Assembly: GCA_000091205.1 (NCBI GenBank)
Contig: AP006502.2
Length of the DNA stretch: 64,000 nucleotides
Source of the DNA: Cyanidioschyzon merolae
Lineage: Eukaryota
Reading direction: 5' to 3' (one strand)
The notes beneath the pieces were generated by a model. It had not been told where the DNA came from and made no database searches. It saw only the letters and a list, made by a program, of their open reading frames with translations. The translations under genes were made by a program, and so were the position numbers. Each line of letters begins with the position of its first letter. The first letter of the stretch is position 1. This document shows positions 1 to 64,000 of this stretch, piece after piece.

Positions 1-211
1 CGCGCACCGGAGAGATCAGGCAGGCATGAGTTATGACGCGCTTGTCGCTGTTGAATGGAAACGCGATCCAAATCTTTATGATCTACCTGTAAAGTACACG
101 TTGTATTTGCATTGAAGTCGTAGCAAACTGTAGTTTCAGTTGAATCGTGTTTCAGCGCTCAAGTAAGAATATTCAAGTGCTTTTTCGCGGTTTATAGCAG
201 AAGCGTTCAAA

Positions 212-951
212 TTGTGTTCTTTCTCGAAAGAAACTAAAAAAAGAAAGTTATGGAAAAGCAAGTGGAAGATCCTCGAGGGCCGGTACCGCCGGCTGCCAGA
301 AGAAAAACAAAAAACAATATGGAGTCCAGAGGAACAGGAGAGGACGAAGAAGCAAAGGCAGAAGGCTCTACTTCAAAGGCTGCAAGAAAGACGACTGTAC
401 GACGAGATGGTGGTGAAAGCCTTTCTTCTTGGACATATCAGGTATCCGTACATACAAAAATTGCGAGAGGCCATCAGAAACCGTGTCGATTCATGCTCCA
501 AGAGTGTTCGCAAGGCTTCTTTAGGACTGATGCGTATGGCCGGGGATATATTCCGCGACGTGACGCACATGGAAACGGTCGAGATTCCGGACGAGTTTTT
601 CGATAAGACGTGTATAGGTCAGCTGATACTTGGTACAGAGGAATCGCGGAAGGAAAATGGGCTAGTCCATGGCCTCCACGAAAAAAACATCCCTTTTACA
701 GCTTCAACGGCGCTCGGTACAAGGGTGACCGGGATATTTACAGCTATGGGGCGATGAAGTACCTCACGAACCTGAAGAACCATTTGACAACGAACCTCGA
801 ACGTTTCATGATACGCGCCGTGTTTGCACTCTACCCGGGCATCTCGCGCAATGGGAAAGGGGCGATGATCAACGGCATCACGAAAGATCGCAGGCATGAA
901 GATGAGGTCGAATTCGTCGACAAGAAGGCATCAAACGCGTGCACGAATTAA
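212..951 (+). pseudogene. Element-borne ORF1 region (lysine-rich N-terminus KKRKLWKSKWK), split into two frames (212..757 and 610..951) at an A7 homopolymer (681-687). It is either decayed or expressed by a -1 frameshift or transcriptional slippage.
   Basis: Both frames are conserved at the amino-acid level in copies B (23089..23852, minus) and C (30635..31309, minus). A fused reading ...GLVHGLHEK|KHPFYSFNGARYKGDRD... would need A8. The product is not recognisable. Confidence 0.35.
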
Positions 952-1166
952 GCTTCTGTAATCCGTGCGGCTGTACAAGAGCACCGTGCGGTACTGGGGT
1001 TGGCGTATCCAACAGACAAGATATCAGAGTTGAAAGAAGATAAGGAAAGATACTATCGCCTCATCCTGCGATATTTCGTGTTTCTGGACTGTGAACTCGA
1101 ACGCAAGGCGGAAATGAAGCTGAGTGAGGAAAAAATGAAGAGTGGGAGAGACGGAAGGCTGTCCTG

Positions 1167-2477
1167 TTGGGGAAGCGCTTCAAGGTCGGTGCGTTATGCA
1201 ACATCAAGTCACATTTTGTGAGTATCGATTCCGGCGTCCTCTACGGCATCATGAGGGAGATCTGTTCGGAGTTCGATGTTAGCAGGGAGGAATTCTCCCG
1301 GGAAAACCGGGAGACGTACTGGAAGAACATCTTCGATTTCAAACGTCTCAAAATGAGCGAGCAAAAGTTATTCACTGGGGTGATTGAAACCGATGGAGTA
1401 GCCATGTGTGTACGCTATCGGCGGTTGAAGAAAGATCGGCCAGTTCCGCCCTCGGCTGCGCCCGTCACGAAGGATGAAGAAAAGGAGGAGGCTGGTCCTG
1501 TGGCGCAGGAGGTGCAGGATGACGATCTTGTCGTTGGCGCGGCGAAGCATGAAGATGAGAAGGAGGCGGATCCTGTGATGCAGGAGGTGCAGGATAACGC
1601 CTTTATGGTTGGCGCGGCGAAGCATGAAGAAACGAAGAAGGCGGGTCCTGCGGTGCAGAAAGTGCAGGAGAACGACTTTGTCGTTGGCGCGGACCCCGGA
1701 AACACAAAAAGCATAACTATCGCAGCACCGAAGCGTGCAGAAGATGGTACTGATGGTAACTTGCGTCAGAAGGACATGCGCCTTTTGAGGTGCTCGAGAG
1801 CAAGATACTATCGAGAATCAGGTGTAATGAATGCAAGGAAGAAAATTGAGGCTTGGAACGAAGGAATGAAGGATCACCTGGAAGCTTTAAGCGAGGTGAC
1901 TAGACGAGGAGCGGACTTTGAGGCTTTTCGGAAATTCATGGAAGTTCGTGTTGCCCATTGGGATGCGCTGTGGGAGGAGTATACCAAGCCCCGCTGGGCT
2001 CGTTTGCGAATGAATCTATACTGTGGGAAGCAGCAGGCGTTCGCGAATTTTTTTAATGAGTTGAGCGCCCTGAAGGAGGATGAAAGTCAGAGGCTCGTCG
2101 TAGCGTACGGAGCAGGGCGCTGGAAGATCCGAAAAGGGTGTACACCAGCTCCAACAACGAGAACGTACAAGGAGTGTGCACGGCGTTTTGTTACAGTATC
2201 GATAGTTGAGTTTCGAGCATCGTATACACACCATGAGCTGGGCTGTATACTTCAGAGAGTGGAGATGGAAAAGTGCCAACGGAGCCCTGAGGATATAGCA
2301 AAGTACGGACCACTGACGGAGGAGCAAATGGAAAGGAGGGCAAAAATTCGTGGACTACTTGCATTAGTAAGTGCAACTCCCAACGGCACGAAACGTATGG
2401 AATTTGTGAACCGTGACTTTAACGCCGCTATCAATATACGGAGATGTGCGGTACTGGAGAAGAGACCTCCATCATAG
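1167..2477 (+). CDS. TnpB/Fanzor-like RNA-guided RuvC endonuclease homolog (OMEGA-type, IS200/605 OrfB family), intact 436 aa
   Basis: RuvC-I-like VVGADPGNT with Asp176. C-terminal RuvC-III signature [16 protein letters not shown] with Asp417, as in TnpB DRDVNAAINI. Degenerate Zn-finger-like segment THHELGC...EKC lies between them. The gene is repeated in three element copies. Confidence 0.75.
1470..1694 (+). repeat. In-frame 3 x 75-bp tandem repeat (25-aa units [21 protein letters not shown]). The third unit carries the RuvC-I Asp; units 1-2 end in GAA instead of GAD.
   Basis: The protein shows LVVGAAKHE / FMVGAAKHE / [10 protein letters not shown]. The antisense ORFs 1368..1625 and 1415..1714 are repeat artefacts. 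Confidence 0.8.
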
Positions 2478-2582
2478 ACAAGAGAGCACTTTATTGAACA
2501 ATCTGTCCAAGTCGAACTATATGAGAGAAAGTTGGAAGCAGTAGGAGGTGGCCGATCCAAGAAGGCGCGGAGGCATCTGCAC
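2478..2582 (+). ncRNA. Candidate omega-RNA (reRNA) scaffold at the element right end. The guide is expected from the flank immediately beyond 2582.
   Basis: A 105-nt segment between the nuclease stop codon and the point where homology is lost. It is conserved in copy B (21458..21561) and partly in copy C. The position matches where TnpB and Fanzor omega-RNAs are encoded. Confidence 0.35.
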
Positions 2583-2762
2583 AACTGTCGGAGATGATTT
2601 GTCCAAGGCGCGGTTGCCGCCACGACTGTCCACGCCCGACATCGTTCGAGTTTGAACAGCGTTTTGGAGGCGCGTAATCGATTCATTCGGTTCGCGTTGG
2701 AGCTTTTCGCGGCGTTTTCGTTTCGTGACTGCCGGACACGGGTTTTTGTGAGAAACAGCGAC

Positions 2763-2990
2763 ATGGCGTCACCAAAGAAGACTGCGACGAAAGCTGCTTC
2801 AGCACCGAAAAAGGCTGCGGCGAAAACGAAGGGCGAACGGAAACCAAACGCTTACCAAGAGTTTATGAAGGCAGAGAGTGCCAAGATTCGGGAGTACAAC
2901 AAAGCAAAAGGAATCGAAATGAGGCCACCTGATATTTTCAAGGAGTGTGCGAAGAGATGGAACGAGAAAAAGTCCAAGACAAAGGCGTAA
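2763..2990 (+). CDS. Small lysine-rich, HMG-box-like DNA-binding protein (75 aa)
   Basis: MASPKKTATKAASAPKKAAAKTKGERKPNAYQEFMKAE...AKRWNEKKSK. The P-x-AY-x-F ... W spacing resembles an HMG box, and the ends are basic. The gene lies 181 bp downstream of the copy A right end in the same orientation. Confidence 0.35.
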   Translation: MASPKKTATKAASAPKKAAAKTKGERKPNAYQEFMKAESAKIREYNKAKGIEMRPPDIFKECAKRWNEKKSKTKA

Positions 2991-3003
2991 AGGCTCTGGA
3001 CTT

Positions 3004-3388
3004 GCGCGGTGGTGACGGTACTGGTGCTGGCGGCAGCGGGTCGTGCAGCTTGTAGTTCATAGTCGGTGACCTGGACGTTGACGGAGCGGTGGTTATGGTG
3101 GCAGTGCTCGTGGTTGAGCTCGGCCCGTTACCCGCCAACGCGCTGAGGGGTCAAAAAGCAATCGGGGCTGTCGGCGTGTCACCGTTACAAAGCTCTGCTG
3201 TTGCAGGATGCGTTTTCCCTCGCCAGTTTGGACAAGAAGCTGCCCTCATTTCGGGGCGCTGGAACCAGTGCGAGGCAGCGCCGAGGCCAGGAGCATATGT
3301 CGGGGACGTTCACAGAGCTGGTTTCGATTGAGGTTGTGACGGTTGTGGTGGTTATGGTGCTGGTGCTGGTGCTGGTCGTGGTGGAACT
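3004..3388. repeat. Imperfect GTG/GCT/GGT-rich microsatellite cluster (e.g. 3333-3388 gttgtgacggttgtggtggttatggtgctggtgctggtgctggtcgtggtgg)
   Basis: Direct reading of the sequence. It produces spurious poly-Val and poly-Thr ORFs on both strands. Confidence 0.7.
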
Positions 3389-4686
3389 GTCAGGTTCGTG
3401 GAGGAATTTACTGGAAAATAAAAAATGGCAACATAAGATCCCGTATGTGTCTTTCAAGTCTTTCGATTCGGCTCTAACAGTGCTGTGTCTCCTCGGTGCA
3501 GTTTTCGCTGATGACGTAGATCCCTGAAACGCGCTGCAGAGGCCGTGGCGTTGCAGGCCTGCGACCCACTAGGTAGCATCTGTGTGTCGTCCATCGTGAT
3601 GCTTCCCTCGCTGCCAGAGACCATACCTTCCAGAGTGGACGCGATGAAGAGAGCGACGTGTGAGCGTGCGCAACTCTTGGGCTGTCAGCATTTTTGGTGT
3701 GTGAAAGTGTCAACCAGGCTCCCGGGTGAGGAAAATCTCTAAAATTGGTATTTCTTCCAGCAGAGGACACCCCAATCTGAGCTCCCTCACTGAACAGGAG
3801 ATTGACAGTGGCACGTGTGATACGGCTTTGCGGCCCTGGGTATCGGAGCACAAAATAGCTGCAACTCCTCGGCGTGCTTTTCCAGTGTGGGATTGATGCA
3901 TCGAAACTGGGTCCATCGGATGCGCGACGGCAACTCGTAACCAGGAGGCGATCTCAGTACCTCTTTAGACGAGTCAACATTCCGATGATCCCAGACCGGA
4001 CTTGCCGTCGAGAGTAGGCGCTTGATCGTTCCCGTGGCTCGCCAGGTGCCAAGCATACCGCGAGCGCTTCGCAGCGCTTGGCGCTCGCGGACCCGGTCGT
4101 CAACCGGATATGCCATGCGCCGGGGCATTTTTCCGCCGCGTGTCTGTTAACCACGGATAAGAGAGCGATATTTCGCCAATCGGAATGCATTGATTCATGG
4201 GCAAAGTAGATCGTTGCGTTTCTATGGATGATAGTGGTCGAGATCGGTCAGAGCTCCGCACGGACCGCGATCGATCGCTCCGATCAGCAAAGCGTGTTTG
4301 GAAGCCGGATCGTTGCCTCGGATCAAGCAATGCCCGATTCGATGATGTTTATTTCCGTCTTTAGACCAGAAAAGTGATGCTTGGAGAACCGCGGGGCTCC
4401 TGCGAAACATCGCGCGCTCGTTGTATAGGTAACCGCATAGGCACAGTGCTCTCAACCAAAGCTACGTGAAAATCATTCCGAAGCTCATGATGCCGCGCCC
4501 GGGGTTGCCGAGCTGCTGCGAAGTATGCCCTCTGCGGCAGACAATGGACAGTACAGCGTGACGACTCACCTGTAGTACGCCCAGCCGTATGGCGTCGTCT
4601 AAACTGGACTCTAGGATAACCAAAATTGGCCGCGTATAAGGAGAGCCTTACATCCGTGTCGTCATGCTCAGCTAGATGAAAACATT

Positions 4687-5673
4687 CTAGCCGTCAGGCC
4701 TGCGATGCAGCTCTGGATCAGCATCCGATACCGCTTGAAGGGATGATGGCGTCAAAGATTCCAGTTTCCGCAGTCGTCTTTGATGACCATTCGAAATCCT
4801 CTCTAGGATAGAATCGATCTGGTCAACTTCTTGGTCGCTTTCAGAACAAGCGTCCGCATCGCAAGCACGCATGATATGTCGACGACGACTCGATGCTGCG
4901 GATGCCAGGTCCCGGGCAGAGGCTCTTGATGACTCGCTGCTACTGCTTACGCTGGTGCTGACGCTGCAGACCTCACGGGCATGCCGCAGTCTCTGGCGTG
5001 TCCCCGCTGCACTTGAAGCGGAGATAGGACACGTCATGTGTGCTTCGTCTCGCGTGCTCGGCGTTGAAGCACAACTTGCGACAGACCTCGTCTCGAGAGC
5101 GTCTTCTTCGGCGAGTGCGGGTACTTCATGCTGCAGCTCGACACTTGTCGGGTCTCCAAAGCGCCCGTCCGGACAAGCGGTACCCACGTCCACGGCTTCA
5201 ACGTATTGCAGTACCGTACGCACTGGCAGCGATTCGATCTCAGCGATAAACTCTGCAAGCGACAGGCCAGGTGCGAAGCTCCTTTGCCAGTCTCGGAGCA
5301 ACCACAACAGCTCAAATAAGAAATATTCCACCTGCTCGTCGTTTTCAACGTTCAGTGCGCTGTCTTGGTGCAGCTGGTGCGTTGTGGCGAACCGAGCGGC
5401 CCGATGAAACAGAGCCGGAAGTCCGTCAGGGCCAGCAAGCAGCTCTGTCAGTTTCGCACGCGAGACAGCCAATGCGTTGCTTGGTCTCCCTGCCACACTG
5501 TTTGTTTTACGTTCTGAAAGTGTCTTCGCGGCACTCTGCACCATATTGCAAGGTAGCAGCGCCGAGCAACGTTTGCGCTTGAGCGGCAGCTCCCAGAAGT
5601 GACACTCAGGTTTACAGAAACAGAGGGCGCTTTGCACGCACACGCACGGATAAATACGCACGCAGACACGCAC
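4687..5673 (-). CDS. Hypothetical Ser/Arg-rich protein with no recognisable domain. The true start may be the internal Met, MVQSAAKTL.
   Basis: A 328-aa ORF. The antisense ORF 4871..5407 overlaps it. Low-complexity Ser/Ala tail. Confidence 0.2.
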   Translation of the reverse strand: MRVCVRIYPCVCVQSALCFCKPECHFWELPLKRKRCSALLPCNMVQSAAKTLSERKTNSVAGRPSNALAVSRAKLTELLAGPDGLPALFHRAARFATTHQLHQDSALNVENDEQVEYFLFELLWLLRDWQRSFAPGLSLAEFIAEIESLPVRTVLQYVEAVDVGTACPDGRFGDPTSVELQHEVPALAEEDALETRSVASCASTPSTRDEAHMTCPISASSAAGTRQRLRHAREVCSVSTSVSSSSESSRASARDLASAASSRRRHIMRACDADACSESDQEVDQIDSILERISNGHQRRLRKLESLTPSSLQAVSDADPELHRRPDG

Positions 5674-5695
5674 GAAATAAACTCAGACACGCAAA
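5628..5695. repeat. CA/CACG-rich simple repeat (cacgcacacgcacgg...cacgcagacacgcacg...)
   Basis: Direct reading of the sequence. Confidence 0.7.
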
Positions 5696-7149
5696 CAGAA
5701 ACTTGGCGCCACGAAACGAATGCATCAGCGCCACGATCGCTTCGGCGCAATCGGCGATGGGCGCGCTGGTGCACTCGCTGGCATCTGTGCAGCGCGATCC
5801 GTCGCTTACCGGGTTCGTTAAAGGTAACGCGCAGCTGGTGGATGTAGTTCAGTTCATGGGTCTGAATGCTGACGAAAATTGTGCATTTCCAGGTCACTGG
5901 ATTTGTGTCGTGAGACCGCTGCATGTAGAAGCGGGTTGTTCATTCACGGCATCAAAAGCTCGTTGTGTGGTGAGTCGTTTTGCGCATTCAGCCTCGAAGT
6001 GTACGCTCGAATCGGCAACGGTCTGAGAAACATTTTGAGCTATGGGTGGACTCCAAAATCAGGCCAAGCAAAGTGTTTCTCTTCAAACGGGCATGCTGAG
6101 GCGCCATCACGAGCCTTCATAGGAGAGCCTCAAGTCGGGTACCGCGAGTAGAAGCCATGGAGATTTAGCGCGTTATTTTGGCTCTAGTCAGTGACGTGGA
6201 TTGAATGAAACAGCGCTTTCGTTCAACAATTCCCATGAAAAACAGCTCCCAGTGGAAACATATAGATCGCGCTTTAGCTCTGGAGTACTGGTGAAACGCG
6301 CGGTACCATGGCTAGCTGCAGGCGCGAATCGAATCCTCTGTCGACCGGACGCTGGTTATTTTCATCAAAAGTCTGCAGCGTTTCAGGAAATGATCCATAT
6401 GGAGCACTCAACGACTCATCGGGATGTTCGTTCGTCCGTTCGTTCGCTCGAGCCAATACCGCTGAACGCTCCGGAAGCATGGGACATACCCGAATGGTCA
6501 TCGAGGCGATCGAGTCGCGGTCTACAAACTGCCTGCGCCCATTGTTGGCAGTAGAATCACACCAGAGTATGCTTCTCATTTTCGATTACCTCGCCATCGG
6601 TCGTGAAGTCAGCTTACCGTACACAATCCCGTGCATCTGACTCCGCCTCACGCTCTTCTTCTCTAACAGTTTTTGTTTGCGCCCGAGCTCGTGATGCGTT
6701 CACGTCGTCCTGAACATATCCATGGGTGTGGTTTCAGAATCGATTCATGGTTTATCATATGCTGTCGTTCAAGAAGCAGGCGTGCAGCCTTTTTGCGCCA
6801 CAGCACGTCCAGCGCCATTGGCTACCATCAAGCGACGTTACGCATCGGTCATTTGCGTTCCCAGCTCTTGGATCGAGCAGTCGAATGGACGCTTCCTGCC
6901 TCCGCACAACCGAAGCGGTAGACGATGCTTGTGCGATCCGAGGAACTGCCACAGGTCGTCTGCACAAGCCATTTGGACGATGACGTACGCTCCCTTCATG
7001 AAGCGTGCCGCGCGTGTCGCTTTGCTCGAAAAGGTGCTCAGGGCGTCGAAGTCGAACTCCAAGTCGCGACGCCGACCTTTCATTTGTTAGGGCGCTTCCT
7101 GCCGTCGATGAAGCCCTGCTCTCGATCATGTAGAGCGCTGGAAATGCTG

Positions 7150-7170
7150 AGCAGCAGCAGCAGCAGCAGC
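7150..7170. repeat. (AGC)7 trinucleotide microsatellite
   Basis: agcagcagcagcagcagcagc. Confidence 0.9.
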
Positions 7171-9485
7171 ATCTGCTTCCTGTTCCTGCCTTTCGTGTCG
7201 TTCTCTAGAATAGGAGTTGCGGCGACGGTCATGGTGTCGTTCAACTCGATTTGGATGTCCACCACAAACTCCCTCTGGTCACGCATGTTGAGCGGGTGAA
7301 AAAGAGTCTTGTTTGTCGACTAAAGCCTTGGTATCACAGAACGCACGCACATGGGTACTCCGTCCGTCTCCGTTGTCCCCAGAGACTTTCTTCGGTACCC
7401 TTCAAGAACTCCAGAAATCGTGAACGAGCCCCGCCAGTGCTCTGCTCGGAGTTCCCCGAATGCTCTAAACTTGCGCGGAGCAACTAGCGGGAGCTAAATG
7501 AGCAGGCCATACAGTACAGCACACAAGCGTCTACGTTAGTGTGATGAGCCTTTATCTAAAATGTGCGAGCAGCATCGAACACATGCTCGGGGAGGCTAAG
7601 GTGCTCGGTTTCGTAAACGGAGTCAGCCTTTCTCTGGAGGGCGCTTCACTGGAATACGAAGTAGCGCAAGATGGAAGCAAGGCGGGCATCACGTTCCAAT
7701 CATCCCTCGGATACAGTGTCCATTTGGCCGAGCCCGAGTTGAACGAGCTGAGCTTGCAGCATCTGAAACGACTCTCGCTCTCGTTGCGACATCTCTTCCG
7801 AACTCGCGAAAATCTCGAGCTCGTCGGTCACCAGCAACGCATTTGTCTCCATCGGCAGCCCAGTGATGTTTTCCATTAGGATCCACTTTATTGGGCTAGA
7901 ATGGTGAGGCTAAAACGCGCACATGGTGCTCTTTTTGGAGTGTTTGAGATTGGCCTTCATATGATGTTTGAGGTCGGATCGACTTTTTCCTGGTACCTGG
8001 AGAGCGTTTCTTCCAGTCTCTGATCCCACTATCAGGCTGCACTGCATCTTCTGTGCCGAGCATCAGAGGTGCTGTTGCACGACGGTTTGGTCGACGCGTT
8101 CCAGAAGAATGTGAGCAGCTGTCAGCCCTGCATCGGAAACGAGTTTGAACCTACGCTTGACGAGGTGCAGCCAGGCGACTGAGGCTAGACGAGACATGCT
8201 CGAATCAGTAGCCACGAACATCTCTGTGGCATTCTACATCTTTCAGCCTCACGGATGCGAACGAATCGTCTATTGATCCGTAAGCGTAAAAATGACGGTA
8301 GATTGTAAAGAAGACGCTTTGGAGCAGACTGAACCGGGAAGAAGAAGTTCACACGAGGAGCAACACAGCGTAAATCTCAGCTGGGTACGTCTTGATAATA
8401 CTCGAGCGATGGAAAGTGGCATTCTCCAGGAGCAGAGCAAAACAGTTTGGCACGGGAAAGCCAAGAATTGTGCTTCGACGAAGGATATACTTTGAACAAT
8501 CCTGCTTTTTTTGCGATTTGTGATCGACCGCACGATTGCGTTGCTACAGCGGCTGATGTTGTCGTCGTTCTCGCTTGTCTCTTATGTACGCATACCGATT
8601 TTTCTTCTTTGAATACCCATATATAGACCCACCATTTATCCCAAATAGGGGGTCTTGTCAAGTGAGATGAACGCCAGCCACTCCTGCGATAAATGTACTC
8701 TTTTTCGTACGAAATCGACAATGCGTTGTTGAACACACAGGATTCTGGAATGGATGCGCAGTTTTTTGTCCATGCCCGTCCATAGCTCTTCATACCTGTT
8801 CGTGTCGACGCTATAAAAAGCTCATTTGCTGCTGCCTCATCTTGAGTATTTCGTAAAGAAACCTATGGAATAAGATCGATTGACATGTACAGTCGAGTCC
8901 ATAGAATTTGAAATGTTCTATTTCTGGGTGCGCTGTGTTCAGGTAAAGCACGACCCCGAGCGTGACTCATCCACCTGCAGGCCGTAGAATGACGAACTCG
9001 TAGAAGCACAACTGTTTTCCTGCAGCTGTCAGCGACAGCATCCAGTCTTTCAACGATGTTTCCCCACTTTCCAGGAAATACTTCTTTTGTTGAATACGTG
9101 CAAGAAAATCGAGTAAAAACGAAACATGGCATGCTTTAACAGGTATTTCAGAATCTACCGCTCCGCGTACCATGCTCTTCATCGACGACACCCGAGACTT
9201 ACTCGCGAAACGAACCCACCACCGAAAGGCCTATGCAGAAACGCCACACATGGATCAAACCGCACGCTCCGGGGAACGTCGGGCAGTTGCATTGGCGGAA
9301 CGCACACGAGCGTCGATAGAAGGACTCGAGTGTCTTCTCGCTGGTTACTGGGAGCGTGCTGTCGTTCGTCGGACTCGGGCCGTTCCTATTAATTCTTCTT
9401 CAGGAACAGTCCATTCATAAGTGATCCGAGCAACTCAATCGCTGCGTCGACCTCTTGAGTGTCGTTGAAACTTGCGCACTGTGCG

Positions 9486-9881
9486 ATGGCGAACAAGCCT
9501 CAATGGGAGCTGCTCGCCGAGGCGTTTGTCAACCACTACTACTCCGTGTTCGATACGGATCGTACTCAACTAGCAGCGCTTTACCGCGAAGTTTCGATGT
9601 TGACGTTTGAAGGCAACGCGTGCATGGGCGCGAGCGCGATCACCGAGAAGCTGGTGTCGCTCCCGTTTCAAAAAGTGCGCCACCAGGTTGTCACGTGCGA
9701 TGCGCAACCAGTTTTGCCGGAAAGTTTAAACGGGGTGCTGGTGTTCGTCAACGGCGACCTGACAGTGGATGACAGTAACCAGCCGATCAAGTTCGCCCAG
9801 GTATTTCATTTGTTACCGGATCAGGGCAACCCTGGAATGTTCTGGGTATACAACGACTTGTTTCGATTAAACTATGGATAG
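9486..9881 (+). CDS. NTF2: Nuclear transport factor 2
   Basis: MANKPQWELLAEAFVNHYYSVFDTDRTQLAALY...SLPFQKVRHQVVTCDAQP...NDLFRLNYG matches the NTF2 fold and its canonical sequence along the full length. The start is the second Met of ORF 9459..9881. Confidence 0.85.
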   Translation: MANKPQWELLAEAFVNHYYSVFDTDRTQLAALYREVSMLTFEGNACMGASAITEKLVSLPFQKVRHQVVTCDAQPVLPESLNGVLVFVNGDLTVDDSNQPIKFAQVFHLLPDQGNPGMFWVYNDLFRLNYG

Positions 9882-10928
9882 GTTCTGAGTGAGATTTCCC
9901 CATGGCTTACCATGATGCGCATTCCTGCGTGGAACGAACGGCTCTCAGCTGTGCGCATACGCCCGGGAGGAGTTGCCAAGTCCGGGTATTGCGATACGCA
10001 CAAGGCACACCAGACGGTATCTGGAGAGCGCTGGCGCACCTGCTGAAACTTTCCACCCGGACTCACCTATACAGACGACGCTGGGTGTGAATGTATGCAT
10101 GCCATATAACCAGGGTGGATGGGAGCTGCCCTGTGCAACCTGCAACGCTTTCGGACGCCTCAGGCTCTGTGTGCCGCCACCTAGATGTCACGCCCTCGCG
10201 TTGCTCGTCCGAATCGAGAAGGGCTTGCGTCGAACAATGCAAACGCGTCTGGGGTGACTCGGGTCCCTGCACATGCGCATGTTTTCGCACAGCATCCAGT
10301 ATTCGTTGCACCGACGAGTCTCGTCAATGGGACCTGCGGGGTGCCACGCACGCATCTATACGAAGGTCAACGCCTATTTGGAGATACAGGCCGTAGACTG
10401 CTCTTTGACGCCTCTTTAACCGAACTTCTTAGTGTGCGTTCCTTGGCCAGGCGTTGCCGGCAGCAAAGCACAGCTGGTGTTGGTGTTATTTTCGGAAGGA
10501 ACACTCTAGGACGACCTTTCTTATTGCTATGCATGCCCATGCGCCCTTGGGCAAAACAATTCAATACATCGTTCCGTTCAACTGCAACGGCGCGAGCGTG
10601 GGGCATCATCAGCGTTCGTGTATACCACGGCACTGGGCTTGGGCCTGCTCAGATACATAGCTATACGGTGAGACTCGAGCGAAACGGAAAGCGTCAGCGG
10701 CGTGGCGTCCCCGGTGTCTATTTCGGAACCGCGTCACAAGCAGTCATCATCTGTTTCTATGAGCAAATTCATGCACGAGGAAACGCACGGGAGACCACAT
10801 GCATGAGCGAGCGCATTGGCAAGCACACTCATGAGCGAGTTCCACGGCAAGTAAACTAGGTTGTCACCATCCGACTGCTACATATTTCGAACATGTATCC
10901 AAGGAAGCCGAGATGGAACGTGCAGCTG

Positions 10929-11399
10929 TTATACTCTTCGGAGTAACAAATAGACACGATTATCCAAGCGCAAGTCCGCGAGGTCAATGACATTTCGACT
11001 ACCCTGAAGACGCATCAGCAGACCGCCAAAGCTTATACAAACCGCAGATTGATGCGCACCTTCCGATTCCTGGTGGAAAACCTTGCCGCACATCACGTAA
11101 TCATATCGGTTGATAACTGTCGGTGCACCAGACTGATCATAGGTGCCGTCGCAGGGTGCACCGTCCAGCCTTACACTTGACATGAGAACCAGCAGAAAAC
11201 GGTCGCCCGCTCGAACCGGAAACAACTGGCTATGCACATCGAGCGTAAGTCGCATACGCTGCTGCAGTGACTCTGCTACCAGACGACTGACCCGGTCGAA
11301 CTTTTTCTCACGCACTTTCCCCAAAGCCGGATTCCGCGGATCCTTGTACACCATATCCACCTCTTGGCAGATAAAGGTGTCTTCGAGTATGGTCGTCAT
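10929..11399 (-). CDS. RPB8: DNA-directed RNA polymerases I/II/III subunit RPABC3 (Rpb8)
   Basis: MTTILEDTFICQEVD...KFDRVSRLVAES...RLTLDVHSQLFPV...YDYVMCGKVF...SFGGLLMRLQG...NRVYLLLRR has full-length similarity to Rpb8, including the SFGGLLMRL motif. Confidence 0.85.
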   Translation of the reverse strand: MTTILEDTFICQEVDMVYKDPRNPALGKVREKKFDRVSRLVAESLQQRMRLTLDVHSQLFPVRAGDRFLLVLMSSVRLDGAPCDGTYDQSGAPTVINRYDYVMCGKVFHQESEGAHQSAVCISFGGLLMRLQGSRNVIDLADLRLDNRVYLLLRRV

Positions 11400-13357
11400 T
11401 TTGGCGTAGTGTCCTGTGCAGAGCTCTTCTATAACAGCGCCGCTTCTCGAACACAGTCCCAGTTGCAGAATAGGCAGCTAAATATGAGCACAAGGTACCT
11501 CGGAGAACTCCGGGTTTGAAGGGAGCGCTTGAAACACCTGGCCCGTCCTCGATTCCTGTCAAGCTTTCAAAAGCCCCAGATAGAGGTTCAAGTCCGATCC
11601 TGATTGGCGCTCGTTGCAAGCAGTGTTAAGCACCACCTGATCGTCGTCCGTTGTGGTGGTAACGCTACGTGCGACTCGGCGAGTTTCTATTCCCGGTGCG
11701 CGGCTTCTTCACAGGTCTCTGGACCTAAACGTAGTCTCCTGGGTCACAAGGAAAGATCTCAGAACAGATGGCGTTCTAAGTTGGTGACGATATGTGGTTT
11801 AGTTCCAAGGTGACCCAGATCCTCCTTCCGCAAAAGACAATCCCAATGAAGCCTCAGCAGCGAGCCAACCAGACGTTGTCCTTGCAACAGCCAGTCGTCG
11901 CTAGGCAGCGGTCATGCGCTGCAGCGCCGAGTCGTGGAACGCTCGACGTTCTATTGACTCGACGGATGACGAACGCTGTCTTGTCGTTGTGTTCTCTGGT
12001 GACTGATCGTTGACGCTAACCAGAGGTTTTCTGGTTGCAGGACTGTTACGGGCTTCCATAAAAGCAAATATCCAACTATTCCAGACGCTCTTCCTTCATG
12101 TCGCCTAGCGTTCTCGTACTCACTGGACGTCGACGAAAGGCATCGATCTTGCGCCTCAGAGAATAGGATGTGTACTGCAGGGCCGAAGGGAACCCACCGC
12201 ATCGTCTGGAGACAAGATCAAGGCTCGAACTTGGAAACGCAATACGTTTGAGTACGTGCCGGAGCCTGTGTAGACACGGTGATCTTGAGCTCTCGGAAGA
12301 AAATTAGAGTTCTTGCGGACGTGGAACGCGCTTCTTCGCGGCGCCTGCTCTCTTCCTCACATCGAACGCAAGTCGAGCCAATGTTTTTGGTGCAGTAACC
12401 GATCCTGACGAGTTGAAAGTCGACGAGCGCCTCAAAACAGAGTTGTGTACAAGCACACTGGGCATTCTCTACAACGTCACTATCGGAGTACGGACAACAA
12501 ACCCATGATGAAAAAGCGCTCGCTCATAAGCGCCTAGGCGAAAGTCACTGGAATTTCACCATCCGCTCTCTCACCGAATGAGTGGAAGCACCTCTGGAGC
12601 CTGGGTCTTTTCACCGCACGCCGCCATGTCCGCACAGAGCCATGCAATGCTGCACGAGTCCTGCGATCCATCCTAGGTTCATGATCCCGATACGTAAAGG
12701 AACCTAATGCTTGTGGCGCTGCGGTTCTAGAGGTCAGCTCGATTAGCCGCCAGCCCCATACGCGGTTCAGATGACCGCAAAGCCCCCAGGACTGAGCAGT
12801 ACCGCTCACGTCCACGAGCACCCGTGCTGCCCGTCAGTGGACCCGTCGACCATAGACAGGCCATTCGCTGAGCATGCCGCGCACTGTTCACGCAAGAGAC
12901 GTGTACCCCAGGGGGATTGCAAAAGTTTACATGCTCGTCAGTTGCTCCAAATAGGGTATCTGCGGAAGCGCATCGAGCGCCCATTGCACATTGAGCATCA
13001 GTCGCAACGCCAGTCCTTGAAAGCGAGCTCCACCGTCGAGCGTCTCGTGCTCTGTAAATCACCACTGCCTCCGACAGAGCGCATCACGCGAATATCGACC
13101 GAGCAGCTCCGAGTCCCGGACCAAAGACCCGTTTCCATGTGAGGCCCTGCGTGAATCATGATATCAGGCGCTACTGTGGTCGCCGTCCCTGCTTCGTGCC
13201 AGCAGTTGGTGCAGGTGGCACCACGCCCATCCAGTCAACGCCACAGGTCCCGGAGAATCTGGAATATCCAACGGCACTAGCATCCACCTGGCGCCGTGCG
13301 AAGACACATTGTTTTCACTGTTTCTGGGTCGCAATATTCGCATCCCTCTGGACTGGT

Positions 13358-15826
13358 TTACGAGCATACTCGGTAGCCGTCCTCGAGCTGCTGAATTTCG
13401 TCCGGAAGCAGTTCCCGAATCCGGCGCGTTACTGGATCGAAACGATACGGAATGTTACCCAGTTCGCCATCGAAGCGATTCTTCCGCACATCCAGGTACT
13501 TGTAATGACGTCCGTTCTGAATGATGATCACATTATCGGCTTCCTGGGTTGCTTTCGCGCTTCCAAAAACGCTGGCTGTTTTGAGAAGTTGATCTTCGTC
13601 TTCTTTGCGCGGATGGATCACGACTGAGACGTGTACGTTATGTTCCGTCGCAAAAGCGCGAAACTTTTCAATGGCGCGATCCATGATCTCAAAGCGCTCG
13701 TATCCACGCCCCTGTCCACTCGTCATGAATTGCAAATTATCTAGTACCACATGAGCGACATCGTAAACATATGCTGCGTATTCCATAGCGTGAATGACCT
13801 GATCCACATCGCTGGACCCGAAGAATCGCAGAAAATAAAGAGGAAGTTGTTCAAACTGGTCAGCGACTTGATCGAACCGTTCCCCCATGGCATCCAGACC
13901 GATGCCGGCGAACTGACTGAGCATCACTTTCGCCATCCGAACATTGTTCAGTTCGAACGAACCCCAGAGTGTATTCGCACCTTGCATGCAATAATCAAGC
14001 GAGAGTTGCGATAGCACTGTGGTTTTCCCAACGCCGGTCGGTCCAGAAAAGATGGTGAGCTCGCCGCGACGGTGACCCTTCAGCAGACGATTAAGTCCGG
14101 GCAAGGTCTGACTCTGGAGGCCACGAACCTGCACAGGATTCGCCAACTCTCGCTGGACATCGGCCCGCAGGTCAGCAAACGTTACGATTCGCTCGTGCGG
14201 CACTGGACGTGCTCGCTCGATCATGGCGAAGAGGTCGCGCTGCTGCAAAAGCGCCTCGTTTGCGTCCTTCGGGCCGCTTCCATTGCCGCTTCCAACAAGA
14301 AAGCAGCGTTGCAACCCGAGCTTGTGTGCGAACTGCCTCGCTCCATCGTGTCCAGGGATATCGTCATCGAGCCAGAGATAAATCCGCTTGAAACGCTCCA
14401 ACCAGGTGAGAAGCGCAGGAGGCAGGGATCGAGCGCCGTTCGGAAGCGACACCGCACTGAGGCCCGTTGACTGGTGCACCGCCATCGCGTCAAACTCGCC
14501 CTCAGTCACCACGAGACACTCTGCATCCGCAGGGACAAGATGCATACCGAAAAGACCCCAGTAGCCACCACGCGGCTCCAGTCGCATTGCCGACTTGCGC
14601 AGCACAGAACGGATCTTCAGCCGCAACACGCGTGATGGCGGTGGAACACTGGAGTCCTGGCAGGCGCTCTCTTCGCTGCCGAGATTGGACCCTGCAGGGT
14701 TCGGGTCACGTCGGTGGTCTAGCTCCACCAGCGTTGATGGAGCACGCGTGGTAAGCCATTCCGGCTCTATCCACGGGAAGGTGATGCAGTCGTGCTCGGA
14801 CCAGATGTCTGCGGTGCTGCCGCTATCACGAAAACGAAAGCGGCCGGCTCCGACGCGGAACTTGCGTGCAGTTGCGAGTTGCAAGCCACGGGATTTCAGG
14901 AACTGTTTGACTGCGTCACTGCTCTCTAGGCGTGCTTCGCACTGAGCTGCAAGAGCCGCATCAACCACAGGCAACTGCTCCGTTGCCACTGAGTCTATTT
15001 GTGACGTATTAGCGCTCACTGACGCCGCTCCTGAATCCGCGGGGCGAGCACTTGTTGGATGCGCGCCTGGAGCAAGGTGCGCGTTTTCAGGAAACTGACC
15101 TCTCCAGCTAAGTGGTTCCAGGATATCACCAAAACTTCGTTTCAAGTCCCAGTGGTTGCCTTTCGCGCCACAGCGATGGCAGAAAAACACGCCACTAGAC
15201 GTATGGACGTAAAGTTTGAACATGTTGTCCGCCTTGCCGCGCACGGGCGGGCAAAAGGGACAGATGCGGACCACTGCGTGCTGGTCCATCATACGGACCT
15301 CGAGGCCTTTGTCTTCGAGATAGCGTACCATATGACCCGGGGGCAGTTCGAAGAATTGGGAAACAAACGGTGTTCCCGTGGGCGTCTCTCGTATCGGGGG
15401 GCGCGTTCGACGCTGAGGCCAGCGAGCCACTGCGGGCCACAGCGCCGCAGCTCTCAGATCGCGGAGACTCCAAGCGTTGCTGACACCTCGTCGCAGGGCG
15501 TCATGGTCGCTGTTTGTGTAGTTCAAGGGCTCACCATAAATTTCCGGCGGAAACAGGTCTGCTGGTGGTGCGCCAGCGTCCGCTGGCGTTGGATCGTTCG
15601 ACGCCTCTCGTCGGGCAGCATTATCTGTTGTCGGTCCGGGAGAGCCTTGGTTCGCTTTGTCCGAGCGCAGTGTACGCTTCAAACGCACCGGTGTGCTGCC
15701 CGCTCTCTTCAGTGAAAAACTATGGGCTAGAAACGAACGAACAGGTCCCAGGGACGGAAACAGCTGTCGCGACAGCGAAACCCACTTCCACTGCACAAGT
15801 CGCGCTCCATCTTTCCAGTATGTCAT
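13358..15826 (-). CDS. TWNK: Twinkle-type organellar primase-helicase (T7 gp4-like: zinc finger + TOPRIM + DnaB-like helicase)
   Basis: Zn-binding CPFCPPVRGK...FFCHRCGAKG. TOPRIM LVVTEGEFDAMAV. Helicase motifs GPTGVGKTTVLSQLSLDYCMQGANTLWGSFELNNVRMAKVMLSQFAG and VVLDNLQFM are closely similar to metazoan Twinkle. The Arg/Ser-rich N-terminus is presequence-like. Confidence 0.85.
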   Translation of the reverse strand: MTYWKDGARLVQWKWVSLSRQLFPSLGPVRSFLAHSFSLKRAGSTPVRLKRTLRSDKANQGSPGPTTDNAARREASNDPTPADAGAPPADLFPPEIYGEPLNYTNSDHDALRRGVSNAWSLRDLRAAALWPAVARWPQRRTRPPIRETPTGTPFVSQFFELPPGHMVRYLEDKGLEVRMMDQHAVVRICPFCPPVRGKADNMFKLYVHTSSGVFFCHRCGAKGNHWDLKRSFGDILEPLSWRGQFPENAHLAPGAHPTSARPADSGAASVSANTSQIDSVATEQLPVVDAALAAQCEARLESSDAVKQFLKSRGLQLATARKFRVGAGRFRFRDSGSTADIWSEHDCITFPWIEPEWLTTRAPSTLVELDHRRDPNPAGSNLGSEESACQDSSVPPPSRVLRLKIRSVLRKSAMRLEPRGGYWGLFGMHLVPADAECLVVTEGEFDAMAVHQSTGLSAVSLPNGARSLPPALLTWLERFKRIYLWLDDDIPGHDGARQFAHKLGLQRCFLVGSGNGSGPKDANEALLQQRDLFAMIERARPVPHERIVTFADLRADVQRELANPVQVRGLQSQTLPGLNRLLKGHRRGELTIFSGPTGVGKTTVLSQLSLDYCMQGANTLWGSFELNNVRMAKVMLSQFAGIGLDAMGERFDQVADQFEQLPLYFLRFFGSSDVDQVIHAMEYAAYVYDVAHVVLDNLQFMTSGQGRGYERFEIMDRAIEKFRAFATEHNVHVSVVIHPRKEDEDQLLKTASVFGSAKATQEADNVIIIQNGRHYKYLDVRKNRFDGELGNIPYRFDPVTRRIRELLPDEIQQLEDGYRVCS

Positions 15827-16559
15827 TAGCTCCTTGGCATGGCGAAGGTCGTGTCTGCCGCACTCACAGCCACCGAAGTACAGTTAATCAAGTTAACGTT
15901 GCGTACTTGGTCGTGTCGATTCGTACAGGCCGCTAGGAGTCGTTCGCGTTACCGCCTCGTGCAGAAAGTCGACCTGGGCGGGCACCCAAGTTGCGTACTG
16001 CGATGCTGCATCTGAAGCTGTATATAATTGTAGGTTTCTGGACAGAAAGACTTTGCTGCTGGATTGTGTGGAAGATGTATCATTTAATGGATATTTGGCA
16101 GACAATTGTCCATGATATACACATCTGGAATTAGGTTCTTTTCTGTACAAAATGGTTCAACGAGTGCCTGGCTCAGCGCGCAGTCGCTGCATCGATTGAT
16201 TCCAGTTTTATTCGGCAACGCTACTGTTGAAGCCGCCGCTGTCCCTGCAGAGCAACGGAGTCGCGTGGGTTTGTGTATGGGATATGCGCTGGAGCGTGCG
16301 CTGTGAAACGCAACCATAGACGATCCTCTCGTAAAGCTTGCATACCAGGTCTGTAAGCGGCACGCACGGCGTACAGGTCACTGAGCCCACGCAGCAGCGC
16401 GGGCGACGGCCACCGTGGTCTACCTGCGTACTCCCGCAGACCAGCCGCTTCGTATAGAACGCTCGTGCCTGGTGATAGCCGTGCTCATCACAACGCATAT
16501 TCAACGCGTTTGAACAGTCCGTTCGTTCCGAGTTCATACAGCAACCTTGCTCGGGGAAG

Positions 16560-19500
16560 ATGCACGTTGCACTGAACGCCTTCGAGGGGCTCACGTGGGA
16601 GTCGCGCGCTCGAGTGCTTCTCGCAGCCGCTCAGGTGTCGTTACCAGCGGACACCGGTGCCTTTCTGCAGCAGATCCGTGCAGCTTTGGAGGCGCTGGAT
16701 CCTCGGCGACTAGAATCTCCGGACGAGATCGCGGGTCTTTTGAAGAGTCAGAAATTGTTTTCTGGTGATCTGGAGCCGGTTCACCTCGACCAAATGCGTC
16801 TCCATTCTGTCGCATATCTGGCACCGTCGCGGGTTGAGCTGGTCGGCAGCTACGCGCTGGGTACGGTGGTTGCGCTGCCTGAGCCGCCGCTGGTTGACGT
16901 TGCCTTCGAAGTTCCGCGGAAATTCTTGCTCGAAAAGGATTACCTCGATGGACGGTACCACGTCAGGCGGCTTGTGTATCTCGCAGAGGTTGTTCGACAA
17001 CTTCGCGACCGTGTTCCCGATCTTGAAGCGACTTGGGTACCATCGAATTCTTTCACGAGATCCGAGAATCCGCTCCTGCATGCCGCGTTACAGAAACCAG
17101 TAGTCGTGCTCTCATCTCCGAAGGTATCTGGTAGGATTCGCTTGTTGCCTGCCCTAACTCCTGATAAGTTTCCGAAGCTGATGCAGCGCCCTGAGCTATA
17201 CTGCTTTCGAGCATTTCAAGATTTGCCGCAGGAGAATGAGCGCATTGCTCTGAACACGCATTATGTCAACAGCATCCGCAGCGACTGGAGCATCTGGGCG
17301 GATTTTGACTTGCTTGTGGCGACAACCAAGCGCTACGCAATTGTGTCGGATTGTGTGCGTCTCCTCAAACTCTGGTCAGCGAACCGACAACTGACGCTGA
17401 TAGAACCCGTGGAGGCGGCTCGCAGGCTCGTATCGGGCCACGAACTCGCTCTGCAGACTGCTCAGCTGGTGGAACAGGGCGAATTCCCTGCTCACGCCGC
17501 CTCCCTGAGTCGACTGGTGTTGGCAGTGTTCCGAGCGATACGAGCTCGCCTGCCTGTCGAACCCAGTATCGTGCGGGTTGAAGTGGAAGCAGCGCTGCGC
17601 TCGTTTGCGAGTCGATTGCGTGAGCTGGACCAAGTTGGCGGCATTTACTACACGCTTGCTGGCTGCTGCATGGAGCCGCTCGCGTACTTCGATAGCATCT
17701 TGCAGGTAACGCAGCGACGATCGGCGAAACGAAACCCACGCGATGCTACTCTCGACACCCTTCGAGGAGAATGGTTACAGCGAGTGTTTCGAACGCTGCG
17801 CCGAGCGCTCGGTGATCGTGTGGCGTATCTGGGGGTGCTCCCACGAAGACAGCACGCGAATACCAACTTCGTACAGGTCGGCATCAAATGGCAGCCACAA
17901 AATATGTTGCGAACGATTGATCGTGACCCCGATGAGCAGTTTTGGGGCAGCGGGCGTCTCGAATGGCGTCGCTTCCGATCCGGGGAGATTTTGCATTGCC
18001 TCGTGTGGGCCGAGTCCAGTATTGAACGCTTCCAGATACCCCAGCGAATTGTGGATGCAGCGCTGAAGAAGGAGCCAGATGCACAGGCCAAAGGGAACAC
18101 GCTCTGGTTGCTCGAGGAGCGACACACGCCCGGGCTTTGGACCCGCGAACACCTGGACCTCCGCCGTTGGCGCTACGTGAAGGATCCCCGCTCGCTCGCA
18201 TTGTATCAGGCCCGTTGTGTACTTTTGGGAAAGATGTATCAAGCGCTTTGCCAGCTTCTCATGGACGCAGACGGTGCGATTGGTATCAGCAAGGTCTTGC
18301 CGCTGCGGGTACAGGCCGTGCACGTTGCGGTGAACGACGGTGAATGGCTCCGCCATACCGCAGTGGAATGGCCGGAGCTCCAGGAGAACCTCCAGGGACG
18401 ATGGGCGAGTCGATACCGTCTCACCGCACACGTCGAGCTGGAGAGCACCCATTTATGGCCCGATGCAACCGAGTCAGCGGATGCCGCTCAGGCAGTTCGA
18501 GTTGCTTTCACGATTGCGCTGTATCGCGCACTGAAACGAGGTCTGCGGAAGCACGCAGAACGCTTACCGGTGCCAGTGCGTTTCATACAGGCCACCAGAC
18601 ATGGCGACCTGCTGCTGCTGCTGGGCTGCTTCCCCATCCGTCTTCGAGTCTGTTCGGCCGCTGAGGCTGTTTCGATGTCCGCTGCGTTTCGCCTTCACGC
18701 TCAGCTATCATCGATCTCGAGTCGATTCCCGGCTTTTGGGCCAACAGCACGGCTCGCGAAGCGCTTTCTCGCTGCGCATGGTCTTGTGGATCTGGCGGGT
18801 ATCGACGGCTTGTCTCCTGCCGCAGTGGAATTGCTCTTATCGCGTCTTTTTACCGATCCGCTCCCCTGGGGAGACTGTCCGGCGACTGCCTGGGGCGGCC
18901 TCGTTCGCTTCCTGCACCTGATCGCCAAAACTGAGACGGCGTTAACAGAGCCGCTGGTGATCCCCATTTTGAACCTGTCCGAGGATGAGCCACCCTGGTA
19001 TCCAGAAACCGGTGGACTCGAGTCGTCTGTCGCTTCCAAGCATTGTTGGCTCCGTTTGTGTACTGCAAGCGATCCTTGTGGCACGTTGCTCACGAAGCAA
19101 GTCGCTGCGGAAGTTGTTCGTCGTATGAGATTGGTGTGCAGGGCGGCCTTGCAACATCTGGGTGACGCCCTGCACCAGGACGGCGGCCTAGAGCCAGACC
19201 ATCTCGGGGTCATCTTCCGTCCGCCTCCGCTAGCTTCATTCTGTGATCTGGTGCTGGAGCTCGAACACGCTCTGGTGCCCGAACAAGTCATCGTAGACTC
19301 CGGCCTGGGTGTAGCGGACCGTGAGGTGCACGCTCCTGACGAGTTGCGGCAGCGTTTCGGTATCGCGGACGCAACCACAGAGCAATGGCTTGTTGGTTTC
19401 GATCCGATCGGTATGTATCTCCGTTGGTTGCGAGAGATGTTCGGAGACCTCTGGGTGTTTCTGTACGACGCCTATGGAGGCCGCTGGATTGGGGGTATCT

Positions 19501-19712
19501 GGCGCAGCGCAGCGTCGCAACCAGCCCTGTCCCTAGATGTTAGCCGCACAAGCTATCGTCGCGTGGTCAAGTCTGGCGCGCGCATACCAGCCGACTCGCG
19601 ACTAGAATGGAACTTGCCTGAAATACTACATGACATGCATGCTGTTGGCGCCGGACTTGTGCGGGAAATTCGTCTTTGTGGACAACTCACTGGTGCGTGC
19701 AGCGGATACTGA
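16560..19712 (+). CDS. NOL6: Nucleolar protein 6 / Nrap (UTP22), SSU processome component
   Basis: Nucleotidyltransferase-fold block VELVGSYALGTVVALPEPPLVDVAFEVPRKFLLEKDYLDGRYHVRRLVYLAEVV. The C-terminal block LREMFGDLWVFLYDAYGGRWIGGIWRS and ARLAKRFLAAH also match Nrap. Size is 1050 aa. Confidence 0.75.
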   Translation: MHVALNAFEGLTWESRARVLLAAAQVSLPADTGAFLQQIRAALEALDPRRLESPDEIAGLLKSQKLFSGDLEPVHLDQMRLHSVAYLAPSRVELVGSYALGTVVALPEPPLVDVAFEVPRKFLLEKDYLDGRYHVRRLVYLAEVVRQLRDRVPDLEATWVPSNSFTRSENPLLHAALQKPVVVLSSPKVSGRIRLLPALTPDKFPKLMQRPELYCFRAFQDLPQENERIALNTHYVNSIRSDWSIWADFDLLVATTKRYAIVSDCVRLLKLWSANRQLTLIEPVEAARRLVSGHELALQTAQLVEQGEFPAHAASLSRLVLAVFRAIRARLPVEPSIVRVEVEAALRSFASRLRELDQVGGIYYTLAGCCMEPLAYFDSILQVTQRRSAKRNPRDATLDTLRGEWLQRVFRTLRRALGDRVAYLGVLPRRQHANTNFVQVGIKWQPQNMLRTIDRDPDEQFWGSGRLEWRRFRSGEILHCLVWAESSIERFQIPQRIVDAALKKEPDAQAKGNTLWLLEERHTPGLWTREHLDLRRWRYVKDPRSLALYQARCVLLGKMYQALCQLLMDADGAIGISKVLPLRVQAVHVAVNDGEWLRHTAVEWPELQENLQGRWASRYRLTAHVELESTHLWPDATESADAAQAVRVAFTIALYRALKRGLRKHAERLPVPVRFIQATRHGDLLLLLGCFPIRLRVCSAAEAVSMSAAFRLHAQLSSISSRFPAFGPTARLAKRFLAAHGLVDLAGIDGLSPAAVELLLSRLFTDPLPWGDCPATAWGGLVRFLHLIAKTETALTEPLVIPILNLSEDEPPWYPETGGLESSVASKHCWLRLCTASDPCGTLLTKQVAAEVVRRMRLVCRAALQHLGDALHQDGGLEPDHLGVIFRPPPLASFCDLVLELEHALVPEQVIVDSGLGVADREVHAPDELRQRFGIADATTEQWLVGFDPIGMYLRWLREMFGDLWVFLYDAYGGRWIGGIWRSAASQPALSLDVSRTSYRRVVKSGARIPADSRLEWNLPEILHDMHAVGAGLVREIRLCGQLTGACSGY

Positions 19713-20232
19713 GCAACCTCGGGTAGGCGACGCCCTCAAGAGAGGTGGTCTACGCTCCCAAGCCTGGCCGCACAGCCGCGCATAATGCCCGAAGCATCCC
19801 ATGCGGTCGAAAAGTGAGGCATCGTGGTAGATGATGCACCGACTGGCGACACCCCTGGACTTGTTTCGAGCCGCATTCCTCACCATTAAAGCACGGAAAC
19901 TGCTGAACGCATTTCCGTATATCGCTGCGCTTGTGGTAATAGAGCGGTGCTGTTTCTCAGAGAAGCCTTTGGGCGGCGCGTCGTTGCGTACGCTTTCCGG
20001 GATACAGTGGATCCAGCTATCATTTGGGTCAACCGAGCTCTGGTCGCGTCGGAAGTACCCGCGCTGGACGATTTGCTTGAAGCCCGACCAAGAGCCTCGC
20101 CTCGAATATTGATCGTTTTTTAGCAACGCGCTCGCCCGTTCGCACACACTCTAGAGAACAGACGAACTTGGGTGGCAGTTTCAGGAGTGCAACGCTGCCA
20201 GTATATGGAACAGTGCCGCCGGGTCCAATGCC

Positions 20233-21369
20233 TCACAAAGTCGCGGACGCCTTGCGGTAATAAGGCGGCCACAGATCATAACCGAATCGCTCGTAATCCT
20301 CGGCGTACAATTTTCTAACCCTTTGCGCCAGACGTTCGTTCACGTGCTTGTGCAAGAGGCTTGCTGCGCTCTGGGAGTGCAGGGTATTCCGGCCGCTCGC
20401 TTGTGCTCGCTTCCGCATGGATTCGTGCCACTCGAGACCGGCCTGACCAAACATATCCACGTAAAACTTTCGAAGTGACTCGGGTTCATCTACTTTTCCG
20501 ATACAGTCGAAGAATGTCCGAGGCAGCATGCGAAAAAGGCAGAAGCCCGACTGTGGGCGCCAATGTTCGTCGAACGGTGTCAGATCTGGGGTCATGGTCT
20601 TTGCAGCCTCTTCCAGGTAGTCCACAAAACGTTCAAACGAGTGAGGGTATCGATTTTTCAATGGATATCGTTCCAGTTCGCGTCCAGCTTTGACTTTATC
20701 AAGGTAAGCCGACAGCAAGCGTGTAAGCGGATGGCGCACCAGGGCACCAAACTTCCACGATGGATCCGAGAGCACTCGAAGAAGCTCCTCGTCCTGCAAA
20801 TGAAGGAGCTGCGTCAAGTTTGCGCGGCCTTGCGGATGAATCAAGTGGATTTCATCGGCATCCAGGGGGTCCAGAACCACCCCCAGCGTTTCCCGCAAAG
20901 CAAATGCACGTGCGGCAGTACAACCGGCTTTCGGTATCGAGCAGAGCAGGCGCTGTTGTTTCGCGAATACGATAACGCCAACAAACGATTGCTCCTGTTC
21001 CCGACGCCAAAGATCAGAAATATTCTGAAAATACTCTGCAAGCGGTTTTTCATTGAAGAGACTTGCAAGCACTGGGGCTTGCCAGGAAAAGTTTACTGTG
21101 TGAGAACGATACTCACTCGGAGAAGATGTTTCGAGTCCGGGCGACGGAACCATGAGGGTTTGCAGCACGCGGTGCGAGGCCAGGATCAGAAGCAACACCC
21201 AGAAAACGGTGAACCAGAAAAACCACCGAAACCATAAATGCATATCTATTTCCTCTACACCGACACGTTGCTTTCCAGGGAAACGAGTGGGAAGATCGTG
21301 TTCCCTCACTCGCCTAATACAAAGCGCCAATGGCTGCAGAAGCGCTGGTGCGGAGTACGCCGCACGCAC
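20233..21369 (-). CDS. Golgi-type carbohydrate sulfotransferase (Sulfotransfer_2 family), type II membrane topology. The likely true start is the Met at 21243 (MHLWFRWFFWFTVFWVLLLIL).
   Basis: 5'-PSB-like IPKAGCTAARA and 3'-PB-like VRHPLTRLLSAYLDK, plus EHWRPQS and a C-terminal YAEDYERFGYDLWP. It is a paralog of 26163..27236. Confidence 0.6.
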   Translation of the reverse strand: MRAAYSAPALLQPLALCIRRVREHDLPTRFPGKQRVGVEEIDMHLWFRWFFWFTVFWVLLLILASHRVLQTLMVPSPGLETSSPSEYRSHTVNFSWQAPVLASLFNEKPLAEYFQNISDLWRREQEQSFVGVIVFAKQQRLLCSIPKAGCTAARAFALRETLGVVLDPLDADEIHLIHPQGRANLTQLLHLQDEELLRVLSDPSWKFGALVRHPLTRLLSAYLDKVKAGRELERYPLKNRYPHSFERFVDYLEEAAKTMTPDLTPFDEHWRPQSGFCLFRMLPRTFFDCIGKVDEPESLRKFYVDMFGQAGLEWHESMRKRAQASGRNTLHSQSAASLLHKHVNERLAQRVRKLYAEDYERFGYDLWPPYYRKASATL

Positions 21370-21457
21370 GCACCAAACGCCGTTCGAACTTGAACGACGT
21401 CGGGCGTGTACAGTAGTGGCGGGAAAACCGTCTTAGATTAGAAGTCTCCAACTGACG

Positions 21458-21561
21458 TGCAGATGCCTCCGCGCCTTTTTGGATCGGCCACCTCCTACTG
21501 CTTCCAACTTTCTCTCATATAGTTCGACTTGGACAGATTGTTCAATAAAGTGCTCTCTTGT
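21458..21561 (-). ncRNA. Candidate omega-RNA scaffold of copy B. The flank beyond 21457 (element orientation: gtcagttggagacttctaatct...) would be the guide.
   Basis: About 97% identical to 2478..2582. It ends at the same ...ggaggcatctgcac boundary. Confidence 0.35.
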
Positions 21562-22872
21562 CTATGATGGAGGTCTCTTCTCCAGTACCGCACATCTCCG
21601 TATATTGATAGCGGCGTTAAAGTCACGGTTCACAAATTCCATACGTTTCGTGCCGTTGGGAGTTGCACTTACTAATGCAAGTAGTCCACGAATTTTTGCC
21701 CTCCTTTCCATTTGCTCCTCCGTCAGTGGTCCGTACTTTGCTATATCCTCAGGGCTCCGCTGGCACTTTTCCATCTCCACCTTCTGAAGTATACACCCCA
21801 GCTCATGGTGTGTATACGATGCTCGAAACTCAACTATCGATACTGCAACAAAACGCCGTGCACACTCTTTGTACGTTCTCGTTGTTGGAGCTGGTGTACA
21901 CCCTTTTCGGATCTTCCAGCGCCCTGCTCCGTACGCTACGACGAGCCTCTGACTTTCATCCTCCTTCAGGGCGCTCAACTCATTACAAAAATTCGCGAAC
22001 ACCCGCTGCTTCCCACAGTATAGATTCATTCGCAAACGAGCCCAGCGGGGCTTGGTATACTCCTCTCCCAGCGCATCCCAGTGGGCAACACGAACTTCCA
22101 TGAATTTCCGAAAAGCCTCAAAGTCCGCTCCTCGCCTAGTCACCTCGCTCAAAGCTTCCAGGTGATCCTTCATTCCTTCATTCCAAGCCTCAATTTTCTT
22201 CCTTGCATTCATTGTACCGGATTCTCGATAGTATCTTGCTCTCGAGCACCTCAAAAGGCGCATGTCCTTCTGACGCAAGTTACCATCAGTACCATCTTCT
22301 GCACGCTTCGGTGCTGCGATGGTTATGATATGTGTGTTTCCGGGGTCCGCGCCAACGACAAAGTCGTTCCCCTGCACTTTCTGCACCGCAGGACCCGCCT
22401 TCTTCGTTTCCTCATGCTTCGCCGCGCCAACCATAAAGGCGTTATCCTGCACCTCCTGCATCACAGGATCCGCCTCCTTCTCATCTTCATGCTTCGCCGC
22501 GCCAACGACAAGATCGTCATCCTGCACCTCCTGCGCCACAGGACCAGCCTCCTCCTTTTCTTCATCCTTCGTGACGGGCGCAGCCGAGGGCGGAACTGGC
22601 CGATCTTTCTTCAACCACCGATAGTGTACATACAATGCTACTCCATCGGTTTCAATCACCCCAGTGAACAACTTTTGCTTGCTCGTTTTGAGACGTTTGA
22701 AATTGAAGGTGTTCTTCCAGTAGGTTTCCCGGTTTTCACCGGTGAAGTCCTCCCTGCTAACATCGAACTCCGGACTGTTCTCCCTCATGATGCCGTAGAG
22801 GACGCCGGAATCGATACTCACAAAGTGTGACTTGATGTTGCATAACGGAACGACGTTGAAGCGCTTCCCCAT
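21562..22872 (-). CDS. TnpB/Fanzor-like RuvC endonuclease homolog, intact 436 aa (about 93% aa identity to copy A)
   Basis: Same motifs as copy A: VVGADPGNT and [26 protein letters not shown]. Length and stop position are identical. Confidence 0.75.
22345..22569 (-). repeat. 3 x 75-bp in-frame tandem repeat inside the copy B nuclease gene (same as 1470..1694)
   Basis: The protein has an identical repeat structure. The antisense ORFs 22081..22830 and 22319..22624 are artefacts. Confidence 0.8.
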
Positions 22873-23088
22873 TCGGACAGCCTTCCGTCTCTCCTACTCT
22901 TCATTTGTCTCTTCACTCAGCTTCATTTCCGCCTTGCGTTCGAGTTCACAGTCCAGAAACACGAAATATCGCAGGATGAAGCGATAGTATCTTTCCTTAT
23001 CTTTTTTCAACTCTGATATCTTGTCTGTTGGATACGCCAACCCCAGTACCGCACGGTGCTCTTGTACAGCCGCACGGATTACAGAAGC

Positions 23089-23852
23089 TTAATTCGTGCA
23101 CGCGTTTGATGCCTTCTTGTCGACAAATTCGACCTCATCTTCATGCCTGCGATCGTTCGTGATGCCGTTGATCATCGCCCCTTTCCCATTGCGCGAGATG
23201 CCCGGGTAGAGTGCAAACACGGCGCGTATCATGAAACGTTCGAGGTTCGTTGTCAAATGGTTCTTCAGGTTCGTGAGGTACTTCATCGCCCCATAGCTGT
23301 AAATATCCCGGTCACCCTTGTACCGAGTACCGTTGAAGCTGTAAAAGGGATGTTTTTTCGTGGAGGCCATGGACTAGCCCATTTTCCTTCCGCGATTCCT
23401 CTGTACCAAGTATCAGCTGACCTATACACGTCTTATCGAAAAACTCGTCCGGAATCTCGACCGTTTCCATGTGCATCACATCACGATACATCTCCCTCAC
23501 CAAATGCATCAGTCCTGACGACGCCTTGACAATACTCTTGGTGTACGAGTCGACACGTTTTACGATAGCGTCTCGCAACAATTCCCTGTGGGGATCCTTG
23601 ATATGTCCAAGAAGGAAGGTTTTCACCACCTTCTCGTTGTACAGTCGTCTTTCTTGCCGCCTTCGACGTAGGGCCTCTCCCTTTCGGTTCTTCTTCTATT
23701 CCTTTTCTCCTGGACTCGGCACTGTTTTTTGTTTTTTCTGGCAGCCTGCGACCCTGGGCCTCCAGGATCGTGGACATGCTTTTCCATAGCTTTCCTTTTT
23801 GTTTTTTTTTTGAAGAAGAACGCTCTTTGAACCCTTCTGTTATATACTGCAA
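23089..23852 (-). pseudogene. Element ORF1 region of copy B, broken into at least 3 frames (23089..23370, 23312..23629, 23481..23852). The homopolymer is A6 (T6 at 23353-23358 on the + strand).
   Basis: Amino-acid homology to 212..951, with HPFYSFNG.RYKGDRDIYSYGAMKYL...VEFVDKKASNACTN identical. Additional indels occur near the N-terminus. Confidence 0.35.
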
Positions 23853-25870
23853 AAAAACACTAGACTAGAGTTGTTTGAAGTTTGAAACAAAAACGAACTG
23901 AAAGGCTGTACTTTGCAATGACCTCAACGAAAATACAACTTTTAGAACAGAGCTACACGAATGAGATCGAGATCGCGTCTCTCTTCAACGACGGCACGCA
24001 CATCGTGTCAGTTAACTGCGCGATCTCCCAAGCGCGCTCGCTATGCGCAATGCGTGCACCGCGCGAGACGCTACTCGGATCGATGAAGGACACGTGTTCG
24101 ACGCCGCATTGGCACATGCGCGTTAGCATCGCACTGGAGCTGAAATAAAGTATCATAGACCGGAAACTCACGTGGAACGATCTCTTGCTATAAGCTATGT
24201 CGCTCGTGCACATCGCAGTACGGACCTGACATACATGGAGATGTAGGGGCCTGGCACGATACCCCTCGACGCTTCTATCAAAAGCGTAGTCGCGGTAGCA
24301 TCTTACGCTTGTGCGGGTAAGGTATGCATCACACCAGCTTGGAAGGGTTTCGTTCGGTTTATTGATCGTAAATAAAGTAGGCACAGTCGTATAACCAAGT
24401 ATGAATATACGTTTATTCTCTATCCTTGTTATGCATGCAGCGCAGACGCTGGAATAAGGAACTGACCTGAATTTTGCTTCTATCCTGCGTTATGTTCCGG
24501 AACTGATGGCACTTCAAGTCATTTCCATGCTACCGTCATTGTCCAAGTTATGGTGCCCGCTACTCTCCCGGATCCGGTGATCTCCGCAGAGGTAAAGCAC
24601 ACACATGTACCGTCCATACCTGCCATGACGTTTGAGCCTTGCGTCTCGCCTGGCACCATGGAGGCACCAGCACCACAGCGCCCCGTACGCGCTAGATCGC
24701 AACGAGTCTCTCGCGAAGCGCATTTTGCTGACACACCGGGGTTTCGATGGATCACGGATCCAAGTGCAGATCCCTCATGTGGCATGGAGGCATGGTCCAT
24801 GCATGCAGAGGAGTTATCCGTATGTCGTTGCGATTTGTGCGCTTCCACACAGGTGGCCCCAAGTATCGAACAGAAGCGTATGCAGAACGCTGCAGCACTG
24901 TCGTTGACAAGTATCGCTACAATATGGGGCCTTTAAAACCGTCAGGTACGCTGGCTTGTTTGCGTTTCTGTCGGACGAAGGTTGGTGACTTGGTTGTTAA
25001 AGAGGCAGCATGGCGTGAGCAGAGGCCGCGGTACTCGCGCAGGCACCATGACCTTCGGTTGGAGCCATAGGTGTGGGTCAGCGTCCCGAAAAGCGATCTG
25101 AAGAACAACGTCTGTGTTATGGGTCGAAAGCGGCTGCTTTTGTACACCACTGGGCGCAGCAAATAACGACACTTTAAGAACGATGCTCGCATCTCTGCAA
25201 CGGACCCGGTTTGAGGCGACTGCCCCTGCAGGCACACGATTCGCCACGCGGTTGCGCTTCTGATCGATGTTGTGCTCGATGAGCGTGGTCACGCATTGCG
25301 ACCGGTAAATAAGAGTATCTTTCCTTACGTTCAAGACTGGCATGCAACCGCGTTTGTGCTCACTAAATGTCTTATTCCAGAACCTAGTTGCACCTGTCGG
25401 AACAAGCATTTCGTTCAGTTGCTGGGGTGCGGCTGGTGCATCATTGTGGTTTGCAACGCGCTCTAGAAAGACGCGCTTCCGGTGCGCACTGCCGAGTGCC
25501 CGGCGGGTAGCGAACGAACGCAGCGTCTCTTATGAGTGACGAGAATCCGTGCGTAGCGCTGCTCGTTCCTCTCCGGACTGGAACGCTGGTGTCAAAGGCG
25601 GTGACTCGCAGACGGGAATCTAGTGCTCGTCGCAGGAACCGTTGTGGCACTAGACCGCACAGCTCCCATGACGCTGCTATACGCAAACACGCTGAAGGAG
25701 TCAGACGACGTTCCCTATGTCAAATTTTGCACCAGGACGCGTCCAGATGTTGCCACTACCGCATGTAGATTTCGAGCTCGTTAAAAAAAGAACCTTCTGG
25801 CCCTGCCAGCTTGGCGGATAGATCCCATTGCCAGATGCGTTCACCCGAATCCAAGCGAATGGACGCGGCC

Positions 25871-26046
25871 ATCGAAAAATGCATCACGTGATCGCACATC
25901 TCGACAGGTGAGCCACCTACCTATGCAGGCATTAGAAAATGCATCAAATAACGGTACTGATCGACAGGTGAGCAACCCACCCGCGCCTGCATCAGTATAC
26001 GCATCACGTCATCACACACGGTACCGGAGGTGAACCTTCGGCGCGG
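25871..26046. repeat. Three degenerate tandem units of about 60 bp, each containing ...gcatca...cgacaggtgagc...
   Basis: atcgaaaaatgcatcacgtgatcgcacatctcgacaggtgagccacc / attagaaaatgcatcaaataacggtactgatcgacaggtgagcaacc / atcagtatacgcatcacgtcatcacacacggtaccggaggtgaacc. Confidence 0.6.
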
Positions 26047-26162
26047 TTAAGATTCCGCTCAGGTATTCCAGGCGAGACAGACGGGTACTCTAGCGAGATC
26101 GCTGTCAAAATCCTCAAGAACCGGACAGGGGGCATTATCATCCGAGCGCGGGTATCAGCGAC

Positions 26163-27236
26163 TCACGAGAGCGCGCCATCTGCATCCACCTCATCCGGCC
26201 ACAAGTCATAGCCGAAATTGATATAGTCTTCCGCGTATAGTCGCTGGATGCGCTTTGCTAGGTCCTCACTAACGTACGCCCGCAGCTTGGCATTCGCGGA
26301 TCGCGCATGTGCGGCCTGCTGACGATGCGCTGCGGCTCGTGCGTCTTGATCCTGGACCCAGCGGCGTCCGTCCTCGTCGAACATATCGATAAAAAGTTGT
26401 CTCAACGCGCTGCGATTCTCAACTTTCACGACGTAATCATACAATTGACGGGGTATAAAACGAAAAAGACAAAACCCCGACTGAGGTCGCCAGTGCTCAT
26501 CGACCCAGTCCCAGTTTTTCCGATACCGACGTGCAACGTCTTCCAAGATGCTTACAAAATGCTCAAACGATGTTACAGGTTGCCGCTGCAGTGGACGACG
26601 CCAAAGTTCCCTCTGGCCAACAATTTTATCCAAGTACGCTGATAGGAGGCGTGATAGAGGGTGTCGCACCACAGCAGCGTACCTCCAGTCCGGGTGCGTC
26701 AGAGCATAATGAACCTGGTCGTCTGAGAGTGACCCCAGCTGCAGCAGGAAGCGTTTGCTGACGGGATGAATATACGAGAAATTCTGCGCATCCGTCGGAT
26801 TGAGCTCAACGTTCAGCTGCTTGCGCAGGGCGAACGCCCGCAGGTTCGTGCACGCAGCCTTCGGAATACTACAGAGCAAGCGTTTCTCTTTCGGAAAAAC
26901 AATGACCCCAACGTAGCTGAGTTTCTGCTCCACTCGCCACTCTGGCTTCAGTTTGAGGCTGATGTTGTGCTTTCCGTTCACAAGACGTTCCGCTGCCGAC
27001 GGAGTTGCGGGCCCTATCGATCCCTGTCCGATAGTTGTGTCCGTTCTCTTTGGGAGCTGCTCAGATGAGAGTGGGCCCCACAGCGCGGAGCGTGAAGCAA
27101 TGTTGAACGCCGTTGACGCCACAGCCAGGCACCACAAAATGAAAAGCACTGTCAGCACCTGTCGCCAGCTCAGCCTCGAAGACATAAACAAACGTATACC
27201 CATTCGGCGACTGCGTACTAGCGAAACCCAGCTCAT
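26163..27236 (-). CDS. Golgi-type carbohydrate sulfotransferase (Sulfotransfer_2 family), paralog of 20233..21369
   Basis: N-terminal signal-anchor VLTVLFILWCLAVASTAF. IPKAACTNLRA and VRHPLSRLLSAYLDK motifs, EHWRPQSGFCLF, and C-terminal YAEDYINFGYDLWP. Confidence 0.6.
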   Translation of the reverse strand: MSWVSLVRSRRMGIRLFMSSRLSWRQVLTVLFILWCLAVASTAFNIASRSALWGPLSSEQLPKRTDTTIGQGSIGPATPSAAERLVNGKHNISLKLKPEWRVEQKLSYVGVIVFPKEKRLLCSIPKAACTNLRAFALRKQLNVELNPTDAQNFSYIHPVSKRFLLQLGSLSDDQVHYALTHPDWRYAAVVRHPLSRLLSAYLDKIVGQRELWRRPLQRQPVTSFEHFVSILEDVARRYRKNWDWVDEHWRPQSGFCLFRFIPRQLYDYVVKVENRSALRQLFIDMFDEDGRRWVQDQDARAAAHRQQAAHARSANAKLRAYVSEDLAKRIQRLYAEDYINFGYDLWPDEVDADGALS

Positions 27237-29347
27237 ACTATAGTCGCTGGTCCCAGCTAGCGAGGTTTCCCTTCCAACCGTTCAACGCCGACGGAGCGTT
27301 TCAAAGGAGAAATAGACAATTTTGGTGGCGCTGCTGACAACTGCGCGCTGGCTCCGTGCCCTCAGTCGGTGGCCTGCGCAGCAGCGGGTGCTGTTCGATC
27401 GCGCTGCGATGGTGGCGGCGAGGCGGCGTCTGCCGCAGGCTGCAACGTTTGCCGTGGATGCATCCGGCTAACGTGCCAGAGCGGGTGACTGACGAGGTTT
27501 TTGTTGCTCACCAAGGAATATCGGTAAAAGTGACAGGGATCCGCTTTGTGTGTGACAGATGACAGTGATTCGTGGAGAAGCTGGGTTGCTTCCTCAAGTG
27601 CTTCGATAGGCCGGATCAGCCGCACCGCTTTTCGGATCGGGGTACAGAACTGCACTCCGTAAATTGGTCGTGTGGGTGTCAAGTCAGTCTGGGGTACGTT
27701 TCGTTGTAAGATCAATGGGCTTAAGCAGGTTGTCTTTGGGTGTGGACATACGATTGGAAACAAGGGAAAGCGTTTCAATCTACACGCAGACGCTTCTGTG
27801 TGCTTCTCAGTAGTCAGAGCCGTGTTTCGCTGAGGTGTAGCAGCTAGATCGATCGAGCGTTGCTTCGGATACCGAGCGTGCGTCCAGATGCTTGCCGGAG
27901 TCCTGGATACGACGCCGCTGCTGCCGATGCCGCGGTTGCTCCCTACACTCGTATCAGATAGAAAAAATGGAACACGGAGCTAGACGCTCTTTTCCCGCAT
28001 TTCGATTTCGTTTCGGGACTTTTTTTAGGCTTACCCTCCCGGAATTCGAATTGCCGCACTAAAGATTGTAGAGTCGTAGATGGTTTCGGGATTCTCGGTC
28101 GTGGCGATTGAGAGGATCGCTGAACGCTGTACTGCTGGTATTTGTGACGTCACCGGAATCAAGATGATTCGCTATGCACTCGAAGACGGATTCGTAAAAT
28201 AACCGACATCATTATCCAGTGCTTACGGACGAGCCCCCGCTCTTCTATTCTTCTTACGTATCGCATGGTAAAACCTCTTATTCTTCAAGTTGTCGATATT
28301 TCGTTTTCAAGGCAACCCATGGGTGCAGCAACTCGTGCCACGGGATTGAGGCGGACATGCACTCCAACTCGTCCCTTGAAGACGTCTTCTCCACATGACC
28401 ATGCCGGCATTTCACTGAACTTTTCTCGCTAAATGATCGATTTCGTTCAAACCAGAAATGCATCTCCGGTTCAGGCCACCGACGAAGCGGCATGCAACAG
28501 CAGCATGGTACCTCTGAGATAATACGCTGCCGAGACACCGCCATCACTTTTGTAAACATGGAAGAGACTTCTAGAATCGAAATTTAGCCATCGCATCGAT
28601 CGCTTCCAGTTCAGATTGCTTCTGCTTCTTGCATAAGAGCGGCGTCGACAGATAGAAATTTCTCGACATGATCTCCAGCTTGGATTGCCCTTTTGGTAAT
28701 TGTTTCACCATGGAAAACGCTGCGTTTCAAGAATGGTCTATCGAACAGAGCAGTGTGCGCTTGTGCATGTAGTGAACAGCGTACTCGCCGCGAGATCGCC
28801 CAGAAGAAGCACATGATCCGAAGGGCATCATACCGTGCTCAAAAGTGAGATGCGCATCGAGGCGGGCCTTCTGTATGCGTCAAGGGCAGGTATCGAGCGA
28901 TGATGCAAGCGTTCACGCCCCACATGTTGGTTCTCGGAGTTCGGCATACAGCGGATACATAGGAGCATGTGACCATATTCAAGTATCGCTGCCGCGAAAC
29001 GCGCACCGAAGCTGTATACAAAGAAAATTCGTAGACCGCAACTTCCACCTGGGCATGATATGTGTCGGCAACCGCCGCAAGCAGCGAAACGGCCGGGACA
29101 GGAAAGATCAGCTTACGTAAAGCCGGAGATAACAGAGAGGCAAAGAAAATAGTCACAAAACCTGTCCAGAAAGGCTGGCGTTGATGGCAATGAGAACAGC
29201 GTCCCAAAACTGTATTGTGTACGCCCGTAATCGTGGACTCGTTCCATGGTAGTCTTCTGGGGATGTAGCGACGACAGCAGCGTCAAAGAAATGTCGCACC
29301 GCTTCACGCGCAATGTCCGACGATCATGAGAGGTAAATGAATATCCA

Positions 29348-30588
29348 CTCGCAGACGCCTCCCAGTCTTTCTCGACCGGCCTGCTTCTGTCGGTTTCAGC
29401 ATCTCCCTATACATTTCGACGCTGAAAGGCTGTCCAGCAAAGTTGGCTCGCGTCTGCTCCGCGGGTCTCTTCTTCAGCACCGCGCATCTTCGGATACTGA
29501 TAGCAGCGATAAGGTCTCGGCTCACAGACTCCATGCGTTTCTTGCCGCCGCCTGTACACGGCAATGCGAATAGGCCTCGAACTTTCGCCCTCCTTCCCAT
29601 TTGCTCTTCCGTCAACGCTCCGTACTTTCTTACATCCTCGGGGATCCGCTGACGCTTTTCCATCTCGACCCTCTGAAGTGTACACATCAGCTCGTGGTAC
29701 ACGTAGGACGTTCGGAACTCATCTGTAGGTATCGTGACGAAACGCCGTGCGCTCTCCTTGTACGCTCGTGTCGACGGAGCTGGCGTAGTCCCTTTTTTCG
29801 ACGCCCAGCGCTCTGCCCCGTATGCAACACGAGCCTTTGACTCTCGTCCTCTTTGAGGGCGTTCAGCTCGTTGGAAAAGTTGGCGAATGCACGCTGCTTC
29901 CCACAAAAGAAGCTGATACGCAGACGAGCCCAACGGGGCTTTGTGTACTCTTTCCACAGCGCCTCGTACTGAGAAACGCGAACTTTCACGAATTCCCGAA
30001 AAGCTCGAACGTCCGCCCGACGGCTCGTCACCTGGCTGATCGCTGCTAGGTGTTCTTTGACTCCTGAGTTCCACTTCTCACTCTGTATCCTTGGATTCCT
30101 TACCCAGACTCTCGGTAGCACCCAGCGCTTGAGAACCTCAAAAGACACATGCCTTTCTGACGTAAGTTACCTTCAATGCCGTTTCCCCCGCGTTCGAGTG
30201 CTGCGATGGTCACGGTATCCGTGTTCTCGGGGTCCGCGCCAACGACAAAATCGTTGCTCTGCACCTGCTGTGCCGCAGGGCCCGCCTCCTTTTCTCCACG
30301 CTTCGTCAAAATCGACAACAAAAACGGAATAGGACGATCCGCCTTCAACTGCCGATCGTGCACATACATGGCTACTCCATCGGTTTCGATGACGCCTGTG
30401 AATACCTTTTGCTTGCTCGCATGGAAACGTTTGAAATCGAAGATATTCATCCAGTATGTCTCCCGATTTTCGGCGTTGAACTCTATGTTCCTTACATCGG
30501 ACTCTGGACAGACCTCCTTCATGATGCCGTCAACGGCTGTGGAGTCGATAGTCACGAAATGTGATCTGATGTTGCACATTGGAACCAC
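29348..30588 (-). pseudogene. TnpB/Fanzor-like nuclease pseudogene. It needs at least 2 frameshifts (fragments 30100..30588, 29687..30148, 29304..30074), has a single repeat unit and lacks a stop at the homologous position.
   Basis: VVGADPENT is retained, but RuvC-III is altered to RDLIAAISIRRCAVL and the Zn-finger Cys are lost ([20 protein letters not shown]). The ORF reads through the right end into the flank. Confidence 0.65.
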
Positions 30589-30634
30589 GTTGAAGCGCGT
30601 CCCCAGAAGCGCCGCCTTCCCTCTCTCTTACTCT

Positions 30635-31309
30635 TCATTTCTCCCTCACCCAGCTCCTTTTCGGCCTTGCGTTCGAGTTCTCAGTCCAAAAACACGAAAT
30701 AGCGCAGGATGAGGTGATAGTATCTTTCCTTATCTTTTTTCGTATGTGCAACCTTTTTGCTGGGTTGACAAGCCCCAAGACTGCACGGTGCTCTTGTAGA
30801 GCAGCACGGATTCCAGAAGCTTCGTTGTTTCTCCTGCGTGATGTCTTCTTGTCGACGAATTCGATCTCATCTTCACGCTGGCGATGGTTCGTGACGTCAT
30901 TGATGAAGGCCCGTATCCATCTACTAGACAGGTCCGGGTAGAGTGCAAACACGGCGCGTATCATGGAGCGTTCGATGCTCATGGTCAAGTGGTTCTTCAG
31001 GTTCGTGAAGGACTTTTTCGCATCGTAGGTGTAAATATCCGCCTCAGCCTCGTACCGTCTACAGCTGAAGCGATATTCGGCGTAATTCTAGTGGAGAACG
31101 TGCACTCGCTCGTCTCTCCTCGTCGTTCTCCCTGTTCCAAGCATCAGGTTGCTGATATATATCATATGGAAAAATTCCTCCGGAATCTCGACTATTTCCA
31201 TGTGCGTCAGGTCGTCGTGCATCTCGTTCACCAAATGGATTCGTTCTGACGAGGCCTTTATATTACTCATGGAGCACGAGTCGACACGGTTTCTGATGGC
31301 CTCTCGCAA
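30635..31309 (-). pseudogene. Remnants of element ORF1 in copy C (30635..30988 and 31088..31309)
   Basis: MIRAVFALYPDLS...EDEIEFVDKKTS and REAIRNRVDSCS...THMEIVEIPEEFF are homologous to the ORF1 frames of copies A and B. Confidence 0.4.
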
Positions 31310-32684
31310 CTTTTCCTTTTACGGATCCATGACATGTTTAAGAAGGTAGGCTTTCGCCACCGTCCAGTCGTACTGTTGTCTTTCCCGCAGCCTTTTCTGC
31401 GTGGGGCCTCCTGCCTTTGCTTCCTTGTCCTCTACTGTTCCTCTAGACTCGGCACTGCTTTTTGTCTTTTCCGGCAGCTGGCAACAGCGGTCCTTAAGGA
31501 TCCTCTATTTGCATCCCCATAACTTTTTTTATTTTTGAAAACGAACGCACTTTGAACGGATCTGATATGAACCGCGAAAAATCACTTGAATAAACTGAAC
31601 TGAGGCTTGAAACACGATTGGATTGAAAGCGCACACTTTGCTATGACTTCAATGCAAATACAACTTGTACTTTAGAGCAACAAGCTAATGATCAGAATTG
31701 CATTTCTCTTCAACTGCGAGATACGAATCGTGTCTCATTCCTGCCAGATTTAGAGGTGCGCGGATCGACCGGGCTTTAGAAAAAAGAACAGATACGAACC
31801 ACTAGCTAGGAAACACAAGTTCTTTGGCAATCTACGGTAAACGTTTCAAGGGGAAAAGGTGTCCACATTGTCGGAAGTTTACCTTCTACGCGGAAAGTGC
31901 CGCAAGCCGGACGAGTCTGCACGTCTTGCGCTTCATGCTCCCTCCAGTGTTGGGTGGTGTTGTAAGATATGAGCTGCTCTTGTGCAATCCGGTTTATTCT
32001 GGAATTCGGAGCAGGTATGCTGCGTCTGCGTGTTGCCCTGCTCGCAGGATTATCCGAGTGTATCGCTTCGCGCTGTCGCAGACACTGGGTCTGTATGCCG
32101 AGTTTCCAGACTCCTAGAATGATTATGTACTCAGACCCCGTGATGGGTAAACGAAGTCTCGAGACGATGCCCTAAGTGGTATGGCAAAGCCATTTTGTAA
32201 CCGTGATGTTCGGCATCAGCGGTATAGGCGCTGATGTAGGTGTTCGTAGCAGATACTCTGCGAACGATAGAACGTACAAACCGGCCAATACATCCGAGAG
32301 GAGGTAATGGAACCTGGAGTCATGGTGCAGCAGTATGATGGACGCTTTCCCGAAAGCCATTATCCAATGATCCTGCAATCTAGAATCCTTGGTCAATGGA
32401 ATGGTTCTGTCATCACCGTTAAGGATGCGCAGCCGGGGATCCTGGTCGTCGATGTTGCCTTGTTGTCCCGCAAACTTCATTGCCGAAGATCTGGTACTAA
32501 AGTATATAATTATGTCCATAAAGGATCCAGGTATCCCACATCGCCAAGGCGCTCTGGGCCGCGATCTCCCCGGCGCCGCCTTGGGCGCAGCAGAGCGCAG
32601 CGTCTGACGGACCGGGAGCATTAGCACTGGACGCGAAAGTTTAGGATTAGGATTGACGCCCGCAAGAGTACCTAGATCGTTTTT

Positions 32685-35201
32685 GTGCGTTGCATCCAAA
32701 GGCTAGCTATTCAAAGACTTGCGAGTATGGGCTTTGTCTCGGGACGTGCGCACAACGGCCGTGCGCTTTCCGGAAGCACGAAGCCAAATGACACAACGTG
32801 CTCTTGCTGTAGGGTCAGTGCCCTCTGGCGAGCAGGTCCAGGCCACAGACTTGCGAGGCGCAGTGCTATCGAGCGCGCGCTGCCACGGCCAGGAGTAGCT
32901 AGGCCTAGAGCCCGTTCAAAGGGAGCAGCACTTGAGGTGCAACTGCGCACTCCAGGTAGAGCGCCGTCACCCAGCGAGACCTTGGAACCTGACTCGAGTG
33001 TCTCGGAAAGGAACCGAGACGCCGGCGCGCTCCCAGCGCTAGACGAAACACAGCGTCAGGCTGCTTACCGGAAGCTGCGCGATCCTTGGTTCTATCCAAA
33101 AGGTACGCTGATGCGCACTTTCGGCTGGGCTTCTGTTCCGTCCATATGGGAAACACTTGCCGAAGCGTACAGCGAGATCACGGCTCTCATCGACGAGCAT
33201 AATCCATACCGCCAGAAGATAAGCTGGACGTATGCGGAGGTTCACGAGGAAATCCGAGAGTTGGCTGCAGGTCTTCGCCACCACGGCCTAACGAACCTGC
33301 AACCGGGAGACATCGTTGCACTTTTCAGTGAGAATAGCGCACGCTGGCTCATAACCGATCAGGCGCTCATGTGGAATGGTGCGGCGTCGGCAGTGCGCGG
33401 GACTGCTGCACCGCTCGATGAACTCGCCTATATTCTCGAGCACAGTGATGCTTGCGGGCTTGTCGTTGATACGCCCACCGTATTGGAAAAACTCATTCGA
33501 AACGAACAGGCCACTCGCTGCCTGGCGAAACAGGTGCGATTTATCATGGTATTATGGAATAGAAAAGGTGCAATCGCGGAACCTATTCGTTCAGCGGTCG
33601 GGTCGGTTCCAATCTATACCTACGAGGAGGTCACGGAGACCGGGCGAGCGAAAGTGCGAGATGCCCTGAACCGTACGTCGAGATCGCCCGCAGACGCTGA
33701 AATGGAGCGGGCGCTTTGGCGTCCCATCGCAGAACGTGAGATGTTAGCGACGCTGGTGTATACCTCGGGAACGACGGGCCAACCAAAGGGCGCTATGTTG
33801 ACCCATCGCAACCTGCTCCACCAAATCATGGCCAATTCTTTCTCCAGGGCATGGCGACCGCTGCTACCGTCGCAGGACGCATCCGCTGGAGACGTCATGG
33901 TGAATATTCTACCCTGCTGGCACATTTTCGAAAGAATCGGAGAACTTTACGCCCTGAGCCGCGGCGTCTCCATGGTATACAGCAAATTGTTGCACTTCAA
34001 AGAGGATCTCGCACGTCACCGACCCCATCTCCTTGTTGGGGTACCACGTCTTTACGAGAGCATTTATCAGGGAATCAAGTCGCAGCTGATGAAGCAGGGT
34101 CGATTCCGACGTGCACTGATCTTTGGCCTCTTGGGCATCAGCACTCGGTTTGTGCAGTGGCGGCGGATTCGAGACGGGGCCCTTTTTGATCGCCACGTCT
34201 CGACGCTGGAGCGCATATATGCAGGACTTTGGACGTTGCTGCTGTGGCCGTTGCATATGCTCGCAAACCTCATCGCATGGCGTCAACTGCGGCGTATGGC
34301 GCTCGGCGGGCGCGTGCGTACCCTAGTGAGTGGAGGTGGCTCCCTTGCCATGTTTCTGGATGACTTTTTCGAGGCTATCGGCGTGTTGCTAATCGTGGGT
34401 TACGGGCTCACAGAGACGAGTCCGGTTCTAGCCAATCGACTTCGAGAGCACAACATTCGCGGGACGACGGGGCTAGTGGTGCCCGGCACACAAGTCAAAA
34501 TCGTGGATCCTGAAACGCGTCAGACCCTGCCACCGGGTCAGACTGGTATCATCTGTGCCCGGGGAGAGCAGATTTTCCAAGGCTACTACAAGGACCCTGC
34601 GGCTACTGCGCGCGTCATTGACAGTGAAGGATACTTTGATACTGGCGACCTAGGGTTCTTTTCGCAGTACACCGGTGATCTGGTGATTGCCGGCCGACTG
34701 AAAGACGTTATCGTGTTGAACAATGGCGAGAATATCGAGCCGACGCCCATTGAAGACGCGATGCTTGGTTCCGACTATATTGATCAGGTGATGCTCGTGG
34801 GCCAGGACCAACGGGCGCTCGGTGCTTTGATCGTGCCTAACCTGGAAGCACTGGCGGTGGACGGCCTTGTCTCCGCGGAGACACGTGAGCGAATTCAGTC
34901 ACTGCAGCGACAACGTGCTAGCTGCGAACGTGCGGAGGCCGCGGCGCTAGACGCTGCGCTCGCTCGCGAGGCTGCAGCCATGGAGCAGGATCCACGTCTC
35001 AGGGAAGCGCTGCAACGAGAAATCACGAGTCGGGTGGAGGCTCGGAAAAACTACCTTGCGATTGAGCGGGTGTCACGTTTCCGGATTCTATTGACTCCAT
35101 TTACTGTTGACGACGGGACCCTGACGCAAACGCTCAAAGTACGACGCAATGTGGTAGCAGAGCGCTATGCTGAGCTCATTCGTGCCATGTACGAGTCTTG
35201 A
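32685..35201 (+). CDS. Long-chain fatty-acid--CoA ligase (AMP-binding superfamily). The Arg-rich N-terminal extension may be a targeting sequence, or the true start may be downstream.
   Basis: LVYTSGTTGQPKGAMLTHRNLL (AMP-binding motif I), GYGLTETSP, DSEGYFDTGDLG, and C-terminal LKVRRNVVAERYAELI typical of LACS. Confidence 0.8.
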   Translation: MRCIQRLAIQRLASMGFVSGRAHNGRALSGSTKPNDTTCSCCRVSALWRAGPGHRLARRSAIERALPRPGVARPRARSKGAALEVQLRTPGRAPSPSETLEPDSSVSERNRDAGALPALDETQRQAAYRKLRDPWFYPKGTLMRTFGWASVPSIWETLAEAYSEITALIDEHNPYRQKISWTYAEVHEEIRELAAGLRHHGLTNLQPGDIVALFSENSARWLITDQALMWNGAASAVRGTAAPLDELAYILEHSDACGLVVDTPTVLEKLIRNEQATRCLAKQVRFIMVLWNRKGAIAEPIRSAVGSVPIYTYEEVTETGRAKVRDALNRTSRSPADAEMERALWRPIAEREMLATLVYTSGTTGQPKGAMLTHRNLLHQIMANSFSRAWRPLLPSQDASAGDVMVNILPCWHIFERIGELYALSRGVSMVYSKLLHFKEDLARHRPHLLVGVPRLYESIYQGIKSQLMKQGRFRRALIFGLLGISTRFVQWRRIRDGALFDRHVSTLERIYAGLWTLLLWPLHMLANLIAWRQLRRMALGGRVRTLVSGGGSLAMFLDDFFEAIGVLLIVGYGLTETSPVLANRLREHNIRGTTGLVVPGTQVKIVDPETRQTLPPGQTGIICARGEQIFQGYYKDPAATARVIDSEGYFDTGDLGFFSQYTGDLVIAGRLKDVIVLNNGENIEPTPIEDAMLGSDYIDQVMLVGQDQRALGALIVPNLEALAVDGLVSAETRERIQSLQRQRASCERAEAAALDAALAREAAAMEQDPRLREALQREITSRVEARKNYLAIERVSRFRILLTPFTVDDGTLTQTLKVRRNVVAERYAELIRAMYES

Positions 35202-35576
35202 GGCGTGCGCGCTGGCGCTTCAACGGAAATGTGCAGTTCTACCGCAACCGTGAGCTGCATGATCCGGTTGCGCTCTTCAGTCAGTCTGCGTGCACGAGCG
35301 CTGCTGTGCTGTTTTGGCGCACAACAGCAACCTCTTCATCGCACCTGGAGAATACTTCGTCGATGAATAGCATCTCCATGCGTGAGCGTTCTATATCAGC
35401 GCTGTAGCATTCACCGCTTTTACTGAGAAATTCGCCGGCACCCGGGCACACAGCAACGCACCGGACCTGTCATATCATGCTCTGCCCCGAGGCGTCGCTC
35501 GTCACACACACACACATCCAGGGTGTTCCTTGTCCAGGCCTCACTTGAATAGGAGAATCAGCAGCGTATTCGCCTC

Positions 35577-36809
35577 TTATGCCAAGGAATTGCGCATGCA
35601 TGCATCGGCCAGCTCCTCGTACATGCCTTTTCGGAGCGGATCGACCATTGGGAGCTCTTCCCCGAGGATACGCGCCGCTTCCTTGTGCTGTCCGAGGTTC
35701 ATGAGGTGCCGAGCTTTGGCCTCTAACGCCCACCTCGCTGTAGGTTCAAGTTCTAGCAAAGCGTCCAGGAGATCGAGTTCCTTCTCCAGATAATGACGAT
35801 GATCGTGAGCTTGATTTTGCGTGTGGGATGCCTGGTCGAGTTGTCGGTGCTGCTGCAGCTGCTCCATGCACCAGTGATAGTAAAACCAAACAGACTGATC
35901 GTTCGGTTCCGTATACATGACCTGATGAAGGGCATCGAGCTCTTCCAGCCAGTCAAAGTCTTGCGGTGCTTCCTTAACCGCTATGCTGCGATAATGATAA
36001 GCCGTGTAATTACAGCTGTTTTGATCCAGGACTGTGCGCGTGATGTGCAGCAGGCGCTTCCCCGCTGCTGCGCCCGCTACAGGTGCACCGCCTTCCCCGC
36101 ACGACGACGATGACGACGACAAATCGAGGCCGATGCCCTTTGTCAGCGTCAGCACTTCGACCAAGTGGCGCCACCCGAGAAAGTTGCGATCATCCAGAGC
36201 GAGCAACTGTTTGCAAAGCGCCTCTTCTCTGGCGAGGTAGACCTGAGCCAGGTCCAGCGGTACTATCCACGGTGGTCGCCACTGACAGTTTCCAAGTCCA
36301 GGTACCGCAGTGGATGTACTGTCGGGTGACAGTGGCAGTACTGCGCGTAAAAGCCACAGCCGGTGCGCCCACGTCGCGTATGACTTGGGGTTCTGCCGCA
36401 GTGCTGCCTCGGTGACGCGAAACTCGGCCTCAACTTGCTCCCGGAGCGCCGGCGGAGGCGATAAACCAGCATTTTCCGACGCTGTAGCAAGTTCCAGACG
36501 GTATCTCTCTACCAAGCAAGCTTTCCGCCGGTTCCACAGCGAGTACTCCTCCGGGTTACGTAAAAGCACGGGTTCCGAGCGCTTGAGAAAGCACTCTCGC
36601 GATAGAGCGTAACGCTGTTGCAAAACTTGCCGAGCCTCAGCACTCCATTGTTCATAACGTTGTGCCTGCTCAATCGTTTGGTTCCAGGTTCGACGGACTC
36701 CGTGCATTGACCCGCACCGTGTAGCCTGGCAAGCGCTGTTTATAAGCCTCGAGCCGCTGCTGCACACCAGCACTGGCGCTCGGCGACTCTGTACGAAGAG
36801 GTCGGTCAA
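35577..36809 (-). CDS. Protein prenyltransferase alpha-subunit-like repeat protein (FTase/GGTase alpha family)
   Basis: Multiple PPTA-type repeats: NPEEYSLWNRRKACL, NPKSYATWAHRLWLL, RNFLGWRHLVEV, NCNYTAYHYRSIAV and QSVWFYYHW. It also carries a poly-Asp/Ser insertion. Confidence 0.5.
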   Translation of the reverse strand: MTDLFVQSRRAPVLVCSSGSRLINSACQATRCGSMHGVRRTWNQTIEQAQRYEQWSAEARQVLQQRYALSRECFLKRSEPVLLRNPEEYSLWNRRKACLVERYRLELATASENAGLSPPPALREQVEAEFRVTEAALRQNPKSYATWAHRLWLLRAVLPLSPDSTSTAVPGLGNCQWRPPWIVPLDLAQVYLAREEALCKQLLALDDRNFLGWRHLVEVLTLTKGIGLDLSSSSSSCGEGGAPVAGAAAGKRLLHITRTVLDQNSCNYTAYHYRSIAVKEAPQDFDWLEELDALHQVMYTEPNDQSVWFYYHWCMEQLQQHRQLDQASHTQNQAHDHRHYLEKELDLLDALLELEPTARWALEAKARHLMNLGQHKEAARILGEELPMVDPLRKGMYEELADACMRNSLA

Positions 36810-37257
36810 CTGTGCAGACGCCCACGAAAAAGATCAATTAAACGCTCATGAAACGTAAACGCGTTTGTGCTATAGACCTAGAATCCTCGACCAGAGTTGC
36901 TGGCCAAAGCACCTGCCCGTTCCTGGGACTTCAAGTCCACTCCGTAGAGCAGGTAGCGCTCAGTTTCGCAGATAGCGGACAGGTACGAACTGGCAGCGGA
37001 CGGCTGCGCGCACCGAACACGCTCGCGTGGCTGGCACCCGCTGAGCAGGTTGTGCTTTCACGACTACGGGAGACTCGGGATAGGGCCCTTTTCTGATAGT
37101 GGTGTGGCTGCTTCTTGGGTAGCTGTGCACTCTTACACAGAAAGAAGATAATTTTTCGCACCACCTGGCGGCTTTACGGCAACAGCACCAAGCTAACCGG
37201 TAGACCGGCCGCCGAGGGAACCCCAGTCAGCGCTGCGCTCTCGCGGCAGAACACAGC

Positions 37258-39918
37258 TTGGAGAGACCAGTTGCGGTTAGCGCAGCGACCAGGTCGGGAA
37301 TGGGCTCAGGCACCAACGAGGCGGGGTCAGGGCTTGATTCCATTCCGCCAGCGCCGGTTTTTTATCCTACGGAGGAAGAGTGGTCTGATCCGTTCAACTA
37401 TGTGCGTCGGATCCAGCGACAGGCGTCTCGCTACGGGATATGCAAGGTCGTTCCACCGGGGAGCTGGAACCCACCAAAGACGGGCTCCCCTGTGGTTCGC
37501 TTCCGAACGAAGCAGCAAAATATTCACCAACTGTTTCGTCGCCGAGGTCTCTATGAGCGTTTTATGACTTTTCTGCGGCAGTTCCATCGCGCACAAGGCG
37601 ACTGGGCGACATGTCGAGCCCAAGTGCCCCGAATAAAGGGCCGGATTGTCGACCTCATGTTGCTGTATCGCGCTGTCATTGGACACGGAGGCTATGAACA
37701 GGTGAATCGTTCCGGGTTATGGCGACGTATTGCCACTGTTGAACTCCGTATGATTTGGACAACGTCGATCAGCGCCAACACCAAGGCCCTCTATCACCGG
37801 TGGCTGTTGCCTCTGGAGCACCACGAGCGAAAACGTCGGGGTATGCGTGCTATGCAACGGGACCCGCTGGAGCTCGAATTCACGAAGTTCGCTTGCGACA
37901 CCGAGTGTGCCCAGTGCCTTGTCGAGCACATACGCGAAAACGATACATTATCTACCGGAAATGGACAGAAAAGTATGGGAAATTCGTATGCTCCAGCTGG
38001 GGCAACCACCGTGTGCACAGAAGCTGGATTTCCGTGCAACGCGGAACCATGCTCTACGGAATCGAAGTTGTGGCGCTGCATGCAGTGTGGGGATTCGTGG
38101 CATCCGAACTGCTACGCTCAGGCGATGTCTGATTATGGTACGTCCGCGACAGCGCCAAGTCGGATGGAAATCAACCCGACAATGTTCGTTTGTCCTCAGT
38201 GTGACGATGACCATCGATTTGGATACACCGAAGGGACGGTTTTTTCTTACAAAGAATACGTTCGCTTCGCACGAGACTTCAAAGCAGCTTGGTTCCGTAT
38301 CGGTAGCTCGGCGTCGATGAATGATTGCAAAACTCAGGGACCGACGGCCGAAGAGATCGAAGGTGAGTACTGGCGCCTTGTGGACACCGCTGAAGAGCGA
38401 TGCGAAGTGCTCTACGGGAGTGAGTTGGACGTGAATATCGTCGGTAGTGGGTTTCCGCGGCTCGGTTCAGTGACAACCGAGAAAATGAATGCGGACCAGC
38501 TTGCGCTCTGGGAGCAGTACGCGATGCACCCGTGGAATCTGAACATGCTACCGCTACTCGGGAGCTCTCTTCTGCGGGTGCTCTCGGCACGTTACTCGGG
38601 TATTACAGACCCATGGCTTTATGCGGGTATGGTGTTCGCAACTTTCTGCTATCACGCAGAGGACTCGGACATGTATTCGATCAATTACATGCACAGTGGA
38701 GAGGGAAAGGTCTGGTACGGATGTCCCGGTGGTGACGGCTGTCGCCAGTTCGAGAACGCCATGCGTGACACAGTTCCCGAACTCTTCGCCGCTATGCCAG
38801 ATCTGCTCTACAACATGATCACCATGGTGAATCCGGCGGTGCTTCGCGAAAAAGGGGCCCCAATGTGCCGAACTGTTCAAAGACCTGGCGAATTCGTCCT
38901 GACCTTTCCCCAAGCGTATCATGGGGGCTTCTCCTTGGGCGTGAACATCGCCGAGGCGGTGAACTTCGCGCTTACCGACTGGCTCCCGTACGGACGCCAA
39001 GCCATGGTACGTTATCGCGAAATGCGGCGTGAAGCACCGTTTGCGCAGGAGGAAATCATCTTCTCGGCACTGGAACGTCGCGACGTCTGGAGCACAATGG
39101 CCCCAGCGGAGCTTGAACGACTCTGTCAAGAGCTGCGCTATCTTATTCAGGAGGAGCTCGCGCTCCGCGAGGCCGCGGGTTGCTTTGGCGGCGTACCGGA
39201 GCGTCTCGCGGATCCGCGCGCCCCGACATACGTGTCGCACCAGGGTGGAAGCGATCGGGACACGTGTCCTTCTTGCCGCCAACCCTTCTTCCTAAGTGCT
39301 GTCCGTTGTGCATGCATGCCGGAACGTCGCACATGCGTGCGACACGCATTTGCCACTTGTGCGTGTCCTGCCGCTGCCAAAACTCTGCTGTATTTATATT
39401 CAGACGCTGAACTGAAGCGTTTGCTGTCTGATCCTTCTCAAGCTGTGTTGCTGGCAGAGCATCGCAAAACCAACGGGGAAACAGGAGCGAACCGAAAGCG
39501 CGTCCATAGTGCGTCACGAGCCGACCTCGACACACGTGAGCGGATCGCGAAACAGGCCGCTGGAGGCAGTCCACCCAAAGCCGTGTCTCTCGCCAACGGA
39601 GTGGATGGTGCGCCCTCTGTCGCGTGCAAGCGAATGCTTGGAAAGTATTCGGGGGAAAACGGGGTGGAATCTTCGATTCGACCAGAGATCAATCAGGCCT
39701 GCAGTGGAAACGACGGAAACCGGGCACTGGAGGCTACGCCCAGTGGCGTGCAATCCGAGTGGTGCACCTCGAACGCAACCAAATGCAGTCGCACGAAGAT
39801 GCATACGGAACTTTTGGCCAAAACGAGCCAGGTGGAGCAACCATGTCTGGTGAAGTTCATACCGGCTGCTGACGGCCAGGCACCGTCAATTCTACTTTTT
39901 CGCGTTCCGTCCGAATGA
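37258..39918 (+). CDS. JmjC-domain lysine demethylase, KDM5/JARID1-like (JmjN-ARID-PHD-JmjC-C5HC2 zinc finger)
   Basis: JmjN PVFYPTEEEWSDPFNYVRRIQRQASRYGICKVVPP. ARID-like block FMTFLRQFHRAQGDW...LYRAVIGHGGYEQV. JmjC YAGMVFATFCYHAEDSDMYSINYMHSGEGKVWYG ... FVLTFPQAYHGGFSLGVNIAEAVNF. C5HC2 CPSCRQPFFLSAVRCACMPERRTCVRHAFATCACP. Confidence 0.85.
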   Translation: MERPVAVSAATRSGMGSGTNEAGSGLDSIPPAPVFYPTEEEWSDPFNYVRRIQRQASRYGICKVVPPGSWNPPKTGSPVVRFRTKQQNIHQLFRRRGLYERFMTFLRQFHRAQGDWATCRAQVPRIKGRIVDLMLLYRAVIGHGGYEQVNRSGLWRRIATVELRMIWTTSISANTKALYHRWLLPLEHHERKRRGMRAMQRDPLELEFTKFACDTECAQCLVEHIRENDTLSTGNGQKSMGNSYAPAGATTVCTEAGFPCNAEPCSTESKLWRCMQCGDSWHPNCYAQAMSDYGTSATAPSRMEINPTMFVCPQCDDDHRFGYTEGTVFSYKEYVRFARDFKAAWFRIGSSASMNDCKTQGPTAEEIEGEYWRLVDTAEERCEVLYGSELDVNIVGSGFPRLGSVTTEKMNADQLALWEQYAMHPWNLNMLPLLGSSLLRVLSARYSGITDPWLYAGMVFATFCYHAEDSDMYSINYMHSGEGKVWYGCPGGDGCRQFENAMRDTVPELFAAMPDLLYNMITMVNPAVLREKGAPMCRTVQRPGEFVLTFPQAYHGGFSLGVNIAEAVNFALTDWLPYGRQAMVRYREMRREAPFAQEEIIFSALERRDVWSTMAPAELERLCQELRYLIQEELALREAAGCFGGVPERLADPRAPTYVSHQGGSDRDTCPSCRQPFFLSAVRCACMPERRTCVRHAFATCACPAAAKTLLYLYSDAELKRLLSDPSQAVLLAEHRKTNGETGANRKRVHSASRADLDTRERIAKQAAGGSPPKAVSLANGVDGAPSVACKRMLGKYSGENGVESSIRPEINQACSGNDGNRALEATPSGVQSEWCTSNATKCSRTKMHTELLAKTSQVEQPCLVKFIPAADGQAPSILLFRVPSE

Positions 39919-40446
39919 GCTCCGGAGAAGCGCACGAGCCTAGCGGTCATCCAGCCTATGACGACACCAGTGCTCTGGTGCTAGAGGGAAACCCAGCGAA
40001 TGCGGCAAGTGATTCGCTTGCTGTATTCGAACTATGCTTACAGTGCTTGATGAAAGTTAAAGAATGGTCAATGACGGGCAAGAGGATGATGCGATACGTG
40101 CGCATTCGCAACCTCCGTCTCTCCACGGGAGAGATCGCGCCCACGTGCCTTGTTATTCACGGGAAATGTTGAGGCGCTCTCGGCTCGCGTGCCGATGTTT
40201 CCCTGGTTCTGAACAAAACTGAGCCTGATCCTCTGGGCACTCTAACGCGACTCGGCCGGTCGCGCTCGATAGGAAGCCATTTTGAACATACAGCACGTGC
40301 CGCGTCTCTAAACTGGGACTCGAAGCGCTCTCCACGCTTCGGACAACTGCGCTCGCTCTCTGGACTAGTGGAAGATGAGGTGCAAGTTAGGGACCTGCGG
40401 AAACTGCTTTTAAGGCCAGTGTGTACTGAAATCTCGCTTTTTATCA

Positions 40447-43400
40447 ATGTTTGCAGTTTGCTGGTACTCACTTCCGCGGCCGCCGCTGACAAACGGTCCA
40501 CCCGAGCGCGTACCGGTTTCCGCCTGGCAGAACGCGCGCCTGACGCGCACTCGATCAGGCAGAAGAGTCTGGTTCTCGGTCTCTACCGGCTGCAACGATA
40601 CTCGTTACACGAACCTGTGCGAATGGATGGGTTCAGAAGCGCTCGCTGCTAAGATATATGCAAAGCAGCGAAAGCTCGTGGAAGCTAGATTGAAGTCCGC
40701 GGCTTTCTGCTCTTTTGGACGACAAAATCGGAGCAGTTTTCGCCTCTGGCTACTGCTCCCGACACGCCCGCGCATCAGTTGCGGTAGCGAACGCGTTCGC
40801 GAACTTTGTTTGGTCTCGTCATTCTCCTTTCGACTTTGTTGTTGCTTTATGGCTAGCGTGAGAAGTTCTCATGGTTGCTGTGAACGCTCTCGGAAGGTGC
40901 CTTTGACTTGGGGCACTCCGTGGGCCGGCCGCTTACTGCTCTCGCTTGCTGTGCTTCGCACTGCATCACGCGCACGGCGGTGCGTACGTGGACCGGAGCT
41001 TTCGGTCGTGAGACTCCTTTTATCGACGACAAGCAAGCAGCGTGGGCGAGTTCGCCAGTCAGGTGCCAGGTGGCGATCTACGTCGTGCGGTGGGAGCCAG
41101 TCGGGTTTCTGCTCTCTCGCCGACGTGAAGACTCGACCGAGCCCACCAGCGGTCCGCTGCCTCGCACAAGGTCCTGAAGCGGCGTCGGCTTCAGCTCAGT
41201 GGTCCGTTCCAGCAAACTCGAGGACTGGTCCATGGACGCAAACAACTGGAATCGAGCATGCCAACAAGAACGCTTCACCTGCACACGAAGCGGGAGTCAT
41301 GGCATCGGATGCGCAGGATCAGTGGCTTCCGACGCTCTTTCTGGTGGATGCACTGAGCATCGTGTATCGTTCCTATTACGCATTCCAGAAGAATCCGCTA
41401 TACAGCAGTAGTGGCATCAATACCTCTGCGATTTACGGTTTCATTCAGACGATTTTGCTGCTGCTGCAAAAGTACAATCCGGAAGCGCTGGCCGTCGTCT
41501 TCGACAGCCATACGACAGAGCCAGGGCCGGGGAGTTTTCGGCAGTTACTGTTTCCCAAATACAAGGCCAATCGGGAACGCATGCCGGATGGTGTTCGGGA
41601 TGCGTTGCCTTACGTGAAACGAGCTATCCACCAACTGGGGTTGCAAAGCTTTGAGCTCGAAAGCTTCGAGGCGGACGACGTGATTGGAACGCTGGCCGCA
41701 CTGGCCAATCACAACGGCTATCGAGTCGTTATTGTTTCGAATGATAAGGATTTCAAACAGCTCATCAAAGCGGGATGGGTGCGCCTTCTACGTCCGACAC
41801 GCAGTAGTGGGTCTGGTGGTTTTGACGAAGTCACCGAAGCAGACCTTGCCGCCGAGTGCGGGACATCGATTCGACCACAGCAGTATCCTGATGTGCTGGC
41901 GCTCGCCGGAGATGCAGTTGACAATATCCCCGGTGTGCCTGGAATTGGGATAAAAACTGCGGCACGCCTTATTCGACAATTTTCGAGTATCGAGGACCTT
42001 ATCTGTAACCTGGACGCTATCGAACCGCCGCGCATCCAAGAAAAAATCATCTCCAAAGCGGATGAGTTGCTCAGGAACAAGGTGCTCGCCAAAATCCACC
42101 AGAATGTGCCGCTCGAAAAGCTTCAGTCAGAGCGGAGCCCTTCAGCGGACGCAGGAAATGAGCTGGTGACTGATGCCCCTGCTTATGACGCAATGTGGAT
42201 CGCGAGTTGTCGACGAGGTCCGTGGCAGCTCAATGCGCTGCTCACGCTGCTCCGTGAGCTCGACATGGAGGCGCTTTCCCGACGAATTCAGTATCTGGCG
42301 AGATCCCTGGGGCAGAGCGACCACGAAAAACGAACGAGCGCCTCTGCTCGTGATTCGCTAGAGACTGGCTTTATGGCAGCACCGCGCGAGCGTCTGGACA
42401 GTCCGCTTGCGAACGATGAGGTCATTAACCAGCCGCTTGCATCCGAACAAGAGATACCGCCTGATTCACAGCACAACAACCTTCATGATCACGTGGACGA
42501 TAGGCTGCAGCCTGCAGCAGGGCCCGCTAGGGATGTACCGTTCACGTCAGTCACCGACGATTCTGCTACTGCTGTGCCTGGTAGCGCACAAGAGTCAACG
42601 CGGAGCACGAGCGCCCAGTCTGCTGAACTGAGGCCGAATTCGGCGTCGGTGCCAGCAAACTGGTCAGCGGATGAGCTATCCATGTACCTGGGGGCGCCCC
42701 TGCGGTACCAGATCATGGAAGCAGACGCCCTCTTACATTTCTTGGACGGGAGCGGGACCCACGAGCCCATCGGTCTGTTCATGGCGCATGTGATGCCTGA
42801 AACGCGGCGTCGCCCGCGTCATCGTACGAAGGAAGCGGCAGCAGCGCCTGCAGATGCCGTCAACACTGTTCGCCTGTCACCGAACAGCGCTGACGCGACA
42901 ACAACAACAACAACTACTACTACTACTAATACGCATACGACAGCAGCAACAGCAGCAGTAGCAGAGCACCCGCTAATTCTCATGGGCATCGCCACCGACC
43001 AGGGCAATGCAGCTGGGGCAGTGCTGCCAGCGACCGCGCCCTGGCTAGATACCTGGTTGCGGCAACTGCGGGAGCGTCTCGATCAGGCCCATCAGCGTCA
43101 TGTCGGTTTCGATCTGAAGCACGTTCTTCGGTTCCTACTAGCCCGCGACGATGTCCGCGCCGACGGCGTCTGGATCGATCCAGCGGTCGCGCATGCTCTG
43201 TTGTATCCGGAGGAGGCGTTCGAACGCCCGGAGCTGCTCGCGAAACGATACCTTGGTGACTTGGGCGTTGCGCTCTGGAATCGCTACGTCGAAGCACCGC
43301 TGACTAGTGCATCGACGTCTGAGACAAGAACAGAGGCGTTAGCTCTGGCAGCCGCATTCCAGGCTGACTTGGCGCGCCACATTTTCCACCGCCAGGTCAC

Positions 43401-44802
43401 GCGCTTGGATGCCGTGGGCATGCGAGCGCTTGCTTTCCAGGTTGAATTCCCATTGACTCTAGTTTTGGCGGACATGGAGCGCACTGGTGTCTATGTAGCG
43501 CAGCAGGAGTTGCGCGAACTAGAGGAAAAAATGGAGCGCGAATTGCGGGATATTGAGACGCAGATCTATGCACTTGCAGGAACAACCTTCAACATTCGTT
43601 CTGCGGATCAGCTTGCGCGAGTGCTCTTCGAACAACTCGGTGTTGACGCGCCGCTGAGAACGCCCGGAGGCAAAGCAAGCACGGCGGATCGGGTGCTCGC
43701 TGCCTTGGTGCGACGCTACGGCCAAGAAGGAGAGCGGGGTACTGCGGCGCTTGTTGGTGCGTCACCCCGAGAACATGGTGCTGAGGCATCTGCAATCGAT
43801 GCTTCGAAGGCGTCCCGGGCGGCAAGCATTGCGGCGCTGACCCAGGAATATCGCCAGATTGCAAAGTTGCTGTCGACGTACGTTCGCGGTCTGGTCGGCC
43901 ACATTGACCCGAAGACGCAACGCATTCATGCTACGTTTCATCAGACCGGTGCGATTACGGGACGTCTTTCGAGTTCCGCACCCAATCTGCAGTCGATTCC
44001 GATCCGCAGCACCCGAGGTCGCGCACTGCGGAGCCTTTTTCGGGCGACACCGATCGACACGGTGCATCGTGCAGGCGGTACTGAGCCAGCCGGCAATGTA
44101 CTCATCTCCGCGGATTACGAGCAAATCGAGTTGCGCATTATTGGAGCATTGAGTGGGGATGCGGTGCTTCTACAGGCTTTTCGTGATCAAGTCGATGTGC
44201 ACGCGACGACCGCGCGACATCTGTTCGGTCTGCCGTTTGACGCAAAAGTGAGTGCAGCGCAGCGCACCGCCGCCAAGGCGATCAATTACGGGATTCCCTA
44301 CGGCGTCACTGCTTACGGGCTGGCCCAGAATCTACGAATATCTGTGGCAGAGGCACGAAAGCTCATCAGGGAATACCACGATGCTTTTCCGGGTGTGGCA
44401 CGGTTGAAGCGGGAGCTCCTGGACAAGGCACGGGCCACGGGATATGCATCGACGCTGCTTGGGCGTCGACGCTATCTGCCAGCGTTGCATTCCCGCAACT
44501 ACGCCGAGCGTACTGCAGCCGAGCGCGCTGCCGTGAATATGCCCATTCAAGGAAGCCAGGCGGATATGATCAAAGTCGCGATGGTGCGAATCTGGCAAGC
44601 GCTGCGTTCGCAGCACCTACGAACCCGAATCGTGATCCAGATCCACGATGAACTCGTTTTCGAGGCACCTGAGTCGGAACTCGCCTCCGTGATGCCTCTT
44701 ATTCAAGTGCAGATGGAGCGTGCGCTCATCCTGCCGAACGATGTTCCCGTGAAGGTGCGCATTGGATACGGGGTGTCATGGGCAGCTGCGCACGCCCCCT
44801 AG
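40447..44802 (+). CDS. Organellar family-A DNA polymerase (Pol I-like/POP-type) with N-terminal 5'-3' exonuclease domain. The true start is probably the Met at 40849 (MASVRSS..., presequence-like) or 41289 (MASDAQDQWLPTLFLVDALSIVYRSYYAF).
   Basis: 5'-3' exo and H3TH region (VIVSNDKDFKQL, LAGDAVDNIPGVPGIGIKTA). Pol motif A DYEQIELRIIGALSGD, motif B RTAAKAINYGIPYGVTAYGLA and motif C QIHDELVFEAP. Low-complexity inserts are present, including a poly-Thr run. Confidence 0.85.
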   Translation: MFAVCWYSLPRPPLTNGPPERVPVSAWQNARLTRTRSGRRVWFSVSTGCNDTRYTNLCEWMGSEALAAKIYAKQRKLVEARLKSAAFCSFGRQNRSSFRLWLLLPTRPRISCGSERVRELCLVSSFSFRLCCCFMASVRSSHGCCERSRKVPLTWGTPWAGRLLLSLAVLRTASRARRCVRGPELSVVRLLLSTTSKQRGRVRQSGARWRSTSCGGSQSGFCSLADVKTRPSPPAVRCLAQGPEAASASAQWSVPANSRTGPWTQTTGIEHANKNASPAHEAGVMASDAQDQWLPTLFLVDALSIVYRSYYAFQKNPLYSSSGINTSAIYGFIQTILLLLQKYNPEALAVVFDSHTTEPGPGSFRQLLFPKYKANRERMPDGVRDALPYVKRAIHQLGLQSFELESFEADDVIGTLAALANHNGYRVVIVSNDKDFKQLIKAGWVRLLRPTRSSGSGGFDEVTEADLAAECGTSIRPQQYPDVLALAGDAVDNIPGVPGIGIKTAARLIRQFSSIEDLICNLDAIEPPRIQEKIISKADELLRNKVLAKIHQNVPLEKLQSERSPSADAGNELVTDAPAYDAMWIASCRRGPWQLNALLTLLRELDMEALSRRIQYLARSLGQSDHEKRTSASARDSLETGFMAAPRERLDSPLANDEVINQPLASEQEIPPDSQHNNLHDHVDDRLQPAAGPARDVPFTSVTDDSATAVPGSAQESTRSTSAQSAELRPNSASVPANWSADELSMYLGAPLRYQIMEADALLHFLDGSGTHEPIGLFMAHVMPETRRRPRHRTKEAAAAPADAVNTVRLSPNSADATTTTTTTTTTNTHTTAATAAVAEHPLILMGIATDQGNAAGAVLPATAPWLDTWLRQLRERLDQAHQRHVGFDLKHVLRFLLARDDVRADGVWIDPAVAHALLYPEEAFERPELLAKRYLGDLGVALWNRYVEAPLTSASTSETRTEALALAAAFQADLARHIFHRQVTRLDAVGMRALAFQVEFPLTLVLADMERTGVYVAQQELRELEEKMERELRDIETQIYALAGTTFNIRSADQLARVLFEQLGVDAPLRTPGGKASTADRVLAALVRRYGQEGERGTAALVGASPREHGAEASAIDASKASRAASIAALTQEYRQIAKLLSTYVRGLVGHIDPKTQRIHATFHQTGAITGRLSSSAPNLQSIPIRSTRGRALRSLFRATPIDTVHRAGGTEPAGNVLISADYEQIELRIIGALSGDAVLLQAFRDQVDVHATTARHLFGLPFDAKVSAAQRTAAKAINYGIPYGVTAYGLAQNLRISVAEARKLIREYHDAFPGVARLKRELLDKARATGYASTLLGRRRYLPALHSRNYAERTAAERAAVNMPIQGSQADMIKVAMVRIWQALRSQHLRTRIVIQIHDELVFEAPESELASVMPLIQVQMERALILPNDVPVKVRIGYGVSWAAAHAP
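42895..42960 (+). repeat. (ACN)n coding microsatellite encoding a TTTTTTTTNTHTTAATAA tract inside the polymerase gene
   Basis: acaacaacaacaactactactactaatacg...gcagcaacagcagcagtagca. Confidence 0.8.
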
Positions 44803-46427
44803 TACGCTAGGCCGCACGAGCTTCACAGCAAAGTCGCCAACAGGTGCATGATTAGGGTGCACGGAGCTGGTTCACGGGCGCTGCTAGTATCTGAGGGGTT
44901 TCCGGCTTTTTCAAGATGTTTTTGGATGTGCACGCTTGCACGCCAGCGGTCAGTGTGAAATGAATATGGAACATGGAGCGAATCGCTCGGGAGCTGCTTT
45001 TCGATTTCGTGTAAGAGTTTTTCTACATAGATAATCACAAGATTCGAAGTGCAACAGCAATGGATTACGGATGGATGTGCAGGTTTCGGATGCTTCCTCG
45101 GGTTGTGCTCAGTGACTCCTTCGACGCTGCGCCGCTGGCATTCGATACGTCACTGGAATCAAGATGTTTCGCGTTGCCCTCGAATGACGGTTCATAAACT
45201 GATCGGTACGAGCACCCAATTCATACGTAGAGGCAACCGGTCTTCTCCTTTGCTTGCATGTACCATGCCGCAATGAATCACGCGTCAAGGATTTGATGTT
45301 TCTGTTTCCGTTTCAAGACAAGACACGGGCGGAGCAATGCGCGCCTCTTTACTGACGACAGCGTTCGTCGATTTCATCACTTGGCAACTGTTTGAGCGGC
45401 TCAGGTCGAAAGACCACCCAGCTTGTCGCGTGAAGGAATCCGTTCCGATCGAAATACAACTCGTATGCTATGTGTGGACGCCGCGGAAACGGCATTCCTC
45501 AGCCGCGTGGTGGCTTTCACAGCAGATGCTCCCAGAGGCACCGGTCTCTTTTGGATAGAATGCAAACGGATGTTGGATTCGGACTTGAATTTTCGCAACG
45601 ATCCATGGTAGTGGTGCCGAGGTCACTGCTTTGCACGAAGCGAGTGCAGACGTTACCAAGTCGCTCGACTTGTTCTCTAGCCTGGGTATTCCTTGCGGTA
45701 CCTGTTTCAACAAGAACAACATCGCGTTCCACAAATCCTCTATCGAACGCAATAACTCACGTGTGCATGTTCAGCAGACAGCCTAGTCACCGAGAGCATC
45801 GCCCAAAAGATGCTCGTGATCGTACGGTACGACGCGGCTCTCGGAAACGGAGCGCTACATCGAGGACTGCTCTGGTGCCGTCAAGAGCGTGCTCCGAGAG
45901 AGGAAGCGCGCGTTCAGTTGGTACAGGGCAGCATACGGAGCCGGGGTCGTTTTGGACGCATAGCAACATCTGACTGCGGTCGAGTGTCACCGCTGAGCAG
46001 CGCGCATTGCTGCTGTATAGGCTAAAGATCAAAACGGGAAGCGAAATGTAAATGACAACCACCGACTGTTCATGAAATGCGTTTAGACGAACCGGAAGCG
46101 ATTGAGTCGGGGCTTGAACGCTGCTATCAACGTGCTTCTACGGATGACAAGGGAGCTAGAGGGAAAAGAGAGACGACAAGGAGGCAGTCACAGAAAAAGG
46201 TCGCCGAGTCTGCCATTCACGACACTGGGGAGACACTTGAACGTTAGCGTGCATGCCCGAATGACAGGACACGATCCATTCTATTCTGAGATGCGTGTTT
46301 GATCATACCTAGATGCGTCTGTTCACGACAGCATATGAACAGGGATTTCCGAGCCTACGATCACTGGCATGAAACCTGATTCGAGCGACGTCTACCGAAT
46401 GCAGTGCACGGGTACCCGGTGGTCGCT

Positions 46428-48644
46428 TTACGAGTGCAGACTCGGAGCTCCTGCTTCGACGCTTGTTGTTGTCGCTGCTGCGGTGTCAGCGTGATCTGCC
46501 GCCTGTTCTTCCATGAATCGTGTCTGTGTTGTTCGGTCGGTCTGATTCTTTGTCAACTCTCGCAAGAGCATCGTAGCATAGCTCGACGCTGGCAACTGGA
46601 AACAAAGAACACATGATAGGAACCTGGACTCAACAGGTGCGTCATTGACATTCATGATAGACTGAGCATCACGAGCAGGCAGCCCGCTAAGATCAGTGTC
46701 TAGCAATGGCTCCCTGGGCGATTCGTGTCGAACAAAGCGGTATGTTAGGCGTTCAGGGCGAACCAGCACGCGGCGATATGTACCACGCATGGTATACTGC
46801 TTACACAAGGCGGGCGCGTCGGTGCCCATCAGGGAAACTCCGTAGGTCTCCACGAAGCGCCGATATGCTCGCGCTGCCGCCGGGCACGATATTGCCTCGG
46901 TCTGCAGACCAGGCACTGGAACCACCAAATCGAAAATGGTGTAGCGTTGGCTATCAATGTCCGCTTGGGTGACCGGATGGACACTGACTGGAGCGAACCC
47001 CGAGGTCGTCGCGTCAACAGTCGCTTTCGACGCAGTGCCTGCATTGTCCGCATGCGTCAAGCTTGGTGCCGCAGATTCTGGATCAGTTACGGTATCTGTG
47101 GCTGGTGCGGAAGGCGCATCATCATCAACATCACCATCATGATCATGATCATCATCGACAATGGTATCAGCATCGGCGATGGTATGGGCGCTGGGTGCAC
47201 CTGCAGGGACAGGCTCCAGGACCAGGTCACCAGGATGCAGCTCTTTTGCGCCAAACGCCCGAATGCGTTCGCTAGCCATTTCATTCCAGACGTAGCTCTG
47301 AACGGCGTGCAGGTACAAGGTGCGTAAATTTCTCGGCAAACTGTGGAAGATGGCAGGCAAGTCACGTGCTCCGTACTGGCATTCGGCTTGCAACAAGCGT
47401 TTCTCCAGATGCAATCCGCGCTGTACAGCACGCGGTAGCGCTGCAAGTTGAGTCAGCGCTCGTGCCGCGTCTCGCTCTCGTAAATACGCTTCCAAAATGG
47501 GCCGCACGTAACCCACGCGAAGCGACTGCTGCTCATCGCGTGTCTCCACGAGACTTGCTGTGAGGATCAGATCGAGTGCTTCGCGCCATTTGCCTCGCAA
47601 CAACGCCAAACCTATATGATGTGTTGGCACACGTCCGGAGCCAAAGCGTTGTAAACCATAGTAATTGATAAAGCCGTGCTCCCGGAGCGATACGATCGCC
47701 GAGTCGACCTCTTCCAGCGCGTTCGGGGCAAGCGATCGCAACACCAGTCGGAAATAATTCCCCTGGAGTTGACCTAAGCGCAGGGGTTCCTTTGTGCAGC
47801 GGAAACCGCCGACTCGAATTTGCGGGGCTCCCGAGTCCGCGTCGACTTGGCCAAAGGCTCTTTCAACTGCTTTCTCGAGGCGCGCTGGCGTGCATTGCCA
47901 TATGCGCATCTCTTGGGTGGTAACGCCACGCCGATCCTTGGTGCCGGCGTAGGTGAATGCATTTGGCTTCAGGCCCAGCGAACGTGCTAGACGCATGACG
48001 ACTTCGTTCGTGTCCAGGTTCTGTTTGCAGAGGAGGAAGCGCAAGTAGCTGCCGCCGTGACGAGCGCAACGCTCCCGTCGATCGCAAGCGCGGCGTCGTT
48101 TGGCAGCGCGCAATCGTGCAGCCGACTCCTGAATAGAATCCGGGTCCGAACCAAGAAGTGCACGACCATCTTCGTCTGTTGGATAGACCTGGATTTGATT
48201 CGAACTGTTCGTGACAGAAGCAAATCGCGGTGCAAGCACGCGCAGCGCAGTATGACGGGCACGGCGCCGGTCCTTGTCCGGGCAAACCGTGAGGGTCAAG
48301 ATCGTCGCCCCGGCAGTCGCTGGTGCTGATGCTGGATTCCAGTGGTTTTGCACAAACTCTAATATGCGGTCAGTTTCTTCCGCATCAAATACTGCGCCAA
48401 AACACTCACGAAGAGCGTCTAGCGGCAACTCGGCGGTGACGGTGCGCCCCCGAGCGTCACTGTCTGGGAACGCTGAAGCCTGGGGCGCGTGCTCCAGCTC
48501 CTGGCGAAGAGACAGCACCTGACCGCTAGAATCCACTTCATGTACGACAAAGTCACTAAAAAGCGTTTTAATGGTGGCGTGGAAGCCAGTATGGTGTGTC
48601 ACGTACTCTGTGATGCCGAGGGCGTGTTCGCTATGCGCGCCCAT
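46428..48644 (-). CDS. PUS7: tRNA pseudouridine synthase Pus7 (TruD family)
   Basis: N-terminal GITEYVTHHTGFHATIKTLFSDFVVHEV and the TruD signature GFINYYGLQRFGSG. An Asp/His-rich insert is present (DDDHDHDGDVDDD). Confidence 0.85.
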   Translation of the reverse strand: MGAHSEHALGITEYVTHHTGFHATIKTLFSDFVVHEVDSSGQVLSLRQELEHAPQASAFPDSDARGRTVTAELPLDALRECFGAVFDAEETDRILEFVQNHWNPASAPATAGATILTLTVCPDKDRRRARHTALRVLAPRFASVTNSSNQIQVYPTDEDGRALLGSDPDSIQESAARLRAAKRRRACDRRERCARHGGSYLRFLLCKQNLDTNEVVMRLARSLGLKPNAFTYAGTKDRRGVTTQEMRIWQCTPARLEKAVERAFGQVDADSGAPQIRVGGFRCTKEPLRLGQLQGNYFRLVLRSLAPNALEEVDSAIVSLREHGFINYYGLQRFGSGRVPTHHIGLALLRGKWREALDLILTASLVETRDEQQSLRVGYVRPILEAYLRERDAARALTQLAALPRAVQRGLHLEKRLLQAECQYGARDLPAIFHSLPRNLRTLYLHAVQSYVWNEMASERIRAFGAKELHPGDLVLEPVPAGAPSAHTIADADTIVDDDHDHDGDVDDDAPSAPATDTVTDPESAAPSLTHADNAGTASKATVDATTSGFAPVSVHPVTQADIDSQRYTIFDLVVPVPGLQTEAISCPAAARAYRRFVETYGVSLMGTDAPALCKQYTMRGTYRRVLVRPERLTYRFVRHESPREPLLDTDLSGLPARDAQSIMNVNDAPVESRFLSCVLCFQLPASSYATMLLRELTKNQTDRTTQTRFMEEQAADHADTAAATTTSVEAGAPSLHS

Positions 48645-49592
48645 CAGAAAAGCTGTGCACGAGCCCTGTCTCTCATAGGAGCACTGCTGCTGTGGAGAAT
48701 CAACCAGTTGATTTCTTTACACGCACAGCAAACGGGTGCCTGTGGTGTACGCAAGTCGCTGTCGCCGTACGTGAGCGGAAATGAAAAGCTGTGCGTCCTG
48801 CAAACGAACCAGTTGCCAAGCACAGCGGGAGAAGCTCCACGGCGGACGTTTGAGGATCATCGCCAGAGCGGCAGGCCTGCGTCATCGCACGCGTCGGAGG
48901 CGCTGCACTGAACAATCAGCAATTTTTTATGAAGGAATATGGAAATCATGGTATATTTGGGATTGTCCGCTTCGATCGCTGGCCTGTGGTGCCGCACGAA
49001 TGTCGCTGCGACGACAACTGCTGCTTGCGGATGCGAAACAGTGAGCACATGGCACCAGTGCAGCGGGATCGAGGGCCATTCCCTCGTTCATACGTTCTGT
49101 AGTCGCGTTAGTCCGTCGATGGAGTTGCAAGTGAACAGTTTAGAGACGTTGGAGCCTCAGGAGCACAGCATACCCCGTACACGGGTTGAGGGAGCCGGCG
49201 CGCTGCCTATTTTATCACGCATCACGAGCAAACTTTGGGAAGCTTTCGGTTGAGAAACTGTTTCCTGAAGCCACGATCAAAGCGCTGGCGATGCGTCTCG
49301 AATGACACACGAAATTCCCGCTTTAACCAAGAAAGAAAACGGGAGCACTTTTTGAAAGCGTCGTGGCTCGCAGCAGAATCGACGCAGGGGGAAGAGCCCT
49401 CGCTGAACAGGTGCAATCCATGGACGAGGGTTACGAGACATTAGGGGCGTCGTTTGCTTCCCCTGCTGCTTTACTTTGCGATAGCGCGGAATCTCGAGCC
49501 GTGCCTGCTCTCGTGAGCGTGGAGGCGCGACGATGCAGTGCTTCCGAGCCAAAATCGGAGTAATAGAGCGTGACCTCATTATGGACCCGTTT

Positions 49593-51191
49593 TCACAAGG
49601 GATTACGAAGAACCTTTTCCAATACGGTGACATTCGGCGCGGCCACAGCACGACGTGCTTTAACGTGCGACAAGGCATCCTCCAGCGTCATGCCGCGGCG
49701 CCACACGAGGTAGGCGACAACTACAGCGGGCGCTCGACCCATTCCTGCGGTACAGTGCACGTAGACGACGCGCTTCGCCTTGAGCGCCGCATCAAGAGCG
49801 CGTACGGCATCCGGAAGCAACTGCATGAGCGCCTCCGCATTAAAATCCGGAATCGGACAACGGATGACTTGCATCTCTAGTGCTGTATATGTCTCCATCA
49901 GCGTCGACCAGGGAATACTGCGGTGTGCAAAGTCCTCATCGGTCTGTAAATTCAAAACAGCCGTAATCCCCGCCTCATGCATCATTTCGACATGCTCTGG
50001 AGTTTGTGGGTAGGGCCCTATGTAAATGTCCGGACATATTTCATCAAATTCTAACGAAGCGACAAAATTTGCATCGAAACATTCGAGGCGCCCGTTCACC
50101 GCTCGTTCTAGTGTTGCATAGCGATTCGGTTCTCGTTCCCAGATCGTTTGCTGGCGGTTATCGTCGACTAGCACATAGCGATAGGCGAATTTGCCCACCG
50201 TGGATGGCACTGAAACCGTCAAGGACCAACGTCGGCCCTTGCCTCCTGTTTCCAAACGCTCCTCAGTAGTTGAGAGGGCCATGGGTACTGGACCCGGTTC
50301 TACCCACCGACCGATTTCCGGAAGATCGCCAGTGACACAGAGATGCTGCTTCTCTTTGGTAGGATAGTATATTGAGAACAGCACACGCGTACGCTCCCAT
50401 TCCACTTCAATCAGGCAGCCGTCCTTCGAGTTTCTCTGGATCACGGCTCTTCGGTTGGGTCCGGTTTCCCAGAGCGCACGCTGCGGATCTCCGCCTATAA
50501 GACGCACGAATTTGAACTCGAAGCTTGTTTCGGGTACAAGGTCTACCTCGCCTTCCCAGCAGTCACGGAACGGTGTATCCACTTGGCATTGATGACGGAG
50601 CCGGAGCGCTTTCGCGGGCTCCCAGTTGCCCAATTTGTCGTGACTACCAGCGGCGACGACAGCATCGCCAAACTCCGTGTGGCAGTAGACGCGGAATAAA
50701 GTCGGAATCGTCGGGGTTACGCTTCGATCATTCTTTGAGATCGTGTCCGCAATGTCTGAAGGAGGCCCAGGTACAGAGATATCCTCGGAAGCACCCCGTG
50801 CGGCTGGTGTTGACTGCGCACCAGACGAATCAGCAGCTGGCTTTGACGGAGGCTCAGGTACAGAGACACCCTCGGATGCAAACCGTGCGGCTGGTGTTGA
50901 CTGCGCACCAGACGAATCGGCAGCTGGCTTTGATGGAGGCCCAGCTACAGAGACTCCCTCGGAAGCACGCCGTGCGGCTGGTGTTGACTGCGCACCAGAC
51001 GAATCAGCAGCTGGCTTTGACGGAGGCTCAGCTACAGAGACTCCCTCGGAAGCACGCCGTGCGGCTGGTGTTGACTGCGCACCAGACGAATCAGCAGCTG
51101 GCGCTCTTGCCATCGACGGCACCCGATGCCGGCTTTCCGAGCCTGCCTGGTCGTTTGTGTTCCGGCGATCCGATGTTCGTATACGCGCCAT
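49593..51191 (-). CDS. Laforin/SEX4-like glucan phosphatase (two CBM20 starch-binding modules + dual-specificity phosphatase) with an N-terminal tandem-repeat region
   Basis: CBM20-like FRVYCHTEFGDAVVAAGSHDKLGNWEPAKAL and LFSIYYPTKEKQHLCVTGDLPEIGRW. DSP active site VHCTAGMGRAPAVVVAYLVW. Confidence 0.6.
   Translation of the reverse strand: MARIRTSDRRNTNDQAGSESRHRVPSMARAPAADSSGAQSTPAARRASEGVSVAEPPSKPAADSSGAQSTPAARRASEGVSVAGPPSKPAADSSGAQSTPAARFASEGVSVPEPPSKPAADSSGAQSTPAARGASEDISVPGPPSDIADTISKNDRSVTPTIPTLFRVYCHTEFGDAVVAAGSHDKLGNWEPAKALRLRHQCQVDTPFRDCWEGEVDLVPETSFEFKFVRLIGGDPQRALWETGPNRRAVIQRNSKDGCLIEVEWERTRVLFSIYYPTKEKQHLCVTGDLPEIGRWVEPGPVPMALSTTEERLETGGKGRRWSLTVSVPSTVGKFAYRYVLVDDNRQQTIWEREPNRYATLERAVNGRLECFDANFVASLEFDEICPDIYIGPYPQTPEHVEMMHEAGITAVLNLQTDEDFAHRSIPWSTLMETYTALEMQVIRCPIPDFNAEALMQLLPDAVRALDAALKAKRVVYVHCTAGMGRAPAVVVAYLVWRRGMTLEDALSHVKARRAVAAPNVTVLEKVLRNPL
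50741..51107. repeat. 4 x 87-bp near-identical tandem repeats encoding PPSKPAADSSGAQSTPAARRASEGVSVAE units at the phosphatase N-terminus
   Basis: The DNA units ...ccagacgaatcagcagctggctttgacggaggc...gtgcggctggtgttgactgcgcacc are repeated almost verbatim. Antisense ORFs 50525..51247 and 50743..51321 are artefacts. Confidence 0.85.
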
Positions 51192-53378
51192 ATCAGATCA
51201 AAAGTGCAAAAAATCAAAAGCGTTGCGCACAAACCTATATCGGATAGCGATGGTACCGCATGCGCTTGGAAAGATCCGGTGCGCTTGGAGGCATGTAGTG
51301 GGCGGCGTGCGGCTGCAATGAGCGCATCATCATGCAGCGTCGCAGATGCGACGCAGCCTGAACGCCGTGGAGGCCATGCGTTGCGCGCGCTGTCTCATGG
51401 TAGAGGATGGATAAATCGGACCAGTATCCCGCGGGTGCACAAATGCTACCAATCCATTGGGAACAGATTTCCGTTCCTCGACACCCGCTTCCTCGTGCTG
51501 GAATAGCTAGAGCAGCCATTGCCAGCGGAACAGAGGCTGGATCGAAGTTTCCATGACGTTCAGTATGCTGGCTCTATCACAGGCGTCTATTATTGTGTTG
51601 CTGGGATGCGCTCGCGCTGTTGCCCTGCGAGACAGGGCGGCTCCGCGATACCCATATGGGCATCGGCTCCGGGTCTGAGCGCGTTCTGCATGTTTATGGT
51701 GCTTTGCCCGTGCAGGTGGTGGTAAAGTGTCCAAGCACTCGGCAATATGGAGCGGGCGGAACTCGCAGTCGATATACCGTGGAGTGCAGTATTTCCAGAG
51801 CTTTATCGATGCTTAAAGTCAAGGCTCTGCCTCCACAAAACCACGATACCCATAAAGGATGAACGAGACGCATCGTGACCTCCGGTTCATGTCACTTTGT
51901 AGAATCTAGGCCCGACTCAGCAACCCAACGAGTGTCATTCGCAAACAGAAACGTTTCGCGAGATACCCCAGCGTGTGTCCGCTCAGGGGGGTACGCGACG
52001 CATCGCGCCTACGGCAGGCAACGCGCGAGCTGCTCCGTAATGCGAGCGAGCACTGGATCCCTTCTCGCCAAGCGTTCTCCAGTCTATTGGTGCTCAGTGG
52101 ATGCACCATATAGATCAAAAATCGAACAAGCAGATGACCCACTGGAGCGCGTCGACGACGTATTCGTTCTCAACATGCGTCGATCTGCCTGTTGTCATGA
52201 GTTGGATGCATCTCTGGGGTACAATGCACAGCGAAGGATTGTGTCCTTTTGTCAAGACTACAAAATCTGCGACTGCTGCGGCAGCGGCGGTGGCGCATGC
52301 GCCGAATAAAAAACCCCTTGTACAGTGCGGCAACTGGCCCGGTACGCTTTCATGTTCGTCGGAGGGCATGACGAGCACACGCCGTCCTCTGGGCACTGCA
52401 AACAAGACATTCTTGATTGCGAGGTACTGCAATGCTCTGTATCGATATCGCTGATAGAGATCGTCTGCGTTGCATTTTGGGAAACGACCGGAATCAAGCG
52501 TGACGTTCTGATCTAGCTGTCATTCGCGATGGCCTGGTTAGGTCGTAGCTGAAGCAGCACTGGCTTCTGCGCTCACGGTTTCGCTTCAAGTCCAACTGGG
52601 TACGGTCCCAGGCATTCGCGAGGGAGCGATTTTCGCTATTCTGTGGATTCCACTAGAACTGGGACCCGCTCTCGTGGCGGGCGTCACTGTAGATGACATC
52701 GATGACGCAGATCGAGAGCATGACGCTCTTCGACACCGCTCTCAAAAGCAACGCTCCGTTTCCCCGAACCGATCTCGAAGCTACGACCTAGATTCCGATG
52801 CGTTTCGGAAGAGCGACGCCGTACCGTTCTGTGTAGCGCATGCGCTCGTCTCTGCAGTGAACTGTACCAGATCAGACGGTTGTCAAGTGTTCACGCTCTT
52901 GCGACGTAAGGATCGCAACAGAACCACTCATGAATCATGACCTGTCCAAGTAGGTTTACCGCTGTTGTACGGCATAGCCGCAGCGATTCATCAGAAGCGA
53001 CGAATTCGACGACAAGAACCAATGCACGTGTGGATCGTACCGCTCGGTTTTCGACGGCCCCTCGAGCTCCAATATGCAACGACCCGAACTGCCACAGCGA
53101 TTGCACCGCAATGTCCCCGCCAGACACCGTCGCCAAACGCGCTTTTCTGCTTTCTGAATGCGCTGCGCTGAACCGAGAAGCAATCCAAACCCCGGTCTCT
53201 GGGACAGGAGCCTTGCCCGTTCGCCGCACTGGAACGATGCAGTACCGCGCATGCACCAGATATCTCCCTATGAAAGTTAGCGAGTCCGTTCCGAAATGCG
53301 CAGGCCCGCGTACGCTTCCATTCGACGGCTAAAACCCGCAGTTCATCAAGTTCGGGAACGCAAGCATGCAGACACCAT

Positions 53379-54311
53379 TTACGTGGATAGAGAGGTGAGC
53401 GAGTCGAACCAACGGGCGACGCCGAACGCTGCTGCGGCAGCGCAGCCACCGACAGCTGCTGTTTCTATCGCCGACTTCCAACGACTCTGCCCCGTAAACC
53501 CAGCCTTCACCCAGCCAAAAAGGAGCAGCGCTAAAAACGTGAAAAGAATACTCCACATGAGAGCTTCCCGCGCATCGCTAATGAGCAGGTACGGAATCAG
53601 CGGAACAAGGCCCCCGAGCACATATGAGCCGCCTACTGTCAGTGCGCTGCGCCATGGGCGGTTGCGGTCGGGCTCGGAGAGCCCAAGCTCGAACTTCATC
53701 ATAAAGTCTACCCAATCACGCGGATGCTCCCGGAAGTGAGCGAGGACGGACTCGATAGCGCTTTCCGGAACACCAAAGGGGCGGAAAATTTCATAGATTT
53801 CTGCCTCTTCGGCCAAAGGTGTATGCTGAACCTCGCGCTCTTCACGTTCCCGTTCCGATTCAAAGGTTTGCACCTCGGAACGGCCGGCGAGCCAACCACC
53901 AAGACCCATGGAAATACCGCCCGCCACCAGTTCCGATAAAACTGCCAGAACGATGTAGCTTGACTTGGTGAACGCACCAGAGAGACCCGCTGCTAGCGCG
54001 AACGGTACCGTAAGCCCGTCTGCCGCCCCCAAAATCGCATCTTGCACAGCGCCTGACGAGTCACTGTGCTTCTCTTGATGACGTGCATGGTGAGCTTCGA
54101 GAATCAGTTGGCGAGCACGTGAACTATGCAGAACAGGGTGCTGATGACGCACGGAGCCTGTAGCAGCCAGCTGCGCTAACTCCGGAGCCCGCAAACCAGT
54201 CGTCTCACCAACAGCGCTATATGGGGCCGTGTCTGGGTTCCAGCAAGTACCATTTTCCACGTCACGCTGTGACTGCATGCCTGAACAACGTGCACGCCGC
54301 TGAAGAGACAA
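53379..54311 (-). CDS. Vacuolar iron transporter family protein (VIT1/CCC1)
   Basis: GAADGLTVPFALAAGLSGA, a central acidic cytosolic loop (ESEREREEREVQ), and C-terminal TM helices with GGSYVLGGLVPLIPYLL typical of VIT1. Confidence 0.7.
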   Translation of the reverse strand: MSLQRRARCSGMQSQRDVENGTCWNPDTAPYSAVGETTGLRAPELAQLAATGSVRHQHPVLHSSRARQLILEAHHARHQEKHSDSSGAVQDAILGAADGLTVPFALAAGLSGAFTKSSYIVLAVLSELVAGGISMGLGGWLAGRSEVQTFESEREREEREVQHTPLAEEAEIYEIFRPFGVPESAIESVLAHFREHPRDWVDFMMKFELGLSEPDRNRPWRSALTVGGSYVLGGLVPLIPYLLISDAREALMWSILFTFLALLLFGWVKAGFTGQSRWKSAIETAAVGGCAAAAAFGVARWFDSLTSLST

Positions 54312-57300
54312 GTAGCGGCCCTGTAACTAGTACGTTTGCAACGCTGGCTGCCGACGAGAGCGTCGCAACATCGTTCTGCTGTGAATCTTGGGAAGGGTGT
54401 GACGGGATGCGCCTTGCGCTTTGCTCGCCTTTCTTGTTGGTACTGAGCAAAAGGGTATTATCTTCTGGATTCAAGGAAGGTCGAGGAAAGATGTGATAAA
54501 TTCATTACGAACTTGCGAAAAACAGCCTTACTTGTACTTGCTGAACATTCTCCGATCAGCAAGTAGATGAGCGAGCCTTCTCGCTGCCCTCATCCTGAAA
54601 GTCATAAAGTAAAACAGAACTTACCAAACCCCTGCCTACGCAAATGCCTTCCCCTCTATGCATTCCACTCCGTATATGTGTTGATAACTAGAACTAAAAA
54701 GCTAAAGGATTTCAAGTTTCCGTACCGATGATACGAACGGTCATGAAGAGAACCGGGTGAATTACGAGATATGCACGCTTCTACGAAAGAATGCCACACA
54801 TTGATCAATACACCATCGAATACGTACAGAAATGCGCAAGTGTATTACAGGAGAGATCGATATCCGTGTCAATCGATACGGTTTTATCATGGGAAAATAC
54901 TAGTCTTGTATACAAGTGTTCAAAGAGGGGCAAATCGCCGTTCGTGAAGAGGATGCTCACGAATATGACGACAACATCATCCCTAGCTGCAGGCCGATTG
55001 CGTGGTGGACTAAAAAACGCTAATCGTTGAAAACCTCAACCTTCGTCGAAGCAGGCTTTGTGGCTTGTACTTTCCGTATGTTTTTGTCCTGCTCGAAAGA
55101 AACCTCGCTTTCCATCACTCAGGAGTAATTAAGGAGCACGCATCTGAGAATTGAGTTGAGCTGCACACGCTGCCAGCCTAAACGCACTGCTTCAATCCAT
55201 TCGAGAGCGTTTTTACCATGACCGAAGGCCACTTCTACGCGCACGTGTCAAGAGACGGATCGCTCGCATCTATGACCCTGTTCTTCGACAAATTGCTCTT
55301 TGAGAAGCCGTTCCCTATCTCCATCAGCCACGAACGGCTGCGTTGATCCTTTGCTCACACAGGGAAGCGAGCATTAAGGCGTGTTCCTGTCCGTTTGAGG
55401 GCTCGCGATCGAGAAAGCGATGGAAAGTTACTTAGAGAATCGCAAATACACTCAGAGAGAAGGCGAGTGTCGGTGCGAGCGTGCCCCGATGCATTAAAAT
55501 TCAGCGGGAAAAAACATGGAGTATAACGACCACATCTATGGCTCCTCGTAAAGTAGAGGAGACGGCGAAGAACGGGTAGGGCTTTGTGAGCAGGTACGAA
55601 GCATTTGAACAACTTCGCGAAAAGCTCTTTGTCGTCTGCACCAGCACCTCGATGCGCACCAGTTTTTCTACGTTGCAGAGGGAGCACCCCCGCACTGGCG
55701 GTACAGGTACGTTCGATGGAGAATATGAGCGGCGCCGAAGCAGAGGAGCTGATCGATGCAATTTGGTTCATGAAGTGAACTATGCTTGCTTTGGCCCGAA
55801 TATTCTATGGCACATATGAACTACAAGAGGAAAAGGTATGGATGGTAAAGAAAGACGCCAGGAGGAAGAGAGCTGCGGGACAGGAAGTTCTTCATACGGC
55901 GAGGATTCGTGTCGTCTTCGTTCGTGACCGACGGTGTGGACGTATCCATCGTCATGAACTGCTGCCGAAGGCCATGCTTAAGGACAACCTCAGAGCTGAA
56001 ACGCATTTCTGCTCAGAAGAGCAAGTACGCGGAAGAACCACTAGCAGTGGAGAAGCGTAATCTCACGAATTTGCTTCCGAAGCCCGTGTAACTCGGGCCG
56101 GAACCAGGAGAGCGAGACTCTACACCTGCACTTCCGTGAGATCCGAGGACGAGTGCGAGCGTTGTGTATCAACAGACGACGCTCTGGAGCCACAATTCGC
56201 AGAGCCTCCGAATCCCACATACAGCGGTTACTTCAGCTCACACACCTGCGGTTTCCATCACAGCGGAAGAAACGGGTAAGATAACTGTTCAATGCGCGAG
56301 CCAGTGAAGCAGAATGGAGTCGTACAAGTGCTGACCGTATTGCTGTGAATCGATGGAAGATGGGGATACGATGTCTACGAATGGTTACGGTACTTTGAAG
56401 TCCGTCACCCTTATTCGCAGTTCTTTTGTGAAGAGTGCCCAGAACACGGAGAGCGCGTTATCGAGCGGCATCATGTGCGCTCTCACGTGCAGCGGACGGA
56501 GTATTCGCCAAAGGTATCGCCCAGAGCACGCTCATTACCTTAGCGTAAAGCCCCGAGCGCCTAAGCTGAGAAGAGCATGGAGGAGTACCTTCTTTACTCA
56601 TCACGCATGTGTGCCGAGAGATGAAGCAAGTGTTCACACACCATGGGGCGGCGCCCAGACTAGGCGTCACTGCGGATGGATGGAAACAAGTGGCCATCGT
56701 AAAGGGTCATTGCGGCGGAGGGCGCACCGAGGCTGTATGAAAAGAAGATGCAACTGGCAAGCGAAGCGTAGACTGCAACTTCCGTCCTTGAACGTAGTGC
56801 GTCAACAATAGCTCAAGGTATCGAACTCGAGACTTGAACCCTGCCATCATCATTAACATCCTTCGTCTGCCGATGCCGGCGCTGGGGATGCAGCAGCAAC
56901 CAACATATTCTATCCCGGAGATCACAGGCAGGAAACGGAAGCATTCGCAGAAAGCGCCGGCAAAGGCCTGTGTTGGTGATGATATGGATAGAAAGAACGA
57001 ATGTTCACTGAGCGCGTCCGAGTCTGCTAGGAAGAGCGTTACATTTCACGCTAACATTGATCTAACGAGCCGTGCCGACGGTGCACAAGGCACACAAGCT
57101 GCACGATCAAGCGGTGTACGAGTGCAGCAATGACATTGCCCTGTCTTGCACAGACATCTTGTCACACGCATTCCTTGCATGAAACCTCTGTGAAGCGGCA
57201 TTTTATTTTAGATCTTTTACGCAGTCAAAGCGTTCTGACGGTGACGCTGCCTCAAAAGCGACCACTTGGCAATTCTGCACATCGTCGACCTCGCGCCAGA

Positions 57301-57758
57301 GCCAGGCGGTGCTCTAGTCCATTCTAAGCACGCTCTTGTGCGCTAAACATCCTCAGTGACACAAATATGCATCGCTTTCGACAGGTCCGTCGCTGTAGAG
57401 GCAAAGCGGTCATACCGCATTCACCTCAACTGGCATCGGAGGGCGCTGACCCAAATCGAGCCATGATGCCAGCGACTCGGAACTCCAACAATGCGGCACA
57501 TCATCTAGAGTTTGTAAGTTCGTACGCGTGCACAGGTCTGCTGTGCATGATCCGCTTCACTGAGCACATAAGGCTCCACAGGACCGCGCAAGCATAGCGC
57601 CGGCCGGGCCAGCTCCTCCTGCGAGACCAACAAGCTCTGCGCTTCAGTATGGCACACCATCATCGACAGCGAGTCGAGTGCTCTCGAGCTGGAGAGCTTC
57701 CCTTCCTCTTAACCAAGCTGCCATTCTTGTGCAGGCTATCTTCAGCGGCTTGTTGTCT

Positions 57759-58823
57759 TCAGCTCACGCGAATCGAGGTCGGATGTGCTGGTTCTTCCGC
57801 CTTCGCAGTTGTCGTCAGTCCGGCGCTTCGCGACGATCGCTCGCTACCAGCGATCATCTCAGAGCGCCTCACCATGGTGTACGCGAGGGAACCACCCAGC
57901 ACGATGAATATGCTGAGCAAGCCGAGAACCGTAATCGGATTTCGGTAGACGAGCAAGGCCAAGAAAGTCTGAGCGGCTGCTTTTGCCGTACACGAGACAT
58001 TGTGGGTGAGAGGGCTCGTCCATTTGATCTGCGCCGCCGCAGCAAAGCTGATGGCGATGCCCAGCATCCCACCTACACTCATAAGCGTCCAAAATAGAGG
58101 CGTTCTGGTCGTAGGGTTTTGAAAAATTTCCGATACCTCCCCGGTGAGCAGGATAAGCGGAACAAACAGCACAGTCGCATTCAGATTATTATACAGTGTC
58201 AGTTTCCATGGGTTATTATCGACATGCGCCAAGTTCTTTTTCACAAAAATTGAATTCAACGCAACGAAAAACGACGACGCTAGCCCGAACAGAACACCCA
58301 TGAGTGACCAGCGCACTTCCTGGTCGTTGCCGAGCACATACCCGAAAATCACCACGGCGAGGCAGACCATAGCTTCCAGGGACGTACGCTGGCCCAGAAT
58401 CAGAAAGTCAAGCAGCACGTTGAAAACTACCGTCAGTGACCTTGCAACCTGATAAAACGATACCTCGACGTACTTGAGGCATACATTGTTGGTAGCTGTC
58501 ATTGCGACAAATACTGCAGAGAGTGGAAGCATCTTCCATAAAACAGCACGTTGCACCTCGAAGCGAGGAACGCCACCAATACCCAGTACTCCCAGAACAT
58601 AGCACCCAACAACAGTGCAGAGACATTGGTACCAGGTCACGAAGAGTGGTGCGTCAACCCTGGTACCTGGTTGACTCAGCACGGCCTTATTCAGGAAGAC
58701 CATGGCGATGGAGATGATCCAGTACGACGCGACTGCTACCGCGATTCGAGTCGACTTGGTCGCCAAGTTCAACTTGTCATCTCCGTTGAAGATCGTTGCT
58801 TTGTCCATGGAGTTAGAAAGCAA
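57759..58823 (-). CDS. Nucleotide-sugar transporter, TPT/SLC35 family (GDP-fucose transporter-like)
   Basis: About 10 TM segments. MVFLNKAVL, VTWYQC and FYQVARSLTVVFNVLL resemble SLC35C/E transporters. Confidence 0.6.
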   Translation of the reverse strand: MLSNSMDKATIFNGDDKLNLATKSTRIAVAVASYWIISIAMVFLNKAVLSQPGTRVDAPLFVTWYQCLCTVVGCYVLGVLGIGGVPRFEVQRAVLWKMLPLSAVFVAMTATNNVCLKYVEVSFYQVARSLTVVFNVLLDFLILGQRTSLEAMVCLAVVIFGYVLGNDQEVRWSLMGVLFGLASSFFVALNSIFVKKNLAHVDNNPWKLTLYNNLNATVLFVPLILLTGEVSEIFQNPTTRTPLFWTLMSVGGMLGIAISFAAAAQIKWTSPLTHNVSCTAKAAAQTFLALLVYRNPITVLGLLSIFIVLGGSLAYTMVRRSEMIAGSERSSRSAGLTTTAKAEEPAHPTSIRVS

Positions 58824-61635
58824 CGAAAAACTAGCGTTCTAAGAACCCCGCTACGTTTTGTGAAACGAAGTACTGTGTGTAGCGCTGTGAACGCGCTCGC
58901 CAGCGTCCACGATGGGTGGACACGCGCGCTAGCAGCGGCCGCCGCGGCGATCGTGCTGCTGGTACAGTTGGCACTGGTAATGAAGCCTGACCTTGAAGGC
59001 GGGACTCGAGCGCATCTCAACGTCAATGCCAGCTTGGGTAGCGCATCGTAGGGGCATCGAGAGTAGTGTGCTGTCGAAACTGGGGCATTTGCTCTGTACC
59101 AACAGAAAGGTACTGGGAATCAGCGGTTTTCTCGATCGATTTAGCGGATGAAGATGCGTTTCATCGGGAAGGAAAAATGATTCTGCTGGAATAGATGGAA
59201 TACTTTGTCTGGTGTCCAGAGGAAATGTGTCGCTCGATTCCTCCGCTGAAAGAATGGACGACGAGTGCGTACCAGTGACCGAAGGAAAAGTTCCGGATAT
59301 CAAGTTGAAGCTGAAGTCTTTCCTCCGAGAGCGCTATCGCAAACGGATAAAGGCCTTCGTCTCGCGTATAAACTCATCCTGGGCTAGCGACTGGAAAAGG
59401 AAATCAACGCCCTTGCGAACCTCCGCATGCTAGGGATTCTCTCTGGAGACCCTTGACTCGGGTCACACGATCGTTTGTTTCCCTTGCTGCTATCACCGAA
59501 AAGACTTAGGTACAAGAAGGTCAAAGATTGGACGAGCGAAGAGGCCACAAACGCGCTCCCGTTCCCGGATAGGAACTTTTCTTTGCGCTCGCTGAATCGC
59601 CTCTACCGAGCGGAGCACCCGAGACCACGCCAGAGCCATTGGCTCGAGTCTCGTGTCGAGCCCAGGTGAACGCGATTGCCTCCGAGGCGGGCGAACGTAA
59701 GCACAAACCGGAATGCCGAAACATTGAGTGCCACCGAATGGGTATTTCTTTGGAATGACGCAGATGCCCGCAGAGCTTTCCATTTTGAGGGCGACCATAC
59801 AAACGCATCACATCAAGATGAATCTCGGGTGTCGTGCCGCCTGTTACATCCAGCTCATGCATGGAAACGCAACCAAGGGCGTCTCGAGAGAGACAGATAG
59901 AAACAGAGAGAAACACTTTCTCTGTGCCGCCGTCACTCGACCGTTCGAGGGTGTCGACGTTCTCGGCCCGCCAAGTGATATAGAACGGAAAGCGAAGATG
60001 AAACTGGCGGTCGAGATCGCCGAAGACTTGAAGAGACACATTGACTAGGGTTTGTCTCTGACTGAAGCATTGGTGCACGACGCGCTTGGCGCTTCCTCGA
60101 CCGCACAAACCTCTGGAAGAGGGTATAAACGCTTCGAATACTTGGCGAGAGCAGGATACAGAATGCAGAAGAGGCGAGCGCCACCCCAGGACGTTCTGTC
60201 TGCTGCCGACGAAGCGTGGCTTCACAACTTGTTACGTTCGTGTCAGTTACTTGGCCGTCATGGGCACTCTGCGACGCCACGGCGTTCTGAGAATGAAAGA
60301 AGTCGAAAGGAAATCGAGGCGGGAAATAAAGAGGAAGGTTTACCAGCAAAGCCTCCATATCGAAGCTGCCGAAGCAATGAACAGCCCAATAGGTTTCCGT
60401 TTTCTCTCGGATGGATACGATGTCAGTGTGCAACCGAGAGCATAGTCGAATATTTCGAGTCGAATGGGAAACGACGAAAGCCTCCTGTCTCTGAAACGCA
60501 ACCAAAAGCTCGTAGGCGTGGAGCCGGGTTTTCCGGACGCAGTCACCACTGCGGACTCGGGCGCCGGTTCAGAAACGCGTCATTTACACCAGCAGAAGAA
60601 AGGACTTCGAGGCGAGGATCGCGTACAGCGCGAGGAAAACGCTAAAAACAAGAATCAACAGACAGACATACGGACGGACGGACGACGTGACTGCTTGTCT
60701 CCGCATTTGCGAGATAACAGACTCGGAAGCTTCCGAAACTCGTCTGCGGCCGTATTTGAGCATTCTTCCGGAATGACTGCGAGACAGAGCTCGTTCTGGA
60801 TACCAGCGCCTGAGGTGCCATTCGTTCCACGTTCGACCAGAGGGCAATCCATGGATGTTCAGTCTCTTCTGGTACCGAGTGGCGAAGAGTCGGTCATCGA
60901 GCTCGGAGAGCGGGATGAGGGCGCCAAGCGTCCGATATCCCGTCATACGTCCAGTGCATGGGCAGCGATAACAAACAAGTCAACGGGAACGCCTGATGTG
61001 CGTATGGCGGACCTCTATGAATGCCGGACGTCGCTGCCGTGTTGGCGGTGCGCAAGTCGCCTCTCGAACACGAACGGAGCGACGACGTGGGTCATCACGA
61101 AGAATGAGTCGAGAGAAAGGAAAAGAAAGGAACTCGTACATGTCTCGGATTCACAGAGCACTGCACTGCAAGTGTGTCAGATGCGGGAGCAGCGCGGACT
61201 CTCCCAGCAGAGGTACCACATGGAACTGTGGCGACGACAACGCGTGCCACAACATCCTGGGGCTGCTGCAGGTCGGAATGCGAAGCAGTCGACAACCTGC
61301 ACCGTTTCGCCGCGCGATAAAAAATGAACATCCTGTGACTGAGGCAAAAAGCCGTGGCATCCTCGCAGACCAAAGCGTCTTGATGCGAAGTATGGGTTAC
61401 GTTACCTTGGATCTCGTATATAACGAGCATTATATTCTGATAAAGTCACGCGCGAGAAACTGACATGAAACGCCAATCCGACGATTTTTGCGTATGCATG
61501 TATGGCGCTTCCTGCCGCATTACGCGGCTGTTTGAAGACGGCAAACAGCACAACGCACAACGGACTCCGAAGACTGGTGTTTGATCAAGACCACTTATTC
61601 GTAGTTATGCGAGAAACGGTCTTTGACTCGAGAAA

Positions 61636-63483
61636 ATGCGCAAAGACGGTGTAGGAGACGCGAGGCAAGAGCACGCTCTGAAACGGCAGCGGTTGCTTGG
61701 TACACGGGCAAGTGAGCGCGAGATCGTCGAAAGTGATGTGCAGTTGGGCAACTCTTGTCTGGGCTTTTACCTCAACCAGATGGACGTCGTCGACGACGGG
61801 CGGAACGGTGCACATGCACCATACGTCGTGAGCCTCGCCGAGTTGTTCCAGGATGGGCGTCTGCTCCGGGGCTGCTCTTCAGGGACGTGCCCGGTGAGCC
61901 GCAGCGGGCCCTCGAGTGACGGTGCTGCTCCGCGGCGAGTCTCGCGGGAGCCGTTTCCGGGCATCACAGACGCACTGCTCGCAAACTTCGTCGCGGACTA
62001 TGACGCGAGCTTCTTCTTCGACCAGTGCCCGTCCCTGTACCAAACGACGGGACAGCTCGTATTGATCACCGGGGATGCACCGTCGCGGATAGCAGCGCTT
62101 CGAGGCTGGGTTCGGGATCACCTGCATGCCCTGGCTGAACGCACGCGAGTCCTAGGCGTATCGGGGCTGTTCAGCGGACGCGCTCCAAGTGCATGCGAAC
62201 AGGGTCCAGACTCGTTAAGTGCCCGCGTCGATGGCGCTGGTGGTGGTGGCGGCGGCGTCCATCACAGCAAGTTTATGATTCTACGCTTGCGAGACGATCG
62301 GGTTCGCCTCGTGATTCATACAAGTAACGACATCGCATACGACTGGTTTTTCAAATGTCAAGGAATATTTGCCGTGGATTTGCCGCTGCGCGGAGCTGGC
62401 AGCGCATCCCCGAACACCGGCTTTTGTGCGGATCTCCAGCAGTATTTGGGTGCGTATATCCGGGCCGGCGAACGGGCCCTGCACGGCGGCGTGACGAGCG
62501 CTCGACGTTTCGGGACGATGGTTGCCCCGGGAGATGCGGCGTCTCTCGTAGACGCTGTGTCGCATTTTCGTCGGCTCATGACGTGTTGCGATTACAGCGC
62601 TGTGGACGGAGTTCGTCTGGTATCATCGGTGCCCGGTTGGCATCGAATCTCGGGGCAGAGCAGAACGAGTCAAACGAGCCGGACCGCATCTCATGCTGTG
62701 TGTGCGTTCGGACATCTACGCTTAGCAAATCTGGTTGCTTCGAGCTTGCGCCATTGTACAGAGGCGGCCCGGCACCCGAATTCGCTCGCTTTCGTGTTGC
62801 AAGGCAGCTCGCTTTCGTCCGTGGATGCTCGTTGTCCAAGAGCCGCCTCGGAGACGCTTGCTCGTTACTGGCTTACATCGGAGCTCTTCCGATCGCTCTG
62901 TGGTGGTGATGGTGGTGGTGGTGGTGTTGGCGAGGAATCGGTGTTCGCGAAGCTTGCTGAGGGATCAGCTCAAGTGTATTTGGTATGGCCGACCAGAACT
63001 CAGGTCCTGACAAGCATCGTCGGCATCGACAGCGGCATGGGTTTGATTGCCCGCGCGCAAGCGTTTCTGGATCCAGAAATCCGTCAGCTACTGACTCGCT
63101 GGAATGCTGACTGGTGTGCGCGAACCAGTGTCATGCCGCACATGAAGACGATCAGTTGCTGGGACACTCGGACTGACCAATGTCTCTACTGCTACCTGGG
63201 CTCAGCGAATGTAACACCCGCTGCCTGGGGAATTACCCAGAAGCAGGGAAGTCTCCTGCGCTGCATGAACTGGGAGCTTGGTGTGCTGTTCACTAGCGGA
63301 TATCTGGCGACTCCCAAACTGTACAGAGAACTGCGACACTATGCAGACAGGTCGAATGAGCGAGAGCTCAACGAGCCGCGTTCTATTATCCTGCTCCCCC
63401 TGCCGTACACCCCAGGTGCTTGCGCCGGCGCTCGGTACCAGGAGCGTCTGGACCAACCCTGGTCCAGTGATGCCATGATCTGA
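61636..63483 (+). CDS. TDP1: Tyrosyl-DNA phosphodiesterase 1
   Basis: Two HKN motifs, VHHSKFMILRL...IHTSNDI and MPHMKTISCWD, plus SANVTPAAWG, characteristic of the PLD-superfamily TDP1. Confidence 0.8.
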   Translation: MRKDGVGDARQEHALKRQRLLGTRASEREIVESDVQLGNSCLGFYLNQMDVVDDGRNGAHAPYVVSLAELFQDGRLLRGCSSGTCPVSRSGPSSDGAAPRRVSREPFPGITDALLANFVADYDASFFFDQCPSLYQTTGQLVLITGDAPSRIAALRGWVRDHLHALAERTRVLGVSGLFSGRAPSACEQGPDSLSARVDGAGGGGGGVHHSKFMILRLRDDRVRLVIHTSNDIAYDWFFKCQGIFAVDLPLRGAGSASPNTGFCADLQQYLGAYIRAGERALHGGVTSARRFGTMVAPGDAASLVDAVSHFRRLMTCCDYSAVDGVRLVSSVPGWHRISGQSRTSQTSRTASHAVCAFGHLRLANLVASSLRHCTEAARHPNSLAFVLQGSSLSSVDARCPRAASETLARYWLTSELFRSLCGGDGGGGGVGEESVFAKLAEGSAQVYLVWPTRTQVLTSIVGIDSGMGLIARAQAFLDPEIRQLLTRWNADWCARTSVMPHMKTISCWDTRTDQCLYCYLGSANVTPAAWGITQKQGSLLRCMNWELGVLFTSGYLATPKLYRELRHYADRSNERELNEPRSIILLPLPYTPGACAGARYQERLDQPWSSDAMI

Positions 63484-64000
63484 TTCGAAATCGCTTGGTG
63501 GTGCTGTTCACGTCGCCAGCTGCGGCTCTGAATGCACCAACGCATATCATGATCTCCAGTGAGACATGTCGCCGCTCGACAAATAGACTCCAGGCGATCA
63601 GGCTTCGCAGTGGTCGATTTACGGCACTGCGCTTCTGTAGAGTGATAAGCGGCAAGTACTTCGTTTTCCAAGCACGTTCTACGTTTGCACGCTCAGACGA
63701 ATGGCCGGAACATCGGTATCATCGGACTGATCATGCATTGCATGCGCGAATGCACCTTGGACGAAACGTTCTACCTCCATGAAGCGACGTGCCGTGCCAG
63801 GATCCAGCGTGGCGAGTCGAAATGACAATGTCGGTGCATCAGCAACGATGACGCAACGCAGCAGCGGACGCGTTTCCGGTCCCGCTACCGGCGATAGTAA
63901 TCTTCCGCTAACGTGCACTCCAGCGCATACCGAAAGATTCCCAGGCTCATATCGCACACACGTGCTCGCTACTCGGATCGCTTCATCATACCTGATGGAT

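Follow-up and report, generated by a model that had tools for sequence, protein, structure and literature searches.

Fanzor1 elements of Cyanidioschyzon merolae entered the literature with CMe-1A, a family of about 150 copies in this species (Bao and Jurka 2013, Mobile DNA 4:12; Repbase) in which TIRs are absent and TSDs are not discernible (Bao and Jurka 2013). CMe-1A is a multicopy non-autonomous DNA element of ~3.1-3.3 kb, and its sole gene encodes a Fanzor1 protein of ~734-752 aa. Rhodophyte Fanzors were tallied again by surveys in 2023. The best fold match of the CMe-1 protein is SpuFz1 of Spizellomyces punctatus (PDB 8GKH, 9CEU-9CEZ; E about 5e-16, TM 0.71 normalised to SpuFz). RNA-guided cleavage has been shown for SpuFz, whereas CMe-1 is known here from its sequence and its predicted fold. 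Jiang et al. (2023) described a rearranged RuvC-II site in Fanzor1, with an alternative conserved Glu about 45 aa downstream of the canonical position, and the class carries a DPG/Ealt signature (Yoon et al. 2023). Bacterial TnpB (IS200/IS605, IS607) and Cas12f resemble CMe-1 in belonging to the RuvC superfamily, in the RDxNAAxNI motif and in the logic of a nuclease gene combined with a right-end guide RNA, which in CMe-1A is a candidate.

The window analysed here is a 64,000-nt stretch of C. merolae DNA (contig AP006502.2). An earlier note on this DNA had placed it in a eukaryotic nuclear context, which was borne out by the Twinkle helicase encoded in the window, identical in 822 of 822 residues to that of C. 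merolae 10D (XP_005539423.1), and by the Rpb8 and Nrap host genes, both of which were confirmed. The best overall explanation, to which a probability of about 0.9 is assigned, is that the window is C. merolae nuclear DNA with three decayed CMe-1A copies and an older Fanzor1 relic, the putative mechanism of the family involving an ωRNA. The three copies, designated A, B and C, are homologous and lie roughly where the note had located them, but its boundaries and its element size of ~2.5 kb had to be revised to ~3.1-3.3 kb. Copy A, a Fanzor1 pseudogene on the plus strand, occupies positions 1-2663 rather than ending at 2582; it starts at the window edge, which cuts off its 5' end, window position 1 corresponding to consensus position 659. 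Copy B, a CMe-1A-type Fanzor1 pseudogene that measures ~3.3 kb and has an alternative 5' leader, extends on the minus strand from 21376 to approximately 24675, in place of 21458-24083. Copy C, also on the minus strand, is heavily decayed and nearly full length; inspection of the sequence at both ends corrected its extent from 29348-31768 to 29351-32415. Repeat finding and blastn revealed 92-98% nucleotide identity between copies A and B, which lie in inverted orientation, and about 74-75% between copy C and either of them.

For comparison with the published family, the 3169-bp CMe-1A consensus was taken from the supplement of Bao and Jurka (2013). In blastn alignments copy A matched consensus positions 659-3137 and copy B positions 687-3137, each with 85-87% nucleotide identity, and copy C matched positions 2-3084 with 80.6% identity over 3095 nt. 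This divergence is similar to the copy-to-consensus value of about 80% reported for CMe-1A, which likewise encodes a protein of ~734 aa in a single ORF. The 3' end of CMe-1A, ...GAAAGGCG, is the same as that of the window copies; copy A terminates with ...GAACAGCGTT at 2654-2663 and copy B at 21376, and in copy C the last ~85 nt are absent or diverged. Copies B and C each possess a 5' leader module of ~650 nt that the note had overlooked. In copy C (about 31770-32415, minus strand) the module is TE-N2_CMe-like, measures ~635 bp and matches the 5' module of the CMe-1A consensus, which has this module in common with TE-N2_CMe. The leader of copy B (about 24010-24675, minus strand) differs from that of the published 'A' consensus; six independent loci share it, their similarity to copy B reaching up to window positions 24671-24677. 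A coding role for the leader was considered and rejected, as both strands contain open frames without a convincing conserved ORF among them. The consensus contains a single 75-nt unit where copies A (1468-1692, plus strand) and B (22347-22571, minus strand) contain three tandem units encoding 25 aa each, identified by TRF, with the same expansion in both copies, equivalent to two extra in-frame insertions. The repeat maps to a loop, predicted to be disordered, that links the N-terminal domains to RuvC-I; in the AF2 model of P0003, the protein of locus L001, residues 385-469 have a pLDDT below 50. Apart from the threefold expansion of the 25-aa unit and a premature stop in copies A and B, nothing essential distinguishes the window copies from CMe-1A. 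The lineage, which the note had regarded as undescribed, is thus one whose published consensus from the same species is 81-87% identical to these copies. Since the family was described in C. merolae in 2013, the finding is right in kind but not new, and its discovery value is small: CMe-1A was reported from this genome in the very paper that named Fanzor.

The proposal that a TnpB/Fanzor RuvC nuclease is encoded was upheld and can be made more specific, namely Fanzor1, although not by the usual models. Searches of Pfam, NCBIfam and PDB with a single 436-aa ORF of the window and with its 'ORF1' returned nothing relevant; the Pfam OrfB_IS605 and OrfB_Zn_ribbon models and the NCBIfam TnpB models showed no significant match to the window ORFs, and a shallow family profile of 31 close relatives retrieved nothing from PDB. 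PF07282 matched relatives weakly (best E = 0.0023, below the cut-off), and PF26935, precomputed on many homologs, turned out to be merely DUF8286. Because the standard Pfam and NCBIfam models overlook the CMe-1 clade entirely, placing it takes a clade profile or structure prediction. A clade profile of 78 sequences retrieved from PDB the Fanzor1 structures PpFz (9cf0, 1.4e-21), SpuFz (8gkh, 5.8e-14) and GtFz (9cer, 1.5e-7) and nothing else. The AF2 model of P0003 (pLDDT 81.6, pTM 0.80) gave the same answer in Foldseek: the best seven matches were all Fanzor1 (E 5e-16 to 6e-13, TM up to 0.72), with full-length matches to SpuFz, PpFz and GtFz at E about 5e-16, whereas Cas12 matches began at E 8.6e-3. 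The outcome that the note had named as refuting its reading was not obtained; the profile and the predicted fold alike lead to solved Fanzor1 structures. In a representative library, 1,517 relatives of the CMe-1 branch are present.

The catalytic residues agree with this placement. D484, E656 and D725 are invariant across the clade and form a triad of DPG, alternative Glu and RD. The Asp of the RuvC-I motif GADPG is conserved in all 78 relatives, as is E656 in VDEFRTS, which lies ~36 aa downstream of the canonical RuvC-II site; the latter reads V-A-Y-G, without a Glu. The Asp of the RuvC-III RD motif near the C-terminus occurs in 76 of 76 ungapped sequences. The invariant triad together with AYG at the canonical site fits the rearranged site of Jiang et al. 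(2023) and the signature of Yoon et al. (2023), and on profile and predicted fold the window protein is assigned to Fanzor1. It shares with SpuFz1 the DPG of RuvC-I, the alternative Glu within xDEF/Y(R/K)TS and the NRD of RuvC-III, but only ~14-15% sequence identity; SpuFz retains a CxxC...C...C zinc ribbon that CMe-1 lacks, and CMe-1 has the disordered repeat insertion. From bacterial TnpB and Cas12f it is set apart by the lack of significant matches to OrfB_IS605, TnpB and Cas12 models, by fold matches at E >= 8.6e-3, by DPG instead of DΦG in RuvC-I, by the relocated Glu, by a protein about twice the size, and by a eukaryotic host without TnpA.

The note had assigned the copies to a new, recently active lineage in which a compact and functional Fanzor-like nuclease would work alongside a separate ORF1 protein. 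Its two 436-aa ORFs exist as it stated, at 1167-2477 (plus strand) in copy A and 21562-22872 (minus strand) in copy B; they are open, ~93% identical, retain GADPG (D176), E348 and the RuvC-III D417, and their starting Met (MGKRF) is conserved. However, this Met is an internal residue in every full-length relative, and the sequence upstream of both ORFs, though interrupted by frameshifts and stops, can still be recognised as encoding the protein's N-terminal 290 aa. In copy A, tblastn with P0003 and the CMe-1 protein delimited a disrupted coding region from 250 to 2603 (plus strand) that is distributed over three reading frames and contains both 'ORF1' (212-757) and the 436-aa ORF. The supposed ORF1 partner is the N-terminal third of the same ~734-752-aa protein, whose residues belong to the full-length structural match to SpuFz; there is one ORF, not an ORF1 plus a separate nuclease. 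Consequently the nuclease is not compact: instead of about 360 aa, the native protein has ~734-752 aa, a typical or large size for Fanzor1. P0003 itself is encoded by an uninterrupted 2259-nt ORF and is 71% identical to the CMe-1 protein over its full length. Relative to the consensus CDS, copy A has frameshifts at 302, 689 and 1130 and premature stops at 949, 2475 and 2595; copy B has frameshifts at 23737 and 23358 and stops at 23698, 23091, 22896 and 21564; and copy C has seven frameshifts and six stops. A TAG common to copies A and B shortens the 436-aa ORF of each by 43 codons, and the two copies further have in common an upstream TAA and both 75-nt insertions. These shared lesions predate the split between A and B, both having been copied from a progenitor that was already defective. 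What had been taken as evidence of recent activity is therefore the duplication of a defective copy. With the family also already published, the reading of the note is highly improbable. It illustrates how naive ORF reading makes an 'ORF1 partner' and a 'compact nuclease' out of a single Fanzor1 of ~750 aa and takes the downstream open frame of a pseudogene for an intact gene. Many loci switch frame at an A-run (window 1125-1136), and transcriptional slippage or a programmed -1 frameshift was considered for this reason. Both were rejected: in the published consensus the run is A7 and in frame, and the affected copies have A6 together with other lesions. Among loci L001-L009 only L001 and L002 are free of stops, and L003-L009 contain 2-9 in-frame stops. 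The median dN/dS in the family is 0.40.

Two further alternatives to the preferred reading, of decayed copies of a Fanzor1 family with an ωRNA mechanism, concern the function of the protein and of the 3' end. The C4 zinc ribbon expected between the Glu and RD ([TS][TS]-x-x-C4) is absent from the clade: two CxxC pairs occur in 0 of 78 members, and at this site CMe-1 keeps TS (FRTSY), followed by HH...C...C. Nuclease activity thus cannot be assumed, and the entire clade might consist of altered Fanzor1 proteins that may bind RNA or DNA and, having lost the zinc ribbon, are no longer programmable nucleases. The weak match to the Pfam TNB model is consistent with such an alteration, as are the publications consulted, none of which reports activity for the CMe-1 clade. 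Against it, the invariance of D-E-D in 78 sequences of 23-40% identity and a dN/dS of about 0.4 argue that catalysis has been kept. Several Cas12 subtypes function without a zinc finger. Yoon et al. (2023) ascribe the zinc finger to 'many' Fanzors and not to all, and Bao and Jurka (2013), who defined the motif, still list CMe-1 as Fanzor1. Loss of programmable cleavage throughout the clade is accordingly considered unlikely.

With regard to the 3' end, similarity between copies drops sharply past ...GGCGTT. This drop marks the outer end of the 3' tails, which lie at 2430-2663 (plus strand) in copy A and 21376-21610 (minus strand) in copy B, each composed of the last ~43 consensus codons and ~59 nt of non-coding sequence with a terminal hairpin (-14.0 kcal/mol, z = -2.1 in copy B). 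The hairpin occurs in most copies in at least three sequence versions and is kept in locus L028 despite wholly replaced sequence; an anchored per-copy analysis provided modest evidence of covariation, with a few subfamily-level events, and for the 250 nt at the 3' end RNAalifold yielded no consensus structure. Stronger conservation of the tail than of the ORF was ruled out by the identity profile (0.88 versus 0.86-0.89 in the RuvC coding half), most of the tail being coding in the consensus. By analogy with Jiang et al. (2023), the 3' end plausibly corresponds to the expected position of an ωRNA scaffold, with the flank from 2664 onward as candidate guide. Alternatively, the hairpin and the sharp end might be DNA-level signals for an HUH/rolling-circle transposase, Helitron- or IS200/605-like, and not, or not only, an ωRNA stem; in that case CMe-1A would be non-autonomous and of HUH type, and its Fanzor1 gene a captured one. 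TIRs and TSDs were not seen in the end alignments of family copies, Rep/HUH transposons typically bear a subterminal hairpin at one end, Helitron2 elements of Chlamydomonas are known to carry Fanzor1 genes, the alternative 5' modules fit modular capture, and the hairpin of L028 persists where the sequence does not. The termini, however, lack the Helitron 5'-TC/CTRR-3' signature, and Replitron-like Reps have not been detected in red algae according to the literature, for which reason a Replitron affiliation of CMe-1A was rejected. An HUH origin is rated rather unlikely, and the two roles of the hairpin are not mutually exclusive.

In the preferred reading, the ωRNA mechanism would operate in intact members such as L001. 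The 3' end of the transcript would be processed into an ωRNA made up of the last ~43 codons and ~59 nt, with the hairpin at ...GGCGTT, and the flanking DNA just beyond the right end would serve as the guide. The Fanzor1-ωRNA complex would then cut matching DNA beside a TAM and aid in the persistence or spread of the element. Mobilisation would be performed by a transposase acting in trans, which would explain how defective copies multiply; neither a TAM nor a transposase was identified for CMe-1A copies. That intact members (L001/P0003, as distinct from the window copies) are active RNA-guided nucleases of a widespread zinc-finger-less Fanzor1 branch, equipped with a candidate ωRNA and possibly moved by an HUH-type transposase, is possible but on balance doubtful. 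If true, it would provide a eukaryotic scaffold for genome editing that is adapted to heat and acid, from an alga living at ~42-45 °C and pH 2, and would also settle the transposon class of CMe-1A.

A fourth, heavily degraded Fanzor1 copy that the note had overlooked was detected by tblastn at about 6442-7993 on the minus strand. It is 25-35% identical to CMe-1 at the amino acid level, and its translation contains several stops and the motifs MVANGAG, MDMFRTT, in which the catalytic Glu is lost, and VDRDSIASMTI. This relic belongs to a different, older Fanzor1 family. A sulfotransferase gene adjoins both copy B and copy C; the two paralogs are 51% identical and the leaders of B and C differ, and the tandem arrangement of sulfotransferase gene and element copy at the two sites is probably a coincidence.

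The three homologous elements of the window, recognized in the earlier note, are real and far beyond chance, as revealed by repeat finding, self-blastn, ORFs and motifs. In repeat finding and self-blastn, copy A (1-2663, plus strand, cut by the window edge) and copy B (21376-~24675, minus strand) are 92-98% identical in nucleotide sequence, and copy C (29351-32415, minus strand) is about 74-75% identical to each of them. Fanzor was defined by Bao and Jurka (2013), who recorded a single Fanzor1 family, CMe, in C. merolae. CMe-1A has about 150 copies with ~80% identity to a consensus of ~3 kb, and some of them still encode an intact Fanzor1; it lacks TIRs, TSDs are not discernible, and its 5' 635 bp are 95% identical to the separate repeat TE-N2_CMe (Bao and Jurka 2013). 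The supplement of that study contains a 3169-bp CMe-1A consensus and a 734-aa protein, CMe-1. Consensus positions 659-3137 correspond to window 1-2633 in A and positions 687-3137 to 24009-21406 in B, both with 85-87% identity, and positions 2-3084 to 32414-29351 in C with 80.6% identity. Based on this direct comparison, A, B and C are ordinary members of the published CMe-1A Fanzor1 family and not the undescribed lineage that had been proposed.

A homolog search yielded 185 close relatives, all of them unnamed proteins of JGI or ENA metagenomes. The full-length relative P0003 (752 aa), which is 71% identical to CMe-1 over the full length, comes from a 49-kb contig, where one continuous ORF of 2259 nt encodes it. 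Its N-terminal third is the region previously taken for a separate, unknown partner, ORF1, and its C-terminal part is the supposed compact nuclease of 436 aa; the sizes of P0003 and CMe-1 show that the nuclease is not compact. When mapped onto the window, the whole of P0003 is covered in A, B and C, only with frame changes. The 436-aa ORFs do exist (1167-2477, plus strand; 21562-22872, minus strand), each with GADPG and a second, 10-residue motif, and each spans the interval from the last upstream lesion to the TAG that both have at codon 692; in all full-length relatives the methionine of their supposed start lies inside the protein. Each contains a 75-nt x3 tandem repeat (1468-1692 in A, 22347-22571 in B). 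The corresponding 25-aa unit (…KHEEKKEAxPxxQEVQDNDFVVG…) occurs once in the consensus and 3-5 times in other members (e.g. P0001, P0005, P0008) and lies between the N-terminal domains and RuvC-I, in a loop with predicted disorder.

Sequence searches of Pfam, NCBIfam and PDB with the 436-aa ORF and ORF1 gave no relevant match, nor did a profile built from 31 close relatives match any PDB entry; the protein family escapes standard models. When 1.84 billion representative proteins were searched exhaustively, 1,517 relatives emerged, mostly of 600-700 aa, that matched by their C-terminal halves, several of them with weak, sub-threshold matches to PF07282 (Cas12f1-like TNB domain). A clade profile built from P0003 and 77 relatives with 23-40% identity (78 sequences) matched exactly three PDB entries, all of them solved Fanzor1 proteins: those of Parasitella parasitica (9CF0, E 1.4e-21), Spizellomyces punctatus (8GKH, E 5.8e-14) and Guillardia theta (9CER, E 1.5e-7), with alignments running through DPGR, DEFRT and NRDxNAAxN. 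The AlphaFold2 model derived from the 78-sequence alignment is confident (pLDDT 81.6, pTM 0.80), and its sole long disordered stretch, residues 385-469, is the tandem-repeat insertion. In a Foldseek comparison with the PDB, seven Fanzor1 entries were the top seven matches (E 5e-16 to 6e-13; target-normalised TM up to 0.72; about 765-900 aligned columns), followed by Cas12 variants only at E >= 8.6e-3. The ORF1 region belongs to this full-length match of the predicted structure. Profile and predicted fold thus bear out the recognition, from raw sequence, of a Fanzor-type RuvC nuclease in a eukaryote.

D484 (GxDPG) and E656 (VDEFRT) of P0003 do not vary in the 78-sequence alignment, D725 (NRD) is kept in all 76 ungapped sequences, and the canonical RuvC-II position is occupied by A-Y-G. 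The DPG/alternative-Glu arrangement, by which Fanzors differ from the majority of TnpBs (Jiang et al. 2023; Yoon et al. 2023), is therefore also present in the CMe-1 clade. By contrast, the C4 zinc ribbon (two CxxC pairs), a defining part of the original Fanzor motif, was found in none of the 78 aligned clade members, although their D-E-D triad is invariant. Where the original motif has the ribbon, CMe-1 carries HH...C...C (P0003 residues 656-725). In the 2013 supplement, VCa-1 and VCa-2 of Volvox look similar.

All three CMe-1A copies in the window are decayed pseudogenes. Relative to the consensus CDS, A contains three frameshifts (302, 689, 1130) and three premature stops (949, 2475, 2595), B two frameshifts (23737, 23358) and four premature stops (23698, 23091, 22896, 21564), and C seven frameshifts and six premature stops. 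A and B have in common two stops (consensus codons 233 and 692) and the two 75-nt insertions, and were therefore copied from an already defective progenitor; the view that they are intact and recently active is not upheld. A -1 frame change is required at the identical codon in A (window 1125-1136) and in loci L021, L022, L028, L041, L061, L063 and L065. Programmed frameshifting was rejected as an explanation, since the cause is the loss of 1 nt from an A7 run (GAGGAAAAAAATG); with A7 the consensus stays in frame, and the frame-changed copies have A6. The A6 state is due either to a hotspot of mutation or to a deletion that was inherited. Of the loci retrieved, L001/L002 alone have no stops. 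A pairwise dN/dS of about 0.40 indicates purifying selection on the Fanzor1 protein during the history of the family. Mapping of P0003 also uncovered a fourth, much older Fanzor1 relic of a different family (~6442-7993, minus strand), with 25-35% aa identity to CMe-1, several stops and a catalytic Glu motif mutated to MDMFRTT. Locus L039 contains a second match (7477-8169) that is similarly distant.

The 3' terminus is sharp: among 62 copies, similarity stops past ...GGCGTT, which places the 3' ends of A and B at 2663 and 21376, respectively; in C the last ~85 nt are missing or diverged. Upstream of the shared core, the subfamilies have alternative leader modules of ~650 nt, at least four in all (loci L001-L072). 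The leader of C (~31770-32415, minus strand) is of the published TE-N2_CMe type and reaches 32415; that of B (~24010-~24675, minus strand) is a different module, common to six independent loci. Such alternatives suggest that modules were recombined or captured at the 5' end. The leader yielded no convincing ORF. Together, leaders and 3' termini give an element length of about 3.1-3.3 kb.

In characterised Fanzors the guide RNA spans the ORF 3' end and the right end of the element, with the guide lying beyond (Jiang et al. 2023). By analogy, a CMe-1A guide RNA would be transcribed from the ORF 3' end past the right end and would take its guide from the flank. The consensus ORF ends within 59 nt of the terminus, and most copies terminate in a stable hairpin, of which at least three sequence versions occur. 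One stem position is G-C in 12 copies and U-A in 8; these compensatory changes follow a few subfamilies. In L028 (2194-2444) the position of the usual hairpin is taken by a 14-bp palindrome (CGGCGAGCACGCGC/GCGCGUGCUCGCCG; -32 kcal/mol, z = -5.7) that is unrelated to it and very stable. RNAalifold found no consensus structure at the CMe-1A 3' end, and conservation of the 3' tail does not exceed that of the RuvC coding half. A guide-RNA role of tail and hairpin is thus proposed only tentatively. The hairpin and the absence of TIRs and TSDs would together fit equally well a DNA-level signal used by a single-strand (HUH-type) transposase. The two roles are not mutually exclusive.

The eukaryotic nuclear context was assigned correctly and the host is C. 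merolae itself, as the Twinkle helicase (13358-15826, minus strand), whose closest named relatives are in cyanidiophycean red algae, is identical to XP_005539423.1 of C. merolae strain 10D (822/822), and Pfam confirms Rpb8, Nrap/NOL6 and two sulfotransferase paralogs. The latter (Sulfotransfer_2; 20233-21369 and 26163-27236, both minus strand; 51% aa identity to each other) lie just past the 3' ends of B and C, each oriented like its neighbouring copy. The adjacency is probably coincidental, given the different leaders of B and C and their identity of only ~74%. Contigs of JGI metagenomes (Ga0080006, JGI20133J14441; loci L005, L062) match window 23900-25400 with 99% identity across flanking DNA that is unique. 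Those samples are therefore rich in C. merolae-like algae, and the loci taken here from metagenomes belong for the most part to genomes of the C. merolae type. The tandem array at 50757-51102 (87-nt period; 3-4 units, 91-93% identical) is unrelated to the Fanzor elements.

Follow-up and report, generated by a model that had tools for sequence, protein, structure and literature searches.

Near the left edge of a 64,000-nucleotide stretch of Cyanidioschyzon merolae DNA (the window), an open reading frame (ORF) with the motifs of a RuvC nuclease carries three tandem, in-frame copies of a 75-bp segment, placed directly ahead of the codon for the first catalytic aspartate. This arrangement raises the question of whether the array is a working part of a nuclease, a lesion in it, or a length change of little consequence. 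The original prediction viewed it as a recent and unusual expansion inside intact nuclease genes, by which a catalytic strand was duplicated, and it offered both a flexible acidic linker and a disrupted fold as possible outcomes.

The window belongs to C. merolae 10D, as two of its proteins, a TruD-like one and Twinkle, match BAM83395.1 and BAM83387.1 exactly. One Fanzor1 family, CMe-1A, has been described in this alga (Bao & Jurka 2013, Mobile DNA 4:12, PMC3627910), with a consensus of ~3.2 kb that lacks terminal inverted repeats (TIRs) and encodes a 734-aa Fanzor1 protein; about 150 copies were reported, each ~80% identical to the consensus, and some of them intact. The consensus (3,169 bp) was retrieved from the supplement of that paper and aligned to the window by blastn, which yielded three copies with 80 to 87% identity over 2.5 to 3.1 kb. 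Copy A lies at positions 1 to 2661 on the plus strand (consensus 659 to ~3169), its left end being cut by the window edge, and its aligned part, 1 to 2633, matches consensus 659 to 3137 at 85 to 87% identity. Copy B occupies 21378 to 24009 on the minus strand (consensus 687 to ~3169), of which 24009 to 21406 aligns to consensus 687 to 3137, again at 85 to 87% identity. Copy C, at 29351 to 32414 on the minus strand, is full length and heavily decayed (consensus 2 to 3084, 80.6% identity). The three copies are members of CMe-1A, i.e., the same element in the same genome, and all of them are pseudogenes, in contrast to the intact copies reported for the family.

Lesions were mapped against both the published consensus and a relative that is open over 752 codons (locus L001, protein P0003). 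Copy A carries a 2-nt insertion in an A-run at ~681, a TAA stop at 949 to 951, a 1-nt deletion at ~1132, and a TAG stop at 2475 to 2477. Copy B (minus strand) has a 1-nt insertion in the same A-run and four in-frame stops, including the TAA and the TAG of copy A, and five frameshifts and five stops were counted in copy C (minus strand). A complete ORF, as required of a functional Fanzor1, was thus found in none of the three copies, all of which contain frameshifts and premature stops, and the description of these loci as intact nuclease genes has to be withdrawn. What remains in copy A is a longest ORF of 436 aa at 1167 to 2477 (plus strand, TTG start), and copy B likewise retains one of 436 aa at 21562 to 22872 (minus strand). 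These ORFs cover the C-terminal ~60% of a Fanzor1 protein of ~734 aa, starting at an internal Met/Leu codon with ~290 N-terminal residues missing, and should not be taken for intact nuclease genes. The copy A ORF still holds the three motif codons, D at 1692 to 1694, E at 2208 to 2210, and D at 2415 to 2417, which are kept in copy B as well; the exact 436-aa sequence of copy A was not found in the protein collection searched. Introns and sequencing errors were considered as sources of the frameshifts and ruled out, for the ORFs of the reference relative and the consensus run without interruption, copies A and B have two substitution stops in common, and independently assembled loci have lesions of their own.

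Since the TAA and TAG stops are shared, the common ancestor of copies A and B was already dead. Aligned to each other (303 to 2675 versus 21364 to 23736), the two copies form a mosaic, with 84% identity at 303 to 686, 98% at 682 to 1135, and 95% at 1133 to 2675, and their similarity stops near the right end of the element (~2661 and ~21378). The alignment pattern suggests mobilisation or duplication of a dead copy, parts of which were afterwards converted by others. The dN/dS ratio between their RuvC halves is ~0.35 although both copies are dead, which fits conversion.

We then turned to the identity of the encoded protein. Neither a single sequence nor a close-family profile found a match among PDB sequences, and Pfam scans of the 436-aa ORF and its close homologs returned nothing significant, with only a sub-threshold match to Cas12f1-like_TNB. 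A profile of 73 sequences (P0003 plus 72 distant homologs) matched the solved Fanzor1 structures 9cf0 of Parasitella (E = 3.2e-20), 8gkh of Spizellomyces (E = 6.7e-12), and 9cer of Guillardia (E = 1.8e-6), and the RuvC motif residues D484, E656, and D725 are invariant or nearly so among the 73 homologs. In a Foldseek search with the P0003 model, the top seven hits were all Fanzor1 (SpuFz, PpFz, and GtFz; E values from 7.5e-17 to 1e-13), with Cas12 proteins next in rank, and the best match was SpuFz with an E value of 7.5e-17 and a TM score of 0.72. By profile and modelled fold, the gene is a Fanzor1 (TnpB-like) nuclease with a RuvC domain split over D, E, and D motifs, for which nuclease activity is predicted; the earlier assignment to the TnpB/Fanzor type of RuvC nuclease was borne out. 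Profile similarity, fold, and D-E-D motifs are shared with SpuFz1 (8gkh, 9ceu-9cez), PpFz1 (9cf0-3), and GtFz1 (9cer), and in the profile alignments these proteins, too, have an insertion of variable length that separates the TDG strand from RuvC-I. They differ from the CMe-1A protein in sequence, with an identity of only 12 to 16%, and the window copies, unlike them, are pseudogenes. No tandem repeat was seen in that linker among the distant relatives examined.

A minor feature of the gene was noted at its 3′ end. An omega RNA of a Fanzor is expected to overlap the gene near its 3′ end. Across 47 loci, the codon-position asymmetry in conservation (positions 1 and 2 above position 3) vanishes at consensus 2971 to 3060 (0.88 versus 0.86), a stretch that corresponds to window ~2467 to 2556 in copy A, near the 3′ end of the ORF; the lost asymmetry is a hint of an overlap with a putative omega RNA.

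Tandem Repeats Finder (TRF) reported the array of copy A at 1468 to 1692 as 3.0 copies of a 75-bp period with 82% matches and a score of 310, and a mirror array in copy B at 22347 to 22571 (period 75, 3.0 copies, score 296). Taken together with the translation, the units of copy A (plus strand) were set at 1470 to 1544 (25 residues), 1545 to 1619 (81% identical to unit 1), and 1620 to 1694, the last being the native unit that runs on into RuvC-I with the Asp codon GAC at 1692 to 1694; by homology to P0003, this third unit would supply strand β1. Copy B has its three units at 22345 to 22569 on the minus strand (22569-22495, 22494-22420, and 22419-22345), with the RuvC-I Asp codon at 22347-22345, and copy C contains a single-unit linker, SILTKRGEKEAGPAAQQVQSNDFVVG, followed by ADPENT, at 30238 to 30315 on the minus strand. 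The predicted pattern of three in-frame 75-bp units in copies A and B and one in copy C was therefore reproduced by TRF and translation, along with the peptides quoted for it.

The register of the duplication explains the alanine that had been read as a non-catalytic substitute for the RuvC-I aspartate. From the sequence and the consensus, the duplicated 25 codons can be written as [A K...V V G A] and the ancestral order as V-A-[K...V-V-G]-A-D-P, with junctions reading ...VVGA/AKHE...VVGA/DPG. The catalytic Asp codon thus lies one codon outside the duplicated unit, and for this reason the Ala at the apparent Asp position is the first residue of the next unit rather than a mutated Asp. The units do copy the N-terminal part of the strand together with the linker, so the notion of strand duplicates holds to that extent, while the alanine proves to be a junction residue and not a substitution. 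Since the duplicated segment ends one codon before the Asp, each extra unit adds an acidic stretch of ~18 residues and a spare hydrophobic strand segment, DFVVG. When the duplication junction was read by eye for a clue to the mechanism, no convincing microhomology 75 bp apart was seen.

As to the age of the array, the units of copy B are 100%, 100%, and 97.3% identical to those of copy A, whereas the units within copy A are only 80 to 81% identical to each other, i.e., more diverged than copy A is from copy B. The expansion in A and B is accordingly not recent, contrary to the initial impression, and these sequence comparisons place the triplication before the A/B split.

To learn how the array behaves elsewhere in the family, we used 71 related loci from hot-spring metagenomes; units were counted at 45 distinct loci, orthologous contigs having been merged. 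This census mostly represents metagenomic Cyanidioschyzon populations ~2.4% diverged from 10D, not the other ~150 copies of the 10D genome, and a second homologue search with the alignment as the query recovered only the same close family, with no added diversity. In the 78 homologous proteins that have both anchors, 1 to 6 units make up the linker, and the 45 distinct DNA loci contain 1, 2, 3, 4, 5, and 6 units in 10, 9, 7, 12, 4, and 3 cases, respectively. The expansion is therefore ordinary for the family instead of unusual, and unit number varies among copies as was foreseen for a neutral minisatellite. The published CMe-1A consensus, read from the supplement, has a single unit in the linker, compared with three in copies A and B and up to six in the relatives, and the term "tandem repeat" is absent from the main text of the paper (PMC3627910); consensus building concealed this length polymorphism of 1 to 6 units.

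Unit number also differs between versions of one locus. The same locus assembled from two samples (L016 and L019) has five units in one and three in the other, with flanks that are 99.3% and 98.8% identical, and the extra units are near-identical neighbours; an orthologous pair (L025 and L026) has four and three. Whole-unit differences were found in 2 of the 15 orthologous locus groups. For 90 of 94 units, the closest match belongs to a different locus and usually occupies an equivalent positional class (25 of 27 for last units), which implies that most arrays were inherited via transposition of multi-unit elements, with occasional changes in situ. A gapless identity of 80% or more was tried as the definition of orthologous multi-unit arrays and abandoned as non-discriminating, any two units being ~79% identical; one pair passed a stricter threshold.

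Decay is general in these relatives. Stops or frame changes turned up in nearly all of the 71 loci, and each of the 33 loci whose ORF coverage exceeds 2 kb has one or more stops or frameshifts beyond the limits of the array; some arrays contain stops and frameshifts themselves. No fully intact multi-unit gene was seen among the related loci. The most open gene found is that of P0003, with four units and an open frame of 752 codons, from which the consensus start and the final ~33 codons are missing.

Selection on the array was evaluated by pooled Nei-Gojobori dN/dS over non-independent pairs, computed without a tree or confidence intervals, and the ratio was 1.02 for units within one array, 0.94 when last or single units were compared across loci, and 1.38 for internal units, versus 0.25 for the 100 codons downstream (RuvC-I onward) and 0.46 for the 80 codons upstream. 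The flanking gene thus bears the signature of past purifying selection, which is also found in loci with arrays of three or more units (dN/dS of ~0.2 for the RuvC half). Within the unit, the acidic 18 codons gave 1.11 in last units and 0.98 in first and internal units, and the seven strand codons (DNDFVVG) gave 0.53 in the last unit and 1.23 in first and internal units. Consistent with the latter, the last unit ends with NDFVVG in 18 of 30 multi-unit arrays, and internal units mostly end with NDLVVD or a similar sequence. By these estimates, constraint is seen in no unit other than the one joined directly to the Asp.

Two further observations bear on the history of the arrays. In loci L004 to L073 and the window copies, stop codons are rarer in the arrays than codon composition predicts (3 observed versus 10.6 expected; P = 0.007), and the flanks exceed the arrays about twofold in synonymous divergence, as exemplified by the L059/L008 pair, in which pS is 0.05 in the array and 0.34 in the RuvC half. 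Both are likely a product of unit turnover, with homogenisation or conversion between copies, and conversion as a cause fits the mosaicism of copies A and B with its successive segments of 84%, 98%, and 95% identity. Alternatively, they may reflect selection for an open array or a constraint at the nucleotide level.

The position of the array in the protein was inspected by AlphaFold2. A run with 48 close homologs gave an unusable model (pLDDT 41), and one with 72 distant homologs gave a usable model of the four-unit relative P0003 (pLDDT 82.6, pTM 0.81). The only segment of this model below pLDDT 50 comprises residues 385 to 469, that is, units 1 to 3 and the first half of unit 4 (the units start at 381, 408, 433, and 458). 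The last unit contributes a confidently placed strand at 479 to 485 (FIVGADP), which contains D484. In the model, only the last unit provides RuvC β1 and the catalytic Asp, and the other units are disordered. The array of this relative, which stands in here for the window copies, is modelled as a loop between a β-hairpin (350 to 370) and RuvC β1, outside the core. A location of the repeats inside the RuvC core, which had been named as a sign of inactivation, was not seen, and the proposed flexible acidic linker agrees with the array being the only low-confidence segment of a confident model and with its dN/dS of ~1. The equivalent stretch is 29 to 139 residues long (median, 36) in the 72 distant homologs. 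Lineages that remained under purifying selection appear to have accommodated 25 to 125 extra residues in the loop that joins the TDG strand to RuvC-I. Judged from these alignments, this loop would be a candidate position at which internal fusions might be accepted in engineered Fanzor1 proteins. The longest insertion, 139 residues in the distant Fanzor1 homolog P0262, is located at the site of the CMe-1A repeat (linker at ~330 to 400) and contains SAP-like motifs (Pfam SAP, E = 0.002); this site can apparently accept a DNA-binding motif.

We reasoned that the array is a coding VNTR, or minisatellite, with a 75-bp (25-codon) period in a disordered linker ahead of RuvC β1 of the CMe-1A Fanzor1 gene, in which gains and losses are tolerated and which has no present function in copies A and B; we put the probability of this reading at roughly 85%. 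Replication slippage or unequal exchange would add and remove units, and since 75 is divisible by three, no such length change would shift the reading frame. Such changes would have been tolerated in source elements that were once active, since the units insert into a loop that lies clear of the RuvC core and can vary in length; multi-unit elements would have transposed, so that most arrays were inherited, and arrays would go on changing in copies that are already dead. The three units of copies A and B lack a present function because the genes are broken elsewhere. In its multiple-of-three period, copy number variation among paralogues and among strains, and charged low-complexity peptide with predicted disorder, the repeat resembles coding minisatellites that form disordered regions, such as those in yeast cell-wall genes and Borg elements; it differs from them in sitting in transposon pseudogenes, and by dN/dS (~1) there is no evidence of selection for the CMe-1A repeat. 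Its biological weight is little, given a family published in 2013, an ordinary in-frame minisatellite, and mostly dead genes.

The most substantial competitor, though an improbable one, is that the acidic array is a selected functional module of Fanzor1, either a tunable disordered tether or a DNA-mimicking autoinhibitory loop beside the RuvC site, whose expansion was adaptive in active source elements. Multi-unit elements did propagate, in that arrays are mostly inherited between loci, and the low dN/dS of the RuvC half at loci with at least three units implies that those lineages were under purifying selection; moreover, arrays contain fewer stops than expected, their acidic composition is kept, and the most open gene, that of P0003, has four units. 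A module under selection is hard to reconcile, however, with a dN/dS of ~1 for the units and above 1 for the internal ones, with a unit number that is spread evenly from 1 to 6 without a favoured value and shifts in situ in already dead copies, or with single-unit copies being common and the published consensus being single-unit. Nor does the in-frame state need selection at a period of 75 bp, and the variable positions, as read from the units, fall in CpG-containing codons (GCG and ACG), so the variation looks mutation-driven. Slightly less credible still is the more specific version in which a disordered module of tunable copy number, serving as an autoinhibitory DNA mimic or a tether, was expanded by active CMe-1A sources and the stop deficit and low synonymous divergence record constraint. 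If the array were such a selected module, Fanzor1 nucleases would possess in this linker a natural site for regulation that also accepts insertions.

That the extra strand copies compete with the native β1 and disrupt the RuvC fold, which would make the triplication itself the inactivating lesion of copies A and B, is very unlikely. Hydrophobic residues do occupy the three strand positions (xFVVx) in 98.5% of the non-terminal units (first and internal), and these segments could pair in place of the native strand. Against this, the P0003 model has only the last unit in the sheet and the rest disordered, the RuvC domain stayed under purifying selection in multi-unit lineages, the same site holds 29 to 139 residues in relatives, and copies A and B were already killed by frameshifts and stops elsewhere. 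Mis-assembly is a general hazard of tandem repeats, yet an assembly or sequencing artefact has a negligible chance of accounting for the array; no evidence in support of it was found. Three units of identical pattern occur in two separate copies of the window, A and B, and a metagenome contig orthologous to copy B (L007), independently assembled, has a three-unit array of the same 231-nt length. Furthermore, identity among the units is 80% and not complete, which makes a collapse or expansion error implausible.

In addition to the minisatellite, several features of the window and of the family were recorded. The 5′ 630 bp of the CMe-1A consensus, which is 95% identical to TE-N2_CMe (Bao & Jurka, PMC3627910), is present in only about 7 to 13 of 52 related loci (L005 to L073), an absence that may partly reflect the 2.5-kb flank limit; copy B likewise begins at consensus ~687, and most copies seem to be without this 5′ module. 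A fourth Fanzor1-like relic, heavily degraded, lies at window 6442 to 7993 on the minus strand and shares 23 to 35% amino acid identity with P0003 (tblastn E = 6e-23, RuvC half); it is probably from a different and older Fanzor lineage than CMe-1A. About 100 bp past the right end of copy A, a small lysine-rich ORF at 2761 to 2990 (plus strand) gave a weak match to HMG_box_2 (Pfam, E = 0.009). Finally, a second in-frame coding tandem repeat, with 4.0 copies of an 87-bp period at 93% identity, was located at 50757 to 51102 inside an ORF at 49593 to 51191 on the minus strand; this ORF is apparently a host gene, which means that coding minisatellites also occur outside the transposon.

Follow-up and report, generated by a model that had tools for sequence, protein, structure and literature searches.

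The RuvC-type open reading frame in a 64-kb Cyanidioschyzon merolae window is very probably the nuclease half of a decayed Fanzor1 gene of the CMe-1A family with a shifted active-site glutamate

A 64-kb stretch of DNA from Cyanidioschyzon merolae, referred to below as the window, contains at positions 1167-2477 of the plus strand an open reading frame of 436 aa (1311 nt) whose product resembles a TnpB-type nuclease, and the question that it raises is whether such a protein can cut DNA with no glutamate on its RuvC-II strand and with a degenerate zinc finger. Fanzor1 proteins are eukaryotic RNA-guided DNA endonucleases of the TnpB type. In a sequence-only reading of positions 1920-2400, the glutamate had been reported as missing from the RuvC-II strand, an acidic residue farther downstream had been proposed as its substitute, and a rearranged active site or a catalytically dead protein had been offered as alternatives; all the protein strings quoted there indeed lie within that interval and within the open reading frame at 1167-2477 (+). 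The analysis presented here indicates that this region very probably encodes the RuvC half of a Fanzor1 nuclease, that it belongs to a decayed copy of the CMe-1A element, and that its active site consists of D176, E348, and D417 (residue numbers of the open reading frame).

The element is an already known one. Bao and Jurka (Mobile DNA 4:12, 2013; PMC3627910) catalogued CMe-1A as a Fanzor1 family of C. merolae with a length of about 3 kb and about 150 copies that are about 80% identical to the consensus, with TIRs absent and few copies intact. The CMe-1A consensus (3169 bp) and the CMe-1 protein (734 aa) were taken from the supplement of that paper (PMC3627910) and compared with the window. 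The copy that carries the open reading frame, here called copy A, occupies positions 1-2667 (+), its 5' end being cut by the window edge; by blastn, window positions 1-2633 match consensus positions 659-3137 with 85-87% DNA identity, and from there the copy extends as far as the right end. The open reading frame, which represents no more than the C-terminal 60% of the 734-aa CMe-1 protein, corresponds to its residues 306-690; by BLASTP, 332 of 385 aligned residues are identical (86%), and there are two extra 25-aa repeat units. It comprises the end of the WED domain, a repeat linker, the RuvC domain, and a degenerate TNB/zinc-finger region. The linker, an acidic stretch predicted to be disordered (pLDDT below 50 for residues 92-153), contains three tandem 75-nt (25-aa) repeats at positions 1468-1692 (+) and precedes the RuvC-I strand. 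The RGLLAL motif has CMe-1 as its sole carrier in the 2013 supplement (PMC3627910). A total of 185 close homologues was found in the protein database, all of them at least about 59% identical and many of them fragments, as would be expected of a multi-copy family in decay. The family was found at 71 metagenome loci as well, among which there was one distinct intact reading frame, that of the 752-aa protein P0003 (locus L001); locus L002 gave a 99%-identical match to it. The sequences flanking the copies of this multi-copy family differ from one copy to another, and a comparison of the aligned element ends revealed no TIRs, in agreement with the published description (PMC3627910).

The nature of the encoded protein became evident only from its distant relatives. 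No TnpB or Fanzor match was obtained from Pfam with the open reading frame, the upstream reading-frame fragments, or six close homologues, and PDB sequence searches with the single open reading frame or with a shallow family profile (35 sequences, at least 76% identity) gave no match; an AlphaFold model built on the shallow family alignment reached a pLDDT of 35 and was discarded. A profile search over 1.84 billion representative proteins (E ≤ 1e-3) yielded 1316 matches, many of them 600-700 aa long, and the alignment termed A2 (86 sequences) was composed of the window open reading frame, four family members, and 81 long distant relatives with 27-45% identity. Compared with the PDB, the A2 profile matched the Fanzor1 structures PpFz1 of Parasitella (9cf0, E = 1e-21), SpuFz1 of Spizellomyces (8gkh, E = 4e-14), and GtFz1 of Guillardia (9cer, E = 2e-7). 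With the deep alignment, the AF2 model of the open reading frame reached a pLDDT of 81.5 and a pTM of 0.75, and the best seven Foldseek matches to it were all Fanzor1 structures (SpuFz, PpFz, and GtFz; E values from 1.2e-11 to 1.5e-7, TM scores of at most 0.61), followed by Cas12 and TnpB structures at E values of about 1e-4. The WED-RuvC-TNB fold of Fanzor1 and TnpB is therefore recognizable in the modeled product.

These alignments were used to locate the catalytic residues. The RuvC-I aspartate is D176 (nt 1692-1694, +; consensus D431), which lies in a DPG motif (GADPGN) whose three residues are conserved in 81, 76, and 81 of the 81 relatives, respectively. The RuvC-III aspartate is D417 (nt 2415-2417, +; consensus D672), which is kept in 79 of them and stands in a nearly invariant RDxNAAxNI motif (N-R416-D417-F-N-A-A-I-N-I). 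On the RuvC-II strand (aa 308-319, nt 2088-2123, +), the sequence-only reading was right that there is no glutamate: the glutamate of the hhhE[DN]L motif of canonical TnpB proteins (the Ecan type) is not found, the strand reading LVVAYG315, and the canonical position is taken by G315 (nt 2109-2111), a glycine in 80 of the 81 relatives that aligns with the glycine of the SpuFz1 strand VVMGD. The acidic candidate placed by that reading in the segment of aa 344-353 (nt 2196-2225) also held up, the glutamate of its VEF motif being E348 (nt 2208-2210, +; consensus E603), the alternative RuvC-II glutamate or Ealt, which is present in 81 of 81 relatives. Only F69, D76, D176, and E348 are invariant in the alignment with the relatives. 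Conservation of this degree at D176, E348, G315, and D417 goes well beyond chance. Because the residue that precedes E348 varies in them (D, C, S, or P), the valine in the VEF of the window is of little consequence. In the profile alignment with 8gkh, D176, E348, and D417 fall on residues D777, E935, and D1000 of the chain, which correspond to D383, E541, and D606 of SpuFz1 once the offset of 394 due to the MBP fusion, verified on the three triad residues and on N385, is subtracted. In the cryo-EM structure, D383, E541, and D606 of SpuFz1 coordinate two Mg2+ ions (PMC10432273). In the AF2 model, strand 310-315 is closed by G315, and E348 comes after the next strand (342-346); six residues beyond E348 lies position 355, which is that of the first zinc-finger cysteine (C1).

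This arrangement agrees with what is known of Fanzors. Jiang et al. (2023; PMC10530073) described Fanzors that have glycine or proline at the canonical RuvC-II glutamate position and an alternative conserved glutamate about 45 residues downstream, which is essential in ApmFz2, as revealed by the E467A mutation (PMC10530073). The same arrangement was found in large TnpB clades by Altae-Tran et al. (2023; PMC10691335), who likened it to RuvX, and Yoon et al. (2023; PMC10711439) characterized Fanzors by a DPG motif in RuvC-I together with Ealt, a glutamate six residues before the first CxxC. Thus, the suggestion that RuvC-II is rearranged here as in some Fanzor/TnpB lineages was correct as to the rearrangement, but not in taking it for something special, since it is reported as a hallmark of Fanzors generally (PMC10530073, PMC10711439). 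The shifted glutamate is the standard Fanzor arrangement, for which Mg2+ binding and an essential role have been demonstrated in SpuFz1 and ApmFz2, and in this respect the element is an ordinary one. The homology to SpuFz1 E541 and the secondary-structure position support the assignment of E348 as the third carboxylate; the glutamate would be supplied by the next strand, six residues ahead of the zinc-finger position, with G315 remaining on the usual strand, and the active site of an intact protein of 734-752 aa would be formed by D431, E603, and D672 in consensus numbering.

The zinc finger, in turn, is as degenerate as had been noticed. The open reading frame contains no CxxC...CxxC pattern, and the segment concerned reads THHELGC at aa 354-360 (nt 2226-2246) and EKC at aa 368-370 (nt 2268-2276). 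The four cysteines of SpuFz1 (C942, C945, C980, and C985 of the 8gkh chain) align with H355, L358, L400, and P405. The first half of the remnant (positions 2229-2276, +) includes H355 and L358 at the C1 and C2 positions, mapped on C548 and C551 of SpuFz1, and the family-specific residues C360 and C370; the second half (2349-2381, +), with L400 (C3) and P405 (C4), aligns with HGLLGCTNPNC of SpuFz1 and HGLLRCKNMSC of PpFz1. Among the 81 relatives, the C1 column is occupied by H (29), Y (11), F (9), S (8), D (8), and C (8), the C2 column by D (45) and T (25), and the C3 column by C (60), Y (9), and S (5), and the C4 column never contains cysteine; when 10 representatives of these relatives were scanned with the TNB/zinc-ribbon model PF07282, only sub-threshold scores were obtained. 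Bao and Jurka had called the C4 zinc finger strictly conserved and part of the definition of Fanzor and TnpB proteins, and made no comment on the shifted glutamate or on the absence of the zinc-finger cysteines from CMe-1 (PMC3627910). As judged from these columns, the C4 zinc finger of the TNB/NUC domain is lost in the CMe-1 family and in a large clade of its relatives, and zinc fingers have likewise been lost in some TnpB branches (PMC10691335). Because neither the fold nor the catalytic triad has been lost, the ancestral protein would most likely have cut DNA without a structural zinc.

The finger of CMe-1A might instead have been remodeled, with H355, H356, C360, and C370 forming a new metal site. 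Within the family, each of the four is either invariant or conserved at 90% or more, H355 stands exactly at the C1 position, and C360 and C370 were set in the zinc-finger columns of the published alignment (PMC3627910). However, the family is shallow (60-94% identity), so that conservation inside it means little, and in P0135, the nearest outgroup (45% identity), H356 is replaced by A and C360 by Q, and no cysteine stands at the position of C370. Moreover, C370 belongs to an insertion peculiar to the family, which 61-68 of the 81 relatives lack, and position 370 is occupied by R, F, L, or P in several copies of the family itself, whereas position 360 is an R in the ancient copy D of the window (see below). 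A remodeled metal site is thus possible but unlikely, and loss of the finger is the reading that we retain.

The absence of a glutamate from the canonical RuvC-II strand and of the C4 zinc finger could also be taken to mean that the whole family derives from TnpB/Fanzor but has lost catalysis and been recruited elsewhere, e.g. for RNA-guided binding or regulation; inactivated and exapted TnpBs are known in prokaryotes (PMC10691335), and the family matches no Pfam TnpB family. Nevertheless, no residue of the D-E(alt)-D triad has been lost, and all three are invariant or almost invariant in the 81 relatives despite their low identity, and E348 is homologous to a proven Mg ligand. Exapted TnpBs lose triad residues, being recognized by a replaced triad and by an immobilized single-copy gene in a conserved host context, and none of these features is found in the CMe-1 family, whose gene is multi-copy and mobile (four copies in the window, 71 metagenome loci, and about 150 copies reported). 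A dead family is for these reasons very unlikely, and the concern that the protein had been inactivated through loss of its triad is not supported. We infer from the conservation of the active site that the intact members of the CMe-1 family are nucleases.

Copy A itself is no longer working, for a reason that the sequence-only reading had missed, since the open reading frame is what is left of the C-terminal part in a pseudogene with frameshifts. Relative to the consensus, copy A has frameshifts at about positions 302 (+1), 689 (+2), and 1130 (-1), stop codons TAA at 949 (consensus codon 233) and TAG at 2475 (codon 692), and TTG in place of the consensus ATG (Met306) at the start of the open reading frame. 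WED and REC are required for binding of the guide RNA and of the target. The three frameshifts and the upstream stop would remove the N-terminal 305 residues, i.e. the WED/REC part, and any protein made from copy A would also lack the C-terminal 43 residues and the internal methionine. An interpretation of the frame changes 5' of the open reading frame as introns was rejected, since both the intact P0003, which is one continuous frame where the upstream sequence of copy A spans three frames, and the published consensus code continuously through them.

The other copies present in the window are decayed as well. Copy B (21372-24009, minus strand; positions 24009-21406 match consensus 687-3137 with 85-87% identity) is 92-95% identical to copy A and carries two frameshifts and four stops. 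Copies A and B share the stops at codons 233 and 692 as well as both 75-nt insertions and, therefore, descend from a copy that was already dead. Copy C (29351-32414, minus strand) covers consensus positions 2-3084, that is, the full length, at 80.6% identity and has seven frameshifts and six stops. Copy D (6442-7993, minus strand) is an ancient and heavily decayed relative, detected by tblastn with about 35% amino acid identity in the RuvC part, that has many stops, yet keeps the sequence ILWCDST. An intact full-length coding sequence is accordingly absent from the copy A locus, and copies B, C, and D are likewise broken. The match to the CMe-1A consensus by itself points to C. merolae or a close relative as the most likely source of the window. 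As to the surroundings of these copies, the GC content of the window is 50-59%, and the genes nearby are apparently uninterrupted and of eukaryotic type, including an NTF2-like gene (recognized by eye) and a gene with an HMG box, which is consistent with that source.

The decay of copy A stands beside clear traces of past selection, with a dN/dS ratio of 0.21 when the open reading frame is compared with the consensus and of 0.26 when it is compared with the intact P0003. These values reflect a long-term constraint on the coding sequence and fit the argument made in 2013 that the Fanzor protein had a function (PMC3627910). That the open reading frame is still a functional RuvC-only protein, truncated at its N terminus and under selection in copies A and B, is the least probable of the alternatives and hardly tenable: although its 1311 nt are open and free of indels in both copies with the upstream third broken in both, and dN/dS between A and B is 0.46, the frame of copy A starts with TTG rather than ATG and lacks the WED/REC part needed for guide and target binding, it stayed open in 15% of simulations with 48 random substitutions, so that its intactness is not significant, the upstream indels fall in homopolymer runs that are rarer in the open reading frame, and non-consensus changes have accumulated beside the active site (IPVDEFRTS to VSIVEFRAS). 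Copy A is thus best regarded as a pseudogene of a formerly constrained gene.

Downstream of the open reading frame, about 190 nt (positions 2478-2667, +) make up the 3' region and the right end of the element, and they are conserved among 21 aligned copies. Homology to more than 60 other copies ends at window positions 2663-2669, and the right end of the element reads ...CGTTCGACTTTCGAACGGCGTT (also given as ...TCGAACGGCGTT). It includes a terminal hairpin, CGTTCGA-NNN-TCGAACG, for which one compensatory change was observed in locus L009. In a Fanzor element, the scaffold of a guide (omega) RNA would be expected in this 3' region. Rfam gave no match on the 3' region, only 2 of the 30 base pairs predicted by RNAalifold covary, and the window copy folds no better than shuffled sequences (z = +1.39), folding being somewhat better in the better-kept copy at locus L039 (z = -1.82).

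The locus itself carries little weight, being the relic of a transposon family described in 2013, and what is mildly new beyond the literature is the large zinc-finger-less Fanzor1 clade, all else being known. All 81 long matches examined belong to this clade. Look-ups of the clusters of the relatives returned only unnamed metagenome proteins, and Pfam currently places the clade as a domain of unknown function (PF26935/DUF8286). The broader proposition that no member other than CMe-1 has been catalogued from a large and almost only metagenomic Fanzor1 clade without the C4 zinc finger and with an invariant D-E(alt)-D triad, whose intact members would be zinc-finger-independent RNA-guided nucleases, is about evenly balanced in our judgment. 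In practice, Pfam does not recognize the CMe-1 family and its metagenomic relatives as TnpB or Fanzor, because they have lost the zinc-finger cysteines on which its model is anchored, and automated annotation therefore lists them as hypothetical proteins or DUF proteins; searches anchored on the zinc finger, such as PF07282 or regular expressions based on CxxC, miss the clade. That a clade lacking zinc ligands has kept its triad and has evidently been under purifying selection suggests that the zinc finger may be dispensable for the Fanzor1 scaffold, which, if true, would be of some interest for shrinking or engineering Fanzor1 nucleases.

When compared with known systems, the window copies are closest to CMe-1A, to which they belong as members of the same family, with 80-87% DNA identity to the consensus over 2.5-3.1 kb, and the published picture of an element of about 3 kb with many copies about 80% identical, no TIRs, and mostly decayed matches what is seen in the window. 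They differ from the consensus in being single decayed insertions with several stops and frameshifts, and copies A and B in having two extra 75-nt repeat units. The solved Fanzor1 proteins SpuFz1 (8GKH), PpFz1 (9CF0), and GtFz1 (9CER) share only 10-17% sequence identity with the open reading frame; they have a CCCC zinc finger (CxxC...Cx4C), whereas the CMe-1 family has H, L, L, and P at these positions, together with an insertion of its own (aa 367-392) and the acidic repeat linker.

The prokaryotic TnpB2/pro-Fanzor proteins, e.g. TvTnpB (clade RIIr-5), follow the same logic, which is that of RuvX as well: the glycine at the beta-4 glutamate site is compensated by a glutamate that the following strand supplies (PMC10530073, PMC10691335, PMC10711439). 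In contrast to CMe-1, they are about 400 aa long, occur in an IS607/IS605 context, and keep the C4 zinc finger. The match to TnpB is far more distant (8h1j, Foldseek E = 2.5e-4). Canonical TnpB of ISDra2 and Cas12f carry their glutamate in the hhhE(D/N)L strand, where the open reading frame has G315, and have a D-hydrophobic-G motif and a C4 zinc finger, whereas the open reading frame has the DPG motif.

Copies A (1-2667, + strand) and B (21372-24009, - strand) of the decayed Fanzor1 transposon CMe-1A lie in opposite orientation, 18.7 kb apart. The two repeat insertions and a pair of stop codons occur in both, so the duplication took place after inactivation. Their identity is patchy, with values of 84% at 303-686, 98% at 682-1135 and 95% at 1133-2675, and this mosaic suggests recombination or gene conversion among the copies. 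The 5' region of copy B, leftwards of consensus position 687, is unlike that of copy A and is also found in the related metagenome loci L011, L027, L035 and L061.

Within the Fanzor ORF, a 75-nt tandem repeat encoding 25 acidic residues occupies 1468-1692 (+) in copy A and 22347-22571 (-) in copy B, where it falls in a disordered linker directly ahead of the RuvC-I strand. This coding-region repeat is polymorphic in copy number, with three units in each of copies A and B, one each in the published consensus and copy C, and a higher number in the homologous proteins P0003 and P0005. Another tandem repeat in the window, at 50757-51102 (three overlapping 172-nt copies, 91-93% identical, spaced by 87 nt), is unrelated to the Fanzor finding.

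The right end of the element carries a terminal hairpin, CGTTCGA-CTT-TCGAACG (2640-2667, +), conserved at the right ends of loci L003-L070; it lengthens to about 12 bp in some copies and shows one compensatory change, G:C to U:A, in locus L009. Directly past ...GGCGTT, the flanks of copy A and of these loci lose sequence similarity. About 100 bp downstream of copy A starts a small HMG-box-like gene (2763-2990, +) with a weak Pfam match to HMG_box_2 (E = 0.009).

All 71 related loci (L002-L072) come from a few JGI and ENA metagenomes (Ga0080006, Ga0078972, Ga0207433, Ga0209012, Ga0123519, JGI24721J*, JGI20133J14441 and OGCG01*), and L005 matches the 3' portion of copy A at 97.7% identity, which indicates that the window's organism, or a very close one, is abundant in those samples.

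In precomputed Pfam results for proteins P0001-P0120 and locus L001, the sole match of the family was a weak one to PF26935 (DUF8286), and no TnpB/Fanzor model was matched; distant relatives scored only below threshold with PF07282. The clade thus represents an annotation gap. The ancient and heavily decayed copy D (6442-7993, -) retains ILWCDST, which resembles the wider clade consensus RGLLWCxST, whereas CMe-1A has RGLLALVST there; loss of the last cysteine remaining at any zinc-finger position was therefore probably a late event, inside the CMe-1A lineage.

Follow-up and report, generated by a model that had tools for sequence, protein, structure and literature searches.

Decayed copies of a Fanzor1 element with a coding tail, a probable recombination edge and a candidate omega-RNA 3' module in a 64-kb window of DNA

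Fanzor elements are described as carrying a 3'-terminal omega-RNA whose guide is drawn from the sequence flanking the element (Saito 2023, PMC10432273). [quoted passage not shown] Passages in two papers report an overlap of omega-RNA and ORF in OMEGA and Fanzor systems (PMC10530073; PMC10432273), and a rearranged RuvC glutamate has been described for Fanzors (PMC10530073). Further systems with which the present locus can be compared include PpFz1 of Parasitella parasitica (PDB 9cf0-9cf3; Xu et al. 2024, PMC11423790), the TnpB nucleases of IS200/IS605 elements with their omega-RNA (reRNA), for example ISDra2 (8h1j), and the Tc1/mariner-associated Fanzor1 elements (Jiang et al. 2023, PMC10530073).

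The stretch of DNA analysed here, referred to as the window, is 64 kb (64,000 nucleotides) long and contains three decayed copies (A, B and C) of a mobile element of ~2.7-3.3 kb each, the element having a single gene, which encodes a Fanzor1 nuclease. A preliminary description had assigned a TnpB/Fanzor architecture to these copies, with a conserved 105-nt tail behind the nuclease gene as the omega-RNA scaffold and with guides taken from the flank directly beyond it. The general outline of that proposal is borne out, in that a TnpB-family nuclease (Fanzor1) and a conserved 3' module with modelled hairpins are present, and every specific coordinate assigned to the architecture had to be replaced. 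Taken jointly, the observations are probably explained by decayed Fanzor1 copies with a coding tail, a recombination edge at 2582/2583, an element that extends to ~2675 and a 3' module that would belong to an omega-RNA.

The Fanzor1 family and its copies in the window

The copies of the element and their longest open frames are located in the window as follows.

1..2675, + strand: copy A of the Fanzor1 element, delimited by repeat families I1-I10, the family conservation profile and the limit of A/B homology
1167..2477, + strand: longest open frame of copy A, 436 aa
21364..24680, - strand: copy B of the element, with its right end at ~21364 and 5' homology with other copies to ~24677
21562..22872, - strand: longest open frame of copy B, 436 aa, terminating in the same premature TAG (21562-21564) as copy A
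29348..31750, - strand: copy C, older, 64-80% identical to A by repeat comparison

The 5' end of copy A is cut by the start of the window, the L084 allele carrying ~52 nt more of the element (left boundary L084:3120), and its right end lies at ~2675 (+/- 4 nt). The open frame at 1167..2477 retains RuvC-I (GADPGNT), the relocated glutamate (VEFRAS) and the RuvC-III motif, and upstream of it the gene is disrupted by a TAA in frame at 949-951 and by a frameshift close to 1132. Copies A and B are paralogues in inverted orientation, separated by 19 kb. They have in common two nonsense mutations that are absent from alleles elsewhere, one being the TAA in frame (at 949-951 of A), the other the TAG (2475-2477 in A, 21562-21564 in B). 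Copy C is fragmented, and its ORF at 29304-30074 (-) reads through the tail. All three copies are pseudogenes. An ORF intact from the start to the family stop was found in 0 of the 82 family loci examined, the longest (L002/L004) ending early at NFIG, and the family may therefore be largely dead. The genes neighbouring the copies are eukaryote-like, comprising HMG-box, Nrap and sulfotransferase genes.

The assignment of the protein was established through profile and fold comparisons. At E<=0.001, 185 close homologues of the 436-aa ORF were found, and an exhaustive profile search extended the set to 1511 relatives. Scans of the ORFs and close homologues with Pfam and NCBIfam, as well as a phmmer search of P0003 against the PDB, returned no match, with no TnpB model being reached; the precomputed Pfam annotation of the family contains weak matches to DUF8286. 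When a profile of 54 homologues was compared with the PDB, only Fanzor1 chains were matched, with E-values of 4.7e-22 for P. parasitica 9cf0, 9.2e-14 for S. punctatus 8gkh and 7e-6 for G. theta GtFz1 9cer. An AlphaFold2 model of P0003 built on the 54-sequence alignment reached a pLDDT of 79 and a pTM of 0.77 (pLDDT 31 with a shallow 16-sequence alignment), and in a Foldseek search of the PDB with this model the top seven matches were Fanzor1 chains (E 1.5e-15 to 6.6e-13, probability 1.00), as expected for the Fanzor1 fold (REC/WED, RuvC and TNB); matches to Fanzor2, TnpB and Cas12f reached an E of only 0.02-0.4, the values for TnpB and Fanzor2 being ~0.02-0.03. D484 (DPG), E656 (DEFR) and D725 (NRD) are invariant in the 54 homologues; A621-Y622-G623-A624 (AYGAG) occupies the canonical RuvC-II position, the glutamate being relocated downstream. 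Judged by profile similarity and predicted fold, the protein family is Fanzor1. It is characterized by a 25-aa tandem-repeat linker and a 42-residue C-terminal extension, which corresponds to the tail, and a few metagenomes contain at least 447 of its loci. In a scan of metagenome contigs, 80 loci were taken from the 447 confirmed matches, giving the 51 non-redundant 3' regions on which the family comparisons below are based.

Among the described systems, PpFz1 is both the best profile match (4.7e-22) and the top fold match (1.5e-15), the alignment spanning REC/WED to RuvC-III and ending at a common RPP..(S/T)R motif; PpFz1 stops a few residues after this motif, whereas the family here is ~40 residues longer. 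SpuFz1 (PDB 8gkh, 9ceu-9cez; profile E 9e-14; fold E 1.5e-14, TM 0.71 on the target) has the catalytic motifs DPG / DEFRTS / NRD in common with the family, both are multi-copy with a single Fanzor gene, and the 3' module described below matches the SpuFz1 scaffold in position, size and conservation. The two differ in that sequence identity is only ~14%, that no 30-nt inverted repeats were found around the element here, that the family has the repeat linker of 25 aa and the C-terminal extension of 42 residues, and that the copies in the window are pseudogenes. TnpB belongs to the same superfamily and follows the same logic of 3' scaffold and flank guide, with a weak fold match of the RuvC core to ISDra2 (8h1j; E 0.028), but this match is far weaker than that to Fanzor1, and the family here has a rearranged glutamate (AYGAG at RuvC-II) and a eukaryotic context.

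The 105-nt tail and the edge at 2582/2583

The segments that bear on the nature of the tail are listed below.

2475..2477, + strand: TAG of copy A, premature relative to the family
2478..2582, + strand: 105-nt tail of copy A, ancestral C-terminal coding sequence (TREHFIEQSVQVELYERKLEAVGGGRSKKARRHLH)
21457..21561, - strand: tail of copy B, 104/105 identical to that of A
2583..2606, + strand: last 8 codons of the ancestral ORF (consensus VSWRRFV + stop), with a stop codon at 2604-2606 in 29/51 copies

The conservation of the tail between A and B amounts to 99.0% (104/105) and not to ~97%, as had been estimated. The ends given for A (2582) and C (29348, ...gcgtctgcgag) are correct, and the last base of B is 21457 instead of 21458, because the 14-mer GGAGGCATCTGCAC, which occurs exactly twice in the window (2569-2582 on the + strand being the other position), sits at 21457-21470 (-). 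The tail is recognisable in C, as had been stated, with 64% identity to that of A (29348-29455, -). Its definition as the stretch from the nuclease stop to the right end does not hold, since the stop at 2475-2477 is premature and the right end lies ~93 nt further downstream.

Proteins P0002, P0006, P0008, P0009 and P0018, together with the ORF of copy C, read through the tail past the position of the A/B stop, and these read-through proteins continue as ...RPPE(W/L/S)TRENFxGQPLKVELYEKKLEAVVGGRSKKTGRRLHVSWRRFV followed by a stop. The family stop is at the equivalent of 2604-2606, where TAG, TAA or TGA is found in 29/51 copies, and the ancestral protein, ending at this position, is 42 residues longer than the A/B stop allows. 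Nucleotide diversity at the three codon positions is 0.184/0.132/0.217 in the tail (51 copies), compared with 0.131/0.103/0.262 in the RuvC-III segment and a flat 0.39/0.40/0.42 after the family stop. The dN/dS of the tail (pooled Nei-Gojobori) is 0.43 in the ORF frame, whereas the alternative frames give 0.70 and 1.46; the RuvC-III segment has a value of 0.26, the final seven codons 0.83 and the sequence past the stop 1.04. Since read-through, the family stop, codon diversity and dN/dS all place coding sequence beyond it, the TAG at 2475-2477 terminates the frame prematurely. At the equivalent codon, 13/51 copies have TAG, 12 TGG, 7 TTG and 6 TCG. In other samples, alleles of locus A (L089, L091, L092) have GCA TTG, not TCA TAG, and an allele of locus B from another sample (L093) likewise has GCA TTG, without the TAG. 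The tail is untranslated in copy A because of this upstream TAG only. Within 2583-2606, copy A has an in-frame TGA at 2595-2597 and CAA at the family stop position 2604-2606.

As RNA, the tail folds no better than its dinucleotide shuffles (z +0.67 and +0.71). The covariation check across copies that had been suggested for it was carried out with RNAalifold on 45 copies, from 2466 to the equivalent of ~2690, and returned only 11 pairs, all inside the tail, at -0.48 kcal/mol and with 2 compensatory pairs; the plain MAFFT alignment of the 45 copies missed the 3' hairpins because loop indels misaligned them. The conserved 105-nt tail is the C-terminal coding end of the Fanzor1 gene, and its interpretation as an omega-RNA scaffold is abandoned, given the in-frame coding signature and a fold or covariation signal found in neither of these analyses. 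A dual use, in which the tail would be translated and would also form the 5' part of a longer omega-RNA (~200 nt) overlapping the end of the ORF, is considered unlikely. Such an overlap occurs in many TnpB and some Fanzor loci and is described for OMEGA and Fanzor systems (PMC10530073; PMC10432273), the tail has a lower dS than the RuvC-III segment (0.36 versus 0.46), which could reflect extra constraint at the nucleotide level, and a quarter of the copies keep the tail sequence despite a TAG just upstream, but the z values and the RNAalifold energy just given show no stable or conserved fold of the tail.

Beyond the tail, all three copies had been said to diverge completely. Positions 2583-2675 of A and 21364-21456 of B are identical at 68/94 sites (72%), compared with 49.4 +/- 2.7% and a maximum of 56% in shuffled controls, and the gapless A/B inverted repeat (I1) extends to 2675/21364; only copy C, with an identity of 51% beyond 29348, is at chance level and really loses homology there. 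Column conservation in the 51 copies is 0.8-0.94 across the tail, 0.71-0.94 up to the equivalent of 2659 and 0.63 at 2660-2669, falling to the flank level of 0.40-0.45 only from ~2670, so that family conservation ends at ~2668-2675. The sequence after 2582 can be aligned in nearly all copies (consensus GTCAGTTGGAGACGTTTTGTCTAG), and because it is homologous among them, the element extends ~90 nt past 2582, in A and B as in ~45 other copies.

The supposed guides starting at 2583 are thus internal to the element. In A and B they correspond to the last 8 ancestral codons, and in C the sequence after 29348 is unrelated because this copy is truncated or diverged there; it is without the 3' module and gave no match to the 3'-module model described below. 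It is highly improbable that the tail is a non-coding omega-RNA scaffold ending at 2582/21457/29348 with the next ~22 nt as flank-derived guides. Such a model accords with the strong conservation of the tail between A and B, the sharp drop of A/B identity at 2582/2583, the loss of homology in copy C at the same place and the Fanzor1 identity of the gene; however, >45 copies share homologous sequence at its guides, which encode the family's final 8 codons, A/B homology continues to 2675, and the tail combines a frame-specific coding signature with no structure signal. Copies elsewhere also have variable 3' ends with respect to the 2582 boundary. Equally hard to credit is a derivation of the A/B similarity past 2582 from duplicated host flanks or a repeated target site, which would suit the identity of ~72% there, lower than inside the element, but conflicts with the occurrence of the same ~90 nt after the tail in ~45 independent loci whose further flanks are unrelated. 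Flank diversity rises to 0.68-0.71 (random) only after ~2672, and the flanks after ~2675 are unrelated between copies.

The identity of A and B varies in blocks along the element, being 70-82% at 101-600, 98-99% at 601-1100, 90-95% at 1101-1500 and 95-100% at 1501-2582, with one difference between 2280 and 2582, and then 63-70%. The last 90 nt of copy B are closer to L026 (81%) than to A (70%), and the variant AACTGTCGGAGA of copy A is also found in L054. From these comparisons, the simplest reading of 2582/2583 is that it marks the edge of a high-identity tract arising from gene conversion or recombination among family members. In copy C, too, homology breaks off within 2-3 nt of the A/B breakpoint; the recombination account treats this as a coincidence and offers no other explanation for it. 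A possible splice donor, GTCAGT at 2583, was dismissed because its first two bases differ between copies.

The 3' module and its modelled hairpins

A conserved 3' module with modelled hairpins is present after the tail, and the element ends beyond 2582, at ~2675. The module and its surroundings comprise the following features.

2607..2621, + strand: hairpin H2 (GGCG...CGCC core, variable loop), from model R1 and pair counts
2620..2633, + strand: most conserved non-coding motif, CCACTACTGTACAC (CCACGACTGTCCAC in A), conservation 0.94
2640..2661, + strand: terminal hairpin H3, consensus CGTCGTTCGA-CTT-TCGAACGGCG, degenerate in copy A
2662..2675, + strand: G/T-rich terminal segment after H3 (TTTG[GT]TG...), from subfamily comparison
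2676..2695, + strand: first ~20 nt of true flank, in which a guide would begin on the SpuFz1 model (PMC10432273), should the 3' module act as omega-RNA scaffold
21374..21464, - strand: segment of copy B recognised by R1, the model of the 3' module, at 93.3 bits (H2 at 21418-21432, motif at 21406-21419, H3 at 21378-21399)

R1 is a covariance model with a seed of 18 copies and 92 columns starting at 2575, comprising three hairpins (H1, H2 and H3), of which H1 overlaps the stop; in copy B, the last 8 codons overlap a small, weakly supported hairpin. A search with R1 returned 54 matches, 50 of them at E<=1e-8 and four weak. In the resulting alignment, 80.8% of the cells are paired, compared with 33-49% when partners are slid by 1-3 columns, and 12/19 pairs change on both sides, compared with 6.8 +/- 1.6 in shuffles (1/500), a statistic that overstates significance because the alignment is fitted to the model and the sequences are related. 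Most of the compensatory changes are found in H3, where all nine modelled pairs (helices 3-5 of the tool's table) changed on both sides; H1 and H2 have almost no double-sided changes and rest mostly on conservation. The ratio of G.U to A.C is 25:6 in H2, 37:11 in H3 and 8:21 in H1, and the excess of G.U in H2 and H3 (not H1) favours folding of the sense strand.

Folding of single copies points in the same direction for most of those tested, the ~93-nt 3' module having z values of -2.65 in copy B (2/200 shuffles as stable), -2.75 in L026, -3.14 in L063, -2.97 in L032 and -2.38 in L054. The value for 2583-2675 of copy A, in which the terminal hairpin is degenerate, is +0.5. No Rfam family was matched at the gathering or E<=1 thresholds. 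An enclosing outer stem around H3 (ACACC...GGTGT), plausible by eye and present in many MFE folds, failed a permutation test, the native energy of -9.04 kcal/mol being matched by -9.09 kcal/mol in permuted sequences, with 1106/2000 permutations at least as good.

When subfamilies are compared, the right end falls 11-17 nt beyond H3, at ~2672-2678 in A, in agreement with the limit of A/B homology at 2675/21364. The unrelated flanks beyond ~2675 are compatible with a flank-derived guide, as in the analogous SpuFz1 system, and do not amount to proof of one. By the same analogy, it is tentatively suggested that 2583-2675 may represent a compact (~70-95 nt) omega-RNA scaffold of an uncharacterised Fanzor1 lineage that recombines 3' RNA modules between copies.

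Element ends, carrier transposon and significance

The ends of the element were examined for the signatures of a carrier transposon. A search for TIRs on copy B found none pairing with the right end, nor any 30-nt inverted repeats around the element, and the Tc1/mariner hallmark of TIRs with TA duplication was not detectable for the copies here. A Tc1-like terminus (TA followed by CAGT...) and a Helitron2-like asymmetric TIR were considered and rejected, the inverted right-end motif being seen 16 times at left ends with ~23 expected by chance, by our own estimate; Helitron CTRR is absent from the 3' ends. At the left ends, the copies differ in how far they extend 5', and four alternative 5' modules lead to a common GCGCTC-GGT-GAGCGC hairpin. 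Empty sites joining the left and right flanks, for which a search had been proposed, were sought via the flanking genes of A and B, and none was found there. The HMG-box gene beside A was located at 10 loci, of which nine are occupied alleles; L083, an HMG-box locus, differs from 24 nt before the ATG and is regarded as a rearrangement or a chimeric contig because it does not join the left flank of A. The sulfotransferase gene beside B was located at one locus, an occupied allele.

Relatives of the family nevertheless provide a link to a known class of transposon. In L094 and L096 (~36-39% identity), a Pfam DDE_3 (Tc1/mariner) transposase gene lies directly upstream of the Fanzor gene, and in L095 and the divergent copy L044 a tblastn homologue of this transposase occupies the same upstream position. 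Fanzor1 elements associated with Tc1/mariner transposons were reportedly described by Bao and Jurka in 2013. The arrangement in L094 and L096 resembles that of the Tc1/mariner-associated Fanzor1 elements (Jiang et al. 2023, PMC10530073), from which copies A, B and C and most family members differ in having no transposase gene and no detectable TIR or TA duplication. Since relatives carry DDE_3 upstream and the copies here are without transposase, TIR or TA duplication, sequence comparison indicates that A, B and C are probably non-autonomous derivatives. For an IS200/IS605- or IS607-type TnpB element, an associated TnpA (Y1 or serine recombinase) and a prokaryotic context would be expected; here the Fanzor gene takes up practically the whole length of the element, leaving no space for another gene, the neighbouring genes are eukaryote-like, and the transposases adjoining relatives are of the DDE_3 (Tc1/mariner) type.

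These observations also bear on whether the 3' hairpins act at the level of DNA or mRNA, as a transposase recognition signal or terminal hairpin, or as an element of 3'-end formation or stability in the Fanzor mRNA. H3 is GC-rich, with a T/G-rich run after it and the element end 11-17 nt away, Tc1/mariner DDE_3 transposase genes adjoin related as well as divergent family members, and the excess of G.U cannot tell RNA from top-strand ssDNA. A signal of this kind is nonetheless regarded as doubtful, given that no TIR pairs with the right end and inverted copies of the motif occur at about the estimated chance rate, that the asymmetry of G.U and A.C argues against a strand-symmetric dsDNA site, and that the position, size and conservation of the module are those of the SpuFz1 scaffold.

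The account that is preferred here, decayed Fanzor1 copies carrying an omega-RNA 3' module, can be set out as a series of steps. The premature TAG (2475-2477) in A and B leaves the end of the ancestral ORF untranslated, and the two copies would have exchanged sequence by gene conversion or recombination, with the edge of the tract at 2582/2583, beyond which they would carry 3' ends from different sublineages of one family. The element goes on for ~93 nt, to ~2675 (A) / 21364 (B), through H2, the almost invariant CCACTACTGTACAC motif and H3. On the SpuFz1 precedent, this 3' module, possibly reaching 5' into the end of the ORF, would serve this Fanzor1 as its omega-RNA scaffold, with the guide coming from transcription of the adjoining flank, from about 2676 in A and 21363 in B onwards; guided in this way, an intact member of the family would cut empty sites, as has been demonstrated for SpuFz1.

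The analysis illustrates that reasoning on boundaries from two or three copies is unsafe in mosaic repeat families, as the sharp edge of A/B identity lay here inside an ancestral ORF. Its outcome is a set of corrected coordinates for the candidate omega-RNA scaffold (~2583-2675) and the guide start (~2676), together with the identification of a large Fanzor1 family that had not been characterised before. As Fanzor1 and its 3' omega-RNA are already known, the conceptual advance is modest; the copies in the window are largely decayed members of a new family within this known system. If the 3' module is indeed the scaffold, a protein reconstructed from the family consensus and combined with it would constitute a new programmable nuclease.

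Internal repeats and the 5' side of the element

All copies of the Fanzor1 family (A, B and the metagenome loci L004-L082) converge at a 5' hairpin, GCGCTC-GGT-GAGCGC, which takes the form GCGCG...CGCGC in one class. Upstream of this hairpin, four alternative 5' modules are found, each common to 6-14 copies, and their 5' extents are ragged. Within the ORF of copies A and B, three tandem 75-nt units, each encoding 25 amino acids, exhibit a mutual identity of 80-83%. The number of 25-aa repeats differs between homologues, with one extra unit in the family protein P0001 and more in P0005, and in the AF2 model of P0003 the repeats are located in a low-confidence linker (residues 374-470), immediately N-terminal of the catalytic motif RuvC-I. 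A separate tandem repeat with an 87-nt period has no relation to the Fanzor copies.

Repeats and 5' hairpins of the window
Just upstream of position 1: 5' hairpin, copy A
About 24040: 5' hairpin, copy B
1468-1692: three tandem 75-nt repeats in the Fanzor ORF, copy A
22347-22571: three tandem 75-nt repeats in the Fanzor ORF, copy B
50757-51102: tandem repeat, 87-nt period; reported by the tool as three copies of 172 nt that overlap, each shifted by 87 nt from the last, with 91-93% identity

Transposase remnants and distant relatives

Two degenerate Tc1/mariner transposase remnants, neither of which adjoins copies A-C, were detected in the window by tblastn.

54701-55328, + strand: DDE_3 transposase remnant
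8220-9081, - strand: DDE_3 transposase remnant

In tblastn comparisons, the aligned segments of these remnants are approximately 24-44% identical to transposases lying directly 5' of the distant Fanzor1 relatives L094-L096. Additionally, the 3' flanks of L095 and L096 have in common a long hairpin, CTCGAGC...GCTCGAGT(A/G)TA, about 230 nt past the stop codon, which may represent the right-end or omega-RNA module of those relatives themselves.

L095, about 3190-3260: shared long hairpin
L096, about 3290-3360: shared long hairpin

Neighbourhood of copy A

The right end of copy A is followed by a gene for a small basic protein of 75 amino acids, whose similarity to the HMG-box family PF09011 is weak and below the cut-off (E 0.004).

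2763-2990, + strand: gene for the 75-aa protein, 88 nt 3' of the right end of copy A

This gene is unchanged in 37 blocks of the collection index (23 contigs read), representing at least 10 loci among the matches listed. The HMG-box gene adjoining copy A is also present in the metagenome contig L083 (1-581), where the upstream sequence is entirely different, starting 24 nt 5' of the ATG; judged by eye, this upstream sequence presumably resembles an aminopeptidase gene. L083 was considered as a clean empty site and rejected because its upstream sequence has no match to the left flank of copy A; it is a rearrangement or a chimeric contig.

Homology loss in copy C and premature stop codon

All homology of copy C is lost at 29348, at most 2-3 nt from the point (2582/2583) where A/B identity falls from 99% to about 70%. 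This agreement could be a coincidence, or the sequence ...GTCTGCAC could be a hotspot for recombination or truncation.

The codon at the premature stop (2475-2477 in copy A, 21562-21564 in copy B) is hypervariable among the 51 non-redundant family 3' regions, being TAG in 13, TGG in 12, TTG in 7 and TCG in 6. Copies A and B alike carry TCA TAG at this site, whereas alleles of both loci from other samples (L089, L091 and L092 for locus A, L093 for locus B) carry GCA TTG, which indicates that the same two substitutions have been homogenised between loci 19 kb apart.
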